From Mustelus asterias (taxonomy: Eukaryota), in NCBI RefSeq assembly GCF_964213995.1, contig NC_135805.1, positions 96,162,001-96,226,000 of the forward strand: DNA of 64,000 nt, read 5' to 3'. The notes beneath the pieces are model-generated. The model searched no databases. It was not told the origin of the DNA and saw only the letters and a program-made list of their open reading frames with translations. Made by a program: the position numbers and the translations under genes. Shown one piece after another: positions 1-64,000 of the stretch (positions are counted from its first letter, which is position 1; every line of letters begins with the position of its first letter).

Positions 1-1164
1 AATTGAAAGAATAGATTGCTAGTAGAGAACATTGGACGTTTTGCAACATTAAACAGGCTATATTAATGCAAGTTGTTATTGTTCTACATAATTGTTTATG
101 AGAGCCAGTTTTGTTCCTAAGAAATGGGACAAACAAATTCTAGATTATGTAAAACATAATGGAGGAAGTTTGCAATCTTCAATAGGGTAAAATAAAATGA
201 GATGTTGTTAGCCAGGAAGCTCAACTATTGCATTTTTGAACCGTGGATTTTATGGTTTTAAAGCCCTGTAGCTCAGATCTAATCATTCTTTTAAGGTTCC
301 CCTACGTTGAAATTGCAAAGATGCAATTATATTAATACAAAGACATATGTACAATAAATGCAATAAGACCACAATCTAGCTCTCACTAGCAGCTGAAAAT
401 ACAGGATATCAGATAAAGCTGAATATTCCTTATGAAAGAATGCTGAACAACAAACTAATTAATCTCTGCCATACCTTGCAACAAAACAATTTTACAGCAA
501 CATTATTTGCGCTGAGGTCTACAAGATGAATAACTTTACTCACAGTGGGTATTCATAAAATAACTCTGAATTCCAATACCAACAACTTGTTAATCTTACA
601 GCAGCCTTGAGCTGATGCATTCAAGATGTAAGTGACAATGGCATGGGCCATTCAGCTTTATCACCAGTGGCACTTTGTCACCCAAGGGCACTACGCCATG
701 AGAGAGCTTGCCACCTTGCTGGGCCACTTCACGACATGATTGTCCTTGCCAGGGGTTTTGCCACTGGAAACATTCCTGTTGGGGAAAAAAGAGGATATTA
801 AAGGGGTAAAATTCAGCTCTCATAAGAGAATAAAATGGATGGGAGTGAATCAGCCACCCATTATGCATCTTGCCAGATGAAATATATAACCGGCAGCCGA
901 TTCACTTTGGCTCAGTTTAAATTCTTGTTGGAGTCAACTCTCACTCACTAAAGCTCCAAGTGCAGGGTCTGTACATTCAATATCATACATAACCTATAGG
1001 CAGAACATTTCCCTCCAGCCATCAAGCTTACACTCCAGAATGGAAGATTCCATCCATCATATCTTTTCACAGTAGGAATTCAGTGACAAATTTATCCTGC
1101 AATAAATGTAATTCATTTATAAATTAAAAGCACAAACCATCTTTAAGAAGATGTGGGTATACCC

Positions 1165-1437
1165 TGGGCGGCATGGCAGCACAGTGGTTAGTACTGCTGC
1201 CTCACAGCGCCAGGGAACCGGGTTTGATTCCTGGCTTGTGTGGAGTTTGCATGTTCTTCCCGTGTCTATGTGGGTTTCCTCCGGGTGCTCTGGTTTCCTC
1301 CCACATTCTGAAAGATGTGCTGGTTAGGTGCATTGACCTGAACAGGTGCCAGAGTGTGGCAACTAGGGGAATTTCACAGTAACTTCAAGGCAATGTTAAT
1401 GTAAGCCCTACTTGTGACTAATAAAAATAAACTTTAA
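1165..1437 (+). mobile_element. tRNA-derived V-SINE (HE1-like head) with an alternative 3' tail
   Basis: A-box (GCACAGTGG) and B-box-like (GGTTTGATTCC) motifs, V-domain TGTGGAGTTTGCATGTTC...GGGTTTCCTCCGGGTGCTC; tail GGGGAATTTCACAGTAAC...TTGTGACTAATAAA also present at 42424-42712. Confidence 0.85.
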
Positions 1438-1449
1438 ACAATTAAGATC

Positions 1450-1752
1450 AACGCTTGTTGCCTATCACTAATTGCCCTTGAACTGAGTGATTGACTAGGC
1501 TATTTCTGCGGGTTCAGAGTCACATGCAGGCCAGATTTCATTCCTTAAAGGACATTAGTGCATCAGACAGGTTTTTACAACAATCAATTATGGTTCCATA
1601 GTCGACATTACTGATACTAACTTTCAACTCCAGATTTTCTTTATTGAATTTGAATCCCATGAGCTGCCATGGTGAGATTTGAACCAGTGTCCCCAGGGCA
1701 TTAGCCTAGTCTTCTGTAGTTACTAGTCCAGAGGCATTACCAGGACACTGCC
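1450..1752 (-). mobile_element. Second tRNA-derived SINE family
   Basis: Minus strand reads GGTAATG..CTGGACTAGTAA...GGTTCAAATCTCACCATGGCAGC...AAGGGCAATTAG; homologous copy at 17545-17905; tail matches the LINE 3' ends at about 33880, 43510 and 48920. Confidence 0.75.
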
Positions 1753-2124
1753 TTCTCCCCTAATGATGGGAATCTGAAATACAAGTAGTGGGGCCCTGAT
1801 TATCACTGGGTGTGGGTTTTGGAGCAAGGTGAGGAGTTATGATCATCCAATGCTGATGCCTAGATTTCCTCAAATGCAATGGAGTTCTAAACAGATTCCC
1901 TGCCCAGGAGTCAGACTGATTGACATATAGAGAGTGCTTAAAGAAAGGAATAGAACAAAACATAGGGGAACAGAAAAATACTGATATGAGACTGGAAGTA
2001 AAATGCTTGAACGGAGAAAAAGAAATAATTAAATACCTGAAGGAATAATAACAAAATAATAGGAAGAAGTATAACAAAAAGCAAATTAAAAGTCTTTAAG
2101 GGATCCAGAAAATGTGCAAATAAT

Positions 2125-2950
2125 GGGGGCGATTTTTCCAGAAAAATTCAAAATGTCCAGTGGGTGGGAAAACCTCCCGTTTTCCCGCCCATTTTTTTGG
2201 CAAGCTGAGTTGCATGAATTTATGGCACTTTGTGCAATACAGAGGCCATTAGGCGATTCATGCCATGGGTGGGGTGGGTGGGGTGGGCGGGGGGGGGGGG
2301 GGGGGGGGGGGGGGTGGGGGGTGGCGGTGGCGGGCGGGGGATTGCAAAGCTGAAACCTGCCAGAGAGACCGGCAACAGAGTGCTCAGCAAATCATCGGGC
2401 ATGCGCCGAGATTGGCTGGCATCACCCCCCCCCAGACATCACTGGTCTCCCGATCATCCTCCCCACCCGATAGCCCTGACCCCCACCCACTGCAATCATC
2501 CCCAACCCCCGATCACCAGTCCCACCACTAGCCCCCACCTTGGCAGAGTCCTCCCTTCCTTCCCATCCTACCTTTCTCCCCCACCAAGTCTTCCTCCGCC
2601 CTGCCCCCTTTGAGGCCCCACCCCCTCAGTCCCCACCCTTTTGGCACTGCCTGGTGGGCACTGCCAGTGTGCCAGGCTGGCATTGCCAAGGTGCCTGGTG
2701 GATACTGCCCAAGGGGTACTGTCCCCCTACCCCTGAACTCCAGTCCCACTGGTGAGGCTATCACATCTGGTTTCCATTGCTGGGGAACAGCCGTGGTCCC
2801 CATTGGTGAGAACCTTCTAACCTTCACCGGCAAAATCCAAGTGAGCCTGGACAATAGCGTCCGAGCTCACTAAAGACATTTAAGTTAGGGCTGAATATTA
2901 AAATCAGCTTCGCAACATTCCCCGGCACGTAAAATAAAAATGGCCCGGGA
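2125..2950. mobile_element. GC-rich non-autonomous DNA element (Harbinger-type MITE) with G- and C-rich tracts
   Basis: Begins GGGGCGATTTTTCC, like the other GGG..GATTTT termini in the window; right boundary uncertain. Confidence 0.45.
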
Positions 2951-2969
2951 GAATTGAGAACTGCCAGAT

Positions 2970-5070
2970 GAACAAAGAACAAAGAAAATGACAGCACAGG
3001 GACAGGCCCTTCGGCCCTCCAAGCCTGCACCGACCATGCTGCCCGACTTAACTAAAACCCCCTACCCTTCCGGGGACCATATCCCTCTATTCCCATCTCA
3101 TTCATGTACTTGTCAAGACGCCCCTTAAAAGTCACTACCGTATCCGCTTCCACTACCTCCCCCCGCAACGAGTTACAGGCACCCACCATTCTCTGTGTAA
3201 AAAATCTGCCTCATACATCTCCTTTAAACCTTGCCCCTCGCACCTTAAACCTATGCCCCCTAGAAATTGGCTCTTCCACCCTGGGCAAAAGCTTCTGACT
3301 ATCCACTCTGTCCATGCCTCTCATAATCTTGTAGACTTCTATCAGGTCTCCCCTCAACCTCCGTTGCTCCAGTGAGAACAAATCAAGTTTCTCCAACCGC
3401 TCCTCATAGCTAATGCCCTCCATACCAGGCAACATCCTGGTAAATATTTTCTGTGCCCTCACCAAAGCCTCCACATCCTTCTGGTAGTGTGGCGACAAAA
3501 ATTGAACACTATATTCCAAGTGCGGCCTAACTGAGGTTCTATAAAGCTGCAACATGACTTGCCAATTTTTAAACTCAATACCCTGGCCAATGAAGGCAAG
3601 CATGCCGTATGTCTTCTTGACTACCTTCCCACCTGCATTGCCACTTTCAGTGACCTGTGTACCTGTACACCCAGATCCCTTTGCCTATCAATACTCCTAA
3701 GGGTTCTGCCATTTAGTGTATATTTCCTATCTGTATTAGACCTTCCAAAATGCATTACCTCACATTTGTCCAGATTGTCCATCTGCTATCTCTCTGCCCA
3801 CGTCTCCAACTGATCTATATCCTGCTGTATCCTCTGATAGTCCTCATCGCTATCCACAAATCCACCAACCTTTGTGTCGTTCGCAAATTTACTAATCAAT
3901 CCAGTTACATTTTCCTCCAAATCATTTATATATATTACAAACAGCAAAGGCAGCACTGATCCCTGAGGAACACCACTTGTCACAGCCCTCCATTCAGAAA
4001 CGCACCCTTCCACTGCTACCCACTGTCTTCTTTGACCGAGCCAGTTTTGTATCCAGCTTGCCAGCTCACTTCTGATCCCACGTGACTTCACCTTCTGCAC
4101 CAGTCTGCCATGAGGGACCTTGTCAAAGGCCTTACTGAAGTCCATGTAGACAACATCCACTGCCCTACCCTCATCAATCATCTTCATCACTTCCTCGAAA
4201 ACTCGATCAAGTTCGTGAGACATGATCTCCCCTTCACAAAACCATGTTGCCTCTCACTAGTACGTCCACTTATTTCCCAGTGGGAATAAATCCTGTCTTG
4301 AAGAATCCTCTCCAATAATTTCCCTACCACTGATGTAAGGCTCACCGGCCTGTAATTACCTGGATTATTCTTGCTACCCTTCTTAAACAAAGGAACAACA
4401 TTGGCTATTCTCCAATCCTCTGGGACCTCCCCTGTAGCCAGTGAGGATACAAAGATTTCTCTCAAGGCCCCAGCAATTTCCTCCCTTGCCTCTCTCAGTA
4501 TTCTGGGGTATATCCCATCAGGCTCTGGAGACCTGTCTACCTTGATGTTTCTCAAGAACCCCAATACCGCCTCCTTTTTGATCTCAACATGACTCAAACT
4601 ATCTGCACATCATTTCCCAGACTCATCATCCACCAAGTCCTTCTCTTTGGTGAATACTGACGCAAAGTGCTCATTTAATACCTCGCCCATTTCCTCTGGC
4701 TCCACACATAGATTCCCTCCCTTGTCCTTGAGTGGGCCATCCCTCTCCCTGGCTACCCTCTTGCTCTTTATATATGTGTAAAAAGCCAATGCTTTTTCAT
4801 GACCCCTTTCAGCTCTTCTTACTCCTTACTTAAGTTCCTTTCTACTTTCCTTGTATTCCACACTTGCTTCGTGTGTTCCCAGCCTCCTAGCTTTGACAAG
4901 TGCTTCCTTTTTCTCTTTGACTAGGCTCACAATATCTCTCGTTATCCAAGGTTCCCAAATCTTGCCATACTTATCCTTCATCCTTACAGGAATGTGCCGG
5001 TCCTGAATCCCTATCATCTTACACTTGAAAGCCTCCCACATGCCAGATGTTGATTTGCCCTCAAACATCT
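2970..5070 (-). mobile_element. 5'-truncated CR1 LINE (ORF2 RT region, frameshifted)
   Basis: ORF fragments contain NYRPVSLTS, DFSKAFDKV, GVPQGSVL, KFANDTK, RPHLEY; microsatellite tail (TTCTTTG)n at 2970-2985. Confidence 0.95.
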
Positions 5071-6084
5071 GGGTGGGAATCAGATTTTTAGCCTCCCGCT
5101 TATATTTCCTGCCCCGCTATGCTACTCAACCAGTGTAGTGGGGTGGGAAATTCACACTCATTGAGCCAAGCGCAGCATCCACTGTATTTGGCTTTTGTTG
5201 CAGGGGTAAAGCACAGATGTGGAAACAGGAAAACTTGACCCAACATTCTAAAAAGAAAGTTGATCAACAAAGGTGAAGACAGCCCCACTGATGGAATCTT
5301 CTACTCCCAGACAATTTGGCACTGGCCTTTTTTGGAGATGGAATATAAAAGTAGAGAAGTATTCCAACTGTACTGTGAGACCACAACTGGTCCCAGGGAT
5401 GAAAGTAACTTACATTTTTTACCAGTATGAACATATTGCACGAATAATTCATGAGAAATATTCATAATTAATTGCTGTCTCTTTAATGTGAGATGAACAC
5501 ACAGAACATGTGAGATTCCAGACCCTACTTAGATGTTTTACTGGACACCTTACTCAAAATTAAAACTGCGTGCAGATTGGGTAGTAACAGGCACAGATAC
5601 CCTTATAGCTGTTGGGGCCCCTTTAAGTGAAGTGTGAAGCACAACTCACTGACACCGTCACCTCCCCCCCCCCCCACTCCCCAAACCTCTTCCACACCCC
5701 CCCCCACCCCCCCCCCCCCCGCCCCCCACCCCACCTACATCACAAGCCCAGGGCCAGGGATTCACACATCCCAGTTTCATTGTTGGGACAGTACTCATTG
5801 TAATATTTGTATCGATTACAGACTGGCAATTGCAGCTGCTCTGGATTGGCCAAAACCCCTGGCCTTGGAGACTGTTGTTAACAACATTGCCTATTGAAAT
5901 TAATTGCAGTTTCTAGGGAAAGTGGTCAGTTCAGAATCTCACGGTACCAGCTAAGTTGGCGCACTTTGGAAAACTTTATTTTCCAAACCTGTTTCGTTGC
6001 TGATTTGCAAGCCCCCTCAGTTGACTAGCCTGTTGACTCTCGATTACTAGATTGTCACTTTCAGCCACCTTCTTACCTCTGCTA

Positions 6085-6852
6085 GGGCTGGATTTCATGG
6101 GGGCACATATACCTTTACTCCTCGCCCCTTTGCAAGAGTTGGTCAGCAGCCGACTCAGCTAAAAGAAACCTGCCCTGCAGCTATAAAACACACTGCTGGC
6201 TGCCTAACCAGACTGAGGGTGGGACTTCAACCTCTCAGTGAGAAGTCATATCCTCAAGAATGGTCAGTCCAATTGACTAGCAGCTCTAGCAGTCCCAGCA
6301 GTGCCAGAGCTCAGTAGTGGGCTCTGCTGGGACTGCACGTATGCCCAGTAGGAAGAACAATGGCATTCAAAGTGAGGTAAGTCCTGAGATTTGAGAACGG
6401 AAGGGGCTCCAGCAACCTATGGAGGGGGGTGGGAGGGCAAGTTTTGAAGGTTGGGCAGAAGGAACAAAGGAGCACATTAGCTTGGGTGTTGAGGCATCCT
6501 GATGTATACAGGACACCACCTGAAAGATGTACCCATTTTTCCTTCCCATCTATTAAACAGTCTGCTTAAAAAATGGCATGCCCACTCCCACTTGGCTGCC
6601 TATGTCAATCATAATATGGTGTGGACATCATATTATCTGGGTGATTGGCTTGGTAACAAGCTCAATTAATCCTTGATTATTTCTTTAACATTGGTGGGTG
6701 TGCTGCTGATTTTGTTGCCTGCTTGACTATCATGTTATGGGGGCAGCTTTAGGGTTGGCCAGACAATGGTGGCCTTGCCACCTCTCATATTTTATCTGCT
6801 TCCCCCGCTCTCAACAAAAAACATGCACATTGGGGGCTGTAGAATCCAGGCC
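6085..6852. mobile_element. Harbinger-type MITE
   Basis: Imperfect TIRs GGGCTGGATTTCA ... TAGAATCCAGGCCC. Confidence 0.5.
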
Positions 6853-7096
6853 CTGGAGTAGTGCGTTGAGTTTTGGTCTCCTTATTAAAAGAGGGAAACT
6901 TGCATTGAAGACAACTCAGAGAAGGTTAATTAAGTTGATTTTTGCGGTGAATGGGTTGTCTTATGAGGAAAGCTTGAGCAGGTTGGGCTGATACTCATTA
7001 TTGGACTTTATGAAAGGTGATCTTATGAAATGACAACAATGTAAACTGGTCCCTAATAGAGCCTTTTAAATATGTAAATTGACTTTGTTCAATTAC

Positions 7097-7355
7097 AGCC
7101 TTGGGTCACTGTCTGTGTGGAGTTTGCATGTTCTCCCCATGTCCGCACGGGTTTCCTTCGGGTGCTCTGGTTTCCTCCCAAGGTCCAAATATGTGTGGGT
7201 TAGGTTGATTGGCCATGGTAAATTGACCATTAGTGTCATGAGGATTAGTAGGGGTGAGGTTACATGGGGCCAAAGGGATAGGGCCAGGGTGAGATTGTTG
7301 TTGGTGCAGGCTCGATGGGCTGAATGGCCTCCTTCTGCACTGTAGGGATTCCATA
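7097..7355 (+). mobile_element. HE1 SINE, 5'-truncated
   Basis: V-domain plus CR1-like tail GGGCTGAATGGCCTCCTTCTGCACTGTAGGGATTC. Confidence 0.85.
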
Positions 7356-8421
7356 ATTCCTCAGCAGTGACCATCTCTCCCATGGCCTCTGATTGGGCTG
7401 GCAGCATGGAGATCTTACCTGCCACCCTTAACTAAACAGCAGACCTGCAGGCAGCCAATGAGAGCCCTCCCCTGGTAAAATTGCCAAGCAGGTCCTGCTG
7501 CCAACAGGTGAGGTCTTGGGACCTGCCTGGCATTGAGGTCCCCACTTCACCTGGCAAAATTCAGCCTGTTGACTTGTCTATTCTCTCTGTCAATACTCCC
7601 TAACTTGCTGAATGTTTCCAACATTTTTTGTAATTCATTTATGAGTATTTTTTTAATTAGCTTTATTGGTGGATTGATAGTGGTTACAAGCAGAGACCTG
7701 GTTGAAAATAAAACTATGATGAATGATTGGTATCAAAGAACGATTGTGCCATTATCTTTGTTTTCCACAAGGCTGATGGAGTACCTCACAGGCTATCTCG
7801 TTTGCTGAACAGCAAATATGATAGCCTTTTGCGATAGCAATAAAACAGAACAGATTGCAATTTCTTGTTTCGCAATACACACTTTGTCGGTATTACAAAA
7901 ATGCAGTTCCAGTAAGTAATAAAGGGAAAGTAACATCAGTGCCTAATGTGGCCAAACACAAGAACACGTTTATCGTCTTTCACAGAATGTAGCCAATGAA
8001 ATATACCTGGTCACAATGACAGCTATCTTCTCTTTTTGGATACATAAAGCTGGAGATTAATGACTCCCTTCTGTTATCATTCTCACATTTATTTGGTTGA
8101 CGATAATATCCTTTGCCTCTCTTCAAAGTTGTGACATACATGCAAGCTTTTTTAAAATTAAATTAAGTCTGCACCTCATGGCAAAAGATTACAATGTTAA
8201 ACATAATACAGGGTCAAATAGCTGCCATGTAAATATCCATGGAACTATTTTTTAGTGACATTAGGATGTTCTTAGTAACTTTTGCAATTTTGTTGCAAAA
8301 TAATAGCCTTGTGACGTAAATGTGATTGCAATTTACTTTCAAAATGTTTTTGCCGCCGTGAAACATTTGCCACTTACTCTTGAAAGAAATTGGATGGCAC
8401 AAATGAAGCATTTGTAGAATA

Positions 8422-9604
8422 GTTTGATAAGGTGCCCCATAAAAGGCTGCTGAAGAAGATTAGGGCACACGGAGTTGGGGGTAGTGTGTTAAAGTGGATT
8501 GGGGACTGGCTATCCGACAGGAAGCAGAGAGTCGGAATAAATGGGTGTTTTTCCGGTTGGAGGAAGGTAACTAGTGGCGTGCCGCAGGGATCGGTACTCG
8601 GGCCGCAACTGTTTATCATTTATATAGATGATCTGGAGGAGGGGACGGAGTGTAGGGTAACGAAGTTTGCAGACGACACAAAGATAAGTGGAAAAGTGAA
8701 TCGTGTGGAGGACGGAGAAGATCTGCAGAGAGATTTGGACAGGCTGAGTGAGTGGGCGAGGATATGGCAAATGGAGTATAACGTTGAGAAGTGCGAGGTT
8801 ATACACTTTGGAGGAAATAATAACAAATGGGATTACTATCTCAATGGAAACAAATTAAAACATGCTACCGTGCAAAGGGACCTGGGGGTCCTTGTGCATG
8901 AGACGCAAAAGCCCAGTCTGCAGGTACAACAGGTGATCAAGAAGGCAAATGGGATGTTGGCCTATATTGCGAGGGGGATGGAATATAAAAGCAGGGATGT
9001 CTTGATGCACCTGTACAGGGCATTGGTGAGGCCGCAGCTGGGATACTGTGTGCAGTATTGGTCCCCTTATATGAGGAAGGATGTATTGGCATTGGAGGGA
9101 GTGCAGAGAAGGTTCACCAGGTTGATACCGGAGATGAGGGGTTTGGATTATGAGGAGAGGCTGAGGAGATTGGGTTTGTACTCGTTGGAGTTTAGAAGGA
9201 TGAGGAGGGATCTTATGGAGACTTATAAGATAATGCGGGGGCTGGATAGGGTGGAGGCGGAGAGATTCTTTCCACTTAGTAAGGAAGTTAAAACTAGAGG
9301 ACACAGCCTCAAAATAAAGGGGGGTCGGTTTAAGACAGAGTTGAGGAGGAACTTCTTCTCCCAGAGGGTGGTGAATCTCTGGAATTCTCTGCCCACTGAG
9401 GTGGTGGAGGCTACCTCGCTGAATATGTTTAAAGCGCGGATGGATGGATTCCTGATCGGTAAGGGAATTAAGGGTTATGGGGATCAGGCGGGTAAGTGGT
9501 ACTGATCCACGTCAGATCAGCCATGATCTTATTGAATGGCGGGGCAGGCTCGAGGGGCTAGATGGCCTACTCCTGCTCCTATTTCTTATGTTCTTATGTT
9601 CTTA
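8422..9604 (+). mobile_element. Young 5'-truncated CR1 LINE
   Basis: Open RT C-terminal frame, 3' UTR and (TTCTTATG)n tail; near-identical to the reverse complement of 15966-17146. Confidence 0.97.
8432..9505 (+). CDS. CR1 ORF2 C-terminal fragment (reverse transcriptase), no native start
   Basis: 357 aa open frame with GVPQGSVLGP, FADD, YCVQYWSP. Confidence 0.85.
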   Translation: MPHKRLLKKIRAHGVGGSVLKWIGDWLSDRKQRVGINGCFSGWRKVTSGVPQGSVLGPQLFIIYIDDLEEGTECRVTKFADDTKISGKVNRVEDGEDLQRDLDRLSEWARIWQMEYNVEKCEVIHFGGNNNKWDYYLNGNKLKHATVQRDLGVLVHETQKPSLQVQQVIKKANGMLAYIARGMEYKSRDVLMHLYRALVRPQLGYCVQYWSPYMRKDVLALEGVQRRFTRLIPEMRGLDYEERLRRLGLYSLEFRRMRRDLMETYKIMRGLDRVEAERFFPLSKEVKTRGHSLKIKGGRFKTELRRNFFSQRVVNLWNSLPTEVVEATSLNMFKARMDGFLIGKGIKGYGDQAGKWY

Positions 9605-9609
9605 GTTGT

Positions 9610-9808
9610 GATAGAATCTTATAGTGCAGAAGGAGGCCATTCGGCCCATCGAGTCTGCACCAACCATAATCCCACCCAGGTCCTATCCCAATAACCCCAT
9701 TCATTTACCCTAGCTAGTCTCCATCACACTAAGGGGCAATTTATCATGGCCAACCCACCTAACCCACACATCTTTGGACTGTGGGAGGAAACCGGAGCAC
9801 CCGGAGAC
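9610..9808 (-). mobile_element. HE1 SINE 3' half
   Basis: Reverse complement of the HE1 body and tail. Confidence 0.85.
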
Positions 9809-9814
9809 ACAGAA

Positions 9815-9984
9815 ATGCATTTAAATCGTCGGGTCGCCCGATTCAGGCGTGGGCCGGACCCACGCGATCTGTAAAGCCGCGATCTGCTCGGAATCGGGTG
9901 CAGATCGCGGTATAGGCCCGCACCCAACTTTATCGGGATTTCGTGCCCGAAAACGGGCATGAAGTTTTGGTAAAATCAGGCCCA
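9815..9984. mobile_element. Terminal fragment of the GGGCCCGATTTTACCA MITE family
   Basis: Ends TGGTAAAATCAGGCCC; homologous to 59630-59817 and to the reverse complement of 44024-44175. Confidence 0.65.
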
Positions 9985-10529
9985 CTGTTTTGTGATTGCA
10001 GCGCCATTTTTAAAGGGCACCCCTATCTCAGTGTTTGCAGACAGGTGGTGACCCACCCACCAAAATTTAAATGGTGCCCCCCCCCCCGCCCCACAAATGG
10101 CCAGGGGAGCACCACCAAACCCTCAGCAAAGAGGGACATCCACCCCCCCCACTACTCAAATCAGGTGTCATCCCCCACCCCCCCACGCGAGGGTAACCAA
10201 ACCCAAACCTCCTGAGGACACCACTCAGACCCCCCACACATGCACACCTTTAGGCCACACACATGGGGCACTATCTGCTCGCACCCAGGCACTGACATTC
10301 TGGCCTGGTATCTTGGGCCCCGAGGGCTGTTGCGGGGTGGGGGGGGTGGGCTGTGGTCAAGGCGATAAGTCCAGTGCCCATGTGCACTCTGCTGCTGACA
10401 GGCTGCAGATGAAGGATCCTCCGGGGGTTATGGGCGTTGTGTGGTCCTGGGCTGGAGGCAAGGGGTTAATCTTGCCTCTCTCTCCTGGGATGGGCATCTC
10501 GTGGCTGGACCACCCCTTCTAGCCCTGGT

Positions 10530-10846
10530 AGGGTGGCACGGTGGCACTGCTGCCTCACAGCGCCAGGGACCCGGGTTCAATTCCAGCCTCGGGTCACTGT
10601 CTGTGTGGAATTTGCACGTTCTCCCAGTGTCAGCATGGGTTTCCTCTGGGTGCACCGGTTTCCTCCTACAGTCCAAAGATGTGCCGGTTAGGTGGATTGG
10701 CCATGTTAAATTGCCCCTTCGTGTCAGGAGGACTACCAAGGTAAATACTTAGGGTTACGGGGGTATCGCCTGGGTGGGATTGTTGTCATTCCAGGCTTGA
10801 TGAGCCGAATGGTCTTCTTCTGCACTTTAGGGATTCTATGATTCTA
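10530..10846 (+). mobile_element. Near full-length HE1 SINE
   Basis: GGGTGGCACGGTGGCAC head, GGTTCAATTCC B-box, V-domain, GATTCTATGATTCTA tail. Confidence 0.9.
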
Positions 10847-10879
10847 TTACCTGAAGATCACCCCTGGCATGGTGATTTC

Positions 10880-11105
10880 ACAGTCAGAAGTCTCACAACA
10901 CCAGGTTAAAGTCCAACAGGTTTATTTGGTAGCAAAAGCTACTAGCTTTCGGAGTGCTGCTCCTTCATCAGGTGAGTCACCTGATGAAGGAGCAGCACTC
11001 CGAAAGCTAGTGGCTTTTGCTACCAAATAAACCTGTTGAACTTTAACCTGGTGTTGTGAGACTTCTTACTGTGTTTACCCCAGTCCAACACCAGCATCTC
11101 CACAT
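10880..11105 (+). mobile_element. Miniature palindromic Penelope-like insertion carrying two hammerhead ribozymes
   Basis: About 195-bp near-perfect palindrome (10879-11073, centre 10976) plus an unpaired 3' tail; TSD CATGGTGATTTC at 10868-10879 and 11106-11117; homologous to the 3' end of the PLE at 62020-62146. Confidence 0.9.
10977..11013 (+). ncRNA. Minimal type I hammerhead ribozyme (mirror copy on the minus strand at 10939-10975)
   Basis: TCAC-CTGATGA-A-GGAG(cagca)CTCC-GAAA-GCTA-GTGG: core boxes, stem II, palindromic AGCT stem III, stem I TCAC/GTGG. Confidence 0.8.
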
Positions 11106-11579
11106 CATGGTGATTTCTGACAGCTCTATGATCAACATCTTCATTAATGCCTGCCAGTTGAAGTGGTCAGCTCACTTTAATCTCTATGTCTCCTGGACAC
11201 CTGGCAAGCTTTTAAATTACAGTGGCACTTCATTCTTCAGCAGAGATTTTCCTTTCTCTCTGTCAGAAGTTGCTGGTGAGAGTAAACCCCTTTGAAGTAT
11301 TCTGACAGAGAAGAAGCTCTCCACATCTGTTCACTCAACTCCAATGGATTCACACAGCTTTTATTTGAAGTCTCTGAGCCTTACTGGAAAGCATAATCCT
11401 TTGAAACTCTTTCTATTCCATTGTAAACCTTTGATTTATTTCAATTTCATAGTGCAGTCCTTTAAAATAGTCTTTGGTTGACATTTCAATGGATTTCTAT
11501 TCAGCCTCCAGTCAGCTGTGTTTATTTACCTTTCCCTTTGCTTTTGAATGCATCTCAAATACCCCCATTGTTCCCAAAG

Positions 11580-13415
11580 GCTTCAGAGGGAACAGGGATT
11601 TTGGTGTTTTTGTCCACAGATCCCTGAACGCAGGCTGCCTGACAGGTTAATAGGGTAGTTAAGAAAGCATAAAGAACATTTGTCTTTACCAGTCATGGCA
11701 TAGATTATAAGAGTGAGGAGATTATGCAGGAGCTTAAGTTAGGCCACAGCTGGAGTACTTTGTGCAGTTCTGGTCACCTCACTATAGAACCATAGAAAAT
11801 TACAGCTCAGAAACAGGCCTTTTGGCCCTTCTTGTCTGTGCCAAACCAGTTTTTGCCTAGTCCCACTGACCTGCACTTGGACCATATCCCTCCACACCCC
11901 TCTCATCCATGAACCCATCCAAGTTTTTCTTAAATATTAAAAGTGACCCGCATTTACCACTTTATCCGGCAGCTCATTCCACACTCCCACCACTCTCTGC
12001 GTGAAGAAGCCCCCCCCTAATATTCCCTTTAAACTTTTCTCCTTTCACCCTTAACCCATGCCCTCTGATTTTTTTCTCCCCTAGCCTCAGTGGAAAAAGC
12101 CTGCTTGCATTCACTCTAACTATACCCATCAAAATCTTATACACCTCTATCAAATCTCCCCTCATTCTTCTACGCTCCAGGGAATAAAGTCCCAATCTAT
12201 TCAATCTCTCTCTGTAACTCAGCTTCTCAAGTGCCGGCAACATCCTTGTGAACCTTCTCTGCACTCTTTCAACCTTATTTACATCCTTCCTGTAACTAGG
12301 TGACCAAAGCTGTACTCTAAATTCGGCCCCACCAATGCCTTATATAACCTTACCATAACACTCCAACTTTTATACTTGATATTCCGATTTAAAAGGCCAA
12401 TGTATCAAAGGCACTCTTTATGACCCTATCCACCTGTGACGTCACTTTTAGGGAATTCTGTACCTGTATTCCCAGATCCCTCTGTTCAACTGCACTCTTC
12501 AGAGTCCTACCATTTACCCTGTACGTTCTACTTTGGTTTGTCCTTCCAAAGTGCAATATCTCACACTTGTCTACGTTAAATTCCATTTGCCATTTTTCAG
12601 CCCATTTTTCTAGTTGGTCCAAATCCCTTTGCAAGCTTTGAAAACTTTCCTCACTGTCCACTACACCTCCAATCTTTGTATCATCAGTAAATTTGCTGAT
12701 CCAATTTACCACATTATCATCCAGATCATTGATATAGATGACAAACAACAATGGACCCAACACCGATCCCTGCGGCACACCACTAGTCACAGGCCTGCAC
12801 TCAGAGAAGCAATCCTCCACAACCACTCTCTGGCTTCTTCCATTGAGCTAGTGTCTAATCTAATTTACTACCTCCCCATGTATACCCAGAGACTGAACCT
12901 TCCTAACTAACCTATAGGAAGGATGTGATTGCATTGGAGGGGGTACAGAGGAGATTCACCCGGATTTTGCCTGGGATGGAGAATTTGAGTTATGAAGAGA
13001 GGCTGGATAGGCTCAGGTTGTTTTCTTTAGAGCAGAGAAGGCTGAGGGGGGACCTGATTGAGGCATATAAGATTAAGAGGGGTATGGACAGGGTGGACAG
13101 GAAGCAGCTGTTCCTCTTAGTTGACGAGTCAATAACAAGGGGGCATAATTTTAAGCTGAAGGACAGGAGGTTCAGAGAGGATTTGAGGAAAACGTTTTTC
13201 ACCCAGATGGTGGTGGGAGTTTGGAATGTCCTGCCTGGGAGGGTATTAGAGGCAGGAAACCTTACAACCTTTAAAAAGTATGTGGATCAGCACTTGAAAC
13301 ATCATAACATTCAAGGCAATGGGCCGAGTGCTGGAAAATGGGATTAGTGTAGATTTAGTTTAGTTTTGTTGGTGCAGACTCAATGGGCTGAAGGGCCTAT
13401 TTTGTACTGTACTAT
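11580..13415 (+). mobile_element. Older CR1 3' fragment split by a nested CR1
   Basis: ...FWSPHY at 11785 resumes as RKDVIALEGVQRRF at about 12915. Confidence 0.9.
11788..12911 (-). mobile_element. Nested 5'-truncated CR1
   Basis: RT motifs GVPQGSVLGP and KFTDDTK; flanked by CTATAG at 11782-11787 and 12912-12917. Confidence 0.93.
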
Positions 13416-13679
13416 GTCCTATTTAAATGTATACCCGGACATGTATGCAAGGACATTGACTTGTGACTGACGGAGTTTATTTATTTGTTCCAGGATTAAT
13501 GGGACAGTTTGAAATCTCTTTGATGGCTTTCAGTATTTCCTTAATTCCAGCAAAATGTAGCAGAATAGCAGTGTGTCAAAGGCTGAAAAATTTGGTTCTG
13601 TACTGCTGGCTGAAGTGACATTACAGAAGCCAGAGCAGCTGCAAAATGACTGGTGGACTGCTTCGAGTCACCTCCAGCA

Positions 13680-15340
13680 TGGCCTGCAGATGAAATTTAA
13701 TGCAGAGAAGCATGAAGTGATATATTTGGGTAGGAAGATTGAAGAGAGGCAATACAAAATAAAGCTTATCATTCTAAAAGGAATTCAGAAGCAGAGGCTC
13801 CTGGGGTTATGTGCATAAGTTGTTGAAGGTGTCAAAACAGGTTAAGAAGGTGGTTAATAAAGCATATGTGATCCTGGACCTTATAAATAAAAGCAGGTAC
13901 AAAAGCAAAACGATTATAAAGAGATTTTATGAAGCACTGGTTTGGCCTCAACAGGAGTATTGCATCTAATTTCGGGCACTTTAGGAAGGATGTGAAGACA
14001 TTGGAAAATGTGCAAAAAAGATTTACGACAACAATTCAATTACATAGACATATTTGAGAAACTGGTGCTGTTCTCCTTAAGGAAAAAAGAGGTTGAGAGG
14101 AGATTTGCTAGAGGAATACATTGCCTGTGAGTGTAGTGGAGGCAGGTTCAATCATGACTTTTGGATACATTTTTAAAGAGGAAGGTTTTGGAGAGCCATG
14201 GAGAAAGGACAGTGTAAGTTTTAGGGCAAATCCTCCATGATTAAAGAACCCAGGGATATGGAAAATGGCCGGCTGGCTGTCAGGCCACATGAATATGCAA
14301 GAGGCTGGGAATAATGAGAAGGTCAAGACAGGGATGATCTAATCAACAGGAAACAAAGGAGAAACCATGGCCAGCAGACGAGGAGTAAATAGCCCAGCAG
14401 CAAGACAATGAGAACAGAGATCATTCCATCCACGGACAACATCAAGACTCAGCTCGCTGATGGGATTCCAATCAGGCTGACTCAGAGAACATTTAAAAGA
14501 CATTAAAATATCAATTAAGGGCGGTCCCGACAGTTCCGGCCCTTTTGTTTCAGTCAATCAAAACTACCAATGATCAGAAACTATTTTGTGTGAGAGAATC
14601 ACTGGTTCAGGTTTTGAAAAGGGACAAGCAAGCTCTGGCTTCCCTCTCTTCTCTCTCTTCTCCTGTTCCTGCCTCTCGTTCGTCTCCAGCACGCAGCCCG
14701 AAGCCCACTGAGCAATTTAAACTAGGATTGTGAGTATCCTCTGGTAATTCGCGAAGTTCCCGAGATCATCATAGTGGATGAGGCTTTGGGGAAAGGGCTT
14801 GGGGGGGGGGGGGGGGGCTTTTGCATGCACCTTTCATAGTTTAAGACACTGGTAAACTTGTGTAAAGTAAGCATTCCCGTTGTGCCCGTTTTAGTATTCC
14901 TTCCATAGCTATAGTCTTATAGAGCATAAGGCATTGTGTGTTGTTTTCCTGGTGTTTGGTGATCTTGACCTTGATGTTTTAACAAATATATATATATCTT
15001 TGACTTCCATTGGAATCCGTTTTGATCTTTTCAATTTCTCACCAACGATCTCTGACCAAGTCACAATATTAAATAACCCTTACCATAATTCCGGAGCGCT
15101 ACTGTAGTGAAGTAGGCGCAAGGTGGCTGTTGTTCCATCGGCGAGAGAGAGAATCACGCGGGCATTGGTGGGGTTTGGGTAACGGAGAACCAAACCTGAG
15201 ATAAGCCCACGAGTGGAGTTAAAAAGGGGATCCCGCTACAGCAGGGTGTGGGATGCACTGAGTTGGCCTTGCAGACAGCCAGCATGGACACAATGGGTCA
15301 AATGGCCTTCTGCTGTGCTGTCACCATTCTGTGATTCTAT
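13680..15340 (+). mobile_element. Degenerate CR1 3' end interrupted by a solo LTR
   Basis: QMKFNAEKHEVI motif; 3' UTR continues after 15240 to TTCTGTGATTCTA. Confidence 0.8.
14213..15240 (+). mobile_element. Solo LTR of about 1.03 kb (ERV- or Gypsy-like)
   Basis: TGTA...TACA termini, 4-bp TSD ACAG/GCAG with one mismatch, precisely interrupts collinear CR1 sequence; orientation is inferred. Confidence 0.7.
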
Positions 15341-15344
15341 AATG

Positions 15345-15935
15345 ATACATAGCTGACATACTACAGTTTGCTCTCCACCATTTCTTCAAGAAGAGCATGG
15401 TGGACCTACATGGTAGGAAAGGGGACATCATCACCTTCCCTCCTAAGAGAGAAAAGTAGGGATCACAGGCCCTTGGGTTTATCGGGCTAATGGGATTCAA
15501 TGACTGTATGCACATGCCTCTACAAGGCCACATCTAAACAGGGAGATGCACCGGGTCGTTAAGGCCTTCTGTTCCAGGAGTGTGAAGTTGATGTGCTACT
15601 TTGCCCAGGATATGATGTCACTGCAGGTGGCTACCTTGGCACCAGTCATGACAACTTGATCTTGAGGCAAAATGACTTTCCACTATCTTTGAGCCATCAC
15701 AACCATCCAGGAGTTGGTTGTTTGGAGGTGTGGGATACTCACTCCACTTCTGGCTAATGATTTTCCTCTGCCACTCAACTGTGCAATGACAATGCATCAA
15801 AATGGAAGTCATACAGCCAAAAAGAAGTGTGGAGTCTTCCCATATTCACCAAAGTAATGTGTACAAGTTTACGGTGGTTTGCTGCATTCTTCCCAAACTC
15901 GCTATCATGAAGGATCAGCCCTTGCCACCATTAAC
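15345..15935 (+). pseudogene. PIF/Harbinger (HARBI1-like) DDE transposase relic
   Basis: Manual translation across stops and frameshifts: GFIGLMGFNDCMHMPLQ (cf. GFP..GAIDCTHV), GYLGTSHDNLILRQ (cf. YPGS.HD.FILR), SWLFGGVGYSLHFWLM (cf. GWLLGDKGYPL..WLM), VVCCILPKLAI. Confidence 0.8.
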
Positions 15936-15965
15936 TTGGAAAAAATTACGTCCCAGAAGCCTATC

Positions 15966-17378
15966 ATAAGAACATAAGAACATAAGAAATAGGAGCAGGA
16001 GTAGGCCATCTAGCCCCTCGAGCCTGCCCCGCCATTCAATAAGATCATGGCTGATCTGACGTGGATCAGTATCACTTACCCGCCTGATCCCCATAACCCT
16101 TAATTCCCTTACCGATCAGGAATCCATCCATCCGCGCTTTAAACATATTCAGCGAGGTAGCCTCCACCACCTCAGTGGGCAGAGAATTCCAGAGATTCAC
16201 CACCCTCTGGGAGAAGAAGTTCCTCCTCAACTCTGTCTTAAACCGACCCCCCTTTATTTTGAGGCTGTGTCCTCTAGTTTTAACTTCCTTACTAAGTGGA
16301 AAGAATCTCTCCGCCTCCACCCTATCCAGCCCCCGCATTATCTTATAAGTCTCCATAAGATCCCCCCTCATCCTTCTAAACTCCAACGAGTACAAACCCA
16401 ATCTCCTCAGCCTCTCCTCATAATCCAAACCCCTCATCTCCGGTATCAACTTGGTGAACCTTCTCTGCACTCCCTCCAATGCCAATATATCCTTCCTCAT
16501 ATAAGGGGACCAATACTGCACACAGTATCCCAGCTGCGGCCTCACCAATGCCCTGTACAGGTGCATCAAGACATCCCTGCTTTTATATTCTATCCCCCTC
16601 GCGATATAGGCCAACATCCCATTTGCCTTCTTGATCACCTGTTGTACCTGCAGACTGGGCTTTTGCGTCTCATGCACAAGGACCCCCAGGTCCCTTTGCA
16701 CGGTAGCATGTTTTAATTTGTTTCCATTGAGATAGTAATCCCATTTGTTATTATTTCCTCCAAAGTGTATAACCTCGCACTTCTCAACGTTATACTCCAT
16801 TTGCCATATCCTCGCCCACTCACTCAGCCTGTCCAAATCTCTCTGCAGATCTTCTCCGTCCTCCACACGATTCACTTTTCCACTTATCTTTGTGTCGTCT
16901 GCAAACTTCGTTACCCTACACTCCGTCCCCTCCTCCAGATCATCTATATAAATGGTAAATAGTTGCGGCCCGAGTACCGATCCCTGCGGCACGCCACTAG
17001 TTACCTTCCTCCAACCGGAAAAACACCCATTTATTCCGACTCTTTGCTTCCTGTCGGAGAGCCAGTCCCCAATCCACTTTAACACACTACCCCCAACTCC
17101 GTGTGCCCTAATCTTCTTCAGCAGCCTTTTATGGGGCACCTTATCAAACGCCTTTTGGAAATCCAAAAACACCGCATCCACCGGTTCTCCTCCATCAACC
17201 GCCCTAGTCACATCTTCATAAAAATCCAACATGTTCGTCAAGCACGACTTTCCCCTCATGAATCCATGCTGCGTCTGATTGATCGAACCATTTCTATCCA
17301 GATGCCCTGCTATCTCCTCTTTAATAATGGATTCCAGCATTTTCCCTACTACAGACGTTAAGCTGACCGGCCTATAGT
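15966..17378 (-). mobile_element. Young 5'-truncated CR1 LINE, same subfamily as 8422-9604
   Basis: Open RT frame; (CATAAGAA)n tail on the plus strand. Confidence 0.97.
16072..17340 (-). CDS. CR1 ORF2 fragment (RT domain to C-terminus)
   Basis: 422 aa open frame: QHGFMRGKSCLTN, DFQKAFDKV, FADD. Confidence 0.85.
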   Translation of the reverse strand: MLESIIKEEIAGHLDRNGSINQTQHGFMRGKSCLTNMLDFYEDVTRAVDGGEPVDAVFLDFQKAFDKVPHKRLLKKIRAHGVGGSVLKWIGDWLSDRKQRVGINGCFSGWRKVTSGVPQGSVLGPQLFTIYIDDLEEGTECRVTKFADDTKISGKVNRVEDGEDLQRDLDRLSEWARIWQMEYNVEKCEVIHFGGNNNKWDYYLNGNKLKHATVQRDLGVLVHETQKPSLQVQQVIKKANGMLAYIARGIEYKSRDVLMHLYRALVRPQLGYCVQYWSPYMRKDILALEGVQRRFTKLIPEMRGLDYEERLRRLGLYSLEFRRMRGDLMETYKIMRGLDRVEAERFFPLSKEVKTRGHSLKIKGGRFKTELRRNFFSQRVVNLWNSLPTEVVEATSLNMFKARMDGFLIGKGIKGYGDQAGK

Positions 17379-17544
17379 TTCTGCATCAAGAGAAGCCGAT
17401 GGAGCTTTGGAAAGAAATGTCACTTGAAGATGCATTCATTAAGCTTTGCCACCTATTAGAGCTGTTCAACATCTACAGATACTGTTGCCACTCCCTCAGT
17501 GCTGACTCCAGCAATTAATCTTCTTTCCCACCTTTTTTGATGAT

Positions 17545-17905
17545 TTCATGGGATCCACATGTCACTGGCAAGGCCAGCATTTGCCCTTGAACTGAATGAC
17601 TTGCTTGGTCATTCAGAGGCAATTAAGCATCAACCACATTGTTGGAAGTCTGGAGTCATATATAGACCAGACCAGGTAAGGACCACAGATTTCCTTCTCC
17701 AGAGGACATTAGTGAACCAGATGGATTTTCAAAAAATGAATGGCAGTTGTTCATGGTCACTATTACTGAGAGTAGTTTTTAATTCCAGATTTATAAATTG
17801 AACTTAAATTCCACCAACTGACATGGTGGGAGTTTAATTCAAGTCCCCAAGTAATTAGCTTGTGCCACTCGATTGCTAATTTAATAACATTATCACGACA
17901 CCACC
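17545..17905 (-). mobile_element. Second SINE family copy
   Basis: Homologous to 1450-1752. Confidence 0.75.
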
Positions 17906-19221
17906 TTTATCTCATTCCACCTGTCCAACTTGCTTTGAGGGCTTCCTGTGGCCCTGCAGTAGTATGGCTTATATCTGCCTTTCCACTTCTTAGCACTAAT
18001 ACTTTTGATGGCATATCAAAGAACCTAGGAGCTCACGCTTCCCTGCTGCTCTCCTTGGTATGCTTCTCTTTGGAGCCAATTACGACAGTTAGTAGCAGCT
18101 TTTCCATAATGAGTTTAACAGTCTGAGCCATCCAAAGTCTCCAATTTAAATTGGAATTTCAATGCGTCCTAGTGCAGAGTAAGTGGCCACCAGAAACCTG
18201 AACTTGCTGAGCAATTCCTGTGCAGTCTTTGCAAGGTGACTTCTGGGGGGTCCCCTAGCGCATCTTTTGGGCTCCCTCCAGGGTATGACCCTCCCCCTCA
18301 AGATCAGTAGTTATAAGCTGTAATTTGGAGATCCCGCCCCCCTGCCCAAGGTCATTCCCTTGCATGATTGGCTTCAGCGATTAGGCCAATCTGGAGCATG
18401 CACGTGCATGTGTTTGTCTGGAGCCTGTAGTTCACTGGTGGCATGGCAGGGCAGCTCATCTCGATGACCCAGCCCCTCTGTCAACTGAATTGGATTGTCA
18501 GCCAACATTCTGTACCAGCCTAATCTTACATACAATACAACATACTAAGTGAACAACCAATACTGGTTTTGCCTCCATGGTTTACAAAATTTTCCTTCGG
18601 ACTTTAACGTTTGCCATAATCGGTGACTGCCAGCAATCACAGCTGCTCCGTTGTCAATTACAACAGACAGTTAATTAGCCGGAAAGTGCACTATTGAGCA
18701 TAATTGGGTTGGTTTTGATTAGTGCCATGCTGAGAATAGGAAAGAAACATCCCAGAGCCACTAAAATGAGCAAACTTAAAAGTGAATATTTGCTGTTTAA
18801 AACAGATACAATAGAATTATTGGAGAGTCACAAATCAAGCCAATCACATCTAAAATCACAAGACAAGTAGAGAAAGAGAGAGAAAATGTTTTTCAATGTC
18901 AGAGTTTCTGGGATGTAACTTAAACTATCAAAAGAGAGCACAAAGTTACTTTGTCATATTCCAGTTTGAATAGAGAGGCAATAACAGTCTAACCATTCAA
19001 AACATAATTGGTTACACACAAGGCTGTAAATTAATAAGAACATTATTCTCTCCATTTTTAAATCCTTACTTCAACTGTTTGGTACTTATGTCAACCTGAA
19101 CTATAATGATAACCACAAAATGTATTTTTACATCACCTTTTGATACTGGATATGTACAAGCTAACCACATGTCCATGGATGATGTTATTATGTAAAGGAG
19201 GAAGAGGAAGAGGAGGTACAA

Positions 19222-19425
19222 GGAGGTACAGTGGTTAGCACTGCTGCCTCACAGCGCCAGGAACCTGGGTTTGATTCCGACCTTGGGTGACTGTTTTTGT
19301 GGAGCTTACACATTCTCCCCGTGTCTGTGTGGGTTTCCTCCATGTGCTCCAGTTTCCTCCCATAGTCTAAAGATGTGAAGGGTAGGTGGATAGGTCATGT
19401 TAAATTGCCCCTTTGTGTCACAAGG
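19222..19425 (+). mobile_element. HE1 SINE, 3'-truncated
   Basis: CAGTGGTTAGCACTGCTGCCTCACAGCGCCAGG head and V-domain. Confidence 0.85.
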
Positions 19426-19444
19426 TGTGTTGGTTAGAATGGGA

Positions 19445-20310
19445 GTGGTGAGTAGGGTGTTAAGAGGCTTCAAGGCAATTTTGACATGTTGAGTGAGTGG
19501 ACAAATACATGGCAGATGGAATATAATGGGAATAAGTGTGGAGTTATCCACTTTGGTAGGAGAAACTAGAATGGCAGAGTACTATTTCAATGGTGATAGA
19601 TTTGGAAATGTTGATATGCAAATTGACCTGGATGTCCTTGTACACCAGTCACTGAAAGCAAGCATGCAGGTACAGCAAGCAGTTAAGAAGGCAAATTGTA
19701 TGTCGGCCTTCATTGTAAGAGGACTTGAGTACAGGAGCAAGGATGTATTACTGTAGCTTTACAGAGCCTTGTTGAAGCCACACCTGGAGTATTGCATTCC
19801 ATAGAGGGAATGCAGCGAAGATTCATCATACGGATTCCTGGAATGATAGGATTGTCATATGAAGAGAGAATACGTTGATTGGGCCTGTATTCACTGTAGT
19901 TCAGAAGAATGAGAGGGGATCTCATTCAAACAAATTAAATTCTGACAGGGCTGGATGGATTGGATGCAAGGATTTTGTTTCCCCTAGTTTTGGATCAAGA
20001 ACTAAGGGTCACAGTCTCAGGATATTGGGTAGACCATTCAGGACTGAGATGAGGAAAACCTTCTTCACCCAGAGGATGGTGAACCTGTGGAACTCTGCCA
20101 CAGAAGGCTGCGGAAACCAAATCACTGAATGTATTTAAGAAGAAAATACATAGATTCTTAGACTCTAAAGGCATCAAGGGCTAAGGGGAGAGGGGGAGAT
20201 TATGGCATTGAAAGGGAGGATCAGACGTGTTAATATTGAATAATGGAGCAGGCTCAAAAGGTCAAATTATCTACTCCTGCTCCGATTTTCAGTGTTTCTA
20301 TGTTTCTATG
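19445..20310 (+). mobile_element. Degenerate CR1 3' fragment
   Basis: QVQQAVKKAN and FFTQRMVNLWNS motifs; TTTCTATG tail. Confidence 0.88.
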
Positions 20311-20329
20311 ACAACGCACTAGATTCCGC

Positions 20330-20730
20330 CTCCCCACCCTCTGGCTAACACCAACCACACCTCAAAGACTGACTACTGTCCCATGACCCAACTGCAACCC
20401 CAACCCTGACCAACCCCACCCTAACTACCCTCTGACTAACCACCACTGCCTCAACCAAGCATACAACCCCCATGACTACCTACCAACCCCCCCTTTATGC
20501 ATCCTACCCCTGGACCCTTCCTAATACACACTGACCTATTCTACCTGCCATTCCCACCTCATCCTCCATCCTACACCCTTTCCCCATCCTATTACTGCAA
20601 CCCATTCTATACCCCAACACCATCCTACCCCACTCCGCCCATCCTAAGCCCCCTCGAACTCCACCCTGCTCCTGATTCATCCTAGCCCTGGTCTTCCGTC
20701 CTACTCCACTCCCCCCCCCCTCCCCTATAA
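20330..20730. repeat. C-rich low-complexity tract
   Basis: Imperfect ACCC/CCTAC runs, probably MITE interior. Confidence 0.5.
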
Positions 20731-20827
20731 TAATAGCTCCCTCAGTTATTTTACTGCATAAACATTTATACATTTTCTCTCCTTTCGTAACTAGCTTTCA
20801 TAATAGGTGACCAATATTTGGCTTCCC

Positions 20828-20933
20828 TGAAACAAAAACAGAAAATGCTGGAAAATCTCAGCAGGTCTGACAGCATCTGTGGGGAGAGAATAGAGCCAAC
20901 GTTTTGAGTCTAGATAACGCTTCACCAGAGCTG
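20828..20933 (-). mobile_element. 3' end of a second Penelope-like family with a degenerate hammerhead
   Basis: Minus strand AGCT-CTGGTGA-AG..CTC-AAAA-CGTT-GGCT...CTGCTGAGATTTTCCAGCATTTTCTG; sister fragment at 52401-52468 retains GAAA. Confidence 0.65.
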
Positions 20934-22122
20934 ACTTCTCTGACATCCTTTCTGCAGTTTGATCTGAAGAATTTCTTAATGTTCTCCCTCCTCCCATCAT
21001 CTCTGCACCCACTTTCGGAGCAAGTACCAGACATATTGGATAGTCTAACCCAGTATGGTTCCAGCACAATGTTTCGAATTATTGTTTTCCACAGTCATTT
21101 ATTTGGTCTGTGAAATTATCACTAATTCCCATCGAATAAAAATTAATAACACATTACACAACATTATAAAACCTTTATGAACTAGTTATGCTTCTGTATT
21201 CATAGCTTCACTGGCCCATTACTAATTCATTATTATAGTGATTCACCATTTTATTAAACACATGCTAATTATTTGCAGCATTGGTATCACACTGTTACTT
21301 AAGCAGCTGTTTTTGCATAGTTAGCGTGTTACAGCTTTATTCAACGTTAAGAACGTTTTTATAGCGGGCAAATAAAATGAAGTGTTAACTGTTACGAGCT
21401 TACTCAAAATCGATAAAGGTTGTGGCTGCCCTGAGGTTAATACAGCCACATTTTCATTGTAGTATTTCTGCTGAAAACCTTCCCTTTATCGTTACTTGAT
21501 TTATGTTAATCTGAAATGTTTTTACAACAGCCAGTCTGCTACAGTCAAATGTTATTTCACATTTCATTGCTGAAGTGGGAACAGTAACCCTTCAATTGAC
21601 ACATGGAAGAATGGGAGACAACAAAGGAATTTATGGATGCATTATGGCAGCAGCAGCTTTATTGTAGCTGCATTGAGATTTGACATGTTTAATGAGCTCA
21701 GGAATACGAGGGAAAAATCTGTCGTGAGACCACTAAAAATATACGTTTCATTACATGCCATTTTACAGACTCACAGTAAAATCTGTTCGAAAGCTTGGTG
21801 CATGGGGAAAAGAAACAAGCATGGTAAGTTAATTATCTGAGGATATAAAAGCATCCAGTTCCCAAATGTAAAAAAACTGACACATTCTCAGTTTTTTGTG
21901 AATTCTGTGAACATAGGACTGTTCTCTTATTCAACATTTTATTAATTTAGTTTCTAATATTGCAAATCTATAGAATATTAATTTTTCAGGTTGTTGTGAC
22001 TAAAGACACGTGAAAATGGGAACTAAAATTCAATATTGTAGTACACAAGATAAGCAAAATGCACTCACTGATACTTCATCTGAGAGCAACTAATTAAAAA
22101 TTCTGCAGAACCTCAATACGAG

Positions 22123-22392
22123 TGTGGTAGCATGGCCCCTTTAAGGGGGCGTTCCCTGAGGGCCATGTGATCAGGCCGGACTGTACAGAGTGTCGAGGTG
22201 GGAAACTGAGCCAATTGAGCGCATGGGTGCATATACTGGGTGGGGGAGAATCCTCAGTCGGAGTCAGAGATGAGTGTTGTACAGTCACATGGTTTATTCT
22301 GTCTGATCCTTTTTATTGTAAATACTTATTTATCATTTGCAGTCAAGGTTTTGTTACTTTGAGCCACTTTGAGTCGCCCTTGATTTATTTCA
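22123..22392 (+). mobile_element. Short solo LTR (Gypsy-like, 270 bp)
   Basis: TG...CA termini; 5-bp TSD ACGAG/ACAAG differing by a CpG-type change; CCTTTAAGGG near the start, as in the LTR at 36561-36798. Confidence 0.6.
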
Positions 22393-22480
22393 ACAAGATA
22401 CTAATACCTCATTGTAATAAAGTATGCAATTACTTGATTACAGCATATTTTTTTATGATACTGCATTAATAGAGTCATAA

Positions 22481-23055
22481 AGCGGAATTCTACACCTTCA
22501 TTGCCTCTGTTTTGCTGCAGGAAAATGTTGTAAAATTGGGCGTAAAGCAGCCAGCGAGAATGGCGCCCGTTTCTGTGCCTCTTGCGATTTTACGACACCC
22601 GGATTTCCAGCGTGGTCAGCCTGTTGCCAGAAATGGGCAAGAGGCTGGATAATTTATTTCATTGTGTGGAAATGCTGTTTTGCATCCGCTTAGTGAGCCT
22701 GGCGCTCTATTGTCCAGGCTCGCTTGCCTCTATGGTCTCGCCGGGAGAGGATCTCTCTGGCAAGGAAAATACTGGGGGTGGCCTTTAATGGCCACTTTGT
22801 ACCTGTTTTTGGCGGGAAAGTGTTGCAAAACTGGGCATAAAGTGGCTAGCGTGAATGGCGCCAGTTTTCACGCCTGTCGCAATTTTACGACATTGGATTT
22901 CCGGCGGGATCAGCCTCTCGCTGGAAATGGGCAAGAGACTGATTAATTTAGAGACAGTGTGCATGGGATTGGGTGTGGAAACTCACCCAAAAAATGGATC
23001 TGGAGCTCTCCCATTTTCAGACAAGCAAGACCCTTAGTAAAAAATTCCATCCCTG
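22481..23055. mobile_element. Harbinger-type MITE with an internal direct repeat
   Basis: GCGGAATTCTAC...GTAAAAAATTCCATCCC ends; 22510-22660 repeated imperfectly at 22805-22950. Confidence 0.55.
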
Positions 23056-23476
23056 CTCCCCATGAATGGGGGACAGTCGTGTTGGCCTTACTGGTGGAAC
23101 CACTCACAAAACCATGCTAACTGTCCCTAATCAGTCCTTACCTCTCTAAATTGATTTAATTGTTTATTTATTTAATTAGTCAGCTAGTGTGTGTTTTTTT
23201 TTTGGCCTTTACTTTTGCAGTAGCATTTTAAGTTTAAAGTGAAAACTGGAAGTGGGCTGCTAAGGAGTCTGGGAAGGGTTTTTTAAGCACGCGAAGTATA
23301 AAAGGTAGGCTGCAGTATACAGCGGGCAGCGTCGGGAGCGGGCAGTGGAGTGCGTGGGAAGCAGAGTGTGAGTTATCAGGCTTTGGCTCACAGGGCTTAG
23401 GCAGAAAAGGCGAGCAGGGGTGAGATTAATTCATTTTTGCTGTTTGTACCTGGTACTGGCAAGGTATCCAGAGGGG

Positions 23477-24403
23477 ATGGGTGTGCAGGCAGTGCTATGT
23501 TCCTCTTGCACTATGTTTGAGGTGAGGGACGACGACAGTGTCCCTGCTGATTACATCTGTGGGAAGTGCACCCATCTGCAGCTCCTCCAAAACCGTGTTA
23601 GGGAACTGGAGCTGGAGTTGGATGAACTTAGGATCATTAGGGACGCAGAGGTGGCCATAGACAGAAGCTTTAGGGATACAGTTACTCCGAGGAATGAAAA
23701 CAGATGGGTGACGGTGAGAGGGGCTGGGAGGAAGCAGTCCGTGCAGGGATCCCCGGTGGTCGTTCCCCTTAGCAACAAGTATTCCGCTTTGGATACGGTT
23801 GAGGGGGATGACATACCAGTGGTGAGCCGCAGTGAGAGGATCTCCAGCACTGTGTCCGTTTCTGTGGCTCGGGAGGGTAAGGGGCAGAGCGGGAGGGCAA
23901 TAGTTATTGGGGACTCGTTAGTTAGAGGGATAGATAGGAGGTTCTGTGGCAGCAAAAGAGACTCACGGATGGTATGTTGCCTACCGGATGCCAAGGTCCG
24001 TGACGTCTCAGACCATGTTTTCCGGATTCTGAAGGGGGAGGGGAAACAGTCACAAGTCGTGGTACACATTGGTAGCAATGACATAGGTAAGAGAAGGGAC
24101 GGGGATTTAAAGCAGGAATTTCTGGAGCTGGGCTGGAAGCTGAGAGCCAAGACGAAACATGTGGTCATCTCTGGTATGTTGCCGGTGCCACGTGATAGCG
24201 AGTTGAGGAACAGGGAGAGAGTGCAGTTAAACATGTGGTTGCAGGGATGGTGTAGGAGGGAGGGTTTCAGATACGTGGATAATTGGAACACATTCTGGGG
24301 AAGGTGGGACCTGTACAAACAGGACGGGGTGCTCCTGAACCTGAGGGGCACCAATATCCTAGGAGGGAAATTTGTTACGGTTCTTCAGCGGGGTTTAAAC
24401 TAA
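23477..24403 (+). CDS. CR1 ORF1p: zinc finger, leucine zipper, SGNH esterase-like domain
   Basis: CSSC...CGKC, LQNRVRELELELDEL, IVIGDS, HIGSND, DGVLLN (the usual His is replaced); ATG at 23477 is in frame with the ORF track. Confidence 0.9.
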   Translation: MGVQAVLCSSCTMFEVRDDDSVPADYICGKCTHLQLLQNRVRELELELDELRIIRDAEVAIDRSFRDTVTPRNENRWVTVRGAGRKQSVQGSPVVVPLSNKYSALDTVEGDDIPVVSRSERISSTVSVSVAREGKGQSGRAIVIGDSLVRGIDRRFCGSKRDSRMVCCLPDAKVRDVSDHVFRILKGEGKQSQVVVHIGSNDIGKRRDGDLKQEFLELGWKLRAKTKHVVISGMLPVPRDSELRNRERVQLNMWLQGWCRREGFRYVDNWNTFWGRWDLYKQDGVLLNLRGTNILGGKFVTVLQRGLN

Positions 24404-27291
24404 TTTGTCAGGGGAGTGGGAAAAGGAGTTGTAGTCCAGAAGTCAGTGAGGGTGGTGAGGTATTGGGGAAGCTATCAGGGTCAAGGGTGGGTACCGGTAG
24501 ACAGGAAGGTGGGTTGAAGTGTGTCTACTTCAATGCAAGGAGCATCCGGAACAAGGTAGATGAACTTGGGGCTTGGATTGGTACTTGGGACTACGATGTT
24601 GTGGCCATTACGGAGACGTGGGTAGAACAAGGAATGGTTGTTGGACGTTCCGGATTATAGATGTTTCACTGAGTGTAGGGACGCTGGTAAAAGAGGTGGA
24701 GGAGTGGCTTGTTAATCAAGGATAGTTTAACGGCTGCGGAAAGGCACTTCGAGGGGGATCTGCACACTGAGGTAATATGGGCTGAGGTTAGAAATAGGAA
24801 AGGAGCGGTCACGTTGTTAGGAGTTTACTATAGGCCCCCAAATAGTAATAGAGATGTGGAGGAAGAAATTGCTAAGCAGATTATGGATATGCGTGGGGGT
24901 CGCAGGGTAGTTGTCATGGGGGACTTTAACTTTCCAAATATTGATTGGAACCTTTGTAGGTCAAATAGTTTGGATGGGGCAGTTTTTGTGCAGTGTGTGC
25001 AGGAGGGTTTCCTGACACAATATGTGGATAGGCCGACAAGAGGTGAGGTCACATTGGATTTGGTACTGGGAAATGAACCGGGCCAAGTGTTAGATTTGGT
25101 TGTGGGAGAGCACTTTGGAGATAGTGACCACAATTCGGTGTCTTTTGTTATTGCAATGGAGAGGGATAGGGCCGTACGGCAGGGCAAGGTTTACAATTGG
25201 GGGAGAGGTAATTATGATGCGATTAGGCAAGAATTAGGGGGCATAAGTTGGGAACAGAAACTGTCAGAGAAAGGAACTAATGAAAAGTGGAACTTTTTCA
25301 AGGAACAAATACTGGGTGTCCTTGATAGGTATGTCCCTGTCAGGCAGGGAGGAAATGGCCGAGTGAGGGAACCATGGTTCACAAAAGAGGTGGAATGTCT
25401 TGTGAAAAGGAAGAGGGAAGCTTATGTAGGGATGAGGAAACAAGGTTCAGATGGCTCGATTGAGGGTTACAAGTTAGCAAGGAATGAGCTGAAAAAAGGG
25501 CTTAGGAGAGCTAGGAGGGGACACGAGAAGTCCTTGGCGGGTCAGATCAAGGAAAACTCCAAGGCTTTTTACTCTTATGTGAGGAATAAAAGAATGACCA
25601 GGGTGAGGTTAGGGCCGGTCAAGGACAGTAGTGGGAACTTGTGTATGGAGTCAGTAGAGATAGGCGAGGTGATGAATGAATACTTTTCTTCAGTGTTCAC
25701 CAAGGAGAGGGGCCATGTTTTTGAGGAAGAGAAGGTGTTACAGGCTAATAGGCTGGAAGAAATAGATGTTCGGAGGGAGGATGTCCTGGCAGTTTTGAAT
25801 AAACTGAAGGTCGATAAGTCCCCTGGGCCTGATGAAATGTATCCTAGGATTTTTTTGGACGCAAGGGATGAGATTGCAGAGCCTTTGGCGTTGATCTTTG
25901 GGTCCTCGCTGTCCACGGGGATGGTGCCAGAGGACTGGAGAATGGCGAATGTTGTTCCTCTATTTAAGAAAGGGAATAGAAATGACTCTGGTAATTATAG
26001 ACCGGTTAGTCTTACTTCGGTGGTTGGTAAATTGATGGAAAAGGTCCTTAGGGATGGGATTTACGACCATTTAGAAAGATGCGGATTAATCCGGGATAGT
26101 CAGCACGGATTCGTGAAGGGCAAGTCGTGCCTCACAAATTTGATAGAATTTTTTGAGGAGGTAATGAAGTGTGTTGATGAAGGTAGGGCAGTTGATGTCA
26201 TATACATGGATTTTAGTAAGGCGTTTGATAAGGTCCCCCATGGTCGGCTTATGATGAAAGTGAGGAGGTGTGGGATAGAGGGAAAGTTGGCCGATTGGAT
26301 AGGTAACTGGCTGTCTGATCGAAGACAGAGGGTGGTGGTGGATGGAAAATGTTCGGATTGGAGGCAGGTTGCTAGCGGAGTGCCGCAGGGATCAGTGCTT
26401 GGTCCTCTGCTCTTTGTGATTTTTATTAATGACTTAGAGGAGGGGGCTGAAGGGTGGATCAGTAAATTTGCTGATGACACCAAGATTGGTGGAGTAGTGG
26501 ATGAGGTGGAGGGCTGTTGTAGGCTGCAAAGAGACATAGATAGGATGCAAAGCTGGGCTGAAAAATGGCAAATGGTGTTTAACCCTGATAAATGTGAGGT
26601 GATTCATTTTGGTAGGACTAATTTAAATGTGGATTACAGGGTCAAAGGTAGGGTTCTGAAGACTGTGGAGGAACAGAGAGATCTTGGGGTCCATATCCAC
26701 AGATCTCTAAAGGTTGCCACTCAAGTGGATAGAGCTGTGAAGAAGGCCTATAGTGTGTTAGCTTTTATTAACAGGGGGTTGGAGTTTAAGAGCTGTGGGG
26801 TTATGCTGCAACTGTACAGGACCTTGGTGAGACCACATTTGGAATATTGTGTGCAGTTCTGGTCACCTCACTATAAGAAGGATGTGGAAGCGCTGGAAAG
26901 AGTGCAGAGGAGATTTACCAGGATGCTGCCTGGTTTGGAGGGTAGGTCTTATGAGGAAAGGTTGAGGGAGCTAGGGCAGTTCTCTCTGAAGCGGAGGAGG
27001 CTGAGGGGAGACTTAATAGAGGTTTATAAAATGATGAAGGGGATAGATAGAGTGAATGTTCAAAGACTATTTCCTCGGGTGGATGGAGCTATTACAAGGG
27101 GTCATAACTATAGGCTTCGTGGTGGGAGATACAGGAAGGATATCAGAGGTAGGTTCTTTACGCAGAGAGTGGTTGGGGTGTGGAATGGACTACCTGCAGT
27201 GATAGTGGAGTCAGACACTTTAGGAACATTTAAGCGGTTATTGGATAGGCACATGGAGCACACCAGGATGATAGGGAGTGGGATAGCTTGA
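24404..27291 (+). pseudogene. CR1 ORF2 (APE endonuclease + RT), frameshifted near 24630 and 24708, then open for 860 aa
   Basis: YFNARSI and ITETW in one frame; YRPP, GDFN, SDH, NYRPVS, FADD in the 24709-27291 frame. Confidence 0.92.
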
Positions 27292-27367
27292 TCTTGGTTT
27301 CAGATAAAGCTCGGCACAACATCATGGGCCGAAGGGCCTGTTCTGTGCTGTACTGTTCTATGTTCTA

Positions 27368-27597
27368 AATGCTTGTAGATCCTGCCTATGCATGTCACGT
27401 TCTCCTTCTTCTTCTTGACTAGGGCCTCACTATCTCAATTCATCCAGGGATCCCTACTTTTATCAGCCTTGCCCATCACTCTAAAAGGAATGTCCTTATC
27501 CTGAACCTTGGTTAACACACTTTTGAAAGCCTCCCACTTACCAGATATCCCTTTGCCTGCCAACAGACACCCCTAATCAACTTTTGTAAGTCCCTAG
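27368..27597 (-). mobile_element. Host CR1 ORF2 fragment (continues at 23105-23151 and 28441-29310)
   Basis: Minus strand encodes KWEAFKS...DPWM...LVKKKKE, collinear with CR1 ORF2. Confidence 0.75.
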
Positions 27598-28440
27598 GAT
27601 TGCAATGGAATCTTGATCAATTGGGATAGTGGGCTGATGAATGGCAGATGGAGTTTAATTTAGATAAATGCGAAGTGATGCATTTTGGTAGATAGAACCA
27701 GGGCAGAACTTACTCAGTTAATGGTAGGGCATTGGCGAGAGTTATAGAACAAAGAGATCTAGGGGTACAGGTTCTTGGCTCCTTGAAAGTGGAGTCACAG
27801 GTGGACAGATTGGTGAAGAAGGCATTCAGCATGCTTGGTTTCATTGGTCAGAACATTGAATACAGGAGTTGGGACATCTTGTTGAAGTTGTACACGACAT
27901 TGGTAAGGCCACACTTGGAATACTGTGTACAGTTCTGGTCACCTTATTATAAAAATTATATTATTAAACTAGAAAAGATTTACCATGATGTTACTGGGAC
28001 TTGTTGGTTTGAGTTATGAGAGACTGGATAGACTGGGACTTTTTTCCTTGAAGCGTAGGAGACTTAGGAGTGATCTTATAGAGGTTTATAGAATAATGAG
28101 GGGCATCTATCAGCAAGATAGTCAACATAATTTCCCAAAGTCTAAAACTAGAGGGCATAGGTTTAAGGTGAGTGGGGAGAGATACAAAAGGGTCCAGGGG
28201 AGAAATTTTTTCACACAGAGTATGGTGAGTGTCTGGCACAAGCGGCCAGAGGTAGTAGTCGAGGCAGGTACAATTTTGTCTTTTGAAAAGCATTTACACA
28301 GTTACATGGGCAAGATGGGTGTGGAGGAATATGGGCCAAATGCAGGCAATTGGGACTAGCTTAGTGGTTAAAAAAAGGGCAGCATGAATAAGTTGGACCG
28401 AAGGGCCTGTTTCCATGCTATAACCCTCTATGACTCTATA
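27598..28440 (+). mobile_element. CR1 3' fragment
   Basis: RPHLEYCVQFWSP motif; CTCTATGA tail. Confidence 0.9.
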
Positions 28441-29310
28441 AGTTCATCTGTCTTGTTCGTCAGGCCTCTTGCATTGAAATAAATGCAGTTTAATCTGGAC
28501 TTCCCTTGCTCTCTGCCCTGCTTTTGCCTGATCTCTCTAGTACTAGGATTACTGACATCTCCTTTACTATTTAATGTCCTCTCTTTAACTTTCGTGCTGT
28601 CCTCAAACTTCTCTTCTGTCTCCCTACTGCTTTGAGTCCCATCCCCCCTGCCAAACTAGTTTAAATCCACCGGAGTGGCCCCAGAAAATCTCCCCACCAG
28701 GATATTCATCCCTCTCCAGTTCAGGTGTAACCCATCCCTCTTGAACAGGTAAGCCCTTTCCCAGAAGAGATCCCAGTGATCCACAAATCTAAATCTTTGC
28801 CCCCCGCACCAGCTCTCAAGCCATGCATTCATCTGTCTAATCTTCCTATTCCTATTCTCACTAGCGCATGTCACCGGCAGTAGTCCAGAAATTACTACCC
28901 TCGAGGTCCTGCACTTTAGCCTTCTGCCTAACTCTCTATATTCACACTTCAGGACCTCATCCCATTTCCTACCTATGTCGTTGATACCAATGTATACAAT
29001 GACCTCTGGCTGCTCACTCTCCCCCTTCAGAATGTCCTGCAACCGTTCAGAGACATCCTTGACCCTGGCACCAGGCAGGCAACACACCATCCTTGAGTCT
29101 CGATCGTGGCCACAGAAATGCCTGTCTGTGCCTCTAACTAGCGAGTCCCTATTACTACTGCTCGCTTGCGCTTTGCCCAACTCTGCTTGACAGCAGAAGC
29201 AGGTGTGGTGTCACAGGCCTGGCTGCTGCTGGTATCTCCCCCTGACAGGCTATCCCCCTCAACAGTATCCAAAATGGTATACCTGTTTGAAAGGGGAATA
29301 GCCACAGGCT
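28441..29310 (-). mobile_element. CR1 ORF1 (esterase) and ORF2 start fragment
   Basis: ORF 28656-29180 contains DSLVRGTDR, IGINDIG, DGLHLN; ORF2 start LNCIYFNARGL at about 28490. Confidence 0.9.
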
Positions 29311-30102
29311 AATACTTGTGAGGAATATCAAGATTAACACAAAAAAGTTTTCTGAATTATATTGAAAGAGAAAGGATAGCCAAGGGTAATGCAGAACCTT
29401 TAAAAACTGATGTAAGTACTATTGAAAATAAAATTAAGGCAATGGCAGACTTGTTGACTAATTATCTTGTGTCAGTCTTCACAGTGGAGGAAAAGGATAA
29501 TATAATTGATATTCCAGAGAAACTAATAATAAATCAAGGGATGAATTCACTGAAGTTAATTTAAGCAAAGAAGTAATGGGACTGATTGAAAAATCTCTAG
29601 GAACTGATGATTTGTACCCCAGGGATTTAAAGGAAGCACATGAGGAATTTTCTGCTGCTTCCAAATCTTCCATAATTTTCCAAAACTTAATTCAAAAATT
29701 GTCCATAAGATTTGGAAAATTGCAGATTTAATTTCATTCCTTAAAAAAAAGCAAGAGAGAGAAAGCTGAAGATGATAAAGCTGTTAGTCTAACATTTTTG
29801 TGGGGAACTTATTGGAATCTATAATTAAAGACAGAGTGAATGAGCACTTAAAGAAGTTTGAGCTAATTAAACAGAATCAATTTGTAATGGGTAGATCCTA
29901 TCTAATGCATCTAATTGGATTTTTGAGGAAGTAACTGAAGTTGTAGCCAGGGGAATGCTTATAAATGTAGTTTATATAGACTTCCAGAAGTCAGTTGATA
30001 ATTAAGGTTCCACATAAGATTCTGCTAGGTAAAATTAAAGCTCATGGAATTGGAACCAAATCATCAGCCTGGTTACAGGATTGTTTAGACGGTGGAAGAC
30101 AG

Positions 30103-31697
30103 GGGGTGAAATAGCCCCAGAAATCAGCAAAGTCTGATTTTGAGCAAGGAAAGCAGCATTTGACTCGCCAATGCCAATAGTGTTTTTTTTCTGACATATT
30201 ATGCAGCACAAGGTTCAAAAATTGCAAAGGCATGGGCTTCACGTTGGATCGTTGATGGGATGACCTCTGATTCGCTCACCCCGCCATGACATCAGAGCTT
30301 CAGTAATCCGGTTACCATATCTGTACTGTGTCCTGGACAGAGCTAGCATTCTTCAATAGATAGGAAGTCCTAGGAACTGATGGCTCTCGAACTAAGAAAC
30401 GTGCTGGCCCTAAATTTAGTGACACCTTCCTCGACCAGCCAACCAATTTCTCCTCTTCCTGTGATCTCATCAGCTCGAGTTCCACAGGCTGAGGAGGGTG
30501 GCAGCCACACAGCAGGACCCCAAAGGTCACAACCATCCACCCGCCAAGGCCATCACAGACAACAGGGTATAGCAGTCAGCAGGCTGCCTCCATCCCTGCT
30601 GCGAATGTTGGGGATGCACCAATACATAGCAGCAGGTTTAGAAAGGTTAAGAAGGTGTAGTTACACTGTTAATCATGAGTAAATGTTAACTAGTGTAAAT
30701 AAACTCATGTGAATGTCACCCGGTCTATGGCTCCTTGTTATGATGAGCAGTGTTCCTGTCAGTCTGAAATGAAAGCTTGGTTCCTGCACAGGATAAAGAC
30801 TGGTGTCTTAGTTCAGGACTTTCTCCTGTGATGTGTGAAACATTCCCAGCACATTGATGTTGTGCCTTCACAGTGATGGGATACATCAGTCATGCCTGCA
30901 TCTCGATGGGATTTATCATTGTTTCCAGAATGTACTGGGCCATCATTCTCCCCAAATGCTTTTGAGGTGCAGGTTCCCCACCCCCCCACATCACCCCACC
31001 CCCCACCCCATCCCAGCAGCTTCTGCCTCTGGTGACACTGGGTGGCTTTAAGATCAGGAAAAGTTACGGTTTCCTCGCTGCATCCCCATGACCCTGTTCA
31101 TCAAGTGAGATGCCATCAGCCAGACAGGAGTCTGACGTTCACAGAAGCTCTGTGGCGATCTGTCCCCACTGCAGGTCATCATCATCCTGCAGGAATATAG
31201 GGAATGTGAAAATCCACTGCGTCTCCATGACAGGTGCCTTGTCTCAGAGGGTATGTGCACTGCCAACAGCCAGATATGTGTCAAATGCTCAGATATGCAA
31301 TGTGTGTATGTGTGGGGGGAGGGTCCTCACTGCTTGTCGTCATCGTCCTCCATAAATTTAGTGGCCATGAGTGTGCCCCAAGCACATCTGCCAAAGGGTT
31401 CTTTGCCTCCCTCCTCCCCTGTACCATTCCCCAGGCCCCAGAGTTCCCTTATTTCCCTTCTCCCCTAAACTGTCACACTGACCAACATGGGACTTAACTT
31501 TGATATGGGGGAATGATTTTGTCATGTGGCCATTATAATGGATGCAAATTTATTATAATTACATTCTCGACTTTTGACAGTAGGAAATGTAGCCCACCAT
31601 TGGTGGGGGGAGAGACAATCATGTCTTGTAGTTAGACTGCCAGGAAACACACTACCACGGAACACACTCACCTTGATCGGGTGCGGTAAGTTCCACC
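30103..31697 (+). mobile_element. Non-autonomous PIF/Harbinger derivative with Myb/SANT and transposase N-terminal remnants
   Basis: 3-bp TSD CAG at 30100-30102 and 31698-31700 within a CR1; weak TIRs; KKRAGPKFSDTFLDQ at about 30392; frameshifted RV...RY..QMSDMQC-like segment at about 31250. Confidence 0.55.
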
Positions 31698-31725
31698 CAG
31701 AGAATAACTGGTGTGCACTCAAGGA

Positions 31726-32029
31726 TTTTGATTTGATTTGATTTATTATTGTCACATGTATTAATATACAGTGAAAAGTATTGTTTCTTGCATGCTGTAT
31801 AGATGAAGCGTACCGTTCATAGAGAAGGAAAGGAGAGAGTGCAGAATGTAGTGTTACAGTCATAGCTAGGGTGGAGAGAAAGATCAACTTAATGCAAGGT
31901 AGGTCCATTCAAAAGTTTGATGGCAGCAGGGAAGAAGCTGTTCTTGAGTCGGTTGGCACATTATCTCAGACTTCTGTATCTTTTTCCCGATGGAAGAAGG
32001 TGGAAGAGAGAATGTCCGGGGTGTGTGGG
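31726..32029 (-). mobile_element. Rex1/Babar LINE 3' end
   Basis: HPGHSLFHLLPSGKRYRSLR...NRLKNSFFPAAI; (AAATC)n tail. Confidence 0.85.
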
Positions 32030-32280
32030 GAGGTGGAAGGAAGTGACCAGTTGTGTTCCACAGTGATCCGTGCTTGGGCTTTCAGCATTCATCACATTTA
32101 CTAATGACCTCGATAACACAATAGAGAGCCATATGTTGATGACACAAAAATAGATGGCTTGGAATGTAGTATAGGTGGGAGCATTACATTTCAAGGGGAA
32201 ACACATTTTGGTAGATTAAGTGAATGGGCAAAACTATGGTAGACGGATTTCAATACAAGAGTGAAGTCATCCACTCTTTG

Positions 32281-32615
32281 AATCATAGAAACCCTATAGT
32301 GCGGAAGGATGCCATTCAGCCCATCGAGTCTGCACTGACCACAATCCCACCCAGGCCCTACCCCCACATATTTACTTGCTAATCCCTCTAACCTACGCAT
32401 CTCAGGACTCTAAGGGGCAATTTTTAACCTGGCCAATCACCCTAACCTGCACATCTTTGGACTGTGGGAGGAAACCGGAGCACCCGGAGGAAACCCATGC
32501 AGACACGAGGAGGATGTGCAAACTCCACACAGACAGTGACTCGAGCCGGGAATCGAACCCAGGACCCTGGAGCTGTGAAGCAGCAGTGCTAACCACTGTG
32601 CTACCGTGCCGCCCC
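32281..32615 (-). mobile_element. Full-length HE1 SINE
   Basis: GGGGCGGCACGGTAGCACAGTGG head, GGTTCGATTCC B-box, V-domain, tail. Confidence 0.92.
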
Positions 32616-32909
32616 TTTGGTCCAAAAAAAATCTAAAAATGTTCTAAATAATGAAAAGTTAGAAACAGTGGAGGCTCAATCACTAAAATAATGATCAAAT
32701 CAGCAAATTGACTTTATAATCTATAACTTTTGCTACAGTTATACAAAGTCCTGATTAGATCTGGAGTAAATAGTATAATCTGGGCACTGGTCCTTAAAAA
32801 AAATGCATTAGCCTTAGAAAGCGAGCAAAGCAGATTCACCAGAATGTTTTGAGGTTTCTTATGGTTAGGTAATGTGGGGGGCGGTTATATAAGACAGGCT
32901 TGTATTCTC

Positions 32910-33950
32910 TGTCCAAATGCAGCAAGATATGGACAATATCCAGACTTGGGCTGACAAGTGGCAAGTAATATTTGTGCAACACAAGTGTCAGACAATGCAC
33001 ATGTCCAACAAGAGAGAATCTGATCATCGCCTCGTAACATTCAATGGCATTACCATTGCTGAATCCCCTAGTATCAACATGTTAGATGCTACCATTGACC
33101 AGAAATTGAACTAGACTAGCCAAATAAATGCCGTGCCTACCAGAGCAGGTCAAATGCTAGGAATCCTGCTGTAAGTAACTCACCTGACTCTCCAAAGCCT
33201 GTCCACCATCTACAAGTCACAAATCAGGAGTATAATGGAATACTGTCCACTTGCTGGATGAGTGCAGCTCCAACAATACTCAAGAAACTTGATACCACCA
33301 GGACAAAGCAGTCCACTTGATTGATACCCCTCCCACAAGCATTCAACCCCTCCACCACTGACAAACAGCGACAGCCATGTGTACCATCTACAAAATACAG
33401 TGCAGGAACTTAAAGGTTTCTTCAGCAGCACCTTCCAAACCCATGACCATTACCATCTAGAAGGATAACAGCAGCAGATAACTGGGAAAGTCACCACTTG
33501 GAGGTCCCCTCCAAGTCACTCACCATCCTGACTTGGAAATGTATTGCCATTCCTTCACTGGTGCTGGGTCAAAATCCTGAAACTTCCTCCCTAACAGCAC
33601 TAACAGTCCAAAGATGTGCGGGTTAGGTTGATTGGCCGTGCTAAAATTGCCCCTTAGTGTCTTGAGATGGGTAGGTTAGAGGGATTAGCGGGTAAATATG
33701 TAGGGATATGGGGGTAGGGCCTGGGTGGGATTGTGGTCGGTGTAGACTCGATGGGCCGAATGGCCTCTTTCTACACTGTAGGGTTTCTATGATTTCTATG
33801 ATCTATGAGCACTGTCGGTGTACCTACACCTCAGGGACTGCCGCAGTTCAAGGAGGCAGCGCATCACCACCTTCTCAAGGGCAACCAGGGTTGAGCAATA
33901 AATGCTGGTCTAGCCAGTGATGCCCATATCCCACGAATGAATAAAAGTAA
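32910..33950 (+). mobile_element. Second CR1-group LINE family, 3' end (HE1 fragment nested at about 33604-33806)
   Basis: MQQDMDNIQTWADKWQV..., IYKSQIRSIMEY; tail AAGGGCAA...AATAAATGCTGG. Confidence 0.85.
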
Positions 33951-34099
33951 AATCTACATTTGAGAATGAGGGATTTCACTGTATGAATCATTCATTCATC
34001 TAGGCCATTAGATCTAACATAATAAGAAGAAGATGTAGTGTGATTGATATTCCATAGAAAGTGGTTTCTTTCTGATCCTGGAGTTCTTGAAACTGTCGA

Positions 34100-36798
34100 C
34101 GATAGGACAGACAATTTAACAGACCTCAGGTGGGAATGTCCAGTCCCAGTCCACTTCACCTCTCACACACACCTTGAAATAGCGTACCAGTAAATTGCGG
34201 AGCATTATCCATGATGATCTCTCTAGACATTCGAAATAAACTGAAAAAAGCACTTAGCATATTTGTGACAGTTTTGCTTGATGTATTACTTAATTGCTAA
34301 ATAATGGGGTACTTGATAAAGCAATCAACAATTGCAATGAAGTCAGTGCAAGGATATGAAGGAGGCCGGATGTGATTTTGGACCAAGGATGGGTAGGAAC
34401 TTTGTGTAGAATCAATGGTTCTTTATGCTCACTGGGCATGCCTCACACTTCGTGACAACAACTTCGGTGTATATATTCATATCCAGTCAATAGACTGCTT
34501 CTCTTGTGCCTGTTCTCATCCATTCTATGCACATATATGAGTGATGAAGTTGTTGAAGAATATCAAGTTACAAAGGTTCCAATATGATGATCTGTCTGCC
34601 TTTAAAACTGACTCCCGGGAAGATGCTTAATTCATCCCAGTGAGACCAAAATAGTTTTACTTGTTCATGGCCAAGTTGAATTTATTCAGGCTATCCTTCA
34701 ATGAACTGATGCGATGGGAGTAGTTTCTGAAGTCGATCTGTCATTTGAGGTCTGATTGCTTCCATGTATTGTTACTAGTGTGAGGTCACGGCATGCCAGT
34801 AGACCTGATATTGCTGGGCATTTGGTCTCCACAATATAGAGCATCTGTGACACCGAGGAGGATTGATTGTATTTGCACTCCAGGACTTTGAAACCTGCAC
34901 CCGTTTTCACCATGTTCACCATGAGAGTTGCACAGTAGGAGATTTCACCATGCTCCTCCATGTCTATGGATATTAGATATTAGATATATCAGAATATTAG
35001 AACGTGCAGAGGCACTATGTTGGCTCATGTCCCTATGTCAATCTTAGCCAATAACGAGTAGTTACCAACTTTTTTAGGACAGATAATTTGAATCTTTGCA
35101 AGTACTTGAGATGGTGAGTAGGCATCAGTGTTCTCCATGGGATTGATAATGAGAAACGTGTTCACTGCTCTTTGTCTCATCATGCATATCATTGTCATGA
35201 TCTTGTTGGTCAGTCACCTCATGTATCTGTTTCTAATAGGATATTGGACGGTCATTCTGAGTGCTTGAAGGTACCCATTATGTACAGTCAGTCTGTAGCA
35301 GTGCATGGCTCTTTGTGGCTGCATCAGAATTTGCTCGAATGAATTGCTGCTGCTATTGGTCTTTTCTACCACATATCTTTCAGTATTGATGGAAAGCTGG
35401 GCATTTCCTTGATGCATGTAGAAGGCTACACCTTTCACAAGTTTTGCGAGGTTTGGGTGTTCTAGTAAGTGTGTCAACAATTGTGGTTGTATTTATGAAC
35501 TGCAAGCTCCATTCACCTGTGAGGATTGCTTTGTACATATATCCATCCTTGAGTAGTTCTTCAATGTTAAATGTTTGGACTTGTCCTGCAGATCTTTCTG
35601 AAACACTTCACCTCAACAGTTCTGTCTGCTGGCTCTGCATTTAAAAAATCATTGTACGTTCCCCTTTCCCTGCTGACAAAATTGTCAATGGATTATATAG
35701 GTTGGGGAATTATGTCAAAATTACATGAACTCTAGTTGATGAATATGGAAGGTTCCAATGTGACCCACATCTTTTGGGGAACATTTAGCTCTTCAGCTGT
35801 TACTCCTGATGTATTAAGCCAATGTAGAATTTCATTCGCAATTATTAGGCACAATTTATGGCTTGCTTTTCTGGTTCAGACACATATGAATCAAGAAACC
35901 ATTGCTGGTATTTTACTGCCTTGCCCGCTTGAGGCTCACAAGATCCCGCCCGAGGCAACGGAGAATGCTAATCTGCGAGCCTTGCCTACCCGGTAAAATT
36001 CTGGCGCATAGCTCTGTATGCTGGTTTGAAAATTTTGAACTTGGATGCGTCCCAATTCAGACTTTGGAATTTTGTAGACGTTTTGACAATATCCCTTTAA
36101 TCTTCCTTCTCCTAGAGTACTTGGGATGAGTATTACTGTAGACAATGGTTTTGCAAGCTTTTTCAATGCTCTGCTGATTATTGGAACCATCTCTGGCCCA
36201 ATTTGTATAACTTTGTCTGCTTCTCCTTCACTCACTACTGATCCGACCCACACCCTGGTCACTTGCCTTTCCCGACTCAACTAACCTGGTGCTGGTCCCC
36301 TCAGTGGATCCATCTGGTTATCAGCTCTTTATTTGAGCACCATCTCTGTACTGTGTCTATAAAGCCTTTCTGCACTCACTATGCTGTTGTTTCAACACTC
36401 TCCAATGCCATGACTCTGTTGCAGTCTGACCAAAATGTCACGGGTTGTGTCATGCCATGTAACACGATCCAAAACTGTTCACCATGTCGTACCTGTACTG
36501 AATCTTGCTGCCAGGCTGTGCACTATGTCATTTAGAAGGAACCATTTCTGTACACCATATTGTTTGTGTTATAATGGTATAAAAGCACCAGTCACTCATA
36601 AGTGATTGTGCAAAGAAGTTGTGGGTTCACTTATTAATTCTAGGCATATGTGAGCACGGACAGAAATCTTGAGGACATCAGAGCTACAAACCTGTGTGTC
36701 TGTGTTCTGCTCCAGGCTGAAATGAAACTGAGGCTGGATCACATGACACACTTCCCTTAATGTGATGGCATGCTGATATCCCTTAAAGGCATGTTACA
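34100..36798 (-). mobile_element. Degenerate Gypsy LTR retrotransposon with RT/RNase H deleted
   Basis: LTR 36798-36561 (TG...CA), PBS-like TGGTGT(A)CAGAA, gag knuckle CERCSLLHASRKCPAF..*KICGRK (about 35400), protease-like VKTGAG (about 34900), integrase LHHSY..AVY*..CEAC, PWSKI, IVDCFIKYP, EIIMDNAPQF (34150-34650). Confidence 0.85.
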
Positions 36799-38979
36799 AT
36801 GATCTCATTTAAAAATAGAAAAGGCTCAAGGGGTTGAATATCCTACCCTGTTCCTATGTTCCTCAGCCACATTAGAGTCAAAATTAGAGGTTTGAGAGTC
36901 AGTAAAAGGAAGCCTTTATAGTGATACCTGTTTCTTGTCCATTCATAGTAATACAGTTTGATTAAACCATGGAATGGGGTCAGTGTGATTTAAAAGGTTT
37001 CCAAAACAATTCGCAATGGCAACATAAATGTGACGATAATTTGTATTTGGCCTTGTTCAACCAATGTTTTTGCTTAGATGAATGCCTCAGTGACTCATGA
37101 ATCCTTTGACTGCTTACCACTGCAGCGAGCAATTCTCTGGCTCCCATCTACACTTGATGAGTTTTTAAATATACCTTTTGATCAGAGATTTAAGTTGGGA
37201 ATCTTTTTCTGTCACTGCTCTTGAGTATAAAGGACTTCTTACACCCAGTGAATAGAGGGAAACTGGATGGGGTGAATTACTGAACCGTAACAGAGCTCAG
37301 CCAATTTCTTGTCCATTCATTTAATGGCTGGAAGCTTTGGCAGGTCTCATTCTACACATGTTGCACTTCAAACCTGATTTTCTCCACTGTGCCATTTCAG
37401 CTGATCAATTCCATTCAAAGACAAGAATAATATCTCACTCCATGCTGTTTACTATAATTGCTGAAAGTATTGGTAACTATTTTGATTCTTTTTAACAATG
37501 TGTTTATTTTTAGCTTAGTATGGAGAATGGTCTGGTGGGAATAAAACATTCAGAAGCTAATTTAAAAACAGACAATTTTAGCTTTTAATTCTGCTTAATA
37601 TGATCGATTGGATGGCCTATTTAAATACATCTGATTGCATAGTTAATTCTTTTGAGAATAATTGTTTGTGTGTTACAGGATTTATATCTCCCAAGTAACT
37701 AAATTCTGAAATGTTTTTGCCCTTGATTCTCTGAAGTTCAATGCAGTCAGCCAATTTTCTTGAGGGTTCTTCGAGCCTCCTGCCATAACCTTGCCAAGAG
37801 GTCATTGGTGCCCCTGAACAATTGATGTAAATTATAAGTCCGGCCACTTTTGCCTTTCTTTCCTCTATTTTCCATTCTGAAGGAGAAAATCTCAAATGTT
37901 CTGTTTAACCTTTTGGGCATTGCATGCAATGAGTATTAAAGCAGACAAGGCCATCCACACTCTCCTAATATTACAGCAAAGCTGCACAGGAGTAGAATTC
38001 TGCACTTGTGCATATCTCTTCTATGGCAGAAAGAGAAAGAGGCACAGTCAGATGTAGACATGAGGCAATTTAAATCTGCTAATTGTATTTCACATTTTAC
38101 AATATTAATCCCAAACCAGCATTCTGGCATAATTCAGCATCTATCATGTAGGGGGAGGATTTCCTCGACGTAATGTGTAACAAAATTACCAACCTGTTTA
38201 TGGTTCTCTTAAACATAGCACACAAAGGAAATCATCGTCTGTTACTTTGCCATTTAAACCAGGAGGGTGCTGTTATCTGTTTCAACGATTATGTGATGTC
38301 ATGAAACTCTTTGTGGGTAGGTTGTGTGAACAGATGGGTTGATGGGTTTTTAAATATACCTTTCGATCGGTTCATTTTGAGTCAGCTATCAGAATAATTC
38401 TCGGAGGTGACTCATCTGCCAATAGGAAGAGCTTTCTGTAGGTGAGGGTCGGTTACAACTGATTCATTCGTGGAAATATCCATGATCATTTTAGTTGATT
38501 CCCAGGACATTTGATACAACTACATGGCTCGTTAGGCTACTTCAGAAGGCAGTTAAATGTTACAGTGGGACTGGAGGCCAATCTGCTTTAGAGTAGTCAG
38601 TTTCCTTCCCCTAGGTACATCAGTGAAGCAGTTGGGTTTTTACAACCTCTAAGTCACTGCTCTGTCTTCTGCTTCCCATAAGTTCAAAATAATTATACAT
38701 TTAGCCTCAAGATGCTAGACGTCCATTGAATATATTTCATACAATTCACTGTGTAGCTTGGTAGCTGACTGTAGTGCAGCAGTAAATATCATTCCCATAA
38801 CTATCAGTTCCTATTTCTTTGCAAATAATGTCACATTATAACACCCCTCTTCCTTTTAAAAATAATGCCTCCATATCAATAAAGCTGTTACAATAAGTTA
38901 TATCTAACGAAAGAAGATTAAAGAGTGACTTTTATCTAAAACTGAACACTTTTAGTGCATTTTCTTTTATTCAAAGTAT

Positions 38980-39220
38980 CATATAGGTGGTAAAATTTTG
39001 TGTCTTGTCTTCAGAGACTGCAGTCGGTCTTTAACCTGGCCGTACTTCTCCTCAAGCTCTGCAATATGATTCTGGAGTGTGTATCTCTTCCATCTACTCT
39101 ATGTGCCAACAGCTTCCTAATGTGCTCACTCTGCTCTGCATTCCATATTTCCTCTTTTAAACTGTCCAGCATTTCTCACAGATTGTTATTGGTCTCCAGT
39201 AAATAATTCTCTGACGGTGA
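38980..39220 (-). pseudogene. Decayed coiled-coil coding remnant of unknown identity
   Basis: ENYLLETNNNL*EMLDSLKEEIWNAEQSEHIRKLL / TLQNHIAELEEKYGQVKDRLQSLKTRHKILPPI* across frameshifts; AATAAA just after the stop. Confidence 0.35.
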
Positions 39221-39837
39221 TTTGAGCCAGATTTTCGCCATCGAGTCAGGTAGCTCCAGTTGGGAAATTTCCTGACATGACGCATCTGCCTTGGACAAAG
39301 GTGTCCCTAAAGGCATGATTTTTGTTCAGGAGGGTTAGGTATTAGGTGTGGAATGGAGTTGGGCTTGTTGCCCTCGGATATGGATTGGAGGTTGGCACAG
39401 GGGCTGCGGAGTAATGATGCAGACTGTTTAAAAGGCCTGCCATTGTTCCCTGGGACTTTGTTCCAATGTTTTATTAAATATTTTGTCTTCTAGCCATCAC
39501 CTCACACACTCCATCAACAATCACCCACTCCCTATTCCTCATCCATGCCAATTTATGCCAACATCTGTCTCCCACGCTCTCATGAAACTGCATAGCCTGT
39601 ATGCCAACTCCTAAACCAAGCCTTCTGACCAACACTCTTTTCCATTACAATCTTCATGCCAACTCACCCAGTGTCCACCATAGGCAGACTTTAGGGGCTA
39701 TGCTGAGAGGAAATAAAATGTAGTTCCATCTTTTACAGATTTCTTCATATAAATAGGCCGATATTTTATGACCTCACTCGGGCGGGCGAGGTGGTAAAAT
39801 TTTGGCCATCAAGTTCTATTCATGGAAGCCCACTCAA

Positions 39838-40800
39838 TGGGCTGAATTCTTCCACTTTCAGGTTAAGTGTCCCCGCTGGCAGGTAAACAGGAGTGTTTCG
39901 CTGGCAGCGCCTGTCGGGTGGGATTCACCCACCTGAAAGATGCTAATGAGCTCATTTTGGGGAACCTGCCAGCCAGCCCTGCTGTTTGGAGATCAGGGCG
40001 CTGTTCAGATCAGGGAGACAGGCCCCCTCCCCCCAAAAAATGAAATGCTGTCCTCCTCCCCCACTGATCAGGGGAGCACCACCAACCTCTCACCAAAGCG
40101 CTGACGTTTGGAACTGACAGAGATCAAAGCTTTCCAGTGACAGACAGTTTCAAATGTTTCAAAGGTTTCAACTTGCTCGGAAGCCTCAGAAACTTTAAAT
40201 CAAAGTTGTATGCATACATTGGAGCTGAGTGCACAGCTGTGCATAATGGAACACCCCCCACCCCTCCCCCCCTCCCCCACCCCCCCTTCCCCCCCCAACA
40301 CCCCCCACATCCCCCTCCCAAGTGAAATTGACATCTCCTCTCTGTCAGAGGACTTCAAAGGGGTCTGCGCACACCTGCAGCTTCTGACAGGGAGAAAGGA
40401 AAATCTATATTGCAGAATGGCATGTGCAGTGATTTAAAAGCTTGTAGATGACCAGGGGGCATGGAGATTAAAGTGACCTGGCCACTTCAGAATTTGCACA
40501 GCTAACAGGCAGGAATGCAGATGTTCATCACAGAACTGCCTGAAATCACCACTTCATGAAATCACCACATCTCCACATCATGAAATCACCATGCCAGGGG
40601 TGATTTTCAGGTCTCTCAGGGCAAGAAGAGGAGTCTAGCTATGAGATCCTCATCCAAGGGGAGAGTGGCGAGGTCAACAACTTGACTCCAGCCTGAGCCT
40701 ACCCAACTCACAGGAGCCTTGAGGGACCCTTCCTCTGTAACTTGGCGGTGGCAGAGGGGCAAATGGCCACTGGACTTAGCACCTTGGCCCCCGGGACATA
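39838..40800. mobile_element. GC-rich MITE-like element, inverted homologue of 10849-11340
   Basis: 40320-40615 matches the reverse complement of 10849-11320; starts GGGCTGAATTCTTCC. Confidence 0.55.
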
Positions 40801-41189
40801 GCACTTACTGCTATGCCAACAAATATCTATTGAAACTTATAGAATGCATTTTTTTACTCTCAGACAGATAGGCTGTTTTTGTTCAAAATTTGAACAAATG
40901 GGGATTTAAATAACTTGACAATTTGACAATTCTACACATCTTCTCTACCTTCATGAGCAATGATGTCTTTACCATAAAGTTGTGGAACCCACATCACGGG
41001 TTGAAGTCATTCCTGGAGTGAAAATCAGATCGGCTTGTCCCGTGCGCTGAGTTGAAATGGCTCAGCTGATTCATAATTCATACCTGTGTGCTTTACTCCC
41101 TGCCCCCTTTCTCCTGTTGGTTAAAATGGAATCTTCCAGAAAGGGGGAGATTTCCAGATCAGGGTCAGACCCGCTATTTTGAAAACCTG

Positions 41190-41445
41190 GCCAAGATACA
41201 AAAGCCTGAGGTCACATACCAACCGACTCAAGAACAGCTTCTTCCCTGCTGCCATCGAATTTTGAGTTACATTAAGTTGATCTTTCTCTGAACTCCAGCT
41301 GTGACTGTAACACTACGTTCTGCACCCTCTCCTTACCTTCTCCCCTATGTATTCTATGAATGGTACCTTTTGCCTTTATAGCGCACAAGAAACAATATGT
41401 TTCACTGTATCCCAATGCATGTGCCAATAATAAGTCAAATCAAAA
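41190..41445 (+). mobile_element. Rex1/Babar 3' end
   Basis: TNRLKNSFFPAAI; homologous to 31726-32029. Confidence 0.8.
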
Positions 41446-42423
41446 AGCTACATTCACAGCTCACTAATTTTCTGTCTGAACAGTCATTCTATGTTTTTTT
41501 CAGATTCTTTTATTTGTCAGTTTCTTTTCCATATTCTGCTTTTCAGTGTATAAGACACTTTAGTCTTTTCAGGTCAGCAACTTCATTCTCATATTCTAAT
41601 TTTTCATCTTTGAGTGCTGTACATTTCTGGTATTCTTTTTCTTTAACTGCCTGAACCTTCTGAACCACCTCTCTTTCCATTTGTGTCAAGAGCCCTTTGT
41701 GTTATTCAATATTGACCTTGAGAATTTCAATGACTGAATGCAGAGCCCATTCATTCACCGTTGCACATTATCTCTCCCAACAATGGAATTTAACCAATTT
41801 GTAGCTTGATGACTCTGGCAATTACTTTCTTGTTTCTGATTGGAGGGAACTTCTTGAAGTCTGTTCTACCCCCTTCACCTCAAGGTCTACTGCAGCTCTT
41901 CACAACTGCTCAACCCCAGAATAGCAGGATCATCTGTTTCAGTGACATGGAACACGCAGCTAACATCTTTACCTTGTGTATCTCTCAGACTCGGGTTGTT
42001 CCCAAATGTACAATCTCATTGCCTGGCACGTAACTAACATTCACACCTCACAAATGCCAGACAATGACCATCTCCAACAAAAGAGAATCTAACCATCTCC
42101 CCTAGACATTCAATGGCATCACCATCACTGAATTCCCCACTATTAACATCCTGGGGATTAGCACTGACCAGAAACTGAATTGGACTAGCCTTATAAAGAA
42201 TGTGGCTACAAGAGCAAGTCAGAGCTCAGTAATCCTGTGGTGAGCAACTCACTTCTTGAATCTCTAAAACCTGACCATTATCTACAAGGCATAAGTCAGG
42301 AGTGTGATGGAATACTCTCCACTTGCCTGGATGAGTGCAGCTCCATCAAAACTTAAGAAGCTCAGCACATTCTAGGATAAAGCAGTCCACTTGATTGGCA
42401 TTCCTTCCACAAACATTCACTTT

Positions 42424-42712
42424 GGGATGGCACGGTGGCACAGTGATTAGCACTGCTGCCTCACAACACCAGGGACCGGGTTCGATTCCTAGCTTGGGTC
42501 ACTGCGTGGAGTTTGCATGTTCTCCCCATGTCTGCTTGGGTTTCCTCCGGGTGCTCCGGTTTCCTCCCACACGCTGAAAGATGTACTGGTTAGGTTCATT
42601 GACCTAAACAGGTGCCGGAGTGTGGCGACTAGGGGAATTTCACAGTAATTTCATTGCAGTGTTAATGTAAGCCTTGCTTGTGACTAATAAATAAACTTAA
42701 AAAACTTTACTT
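42424..42712 (+). mobile_element. V-SINE with the alternative tail
   Basis: Same structure as 1165-1437. Confidence 0.85.
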
Positions 42713-42750
42713 TACCTCCATCACTGACATACAGTGATAGCAATATATAC

Positions 42751-43226
42751 CAAAATGATGGGCAACCTAGCCTAGTGAGTGGTCCTCCTTCATCTCACTG
42801 GGCCACAAAATTTAAATCAGGCTTGTTCACTAACTATGACCCCATGAATAAATTAAATTCATTGCATACATGTTGTATATTTCATAATGGGTTATAGAAA
42901 ATGCTTCATCATTTATATATCAATCGAATTATCATCAACTTCAAATGACAAAAACAAAAGAAATGTTTACATTTTGAATGCAAGGGGAGCCCATGGCTCT
43001 CACAGTCAATGCCGTGAGCAATCAGCATGAACCTCACTTCACATGCCCCTGCTTTATATCTGTATCACTTCAGCCATATCGGTAACAAAAAATCTACGCT
43101 GATGGAAATCAGCAGAATGTGGCAATCGTGCGTATACGGGCAACAGTCAACAAAATGTCTTGTGGGCTCCACCCAGAACCCAGATGAGTTGCATTTGGTC
43201 CTGGGCCGCAGTTTGCTCAACCCTGC
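42751..43226. mobile_element. hAT-like non-autonomous DNA transposon
   Basis: Imperfect TIRs CA..TGATGGGCAACCT / AGTTTGCTCAACCCTG interrupting collinear LINE sequence; TSD decayed. Confidence 0.5.
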
Positions 43227-44023
43227 TGTACCACCTACAAGATGCACTGCAGAAAGTCAACAAACCCCCTTTGGGAAGCACCTTCCAAACCCACAGCCAC
43301 TTTCAGCTAGAAGGACATGGTCAGCAGATACTTGAGAGCACTACCCCCTGGAAGTTCTCCACCAAACCACACATCGCCCTGACTTCGAAACATGTCACCG
43401 TTCTTTCAGTGTCGCTGTGTCAAAATCCTGAAACTCCCTCCCGAACAGCACTGCAGGGCCACCTCAGGGACTGCAATGGTTCAAGAAGGCGGCTCACAAC
43501 CACCTTCTCAAGGGCAACTAGGGATGGACAATAAATAAATGCTGGTCTAGTCAGTGACGCCCACATCATGTAAATGGATTTGTAAAAAATATTGGAGTTT
43601 TTGAGTGATAAAAATTATATATCATATATTTGAAAAGTTTTAGCAATATCAACCACTCTGAAAAAAATATAGTACTTATCAATTGTATTGTATATTTCAC
43701 GGCATCAGGGTGTTGAGGAGCACGTTACAATTAATGCTGTACTTTTGAAGTGCAGTTGCTGCTTTCCTGTCAATGTTTTCAATTATAAATGTCTGCCCTG
43801 TATTCTAATAGAAACTAAATATCAAAACCTGTAATGTTGTAATCATGCCTGTGGAATGGATATTGACGGGAGAGTGTAATTACAGCATGAGAAGTTTATA
43901 GAGACAGTTTCTGCTATACACGTGGATATGCAACCATGGAAATAAGGGAAAATTGCATCATTTTAAATCAAATTATTCCTCCTCTAACTGTAACTGACCT
44001 GAAAACTACCCGATGTTGACGCT

Positions 44024-45516
44024 GGGCCCGATTTTACCATTGCGTCACGCCCAAAAATGGGTGGGAAAACACGGTAAAGTCGGGCGTGAGGCCATTAATA
44101 TGATCTGCGCCCGCGTCCGCGCAGATGCCCACTTTACCAAGGCCTGAAAATGGCCGCGATTTGCATGCATTTAAATTGAATTAATGAACTGCCCACCCAA
44201 CTTTATCAGCATTTCCCCCTTTACCATCGTGTTCGCGTGTCCAGATTTGGCACGAAACAAACCTGCTCGGCAAAGGTCTGTTTCGGACACTCCAGCTGCT
44301 GAAGAGGTAAGTTCAGCGCTTCCAACGGCTCTCTGACTCAAATTGGTGGTGGAGGGAGGGAGAGAGCTGGGGCAGATCATTCTTTGGTGGGGGGACGGGG
44401 AGAAGAGAGGCCCGATCATTTTTTGGTGGTGGGGGGAAGAGGAGGCGAGTCAGATGTATCTCTGGTGGGGGGAGGAGGGAGGCCCGATCATTTTCTGGTG
44501 GGAGGGGGAAGAGGAGGTGGGTCAGATGTATCTCTGGTGGAGAGGGGGGAGGGAGGAGGGAGGCCCGATCATTGACTGGTGCGGGGGAGAGGGAGGAAGG
44601 AGGACAGATTTTTCTCTAGTGGGAGGAGCGGGGCGGAGAGAGACCAGATCGTTGTCTGCTGGGGGTGGGAAAGGCTTGAACTTTCTCTTGCGGGGGGGGG
44701 GTAGGTGTGTGGGGGGGAGCCCGATCATTCTCTGGTTGGGGGTGGAGTTAATTCTATCACATTTCTAATTCTGATCATTCCTGTTATAAATGCTACTTAG
44801 ATTATATTTCACTTGCCATGAGTATTGTTTTTTTCCCCCTACACCAGCAAGTTCAGAAGAAGTAGAAATTATCTTATTACCATTTCCCAAATTATCTTCT
44901 AAACTTGGAAATGCAGCTCTTAGAACTTACTGCAAGTTGGCTGATTTGTAAGTACAGGCAGCAGAGAGAAGGGATTCCACAGCTAAAATATTGCACGTGC
45001 ACTTAATTAATGAAACTGTCAAAGTACTTGGCTGTGAGTATGTGAAATATACCAGGAGAGAGGCCAGATGGATCTCTGGTGGGGGCTGGGGCAGGGGGGC
45101 AGGGGCAGGCAGGTCCACTGCCACTCTGTGGGTGATCAGTGGGAGGGAAAGGGGGCAGAGGGCTGCGATTGGTCTGGGTAGCGGGGGGGGGGCGGGGTGG
45201 ATGGATAAGGGGGAAAATTGTAGGGGTGGGGGTGATGTCTGCGGGAACCATCACTCCCGGGCCACTTTGTCCGCTTTTTGCGGCCTGGGAGCGATGTGAT
45301 AGCGGTGCAATTTTCAAATTTTTTTCCTCACTGTACATACGCAGTTCAGAGCTCTGATTGTTTCGGGCGCGCTAAGCCCCGCCCACAGCGCAATTCAGAC
45401 TCGCTATTTTGTTTTCAGGCTGAGTGCGTATGGGGGCACCTGAAAGCAGATTTCCAAGTCGGATCTGAATTGCGCCCAGATTCAGCACTTAGAATGAAAA
45501 TGGTAAAATCGGGCCC
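44024..45516. mobile_element. PIF/Harbinger MITE with an AT-rich internal segment
   Basis: Perfect TIRs GGGCCCGATTTTACCATT / AATGGTAAAATCGGGCCC; flanks GCT/TCT; internal G-rich tandem repeats at 44345-44740. Confidence 0.75.
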
Positions 45517-45648
45517 TCTGTCGACAAATCTATGGGAAATCAGTTGGTTCACTTAAGTTCTGATGAATTGATCTAATTCTATATTTTTCTTGTAAATATC
45601 AACAGCATTAATGTCTCATTCCTTTCAGTTCTATATTCAATTCTTGTA

Positions 45649-46319
45649 ATAAGAACATAAGAACATAAGAAATAGGAGCAGGAGTAGGCCATCTAGCCCC
45701 TCGAGCCTGCCCCGCCATTCAATAAGATCATGGCTGATCTGAAGTGGATCAGTTCCACTTACCCGCCTGATCCCCATAACCCCTAATTCCCTTACCGATC
45801 AGGAATCCATCTATCCGTGATTTAAACATATTCAACGAGGTAGCCTCCACCACTTCAGTGGGCAGAGAATTCCAGAGATTCACCACCCTCTGAGAGAAGA
45901 AGTTCCTCCTCAACTCTGTCCTAAACTGACCCCCCTTTATTTTGAGGCTGTGCCCTCTAGTTCTAGTTTCCTTTCTAAGTGGAAAGAATCTCTCCACCTC
46001 TATCCTATCCAGCCCCTTCATTACCTTATAGGTCTCTATAAGATCCCCCCTCAGCCTTCTAAATTCCAACGAGTACAAACCCAATCTGGTCAGTCTCTCC
46101 TCATAATCAACACCCCTCATCTCTGGTATCAACCTGGTGAACCTTCTCTGCACTCCCTCCAAGGCCAATATATCCTTCCGCAAATAAGGGGACCAATACT
46201 GCACACAGTATTCCAGCTGCGGCCTCACCAATGCCCTGTACAGATGCAGCAAGACATCTCTGCTTTTATATTCTATCCCCCTTGCGATATAGACCAACAT
46301 CCCATTTGCCTTCTTGATC
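45649..46319 (-). mobile_element. CR1 3' fragment, sister subfamily of 8422-9604
   Basis: 183 aa open frame; same 3' UTR and (CATAAGAA)n tail. Confidence 0.95.
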
Positions 46320-47043
46320 TTAATAGATTCCAGTGCTCGTTTTAACCTGATTGCCAGGGACTAACAGTGTGATATCTTTCTGCCTATCAAATAAATGAGT
46401 AGGACATGGTGGACATCCTGCCTTAATTCCTGTAGTATTATACAATGCTGAGGCACACTACGTAGTTTGCACAATTTCACAAGTTTTGGTTCAGAGGTGA
46501 TATAACACTGCCTGCAGAAGCTGTTTTGATTCAGTGAGCCTGATGATAGGTTGTGAGGAGATGGCTTGAACTGTAACATCGACTTTTATGCATGGAATGC
46601 ATTATCTCTCCCAAAATACCGATCAAGCAGCAGCATATCAGCATTTTAGCATAAGATCACTGTCCCCAACCAGCAACAGGATGACATGGAGAGAAGAGAA
46701 AGATACTTAACATTAAAAGTACCGAGCCTCCGATGGTAATGTTCTCCTTCAAAACATTCATCCTGAAATTTACAATAATGGCCCTATTCATAGGTTCAGT
46801 TGGTGTAATCAGGGAAGCTACTATGAGCTCCTTTTAGATTGTGAAGTAATCAAGTGCATTATTCATGATCCTATTCGCAGAGGCATTTTGTGAAAATACT
46901 GAAAAGGGTTTGCTACTAAATTAAGACTCGCTGGGGCGATTAACCTAAAAGTAAATGGTTTCTCTTGTGGTAATTTTGCATGTTATATAAGGATTAGTAT
47001 TTTAGTATGAGATTAAATTCTTGTATTAAATAATTATAAGATT

Positions 47044-48990
47044 GTGGCATATCCCCCTCTCTACCATTACCATCAAGTGGGGGATCGGCCCTGGTTCAAT
47101 GAACAGTGCACGAGGGCATGGCAGGAGCAGCACCAGGTATACCTAAAAATGAAATGTCGCCTGGTGAAGCTACAACACAGGACTACTTGCATGCCAAACA
47201 GCACAAGTAGCATGCAACAGACAGAGCTAAGTGATCCCATGACAACCGGATCAGATCAAAGTTCTGCTCTCTTACCCAATTCAGTCATGAATGGTGGTGG
47301 GCAATTAAACAACTCACTGGAGACTCCACAAATATCTCCATCCTCAATGTTGGTGGAGTGCAGTGCGAAAGACAAGGCTGAAGTATTTGCAACCAGCTTC
47401 AGCCAGATGTGCAGAGTGGATGATCTATCTTGACCTCCTGTTGAGGAGTCCAGCATCACAGATGCCAATTTGATACACTCCATGTGATAGCAAGAAATGT
47501 CTGAAGGCACTGGATCTGCAAAGGCTTTGGGCCCTGATAGCATTTTCACAATAGAAGACTTGCATTCCAGAAACAGCCATGCCCCTAGTCAAGCTGTTCC
47601 AGTACAACTACAATGCTAGTATGTATCAGGCAATGTGGAAACCTGACTGGGTATGCCCTGTCCACAAAAAATGCAACAAATCAAATCCAGCCAATGATTG
47701 TCCCATCAATCTACACTCGATCATCAGCAAAGAAATGGAAGGGGTCAATGACAGTGCTATCAAGTGACACTCAGCAAAAACCTGCTCAATGATGCTCAGT
47801 TTGAGTTCTACCAGGGCCATTCAACTCCTGATCTCATTGGTCCAAACATGGACAAAACAGCTGAACGCAAGAGGTGAGATTGCCCTTGACAACATTTGGT
47901 TGTGTGTGGATCAAGGAGCCCTCGCAAAGCTGGAGTCAGTGGGAATCAGAGGGGAAATAACTGCTGGTTGGAGTCAGATTGAGCATAAATGAGGATGATT
48001 GTGTTTATTGGAGGTGAATCATCTCAATCCCAGGAGTCTCTCAAGGGAGTGTTCTGGGCACAAACACCTTCAGCTCTTCATCGATGACCTTCCCTCCATT
48101 ATAAATCAGAAGTGGGGATGTTCACTGATGATTGCACAATGTTCATCATCAGTCATGATTCGGATACTGAAGCAGACTGTTGCCATATTGGGCAAGACCT
48201 GGACATTATCAAAACTTGGGCTGATAAATGGCAATTAAAACTCATGCCACACAAGTGTCAGGCAATGACCATCTCCAAGGGACAATCTAACCATCACCCC
48301 TTGACATTCAGTAGTCCCTCTATCAGCCTCCTGGATGTTACCATTGACCAGAAACTTAATTGTTTCTACAAAAGCAGGTCAGATGCTGGGAATTCTGCAG
48401 CAATTAACTAACCTCTTGCTCCCCCCACCCTCCCCTTCCTCCCACAAGCCTTTCCACAATCTACAAGGTTCAAGTCAGGAGAGTGATCGCATATTCTCCA
48501 TTTGCCTGGATGAGTGCATCTCCAGCAACACTCAAGAAGCCTGACACTGTCCAGGACAAAGCAGCCCACTTGATTAGCACCTCATACACCGTCTTAAACA
48601 CTTACTCCTCCCATCACCGACCCACAGTGGCAGCAGTGTGTATCACCTTCAAGATGGACTGCATCAACTCACCAAGACTTCTTCAATAGCACCTTCCAAA
48701 TTTGCGACCTCAACCACCTCAAAGGAAAAGGGTAGCAGATATAACATCAGCAGCTGCAGGTTACCCCCCAAGTCGCACATCATTCTTACTTGGAACTACA
48801 TTGGCGTTCCTTCAGTGTCGCTGAGTTAAAATGCTGGAATTCCCTTCCTAACAGCACTATGAGTATATCTACACAGCATGGTCAACAGCTGTTTGAGAAG
48901 GTGGCTCACCACCACCTTCTCAAGGATAATTAGGGATAATGAAGGGTTAGCCAGTGACACCCGTATCCTGTTAAAAAATAAAAAAAAGAA
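47044..48990 (+). mobile_element. Second CR1-group LINE, degenerate ORF2
   Basis: RPWFNEQC, KSNPANDCPINL, FTDDCTMF, WADKWQ motifs in shifting frames; A-rich end. Confidence 0.88.
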
Positions 48991-49169
48991 TCTGATTTAT
49001 ATTTTCATGGAAATTCCTTTCCTCCTTACCTTTGAAGAGATGCTTCCCTCTTGAAGTGTTCCATTGGAGCCAGTATTACTGGACCTAACCATTATTCATG
49101 TGTACATCTTGACAGTAAGACCTGGATTTTCTGTTGCTGGCCACGATCATGGCAAAAATCAATGTTTGT

Positions 49170-49295
49170 GCAAATTGGTTGCTATGTTTTCCTACAAAAA
49201 ACACTGATCACACTTCAAAAATAATTCATTGGCTATAAAGTTGTTCGTGACTTCCCAAAGATATAAAAGATAGTCTATAAATGTTAGTTCTTCAT
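49170..49295 (+). mobile_element. Ancient DeuSINE-like (SacSINE1/AmnSINE-type) 3' remnant
   Basis: AAATTGGTTGC..TTTCCTACA..CACTTCAAAA..TTCATTGGCT..TATAAATG; homologue on the minus strand at 52336-52610. Confidence 0.55.
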
Positions 49296-50381
49296 TGATT
49301 TTGCTCATTGTTCCTTGCTGTTTTGGCCAAAGAAACAGCTAATTGATCGCAGTCCTTATTATAGTTTTCCAAAGGCTTTCAGAATTGCTGTCACTTAATC
49401 TTGCCACTCCACTTTAATTGTTACTAATCATTTAAAAATATTAAACACCCATGTAATTATGCACTCTCACCACTGGTGTTCTCCCTACACCGACCTAAAT
49501 CTGTGTTTGAAATTATGGTAATTAGATGTAAATAGTACCTGTCGTTTAATTCTATCTAAAATTTGCCACTTCTCACTCAGGGCTCAACAGTAGCAAAAAA
49601 CCTAAGCTGTAATATCAACAGCCTATTGATTATGATGGGCAGTAAGAACTGAGCCTGATCCTGACATTACATCGAGTAATTCGAGTAAGGATCATTGTGC
49701 AGTGGTGAGACAGTGGAGATAATGGATAGTTTTCCCTCACCCCCTAAACCTAAAGCAAATTGTATTATCCCTGTCATTGCTGCAGTTACGGTCAGTGAAC
49801 TCAGCAGATACCAGAAATGTAACCCAAGCCATGAACAGGTTGTTGCTTACTGAACAATCTTCCTGAACTGTGAAGCAGTTCTCACCTGTCATTTCATAGA
49901 ACTCAGTCCACAGTAAAACACGTCTAATGAAGAGTAGGCTCAGCATGGGTCGCATTTTGGGAAATCATAGGGCAGCAGCTCAGGATTCTCCATCCAATAG
50001 TTTTAATCACATCACAGACAAATGGATAGCAATTATTAAAATTCTTAAAGAGAGATGGATCCCAAATGAAATCTTTAGCTCCTACACAATGATTTATGTC
50101 TACTTTATTTCCACTATAAGGATCTATATACCTTTATTCTATTTTTTTACTAACTTTCCTTCTGTAATTCTCTTATTGTACTCTCTGTTGATTTTCTTCT
50201 CAATGCTTCCCTGCGTCCACTCTACTTTTCCATAAATTCATTGTAAACACCCTTTCGTGCATATTGGGAGAATTTCAGCTTAGCTTCCTAAAGAATTATC
50301 CAGTAAGGTGGTTCGCATGGTCCTTCGTGAATCTGCATGATTTTCATTCCTTTCCTCAGGTTGTCAGATTACCGCCTAGAT

Positions 50382-51736
50382 CAGTGTTTTCCAAACTTTT
50401 TTTTCCAGCGACCCATTTTTACCAAATGGCCATCCCTCGCGACCCATGTCACTTGGGATGTGTAATGAAATATGATCTTTCTACATTGTACCAATATTAC
50501 ACAGTGTATTAAATATCAGGGGGTCAGTTTAAGATCCATTTTCCTATTTATTTGGGTCATATTCCGGCACAAAGAAAATTGGTGTCAGTATTTTGCAAAC
50601 TCCTCTCATCAACATATACATTCAAAATAAATGTCTGAAATCAGACAATACATCCATTTACTGTGTATCAGCTGTCCACAGAAAATTGACTGCTGTTTAT
50701 CTGTACAGATTTCTCAATTAAGATGCACCTTTCAAATGCAGAGCTCACCAGATCAACGTTCTATTTTCTATGTTTTTATATCTATTTCCTATGTTTTATA
50801 GATATGTTCAAGAGGGAGGTGGATACGGCCAGGGATCAAGGGGTATGGAGAGAAAGCAGGAGTGGGATACTGAAAGTGCATGATCAGCCAGGATCATATT
50901 GAATGGTGGTGCAGGCTCGAAGGGCTGAATGGCCTACTCCTGCACCTATTTTCTATGTTTTCTGTGTTCTGCTTTTAGGTGGAAACTTAATAGGGCAGAC
51001 ATCAATTATCTATCTATTACCATCCCATCAATAAAGCTCACTGGTAAGTGGGCTATGCCACATCAATAACTACATTTTGCTGCAGCCATTGAAGTCTGTG
51101 GTTTATGTGTTGATTATTCTTTCTCACATACAGCTGTAATTACAAAAAAAAAACGTCTCAATGATTTTTCTGTTTTTCAGACGTCATCTCATTTGGAAAT
51201 TGATTCAGCATTTTTTATGCACACGGGAAAAATAATGCGTTGGATTGTGAGATGTACTCGTCAAACTCTGAAGTTATAGCCGGCCTTCACGGCAGGAAAA
51301 TGGTGACTCATGCAGAGTCCACTGACCAGGCAAGCTGCAGGACTGCCGCTGCAATCACAATCTAAATGGGATTTAAAAATACACTTCTCTCCTAATTTTC
51401 CCTTCATAAAGTGCGCACAACTTGAATTGTATCAGGCAATACTAAGCTTTATCTCCACATCAGAAGTCCTCATGCCATCGTCTGAGATGTCCTCCTTGCC
51501 ATCATCTATAAAATGTGCGCTATAAATAAATCATCTCGCAACTTTTTGAACAGGATCTCTTTGGTTTTTTTAACAGGATTGTGAAAACCCCCACTTTTTT
51601 TTAGCAGGATCACAGGACATCCTTCCTTTTTTTTTAACAGGATCAGGTTATAGAGCAGCGAGAATTTACCCGGTGACCCATTTTCAGCATTCCGTGGCCC
51701 ACCTGCGGGTCACAATCCCCACTTTGAAAAACCTTG
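50382..51736. mobile_element. hAT (Charlie-like) non-autonomous transposon; CR1 3' tip nested at about 50800-50965
   Basis: Perfect 8-bp TSD GCCTAGAT (50374-50381, 51737-51744); TIRs CAGTGTTTTCCAAA / TTTGAAAAACCTTG; subterminal GACCCA repeats. Confidence 0.88.
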
Positions 51737-51834
51737 GCCTAGATGATGAAGACAAAACTGTACTCCAGTTTCGTATTGCACAATGGAGCACTTACATGTT
51801 TTTGGGTTTATAGGAAACTGCAATTTTTAAGAAT

Positions 51835-52335
51835 GTGCTTATGGGATGTGATTATCGCTAACAAGGTCAGCATTTATTACCCATCCCTAATTGCCGCTGT
51901 GAAGGTAGTGGTGAGCCACCATCTTGAACTGCTACAGTACATCTGGTGTAGATATACCCACAGTTCTGCTCAGGAGAGAGTTCCAGAATTTTGACCCAGA
52001 GACAGTGAAGGAACGCCGCCATCATTCCAAGTCCGATGCTTTATTGTTTGATGGGGAACTTGCATGTGGTGGTGACACCATGCATCTGCTGCTCTTGTTC
52101 TACTAAATGGTAGAGGGCACAGATTTATAAGGTGCTGTTAAAAGAGCCTTGCTGCATCTTGTGCAATGCTGCTATTATGTGCTAGTGGTGGAGGGACTGA
52201 AATATAAAGGTAATGGATGAGATGTCAATAATGTAGACTGCTATGCCTTAGATAGTGTCAAGCTTCTTGAATGTTGTCAGATACTCATCCAGGTTAGAAG
52301 AGCATATTTCCTTACGCTCCTGGCTTGTGCCTTAT
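51835..52335 (-). mobile_element. Second CR1-group LINE 3' end
   Basis: Reverse complement of the tail GGCAATTAGGGATGGGTAATAAATGCTG and upstream body. Confidence 0.8.
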
Positions 52336-52610
52336 TAAAAGAAAATTTGCATTTTTATAGAACTTTTTACAACTATTGTCTACAACTGGATGTCTCAAAG
52401 AGCTCAGACTCGAAATGTTGGCTCTATTCTCTCTCCACCTGCTGAGATTTTCCAGCATTTTCTGTTTTTGTCTCAATGTATTTTACAGCCAATGAAGTAC
52501 TTTTCATTTATTGAAGTGTAGTCACTGTTGTAATGTAGCAAACACAGCAGCTAATTTGCACTCAGCAAGCCCCCACAAGCACAAAGTGATCATGACTAGG
52601 TAATCTTAGA
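52336..52610 (-). mobile_element. DeuSINE-like remnant with a PLE family 2 tail inserted at 52401-52468
   Basis: TTTACAGCCAATGAAGTACTTT..GAAGTGTAGTCACTGTTGTAATGTAG; insert flanked by TGTCTCAAAG / TGTCTCAATG. Confidence 0.7.
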
Positions 52611-52619
52611 GTGGTTCAC

Positions 52620-53560
52620 CTTTAGTCCTCACTGGCACCCAGCTGTCATCTGTGGCTCTAAGGGATTATTTGCATGCAACAGCCACCAAATCTTGAACCT
52701 GCAACCCCAAATACTGAAGTCACAGTTTTTCATTCATTCATCTGGCTTTCATTCATCTGAAGTAACGATGGACCTTGGCAACCCAAATCAACTGAACCGT
52801 TCTAGTCAGGATCACACTGCTCACCTCCATGGCAGAAGGAAGGATCTGGAACAGGTGCCCAAAAACATTGTCTGCTACATTTACCCTGGCCAATTTACCA
52901 TGACTGACAGGGATCCTGTTAAAGTCGTCAAACAATACATATGAAGAAGACAGAGGTAACATCGCTTACCATTGGTATGTGGAACACACAAATGCTCATG
53001 CTCTATGCCAGAGCTGGCAGACCAGAGGCGAACAACCCTGCTTGGGAGAAATCTTGTAAGAGTTTTAACAACACCAGGTTAAAGTCCAACAGGTTTATTT
53101 GGTAGCAAATGCCAAATGGCATTTGCTACCAAATAAACCTGTTGGACTTTAACCTGGTGTTGTTAAAACTCTTACTGTGTTTACCCCAGTCAAATGCCGG
53201 CATCTCCACATCATGGGAGAAATCTTTCCAGATACAGCATGTATGTAGCAGCATTGAGTGAGACTTGACTCACCTAGAATGAAGGGTAAATTAGTGGAAC
53301 TGGAACTTGATGCAGCTTATTCTGCTGCAGTGGCAGTAGCAAAGAGCATCATGAAGCAGGAATAGGGCTGTCCTCAAACTTGCCAGCCTTCCCAAAGGCA
53401 AAACTCACTGCCTCATGACATTGCAGCTTTCCCTCACAGTGAAAAATCATGTCACCATTGTTCGTGCTAACGCACTCAGGATGTCAAATTCTGAAATGTA
53501 TGAAGAGTTAAAATCTTTGATTGCTGCAGTGCCAAGATCAGACAATCTCATCAGCGCAGA
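52620..53560 (+). mobile_element. RTE (BovB-like) LINE 5' fragment, endonuclease region
   Basis: LTIGMWN, RPE/RRTTLLGR, VAALSET, LMTLQL...TIVRANA...LIAAVPRSDNLI. Confidence 0.75.
53056..53213 (+). mobile_element. Miniature palindromic PLE insertion without the ribozyme core
   Basis: 120-bp palindrome 53056-53175 (loop AA at 53115-53116) plus tail; perfect TSD TGGGAGAAATCTT (53043-53055, 53214-53226). Confidence 0.9.
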
Positions 53561-54064
53561 ACTCCTGTGGAGTAGCAATCACTGTCAGATTGCCACTCCA
53601 ATCTTTTTTAACTAAGCCAGGTTTCGAGCTGCAGGTCTCCTGTCTAATCCTCAATCCTGGGTCTGGTGAGAAATGTGAAGGCAGCTGCTCCGGGGGCCAT
53701 CCACCACGGCAGCATCACGGTGATGGGAGAGAGAGAGAGGGGGGGGGGGGGGTGGGGTTGGGGGAGGGGATTGAAGCCATGCTCCCTTCTTGCAGCATTT
53801 ACTGCCATAAACCAGGGAAGCTTTAAGGTTCCCAGCTGTCCCGCTCATGTGATAACATATTACCTTGGACTGATTTAATGTACAAGACACACAAGACATC
53901 AATCAGTCACAAGGGATTGGCTAAATATGTTGTGAGTTTGGGAGGGTTGGGTTTTCGGGGGGTTTGGGTGCTTTTGGGGATGGGGCCATGTGAGGTCGGA
54001 GGGTATATGATGTGATCCTTGCCCTCCTACTACACCCACTCCACCAATGCCCTTGTTACTGCCA

Positions 54065-54155
54065 GTAAGAAGTCAAATAAACCTGTTGGACTTTAACCTG
54101 GTGTTGTGAGACTTCTTACTGTGCTTACCCAAGTCCAACGCCGGCATCTCCACAT
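54065..54155 (+). mobile_element. Very short PLE insertion with a roughly 10-bp inverted arm
   Basis: GTAAGAAGTC inverted arm, then PLE 3' end; TSD CTTGTTA(C/G)TGCCA (54052-54064, 54156-54168). Confidence 0.85.
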
Positions 54156-56149
54156 CTTGTTAGTGCCACACAGTGAGTGAGGTTGGCCCAGCACTTGCCG
54201 GCATGCAGTCTGCATCTGGACCCTCAAGGACAGGGGTTGCTCAATGCCACCCACAACAGCCATCTGAAGTGCCCTTAGTGGAAGTTGAGCAATTGTATGT
54301 TCCATCTTCCAAACTGTAGAGAACAAGAAGCATTTTGTAAGAGTACCCAGGATTCGTTAAAAAACCCAAAAAGTAGGCATTAGGAAACTTCAATGGCTGA
54401 TATAATTGATAAAATACACAGATGGAATTGTGTTTTTTGACGTTTTTTTGTTATTCTGAATCTCATGTTAGTGTTAATATTGATGATGAAGTGAAGGCAA
54501 AACCCTCAAAGCTATAATGAGGCAGGCAGTCAGATGGTAGTAGTAGGGACAGTGTTTACAATGATTGTGGTGCTGTCAATGTATGGGGAATGGGATGGAT
54601 TGTTTATGTGTGACACTGTTGGATGAGCCACTCTCTGAGAACTCGGGTAGCTAGGGATGCTAATGGTAGATGTTGCTTTTGATCATCTGCCTCTGGCAGC
54701 CCAGCTGGTGGCAAGAGTTAGCCCCTCATTGTGGCAAAGTTGTGGAGCATGCAACCAGAAATTGGGGAAGTGGAATTCCTTCTCATTCCCATGATGGGGC
54801 ACAAAAAGATATGGATGAAATCTATGGTACCATGGACCTTGGAATGTGAGTGAAGAATTGTGTACTCTGGCATTGCTTCACTCTACCCATTGGGAAAGAG
54901 ATGCATGTATTTACTTTGACATAAAGCACTTCGGCGACCTCCTTGCTAAAATGGTGACTACTTTAGGTTAAATCTAATTGACTGGAATACATTGCGGCTG
55001 CAATCAACATAAGATATTCTGCAAAGTCTGAAATTATTATTCATACCTCATCAAATGCAAGAAGAGATAATTTTAGATAATAGAGCACTGTGTTCATGCT
55101 CTGGGTTTTAATGCATTTGCAAAATCATATGGATTGTTCACATTTTGAACTGCTTTAAGTATGTGTGAAGTAATGACAGAAAGAGAGGGCAAGCTAAAAA
55201 GAACCTGCTTATGGAAGTTGAAGGATCCATTTGATCTCCAGTCAGACTCCGAATTGATACAGCGCAGCTCAGTGAAATGAACAAAGCCTTTTCGCTTTCT
55301 ATTTCAACTCACCTGGCAAGATTTTTTTTGTTAATTTGTGAACCTCCTGTCGACTCTCCTTTAGATTTCTGGTTTATAAGTTGTGTTGTGAGTTCCTTTA
55401 ATTGAGCTCTGAATTGTCAGAGCAGGTTTCCATGTAGCTGGATCATCCTGGCAGTGCAGTCAAGCTAAAAACTAGTTACCTTTACAACAAATCTGGCTGA
55501 GTGCCTGTGGTATCAATCTTCATTGAAACTGGGTGTGCAGTACCTTATTATCAACTATCAGCCTGCTAAAGGTACTTTCTATTAACTAAGTACTTCTAAT
55601 TTAAATTTCTGCACCTTTCAGCAAACACTGGCCAATTAATTCTGATAACCTTTGTACTCACATGACTAATATATTCATACAGAATGTTATCCTACAATCT
55701 TATGACATGAATAACGTTTGGCTGATGTTTGAGTATTTTCCAATAAAATAATTTGAAGGCAAAATTAAAAGGTTATACCATATAAATATCTCTTCACGCT
55801 TATGTTTATTGACAATTTTCACTATTTTGCTGAATGCTATGTTTTGAATATCTTCTGGCCTTTCATCCTCATTTTGTATTTGCATTTTGTGGCAGTGTTG
55901 TTTGTGCACTTGTGATCCTCTGTTGAACAATAAGGCAAATGTAACTTCTCCTTTCGTACACGGGGAAATTATGATGACCATTCATTTATCTTGTAAATTC
56001 CTTCAAAATATACGGTAATAATACAAGAATTGTTAAAACTAATTAGAGCAACTGTTCATGTCATATCCTCCACATTGAAAACTTTGGCAATTATAAGAAG
56101 GCTCTTTGTTACATTGCCCTGGATAATACAATCGTGAAATTCAGCAAGG

Positions 56150-56545
56150 GTGCCAGCAGGAGTGTGCTGTGCATGCACCTAAAACACGCCGAGTGGGTGG
56201 ATTGTGATATCAAATAGTTTGCAACACTGTTTTGGGGCATGAGGGTCAGGATTTGCTGCCAGTGACCATGGTTCTGCAATTCTACTCCAGCGGATCCTTC
56301 CTGATGGGAACTGGCACATCGTGCAACGTCTGGCAGTTCACCAGTTGTTAATACATCATGGAAGAGGCTCTGTATAGAGGACAAGGGAACTTCATTGCTT
56401 TGTCATTGACAAGCAAGGAGAAGGTGGGGAGAGCATGTGAATTTCTGAGACTGGCAGGATTCCTGGTGGTGCAAGTTGCAATCAACTACAAAAGAGGCTC
56501 TGTAGCTCCCACTTGTTAATGGGGAGACTTTCTTTAACCATAATC
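56150..56545 (+). pseudogene. Second Harbinger transposase relic
   Basis: VTMVLQFYSSGSFLMGTG (cf. VT.ALNFYASGSFQ..TG), EALYRG..NFI, RLAGFLVVQVAINY (cf. AGFP.VQGAIDC); cut by a MITE starting GGGCCGGGATTTTCC at about 56554. Confidence 0.75.
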
Positions 56546-58371
56546 ATTAACTAGGGCCGGGATTTTCCACTCCAGTTCAGGTCGGGCTGGTATAGCGATG
56601 GGAGCGGAAATTATCGCAAGAAGGTCAAAGTGACGACGTGAAAGCACGAAGAGATTTTACTTTCCACCCATCAGTCACGACTGCAATTCATGACGCTGAA
56701 CATCGGGAACTTCATTATAAATAAATTATCGTATCATTATCAGGCCCCTATGCTGGAATCATTCGCCCACGTCACATTCTGCAGCATGAGCGCAGAATGG
56801 TGTGAAGCACGACTGCAGTCCAAATGTGCGGAGTTGACGGGCAGTACTCACAGGGAGATTAGGCAAGCGCAGCACTCAGTGGGACGAGGTTCATGCCGCG
56901 TAGTGCCATGGTCGTCCCTGGGGAGTGCCAGTGAAGGTAGCGTCGGGTGCCAGCTTGATGCTGGTGGTGCCAGTGTGTCAAAGTAGTGCCAGGGCCTTTG
57001 CCAATGTTGGAGAAATCTCAACCTAGGAATCCACCTTGTCTTATTGTTATGGCCCCAATATATCCAATTTGCAATAGCATAACAGAGCTGACATACGATA
57101 CAAGTCAATAGAGTTGAAGCCATAAAATGTCATCAGTCATCATGAGGTGCAGGGACAGAAATCCCTCTCTAATTTATTTGTGACAATTTGGAAGTGTATT
57201 GTCTTGGAACTGCTCTGTTTGCTAGTTTTACAACGTCATTAACGCTAAATGAGTAGAAATTGCATAACAAATTTATATTGAGAAAAAGGTGTGTTGTTTT
57301 GAGTTATTTATAAACATTCCAAATTTTATTATGGTAGTTTGATCACTTCTACTTGCTGACTGATTTATTTCTATTTACAAAATGTTATATTATGAATGAT
57401 GTTGTTTCACAGGAATTAATTTGCCTCTGGATAAAGCAAAAGAAAAATTATCCACATAAAACAAAAAGGGGGCTGTCAGAAGGTAACACTGATGTCATCA
57501 TAATTAATGTCTTGTCACTTTATAAATATTTCAGTGTAATTATCCCTTTTTCAACAGACCTACTTATCAATTCCTGATTCTCTTTGTAAATTAAAATTCA
57601 ACCAGCCTCTGTACTCAGCTGGATTTTTAAAAAAAGTGATTTCCTCACTAAATAGGTTGCTGAAAGAGAATTTGAATAGCTAATTAAACGAAAATGATGA
57701 TGAAAGTGTATGGAGGAGTACAAGGAGGAGATAATACAATTGTTTCAAAATAGGTCCAGTGAGTCTAGGAAAGGAGACCTCTTTAAAAAATGGAAACCTT
57801 CTCATTCAGACAACAAAATACAGATTAAAACCATCATGCTATATATTACTTGATGCGTTGTCTCACACTTTAAAAAATATGTAGAACATCCATTTTTTCT
57901 GATGCAGCTAACTAAATTTATAGCGGGCATCTATTTATTTGGGAGGAGGTCATTCTTTTTCACTTGTTTTTTATTCTAACCTAATAAACATTAAATGTGA
58001 TAGCCATTATCTGCAACTGAGTGATTATAAATGTTCACATTGATGCAAATGCAGAGGGATGGCAATTTCATATTCAATTTCAATTATTTGCTGTTTAAAG
58101 GACTGACTGTTATGCACTCAGAACATTAGGATTCATATTAAAATACTACCATCCTTGACCACAAATTGACGGTGGCAGACTTAAAATTGTAATGTTGATA
58201 TTGGCGATATTAAAAAGGCAGCTTTATTTTGTTATCCATAAAGGTAATTCGATTGAACCTGATAGGGAGTGGATGATCGCATGCTGAACTCATGGGACCA
58301 AAGATAGAAAGTTCCCAAATTCATCCTCAGGTGCGAATTGATGTCCCCATTGCAGTTTGCCAGTCTGGATA

Positions 58372-58640
58372 TGTGGTGATTGTCCCTTTAAGGACAATAC
58401 AACAAAAGAGGGTCACCTGTCCTGGGGACCAATTGGGACTGAGAGTGGGTAATCACCCCAGGAGATGGAGTGTGCTCTTAGGCGAAGACATCCAGAGGGC
58501 ATATAGCAGAAATGTAGGGATTGGGGCAACCAGTGGGCTGCTCTAGAGCAGCCAGGGGGCTACTAGCCTCTGTAAAGTTTTTCCTTATTAATAAATACAC
58601 TTTGTGTTTCTGACAAAGTCTGTGAGCGTGTATCATTAGA
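58372..58640 (+). mobile_element. Possible short solo LTR
   Basis: TGTGGTGA..CCCTTTAAGG start like 22123, AATAAA near the end; no convincing TSD or terminal CA. Confidence 0.4.
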
Positions 58641-58844
58641 TGGCAGTTCAAATTTCAAACAGTTCCCCTAGGGAGGATAACAGGAGGGGAGTGTAAGTGT
58701 GAGTGTGGGCCAGAAGCAGAGCCTGAAAAGCTACTGCATTTTGGGAGCACAATTAACACTAACAACTCATCAATTCCATTAACTCAGACCTGGATATGAA
58801 CATAACACACCATCACTCCACCATCACCGCGCCACCCACCCTCA

Positions 58845-59817
58845 GAGCCCTATTTCACCATTTTGATTCAAAGTGCTAGCGGACTTGAAACTGGGAATGT
58901 TTCAGATCCGACTTTTAGACCCATTCTCCGGCGCCCCCTTACGCACTCTGCCTGAAACAGTATCAGCAATTCCGAATCACGCTGCACAAGTCTGTGGGCG
59001 GGGCTTAACACGCCCGAAATCCTGTAGCTCCGATCGGGGCATCCAACTGCGCATGCGCAGAAAGAAAAATAGAATGTTGCTCCCCTGCCACATCCTTGCC
59101 TCCCTCTGGCCTCCACAGACATTGCCCACCCACACAACATTACTGACGCCCTTATCCCCCAACCCCCCAATCGCGGGTCCCTCCCCCTCCTTCCCCCCCA
59201 GCAATCACAGACAGAGTGGCAGCGGACCCCCATTCCACCCCACTGATCTCAGGCAGAGTGACAGTGGACCCCTTTCCCCTCCATTGATCTCAGGCAGAGT
59301 GGCAGCAGACCGCCCCCCCACTCATCTTAGGCAGAGTGGCAGCTGACCCCCCTTCTCCCCCACTGATCTCAGGCAGAGTGGCAACAGACCCCCCCGCCCT
59401 TCCTCCCCACTCATCTCAGGCAGAGTGGCAGCGGACCCCCCTTCTCCCCCACAATCTCAAGCAGAGAGCCGTCGGACTCTAAGCACCTACCACCTCACTA
59501 ACTGGAGTGCCCAAATCGGACTTCTATCGAGCATGTAGGTTTTGTGTCGATTGTGGGGAGGGTGAACGCGGTGGTAACGGGGGAGGTGCTGGTAAAGTTG
59601 GGCGTGTAGCCCATTAAGTCTATTTAAATGCACGCAAATACATTTAAATGGCCGTCACGTTCATTTTGGGCACGGTCCTGATCGCGGCCATTTTCGGGCC
59701 TTGGTAAAGGGGGAACCGACGTGGGGGCAGGCGTGGATCGCACTACTCGCCTCACGCCCAACTTTACCAAGTTTTTGTGCCCAAAAATGGGCGCAAAGCG
59801 ATGGTAAAATTGGGCCC
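58845..59817. mobile_element. PIF/Harbinger MITE, same family as 44024-45516 in the opposite orientation
   Basis: TIRs GAGCCCTATTTCACCA / TGGTAAAATTGGGCCC; 3-bp TSD TCA (58842-58844, 59818-59820). Confidence 0.8.
59205..59465. repeat. Minisatellite of about 40-bp units inside the MITE
   Basis: About 6-7 copies of CTGATCTCAGGCAGAGTGGCAGCGGACCCCC-like units. Confidence 0.85.
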
Positions 59818-61055
59818 TCAGACTGTACCAGCCAGGCAGGCTGTTGTCCCACTCACTGATCACCTATTTATGTTACACACCACACCCAACACTGATCCTG
59901 TTGGAATTGTTTGGAGAAATTTTAATATTTACTTGTCAGATTTTAAGGAAAAATGTTCATTACCTTTGTTTTGGACAGTGGTGCAAATGGGGGCCTGTAA
60001 TTGAACTGAATATCAGGTACTGGGCAGTCAATCCAATATCACCCATTTTATATCACTGCCCAAGACAAACTTTTACCCCAGGATCTGATAGCAAACCAAT
60101 TATTTCATTAGATGTTAAATGCCATTGTTGCTCAAAGTCGACTTTGGTTACGACAGTGTATGACTTTTTAGTTAAACTATTTAAATAATAATGTGCTCGG
60201 TGAATTCCATATCTATGGGCTAGAAATCATTCCGTTATGATTTGCGACCTGGCTGCACCAATTGTCATGGAGGCAGTCTGCACAAAATTATTTGTGTTGC
60301 CTCCTTTACCTGACAGCATTGGTCCATTTGGAGATCTGCTCTACCAACCTCTTACACTGCTCAGTGCATTCACATCACACAACTTTCCCAGTGTGGGTGC
60401 TGTGCAGTTGTGTTGGAAGCTCTGCACGCCTCACATGGAGGGCATTGGACTTCCATAGCTTTGGCTCCCGTCATGCTGTAGATTAAAATTTCATGCCCTG
60501 TGTATTGAACAAAGCAAGAAGTCTCACAACACCAGGTTAAAGTCCAACAGGTTTATTTGGTAGCAAATACCATAAGCTTTCGGAGCGCTGCTCCTTCGTC
60601 AGATGGAGTGGAAATGTGCTCTCAAACAGGGCACAGAGACACAGAAATCAAGTTACAGAATACTAATTAGAATGCGAATCCCTACAGCCAGCCAGGTCTT
60701 AAAGGTACAGACAATGTGGGTGGAGGGAGCATTAAACACACGTTAAAGAGATGTGTATTGTCTCCAGACAGAACAGCTAGTGAGATTCTGCAAGTCCAGG
60801 GGGCAAGCTGTGGGGGTTACTGATAACGTGACATAAATCCAACATCCCGGTTTAGGCCGTCCTCATGTGTGCGGAACTTGGCTATCAGTTTCTGCTCAGC
60901 GACTCTGCGCTGTCGTGTGTCGTGAAGGCCGCCTTGGAGAACGCTTACCTGAAGATCCAAGGCTGAATGCAGTTTTTCGCTGTGGCGCGTCAGAACTGTT
61001 GATCGATGAGTCGAGCGCCATATCCTGTTCTTATGAGGGCATCTTTCAGCCTCTG

Positions 61056-61808
61056 GATGCCCTCATAAGAACAGGATATGACGCTCGACTCATCGATCAA
61101 CAGTTCCGACGCACCACAGTGAAAAACCGCACCGACCTCCTCAGAAGACAAACACGGGACACGGTGGACAGAGTACCCTTCGTCGTCCAGTACATCCCCG
61201 GAGCGGAGAAGCTACGGCATCTCCTCCGGAGTCTTCAACATGTCATTGATGAAGACGAACATCTCGCCAAGGCCATCCCCACACCCCCACTTCTTGCCTT
61301 CAAACAACCACGCAACCTCAAACAGACCATTGTCCGTAGCAAACTACCCAGCCTTCAGGAGAACAGTGACCACGACACCACACAACCCTGCCACAGCAAC
61401 CTCTGCAAGACGTGCCGGATCATCGACACGGATGCCATCATCTCACGTGAGAACACCATCTACCAGGTACACGGTACCTACTCTTGCAACTCGGCCAACG
61501 TTGTCTGCCTGATACGGTGCAGGAAAGGATGTCCTGAGACATGGTACATTGGGGAAACCATGCAGACGCTACGACAACGGATGAATGAACACCGCTCGAC
61601 AATCACCAGGCAAGACTGTTCTCTTCCTGTGGGGGAGCACTTCAGCAGTCACTGGCATTCAGCCTTGGATCTTCAGGTAAGCGTTCTCCAAGGCGGCCTT
61701 CACGACACACGACAGCGCAGAGTCGCTGAGCAGAAACTGATAGCCAAGTTCCGCACACATGAGGATGGCCTAAACCGGGATGTTGGATTTATGTCACGTT
61801 ATCAGTAA
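61056..61808 (+). CDS. PLE ORF C-terminus: RT thumb end, Cys-rich linker, GIY-YIG endonuclease
   Basis: PCHSNLCKTC linker, NVVCLIRC..WYIGETMQTLRQRMNEH, EHF, EQKLI..DGLN; the first 63 aa of the ORF-track call come from the inverted arm. Confidence 0.9.
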   Translation, partial: DALIRTGYDARLIDQQFRRTTVKNRTDLLRRQTRDTVDRVPFVVQYIPGAEKLRHLLRSLQHVIDEDEHLAKAIPTPPLLAFKQPRNLKQTIVRSKLPSLQENSDHDTTQPCHSNLCKTCRIIDTDAIISRENTIYQVHGTYSCNSANVVCLIRCRKGCPETWYIGETMQTLRQRMNEHRSTITRQDCSLPVGEHFSSHWHSALDLQVSVLQGGLHDTRQRRVAEQKLIAKFRTHEDGLNRDVGFMSRYQ

Positions 61809-62018
61809 CCCCCACAGCTTGCCCCCTGGACTTGCAGAATCTCACTAGCTGTTCTGTCTGGAGACAATACACATCTCTTTAACGTGTGTTTAATGCTCCC
61901 TCCACCCACATTGTCTGTACCTTTAAGACCTGGTTGGTTGTAGAGATTCGCATTCTAATTAGTATTCTGTAACTTGATTTCTGTGCCTCTGTGCCCTGTT
62001 TGAGAGCACATTTCCACT

Positions 62019-62055
62019 CCATCTGACGAAGGAGCAGCGCTCCGAAAGCTTATGG
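62019..62055 (+). ncRNA. Minimal type I hammerhead ribozyme (mirror copy on the minus strand at 60570-60606)
   Basis: CCAT-CTGACGA-A-GGAGC(agc)GCTCC-GAAA-GCTT-ATGG; stems I and II pair perfectly. Confidence 0.85.
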
Positions 62056-63049
62056 TATTTGCTACCAAATAAACCTGTTGGACTTTAACCTGGTGTTGTG
62101 AGACTTCTTACTGTGTTCACCCCAGTCCAACGCCGACATCTCCACATATTGAACAAAGCCACATACTTATAACACTCTTATGGAAATTTGAAGATATTTT
62201 CAGATGTCATTGATATTTCTAATCACTACGTCTAAATTTGAAAAGTAAGCATTTTTAAAATCGTTTACATAAAATTTAGGATAGATCTTTCAATAAAAAA
62301 ACTATCAACTTGAAAACTTAGAGATCTGATTCTGAAAGACACCAACATCGCCTCCCCCCAACTTTATTAAATTTTTCTCCCTCACTTGAAAGTAGTACTT
62401 GCTCGTTATAGCAAAATTTAAATGTGCATTAGCAGCAATATTCTCATCAAATGTGACATTCTTAATGCAAATCTAAATATTCACGACTTATTTCCCTCTG
62501 GAAGCATCTCAACATAATGTAATCGGGTCCTCACATTACGTGCATGCTCTTCTGTTTTTCAGCAAATAACGGAAAGTAGTTGATATTTTCCCCCTCTGAC
62601 CTGGAAATGCAGAGCATAGATGTAATACGCTGACTGAATTGAATAAACTCAGAACAGACCAGAGTCATAGCATTCTGACAGCAGATCAGGATTCCTCAAA
62701 TTGATGGTAGATTGATCACAGATTAGAATGACCTTTAACAAATAGGATTCATGCTTTTTTAAGCAAGTGCTGCTTTTGATGAAGTGATCACAAGGATGTA
62801 TATCCACACATTGTAGGAGACACGGTAGCAGATGTCCAAATCTGTTGTATGAATGGAAAAAGAAAACCAATAAGGTAAGCACACTTGGAATGGTTTTATA
62901 ATTGCTTTTTGAAGAATTAATCGATCCACCAAAATACAAGACTTGACTGCAAATCCACTGACACATTGTTGTATATTTGCCATGTCAAATGCATGTAACA
63001 CAGAATCATGGCCTGATTACAGAAGGAAATAATTTCTCCCATCATGTCT

Positions 63050-63520
63050 GTGGCAGCTCTTCACAAAAAGCACTCGCTTGCCTATTCTTCACAGCCCCAC
63101 AACCTTTTACTCTTCAGGTCCATTTTAAATGCCACAATTGAATCTTTTTCCACCATGATCACAAGCAGTACATTTCTAGCCACTCATAAAAAAGTTTTTC
63201 TCATGTCACCGTTCATTCTTTTATCATTCACCTTAAAATCCATGTCCTCTGGATCTCAACTTGATGTTAATGTAAATCGTTTCTCTCTATCCACCCCTCA
63301 TGATTTTGAACTCTTCTTTCAAATCTCCTCTCAACTTCTTCTTCCCTAACGTGGACAACTCCAACTTCTCTAATCTAACCAGGGAACTGACGTCCCTCCT
63401 CCTTGGAACAATTCACATAAATCATTTTTATGCCCTCTTTAAAGCCTTTAAATTGTGGTGCCCAGGATCAGACACAGTACTCCAGCTGAGTCCAGTGGTT
63501 TAGAAAGGTCTACTATACTT
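63050..63520 (-). mobile_element. Old degenerate CR1 3' fragment
   Basis: Minus strand QLEYCV*SWAP and downstream CR1-like sequence. Confidence 0.7.
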
Positions 63521-64000
63521 GATTATGTATTCCATTGGTGTAATTTTCTGCCCTCCGCTATGGAAAGTTTGGTAATGCGGATGGGGACATTTAAACGGGC
63601 AGGAGGGTGGTGGGTAGCGACCCTATTGCTTTCCTCCCCTTCACTCTGATTAAATCTGTGATGGGAAGAGTGCGAGTCACTCACTCAGAATTAACTCTCC
63701 TGAGTGGCATGTATTGTTTGTATACTGAACACCAGATTCCCAAAGATCTACCTACCTCTGCCTTGAAAACGTTCAAAGACTCTGCTTCCACTCCGCTTGA
63801 AGAACGGATTTCCAAAGACTCACTCGTCTCGCTCAAAAAAAAATCCTCTCATCTCTGTTTTAAATGGGTGACCACTCATTTTTAAGCAGTTTATTTACTT
63901 GCAGTCCTGGAGTTTTCTGGTTAGGTTACAATCGGTATGTGATTAACTCAGGGAGGGCTCATCTGTACGGGCTTGCTGAGAGAGGTCAATCTCACCTTCT

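Follow-up and report, generated by a model that had tools for sequence, protein, structure and literature searches.

Insertions of a Penelope-like element family in Mustelus asterias lie mostly within a spaced CTG-N16/17-CAG dyad and suggest priming from both target nicks

Neptune and Nematis elements, two types of Penelope-like elements (PLEs), carry a CX2-5CxxC linker between reverse transcriptase (RT) and endonuclease (EN), which is absent in Penelope and Poseidon (excerpts of PMC8557442). For PAc, a Poseidon element of Anolis carolinensis, cleavage and extension of both strands were reported in vitro, with RT starting at two internal RNA sites bounding the tail (excerpts of PMC11167929). 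Both excerpts state the PLE integration route and the origin of tandem and inverted structures with a one-sided tail as unresolved. In the window, i.e., the whole stretch of 64,000 nucleotides analysed from Mustelus asterias, five insertions (copies A to E) were identified from their sequence as 5'-truncated copies of a Neptune/Nematis-type PLE. Both the class of the element and its anatomy were known before; PLE identity, GIY-YIG endonuclease, and inverted arm with one-sided tail, all given by the initial annotation, were upheld by motifs and arm mapping. A CTG-N16/17-CAG target rule was not described in the literature searched, the scope of which excluded key older papers and Repbase/Dfam notes, and the excerpts of PMC9977147 and bioRxiv 10.64898/2026.07.22.740005 contained no PLE target motifs.

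The M. asterias genome contains at least 64,503 exact copies of the tail, and near-intact open reading frames (ORFs) of the family are present elsewhere in it. RT domain features were read from a full-length sister copy (L062), the window copies covering the 3' part only. This copy encodes a single ORF of 892 aa with a Pfam match to RVT_1 (E 9e-9) and the motifs DKG at 297 and YIDD at 533, which indicate a telomerase-like RT. Its predicted model (pLDDT 90.7) had telomerase RTs as top nine Foldseek matches; the fold search returned RT-fold proteins only and no PLE structure, and searching PDB sequences with a profile of the family gave no matches. The GIY-YIG endonuclease has a CCHH motif and catalytic R, H, E, and N; its residues Y793/Y806-G808, C797/C801, H821/H837/H843, R817, E867, and N882 were kept in 61–63 of 63 aligned sequences. 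Pfam returned no GIY-YIG match on the query itself, and PF01541 is annotated on many homologues. The RT-EN linker, C754-X4-C759-X2-C762, was invariant in 62–63 of the 63 sequences. Tandem junctions (partial-tandem pLTR) were found in L062, L068, L073, and L079, and element 3' ends were bimodal, at 0 and −30 to −36. The microsatellite insertion bias hypothesised for Neptune in the literature was not seen at the inspected targets, which were mostly non-repetitive or within interspersed repeats; satellite DNA (L061) contained 3 of 329 ends, and a (TA)n stretch (L011) contained one. Other PLE families were represented by one diverged fragment (L248) in ~2.05 Mb, too little for a test of generality, and no RNA sources carrying the searched stretch were listed.

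The tail CATCTCCACAT ends the five insertions at 11105, 40578, 53211, 54155, and 62147, and re-reading of the sequence confirmed the five insertion starts initially annotated. Likewise confirmed were an inverted 5' arm in four of the five (A, 96 nt; C, 59 nt; D, 10 nt; E, ~455 nt) and the omission from these arms of the last 33, 36, 36, and 38 nt of the tail, respectively, up to CACAT. Target-site duplications (TSDs) had been given as 11–13 bp, a range into which the maximal direct repeats fall (12, 11, 13, 13 with one mismatch, and 13 nt), with individual repeats corrected: in copy A only 10 of the 12 repeated nt had been reported. All coordinates refer to the forward strand, with inverted arms on the reverse strand. 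Copy A has a left half-site CTG (10864–10866) outside the left TSD (10868–10879), an inverted, tail-less arm including the antisense hammerhead (10880–10975), a sense arm with tail (10977–11105), a right TSD (11106–11117), and a right half-site CAG (11121–11123), and its empty site reads CTG-N16-CAG. At copy B, the annotated 13-nt tail stub (40568–40580) is real, but the structure comprises more than these 13 bp: the whole site (40536–40597) runs from CTG (40536–40538) to CAG (40595–40597) and holds the 11-mer three times (40541–40551, 40557–40567, 40581–40591), the first two being separated by five extra nt, CTTCA. Copies A and B target one position of one host repeat in opposite orientations; hence, their TSDs are reverse complements and give no independent support for the TG-N7-CA site originally proposed.

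Copy C consists of CTG (53038–53040), a left TSD of 13 nt at an N17 site (53043–53055), an inverted arm from element −36 to −94 without the hammerhead core (53056–53114), a sense arm from −95 (53116–53213), a right TSD (53214–53226), and CAG (53229–53231). An empty orthologous site with a single copy of the 13-nt TSD was found in two other organisms (runs X3, X15), which confirms the TSD at this one site; for copy D, the same runs contained the insertion and no empty site. Copy D has an ATG half-site (54047–54049), a left TSD (54052–54064), a 10-nt inverted arm from −36 (54065–54074), a sense arm from −81 to 0 (54074–54155), a right TSD with one mismatch (54156–54168), and CAG (54171–54173). 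In copy E, the target site of which was read from the TSD, CTG (60498–60500) and a left TSD of 13 nt at an N17 site (60503–60515) precede an inverted arm (60516–61057) that jumps from element −490 to about −1014 and hence covers two pieces (−38 to −490, ~−1014 to −1103). The sense arm of copy E (61056–62147; −1089 to 0) comprises the ORF 3' end, 3' UTR, hammerhead, and tail, with a coding remnant of RT-EN linker (CX4CX2C) and GIY-YIG endonuclease (61131–61808) in which the first motif has Cys in place of its invariant Tyr; the right TSD (62147–62159) and a CAT half-site (62162–62164) follow. All five window target sites fit the dyad.

The target is CTG-NN-[12 or 13 nt TSD]-NN-CAG, with the dyad outside the duplication. 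Direct repeats scoring ≥9 were obtained at 222 of 329 real ends as opposed to 3 of 329 cross-paired ends. In the discovery set, TG-N16-CA occurred at 64 of 114 sites (3.5 in shifted controls). A held-out set of 108 sites was tested after the dyad prediction had been fixed in writing, and yielded 51 such sites vs 2.8 expected, with 23 vs 0 for CTG-N16-CAG and 24 vs 3.8 for N17. Left and right halves, each freely fitted, came to mirror one another (C.68/.68, T.88/.96, G.93/.90) at a log-likelihood of 796, where shifted controls gave 100 and 77; as this fit was seeded with TG and sliding was allowed, its information content is inflated, while fixed-position counts are unaffected. The TSD edge lay 2 nt inside the half-site in 105 and 110 of 199 well-fitted sites, and TSD length followed spacing, with a mode of 12 at N16 sites (51/124) and of 13 at N17 sites (22/56). 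Genome-wide, tail-TG-N12-CA was found 4,879 times (1,873 in the control), and CTG-N15-inverted arm 5,078 times (924). One CR1-like position was targeted repeatedly and in both orientations (17-member cluster). The rule was established in one PLE family of one genome. An accepted TSD was absent at 107 of 329 tail ends and present in only 27 of 82 non-inverted copies, so that the rule covers about two thirds of ends, mostly of inverted copies; at 193 sites, neither half-site was seen in 19 (even with 1-nt tolerance) and only one in 57, and ~15% of the dyad fit fell on spacings other than N16/N17.

In place of the element endonuclease, hot spots of host breakage or a small number of abundant, often-targeted repeats could in principle account for the dyad: 29 of the 222 sites are redundant repeat targets. 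The signal, however, survived collapsing of similar targets into 193 clusters (TG at −4 in 104/193 vs 14, CA at +2 in 101/193 vs 15), it is locked two bases from the TSD edges with TSD length tracking spacing, and it is present in three subfamilies. This explanation is accordingly rated as very improbable.

The originally proposed rule, a TG-N7-CA site within an 11-nt duplication, matches 2 of 5 window TSDs and 7 of 114 discovery sites (2.8 in controls), but was found at only 3 of 108 held-out sites (3.5 expected) and 1,382 times genome-wide, below the 1,873 counted at an offset used as control; it is refuted, with next to no probability left to it. What stood of it was the two-fold symmetry of a TG...CA target and the narrow stagger; the real dyad, TG-N16/17-CA, flanks the TSD, with a stagger of 12 or 13 nt (128/222 TSDs, the mode) instead of about 11 (17/222). 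The TG at the tail junction, taken for a target signal, is the ATG of the element ORF (CACAT-C-ATG-ACT) seen through microhomology, as the initial annotation had itself allowed in its refuting case. TG occurred in TSD nt 1–5 at 60 of 222 sites and in nt 5–9 at 53, and in 37 of the 88 junctions with TG at +3/+4 it came from the element only.

The family had also been called ribozyme-bearing, which holds for the copies at 10880 and 60516; the other three of the five are without the hammerhead core. In copy A, a putative minimal hammerhead (10976–11014; helix I GTCAC/GTGGC, CTGATGA, helix II, GAAA-GCT-A) was assigned on sequence and family covariation, and that of copy E lies at 62019–62055 (helix I CCAT/ATGG, CTGACGA, helix II, GAAA-GCT-T). 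Assignment was by pattern, an Rfam scan of the window having returned no hammerhead. Across the family, 280 pattern matches were found, 272 with palindromic AGCT; helix I pairs 1–3 are kept in 97–99%, and pair 1 covaries between T-A and C-G (137 vs 130). A minimal hammerhead motif is present in the pLTR, as is typical of the class, and self-cleavage is predicted. The sense arm of copy C starts at −95, the first base past the predicted cut, where only 6 of 348 arm ends fell by BLAST mapping. Inner ends peaked in this mapping at −89 and −127, peaks that may come from the local hairpin and subfamily divergence in the alignment and that do not establish a ribozyme-cut footprint. Rfam microRNA-precursor models on the palindrome of copy C all scored below gathering and were discarded as chance hairpin matches.

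Among unselected pairs (71 classable), 67 had one tailed and one tail-less arm, 3 were tail-less on both sides, and 1 was tailed on both. The inverted arm started at −34 to −37 in 90 of 135 cases and at −30 to −33 in about 20. At both junctions the element matched the primer side of the target, with match runs of 1.24 vs 0.45 at the tail (n = 153) and 1.07 vs 0.41 at the inverted arm (n = 135), neither reached in 2,000 shuffles; at the first TSD position this count is inflated by maximal-repeat calling. The inverted arm extended more than 30 nt beyond the tailed arm in 40 of 174 two-arm copies, and more than 200 nt in 26. The initial annotation had favoured snap-back, in which, after the same cut, the cDNA primed at the tail would fold back and serve as its own template for synthesis in the direction of the tail, and self-priming was proposed earlier (excerpts of PMC3846280). 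Arm lengths indeed correlate (rho 0.67; within 10 nt in 76/174 vs 20 by shuffle), both arms belong to the same subfamily in 127 of 128 copies (48 expected) and are more alike within than across loci (median 49 vs 46 of 50), and a palindromic centre is frequent (copies A, C). Simple snap-back, however, cannot generate the 40 further-reaching inverted arms, which hold sequence that the tailed arm lacks and yet are tail-less. It also leaves the start at −34 to −37 with its primer-type microhomology unexplained, and the two apparent true fold-backs (L211, L232) depart from the usual form in that their ends are equal and their flanks inverted. Hence, snap-back is unlikely as the main route, and microhomology at both junctions, same-subfamily arms, and the further-reaching inverted arm together favour two-nick priming on one RNA. 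The reported cleavage and extension of both strands by the PAc protein, with RT starts at two RNA sites matching the ends of the tail, agree with such priming. Equal arm lengths and subfamily concordance as such are predicted equally by both routes. Tailed arms could also be shortened by later deletion inside palindromes.

Alternatively, the tail-less end could arise from an endonuclease nick in the element's own new DNA (AA^CACAG, antisense, −32) with hairpin resolution, and resolution by the endonuclease was suggested earlier (excerpts of PMC8557442). A half-site of ^NNCAG form lies exactly at −32 on the antisense strand, close to the minority of inverted arms starting at −30 to −33; most arms, however, have their start at −34 to −37 and share microhomology there with the end of the target, and the element tail lacks a full dyad (best score 3.7 vs a median of 10.0 at real sites), which makes this origin highly unlikely.

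Overall, we consider it probable that the element inserts at CTG-NN-[12/13 nt]-NN-CAG by GIY-YIG nicking, with both 3' ends priming on one RNA; nick positions were read from insertion footprints. On either strand, the endonuclease would nick two bases 5' of CAG; two such nicks (5'-^NNCAG-3') would very probably leave a 12- or 13-nt 3' overhang. The overhangs would likely anneal to the RNA by 1–5 bases, one at −1 to +6 near the start codon and the other at −34 to −37, ~35 nt upstream, each being extended. Head-to-head joining of the cDNA 3' ends, for which the chances are slightly better than even, would yield the inverted arm and one-sided tail, and the arms are often of equal length, the likely reason being that each polymerase runs to the 5' end of the same RNA. 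Symmetric cutting by two protein subunits is fairly likely; an identical footprint would result if one enzyme made the nicks in succession. That PLEs in general use double target-primed reverse transcription, with a dimer reading a spaced palindrome (CTG-N16/17-CAG), 12–13-nt 3' overhangs, and two start sites 35 nt apart on one RNA, is advanced tentatively, at somewhat less than even chances. If true, double priming would directly produce the inverted pLTR and one-sided tail seen across the class, and PLEs would be retrotransposons with a dimeric restriction-like target code.

Symmetric, spaced, sequence-read targets typify DNA transposases and restriction enzymes, not target-primed retroelements. 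In a genome where the element has tens of thousands of copies, the dyad accounts for recurrent fixed-position insertions in host repeats, and two-ended priming offers a testable explanation of the puzzling back-to-back PLE structure. The family supplies an exact substrate (CTG-N16/17-CAG), predicted nicks, an overhang, and two RT start zones; with near-intact ORFs available, the integration question can be put to a direct test in the in vitro system already published.

No application of twin priming to Penelope elements was found in the literature searched. In LINE-1 twin priming, cDNA synthesis starts from both target nicks and leads to an inversion; the second cDNA is primed at a variable internal site, the pieces do not overlap, TSDs vary widely, and the site is one-sided. 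Inversion, and the two-nick priming proposed here, are shared with the M. asterias PLE, in which, by contrast, the second start lies at a fixed distance of ~35 nt from the first, and both arms therefore copy the same sequence. I-TevI, a homing endonuclease of the GIY-YIG type, leaves a 2-nt 3' overhang. According to the excerpted source, it has a CNNNG cleavage motif. It likewise uses a GIY-YIG domain to read a small number of bases next to the scissile bond, but places both nicks at one short motif, whereas the M. asterias PLE has two half-sites and a predicted 12–13-nt overhang. P element-type DNA transposons (excerpts of PMC2577343) also show symmetric preference around a TSD of fixed length, with a multimeric enzyme expected, but use a DDE transposase and a DNA intermediate, whereas the PLE is a target-primed retroelement. 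Adineta vaga Pen2/Pen2a (excerpts of PMC3846280) share the inverted pLTR, have an optional 31-bp tail and 8–10 bp TSDs on single copies, and differ in that the excerpts give no target consensus and ascribe the inversion to self-priming. PAc (excerpts of PMC11167929) is a predicted dimer with a hammerhead in the pLTR, where the M. asterias PLE likewise has the motif. It differs in an AT-rich preference (5'-ATT-3'), for which the excerpts give neither dyad nor fixed stagger, in initiation called non-homologous to the cut DNA, as opposed to 1–5 nt of microhomology at both ends, and in a tail ending 111–118 nt into the ORF instead of at the start codon; given the ATT preference and non-homologous initiation, the dyad rule may be family-specific. 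Closest are Neptune/Nematis PLEs (excerpts of PMC8557442), which share the single ORF, telomerase-like RT, C-terminal GIY-YIG with CCHH, CX2-5CxxC linker, partial-tandem pLTRs, inverted 5'-truncated copy, one-sided tail of 30–40 bp, and minimal hammerhead. There, the linker is tied to microsatellite targeting and PLE TSDs are described as variable or hard to discern, whereas the M. asterias PLE targets a spaced non-repetitive palindrome, the spacing of which sets a TSD of 12 or 13 nt.

Insertions of the Penelope-like element (PLE) were collected from 280 sampled loci of the same genome (L001–L280) and the window. Exact matches to the tail 26-mer of the initial annotation number 64,503 across the 3.68-Gb genome; the reversed 26-mer, used as control, has none. 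The discovery set (L001–L140 and the window) was drawn from 100 listed exact tail matches at the start of one contig (C1) and 50 loci selected for an intact endonuclease region. The held-out set (L141–L280) was picked on C1 by two other tail variants, with regions taken for about 85 of 140 further listed places, the target prediction having been fixed in writing ahead of its analysis. Of 345 tail ends, 16 were dropped as too close to the locus edge. Target site duplications (TSDs) were accepted as direct repeats with a score of at least 9 and a length of up to 25 nt, a threshold hiding TSDs shorter than 9 nt. Accepted TSDs were obtained for 222 of the 329 analysed ends (195/247 inverted and 27/82 non-inverted copies), and 3/329 cross-paired control ends reached the score; 104 ends without an accepted call and 3 satellite-embedded ends with longer repeats were excluded. 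In one such satellite, of short period and with abundant CTG/CAG words, at least four insertions are grouped (L061:5925-7653), with ambiguous TSD calls of 37–40 nt.

The full unit, read from L062, measures 3,017 bp, and its 892-aa ORF combines a reverse transcriptase (RT) with a CX4CX2C linker and a GIY-YIG domain bearing the CCHH motif; the nearest named relatives of the element protein are from sharks (82–93% identity). Because a linker between RT and endonuclease defines Neptune/Nematis according to PMC8557442, the element was assigned to this group. Hammerhead variants in the sampled loci are subfamily-specific (cores CTGACGA, CTGAAGA, and CTGATGA), with helix I as CCAT/ATGG or as TCAC/GTGT or GTGG, the change of pair 1 being compensatory, and with helix I shortened in one branch. 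At L248:336-797 lies a piece of another, distantly related PLE family, with about 30% identity at the protein level. Short insertions at L125:4760-5412 and L128:4883-5048 contain pieces of the extreme ORF 5′ end, by read-through of the tandem junction or as an inverted segment spanning −2934 to −2799 (0 being the tail end).

The TG at the tail junction, previously read as a target signal, belongs to the start codon of the element itself, since in tandem copies the tail continues CACAT-C-ATG-ACT-ACC into the ORF and since identity to this continuation past the 345 tail ends falls smoothly (C 0.93, A 0.79, T 0.71, G 0.46). Nor was a fixed stagger of about 11 nt recovered: maximal TSD lengths (n = 222) were 9 (4), 10 (18), 11 (17), 12 (69), 13 (59), 14 (26), 15 (14), and 16 or more (15), i.e., they peak at 12 and 13.

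The target is very probably a spaced dyad, CTG-N16/17-CAG, in which the TSD of 12 or 13 nt is flanked by two bases and a half-site on either side. Centred on the TSD, TG-N16-CA was present in 64/114 discovery and 51/108 held-out sites (controls 3.5 and 2.8), TG-N17-CA in 26/114 and 24/108 (controls 3.8 and 3.8), and CTG-N16-CAG in 31/114 and 23/108 (controls 0.2 and 0). The TG-N7-CA rule proposed initially reached 7/114 (control 2.8) in the discovery set but 3/108 (control 3.5) in the held-out set, and genome-wide CA at N7 past the tail-TG occurred 1,382 times vs 1,873 at N24. A two-fold symmetric TG...CA target, as proposed, is supported, with the half-sites outside the TSD. The corresponding genome-wide count for CA at N12 was 4,879 vs the 1,873 at N24, and that for CTG upstream of the inverted arm was 5,078 at N15 vs 924 at N27. 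A model with left and right halves left free returned mirror-image CTG half-sites at a spacing of 16 (0.58) or 17 (0.27), with weak added preferences for C two bases outside the half-site and for G/T and C just inside. The TSD edges lay two bases inside the two half-sites in 105 and 110 of 199 well-fitted sites. TSD length follows spacing (mode 12 at N16, mode 13 at N17), and each nick therefore appears to be positioned by its own half-site. A+T content is 64% in the duplicated core and about 56% in the flanks. After collapsing similar targets to 193 sites, 104 carried TG at −4 (control 14) and 101 carried CA at +2 (control 15); with 1-nt tolerance, 117 had both half-sites (control 9), 57 one, and 19 neither. 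The dyad was seen in each of three subfamilies. A paralogous spanning copy among the sampled loci was available for 82/222 rebuilt sites, 66 of them gap-free at the junction. A CR1-like repeat contains a hot spot, a single dyad-bearing position used again and again by different subfamilies in both orientations (17-member cluster, including L001, L009, L024, L039, L045, L062, L067, L125, L138, L140, L213, L215, L239, L254, and L256).

In the window, which is repeat-rich vertebrate DNA with CR1-type LINE remnants, all five insertions (copies A–E, starting near 10880, 40568, 53056, 54065, and 60516) end in CATCTCCACAT on the + strand and four carry an inverted tail-less arm, as annotated; the term ribozyme-bearing applies to copies A and E, the other three not reaching the hammerhead. 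All five sites fit the dyad (CTG-N16-CAG twice, CTG-N17-CAG, ATG-N17-CAG, and CTG-N17-CAT). For copy C, single contigs of two other organisms pass directly from 53042 to 53214, retaining exactly one 13-nt TSD copy within CTG-N17-CAG; its sense arm starts at 53116, exactly the first base past the predicted hammerhead cut. One host-repeat position served as target of both copy A and copy B, in opposite orientations. The 11-mer target of copy B is present three times, surrounding a 13-nt tail stub (40541-40591), and the 5 nt separating the first two 11-mers are similar to the tail end, differing by one change, a pattern suggestive of priming that began, slipped, and began again. Short TSD-like or templated filler also occurs at the 5′ junction of several non-inverted copies (L016, L129, L246). 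Elsewhere in the window, inverted CR1-type RT fragments at 8422-9604 and 15967-17149 (6.4 kb apart, 99.2% identity over 1,183 bp) are probably two young copies, and a near-complete CR1-type LINE (23372-27291) has an ORF1 with a GDSL-esterase-like domain and a stop-free 866-aa APE-RT frame.

For junction analysis, nick positions were placed by the dyad motif. The tailed end of the element falls at −1 to +6, and the inverted arm begins mostly at −34 to −37. Primer-side target bases matched the element continuation over a mean run of 1.24 vs 0.45 at the tail junction (153 of 180 usable, after excluding 27 whose TSD edge was shorter) and of 1.07 vs 0.41 at the inverted-arm junction (135 of 153; 18 excluded). 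Model-free matching over all 222 gave 0.80, 0.58, 0.49, 0.49, and 0.44 at TSD positions 1–5 vs 0.25–0.31, position 1 being inflated by maximal-repeat calling, and background beyond. We infer that the overhang picks its register on the RNA via short pairing.

Incidental head-to-head pairs in the loci comprised 67 tailed/tail-less, 3 both tail-less, 1 both tailed, and 10 unclassable cases. Both arms were of one subfamily in 127/128 classable copies where 48 would be expected, evidence against an origin from two independent RNAs. Arm lengths were compared in 174 simple two-arm copies out of 195 inverted ones: the arms ended within 30 nt of each other in 111/174 and within 10 nt in 76/174 (20 by shuffle). 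Such equality fits run-off at a common RNA 5′ end, and it is equally compatible with the cDNA snap-back put forward in the initial annotation as origin of the inverted arm, the main rival explanation. The inverted arm reached more than 30 nt further into the element in 40/174 and the tailed arm in 23/174, i.e., each often contains sequence absent from the other, and therefore both were likely templated on RNA. Two palindromic copies with equal ends and inverted duplication of flanking host DNA (L211:4933-5204, L232:4057-4660) have the form expected of a true fold-back, or could be products of later rearrangement or assembly. Overall, the initial annotation was borne out in part, both in observation and in interpretation.

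Judged from the footprints, symmetric nicks at ^NNCAG on each strand would leave 3′ overhangs of 12/13 nt, both ends would prime at two start zones on one RNA, and the two cDNAs would be joined head to head. We consider this combination of dyad cut and double priming on one RNA likely, with less confidence than the target rule. I-TevI cuts with a 2-nt offset; speculatively, a 12–13-nt stagger might correspond to about one helical turn plus this offset, placing two active sites on the same helix face. Neither twin priming nor a palindromic target with a spacer was found for Penelope-like elements in the searchable literature, and a prior statement could exist in older subscription papers, Repbase/Dfam notes, or supplements. 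According to PMC11167929, an Anolis PLE resembles the proposed scheme in vitro in that it cleaves and extends both strands, has two RT starts bounding the tail, and is predicted to dimerize; unlike the Mustelus family, it is reported there with an ATT preference and with initiation lacking homology to the cut DNA. Its in vitro cleavage and extension behaviour supports the scheme proposed for the Mustelus element.

Follow-up and report, generated by a model that had tools for sequence, protein, structure and literature searches.

A head-to-head retrotransposon stub in Mustelus asterias that starts within about one nucleotide of a predicted hammerhead cleavage site

The stub and its relatives in the window

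The window, by which we mean the whole 64-kb stretch of Mustelus asterias DNA analysed here, contains at 53056-53213 a stub of 158 bases made of two arms that face each other across a 2-nt centre, AA, at 53115-53116. The stub is a dead, target-duplicated, head-to-head retro-insertion; the arms pair without a mismatch, the insertion is bordered by a 13-bp duplication and the hairpin greatly exceeds chance expectation (z = -24). The sense arm is 98 nt long and its last base is the A of the ATG that probably opens the ORF, while the short inverted arm ends in the inner of two positions at which copies of this family terminate (+60 to +64). An Rfam search returned no hammerhead model and only generic miRNA-hairpin matches below the gathering score, which we dismissed.

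Comparison with intact copies of the element places 53116 at element position +1, the first base 3′ of the predicted scissile bond, and shows that the inverted arm reaches +2. The initial annotation described a truncated copy of a Penelope-like element (PLE) with a sense arm that begins at the fold-back centre, within about 1 nt of the predicted bond, and both statements hold. The exact base is ambiguous. The stub bears the marker ATGG..TAAAA, and all 22 intact arms with that marker (22/22) have A at H17, the base before the bond; the A found at 53115 could accordingly represent element -1, and the start is either +1 or -1. The alignment put the stub's arm at -1. A single locus of this kind and its layout are ordinary, and one copy alone cannot prove ribozyme activity. 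The host sequence around the stub (window 52960-53270) reads like the decayed start of a LINE endonuclease, with a possible resemblance to an RTE-type motif.

Table 1 Features of the stub and of related insertions in the window
Feature	Position	Strand	Remarks
Left target-site duplication	53043..53055	.	13 bp; same letters as 53214-53226
Short inverted arm	53056..53114	-	element +2 to +60, without tail; 59/59 complementary to 53117-53175
Junction A	53115..53115	.	H17 (-1) of the stub's subfamily, or an added or partner base
Long arm	53116..53213	+	+1 (first base 3′ of the predicted scissile bond) to +98; includes the ~37-nt tail
Right target-site duplication	53214..53226	.	initial TG also continues the element's ATG
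Fold-back copy, centre upstream of ribozyme	10879..11105	+	hammerhead core kept in both arms
Simple truncated copy	54074..54159	+	start ~+15
Longer fold-back insertion	60506..62148	+	465-nt inverted arm and 1.2-kb sense arm; CX4CXXC linker; C-terminal GIY-YIG-type region 61131-61808
Reference intact minimal type I hammerhead	62018..62055	+	stem I CCAT/ATGG, CUGACGA, stem II, GAAA, AGCU palindrome, H17 = U; predicted cut 62051|62052

Three further insertions of the same family lie in the window, and that at 10879-11105 was copied through an uncut site. The C-terminal fragment encoded by the longer copy at 60506-62148 gives a weak GIY-YIG match, under the Pfam cut-off (E = 0.013). Its identity to the C-terminal ends of proteins from sharks and elsewhere is 61-92%, and RVT_1 is present in two of these proteins. 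The fragment also contains the linker between reverse transcriptase (RT) and endonuclease (EN), CHSNLCKTC, and a CX2-5CxxC linker at this place is described for EN+ PLEs in the accessible text of PMC8557442. The stub's family shows the layout of EN+ PLEs, namely an inverted 5′-truncated copy, a one-sided tail and a target-site duplication (TSD). As judged from these motifs, the element fits an abundant Neptune-type EN+ Penelope-like retrotransposon. A 24-nt anchor has 187,064 matches in the 3.68-Gb genome (about 187,000 arms), and 5,067 loci genome-wide hold tight fold-backs. No intact ORF of the family was seen in the arms sampled. A scan of 1.6 Mb found no full-length element with a 5′ pLTR, so the tandem or circular nature of the template and the position of the ORF start are only inferred.

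Fragments of the element's C-terminal region also sit in predicted isoforms of several shark host genes (P0004, P0008, P0010, P0011, P0014 and P0016), by exonisation or annotation error. Elsewhere in the window, young repeat copies that are 93-99% alike and lie in inverted orientation (8422-9604, 15967-17149 and 45650-46319) probably belong to a LINE family.

The predicted ribozyme and the ends of the copies

The intact copies read GAAAGCT-T^ATGG and GAAAGCT-A^GTGG, with the predicted bonds at 62051|62052 and 11009|11010; in standard hammerhead numbering the cut follows H17 (PMC4209133). The motifs occur in the order stem I (CCAT/ATGG or CAC/GTG), CUGANGA, an unpaired A, stem II (GGAGC/GCTCC), GAAA, the palindrome AGCU and H17. 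Using a parser that demanded the core letters (CUGANGA, GAAA and U) and left H17 free, we found that 149 of 243 sampled arms parse as hammerheads. H17 is U in 79 of these, A in 50, C in 20 and G in none. The first pair of stem I (I.1) is G-C in 90 arms and A-U in 48, a compensatory switch, pair II.3 is A-U in 86, G-U in 49 and G-C in 13, and positions 15.2/16.2 of the helix III palindrome are GC in 144/149. The minimum free energy of the ribozyme monomer is unremarkable (z about -0.5). The avoidance of G at H17 and the covariation in stem I mark the predicted ribozyme as being under selection. With its CUGANGA/GAAA/UH core, unpaired base before stem II, short stem I, palindromic helix III and subfamilies that differ by compensatory changes, it resembles published minimal PLE hammerheads, and element and ribozyme alike are further members of kinds already known.

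The 3′ ends of the 243 arms fall into two modes, at +60 to +64 (84 arms) and at +96 to +103 (94 arms), and the same two modes appear whether the arms are long or short. Their positions agree with the pair of internal RT start sites demonstrated for the Anolis element (accessible text of PMC11167929). Long arms taper into an ATG-led, ORF-like continuation, which runs for 15 nt or more in two arms and is only loosely like the start of a full-length relative. The pLTR and tail of such elements include the first codons (accessible text of PMC3846280).

We mapped 5′ ends in an unselected sample, consisting of 1.6 Mb of one contig and 30 anchor loci, by alignment against intact arms. Most copies were made across an uncut ribozyme, since 178 of the 236 arms outside the window reach -33 or further and thus pass through essentially all of it; 155 extend beyond -45. 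Ten of the 236 arms end at -1 to +2, compared with 3.2 predicted by the local rate (p = 0.002). Ends also gather, less sharply, at -37 to -32, on the 5′ strand of stem I (15/236 against 6.3 expected, p = 0.002, for an interval chosen after the fact). This second cluster could come from cDNA folding back on stem I, from pausing of RT, or from a splice or start site; the 5′ end of helix I is where an intron ends in D. virilis (PMC4209133). By eye, about 24 of 50 tight fold-backs among the matches listed have an arm ending at +1 or -1. Genome-wide counts allowing two mismatches, over 45,313 ATGG-type arms, gave 838 for -1/+1, 420 for +3/+4 and 357 for -5/-4; this apparent 2-2.5-fold excess is contaminated by other subfamilies and by small indels in intact copies, and we do not use it as main evidence. 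Two further pattern searches, dominated by full-length copies of other subfamilies, were left out of the tallies.

The peak was then resolved by subfamily, using patterns that exclude intact copies through three mismatches at the AAA of GAAA. Tallies were made by eye on the first 100 rows, which come from the first contigs, and the null shares allow for chance matches. Among the first 100 of 1,018 matches of the young subfamily C (GCUU^GUGUGG), six loci of which were counted through both arms, starts at +1, -1, -2, -3 and -4 numbered 48, 14, 17, 7 and 14, so that +1 takes 48/100 against a null of 17% (p = 2e-12). In the rows with unique flanks, 14 of 31 start at +1 (p = 3e-4), and in five C rows the partner arm passes the cut. 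Scaled up roughly, C has about 49,000 arms in all, of which about 2,400 start at +1, compared with about 330 per adjacent base. Subfamily E gave 111 matches; after removal of 24 rows of another subfamily and 10 internal deletions from 100 rows, 27/66 start at +1 against a null of 12% (p = 4e-9), and 15/54 do so without about 12 junctions that show stem-I microhomology (p = 0.002). In E the predicted cut is 9 nt closer to the 3′ anchor than it is in C, and the peak at +1 despite this shift indicates that it tracks the ribozyme and not the distance from the end.

The peak is weakest in the stub's own subfamily. In the first 100 rows of its 313 matches, starts at +1, -1, -2, -3 and -4 number 25, 32, 13, 16 and 14. 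The +1 bin alone is not significant (25/100, p = 0.06), while +1 and -1 together hold 57/100 against 37% expected (p = 3e-5). After cleaning, with three deletions dropped and two rows moved, +1 has 21/97 and -1 has 31/97 (p = 0.24 for +1 alone and 6e-4 for +1 with -1), and the unique-flank rows are flat (about 10, 9, 7, 11 and 3). About 7 of the 16 rows starting at -3 adjoin TTCTATG-like simple repeats that share a few element bases, which may point to a target bias towards microsatellites. L287 and L288, two loci that lie on opposite strands at a distance of about 0.5 Mb, have an identical junction and flank, and such segmental duplicates can slightly inflate junction counts.

The initial annotation had asked whether 5′ ends across the family peak at the cleavage site or are spread uniformly. 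At the family level the peak is present (48/100 in C, 27/66 in E and 10/236 in the unselected sample), and a uniform distribution of truncation points is refuted.

Junctions at loci that start at +1

We fetched 20 subfamily C loci, hand-picked from those of the first 68 rows that start at +1. We passed over nine +1 rows whose flanks derive from the element; in three of these nine the partner arm passes the cut. Both arms halt within -1 to +3 in all ten fetched fold-backs that show both arms (10/10), and candidate TSDs of 9-14 bp are present at those ten. Two loci (L269 and L277) join +1 directly to +1, some have +2, one base and +1, the same layout as the stub, and in two others (L279 and L281) both arms stop at +1 with about 150 and about 100 nt of unrelated filler between them. 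A longer palindrome that lost its centre once inserted would not explain the filler-joined arms or the unique-flank ends, and we rejected this scenario as a general account; it may hold for single tight palindromes like the stub.

For the extra A, 20 ATGG loci were fetched, skipping rows that resembled small deletions. In copies whose marker implies H17 = U (U in 23/25 intact arms), an A precedes ATGG in five of seven non-palindromic junctions, one of the five being ambiguous, and a G in one of seven; in four further H17 = U junctions, all palindromes, the AT at +1/+2 is shared. Whichever base occupies H17, ATGG is thus often preceded by A; the A at 53115 may be untemplated, and its presence does not fix the end at -1.

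Junctions often contain repeated short copies of the first 5-13 nt past the cut site, as though RT had restarted several times at an RNA end (for example L300, L304 and L269). In the sampled arms, both arms of one insertion often carry identical private substitutions, hence one RNA or source locus for both.

A cut template and its alternatives

A few percent of sister copies begin exactly at the predicted cut, likely a fossil trace of the ribozyme working in living cells. We consider it probable that the stub belongs to a minority class, about 2-5% of arms, whose RNA template had been cleaved by the element's own hammerhead before copying; for the stub's own template, the balance tips slightly towards cut RNA. 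The initial annotation had read this one copy as fossil evidence of in vivo cleavage. The family peak gives that view a fair, indirect footing, while the stub's own subfamily, where +1 alone is not significant and unique-flank ends are flat, contributes least to it.

Such a stub would arise as follows. The element's endonuclease would nick both DNA strands about 13 bp apart, and RT would be primed at two internal RNA sites, at about +61 and about +99, the latter at the ORF start. On uncut tandem RNA, or on the re-ligated circular template proposed in PMC4209133, RT would cross the ribozyme and give longer copies, and on cut RNA it would run off at +1 after at most ~100 nt. Joining of the two cDNA ends would leave 0-2 bases added or shared, or a stretch of filler. 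With the cut upstream of the points of priming, copies of cut RNA would be abortive stubs, made from the long 3′ product that bears the ORF rather than from a 100-nt RNA.

The +1 end could instead mark where a pLTR promoter starts transcription, by coincidence at the scissile bond, so that the stubs would copy the 5′ end of a capped mRNA; we regard this as unlikely. A pyrimidine-purine start fits +1 in C, E and the H17 = U subfamilies and -1 in the H17 = A subfamily, in which -1 is the taller bin (32 vs 25), and a G precedes 8 of the 14 unique-flank +1 ends in C, as expected from a copied cap, for which L1 provides a precedent. PLE promoters are moreover located in pLTRs (accessible text of PMC6765202). 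However, C has G as its +1, so duplication of the terminal base accounts for the preceding G, as it does for the A before ATGG in H17 = U copies (5/7 A, 1/7 G), and a start exactly at the bond of a selected ribozyme is a coincidence that cleavage does not need.

We give a similarly low probability to an origin that involves no cut RNA, in which RT pausing at the ribozyme structure, snap-back of cDNA on stem I and short microhomologies focus junctions near +1. About 12 of the 27 E-subfamily +1 rows are indeed stem-I microhomology junctions, a junction with a 2-bp AT snap-back recurs in 6/50 rows among the matches listed, 5′ ends cluster at the 5′ strand of stem I, and palindromic centres occur at other self-complementary dinucleotides as well. 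If RT stalled at stem I, however, ends would be expected from +5 onwards, and if it stalled at an AGCU dimer helix, at -1/-2, whereas C peaks at +1; the peak also remains in unique-flank junctions and at loci where both arms stop at +1 across unrelated filler.

Very improbable is the proposal of the initial annotation that the template was a roughly 100-nt RNA, a minimal mobilisable 3′ cleavage product, here taken as an independent product of the terminal pLTR: the long arm does cover +1 to +98 and stubs of that kind are common (the 5,067 tight fold-backs), but the two 3′-end modes, ~+61 and ~+99, are the same across the sampled arms, long and short, the ends taper into the ATG-led continuation, the stubs are without a ribozyme and no junction lineage common to them was demonstrated, and in the accessible text of PMC11167929 RT initiates internally on a longer RNA and the Anolis protein requires RNA beyond its start sites.

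Preferring a cut template, we offer more tentatively a wider reading. The stubs may be a base-precise fossil record, by the thousand, of germ-line cleavage by metazoan PLE minimal hammerheads, with an efficiency that varies by subfamily with stem I strength. Cut linear RNA would then give abortive stubs only and productive copies would come from uncut tandem or re-ligated circular RNA, making the ribozyme a switch in the PLE cycle.

EN+ Neptune-type PLEs are known for an inverted 5′-truncated pLTR, a one-sided 30-40-bp tail and a TSD, and junction palindromes, too, have already been described (accessible text of PMC8557442 and PMC3846280). The present family shares with them the head-to-head inverted copy, the ~37-nt tail on one arm, TSDs of 9-14 bp, the CX4CXXC linker followed by a GIY-YIG-type C-terminus, and a pLTR and tail that run up to the ORF start. 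It differs in that junctions are not mapped to the ribozyme cut in the accessible text of those papers, where hammerhead function in EN+ PLEs is called unclear (PMC8557442). The accessible text searched contained no report of a junction peak at the cut site. Published minimal hammerheads are reported to have low in vitro activity and in vivo evidence is stated to be absent, whereas here there is a genomic footprint at the predicted bond; in vivo cutting by the minimal hammerheads of animal PLEs, and its purpose, are stated as open in PMC4209133 and the accessible text of PMC8557442.

Another close system is PAc, the Poseidon element from Anolis (Frangieh et al. 2024, accessible text of PMC11167929), in which two internal RT start sites bracket the tail, both strands are nicked, a hammerhead lies shortly upstream and most insertions come from uncut RNA. 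The PAc ORF begins inside the ribozyme, while here it probably begins about 98 nt past the cut. In the same text, no Anolis RNA-seq reads start or end at the cut site, and insertion in vitro did not need cleavage. With R2 and L1Tc, which have 5′ HDV-like ribozymes (accessible text of PMC6765202), the element has in common that a ribozyme cut would set the 5′ end of inserted copies; there, however, a full-length template is released by the cut, while in the present element the predicted cut is a short way upstream of where RT would be primed and would produce stubs; the element is not a member of that group. Nor is the stub a non-LTR retrozyme, defined by tandem units that each carry a hammerhead (accessible text of bioRxiv 10.64898/2026.07.22.740005), as it lacks the ribozyme core and is an inverted pair rather than a tandem.

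A junction peak at the scissile bond is a read-out from genome sequence alone and is applicable to any PLE-rich genome. It also yields a ranked prediction, that subfamily C cleaves better than subfamily A, which a simple in vitro assay can test. The predicted stem I is more stable in the subfamily with the strongest peak (-6.0 vs -2.6 kcal/mol).
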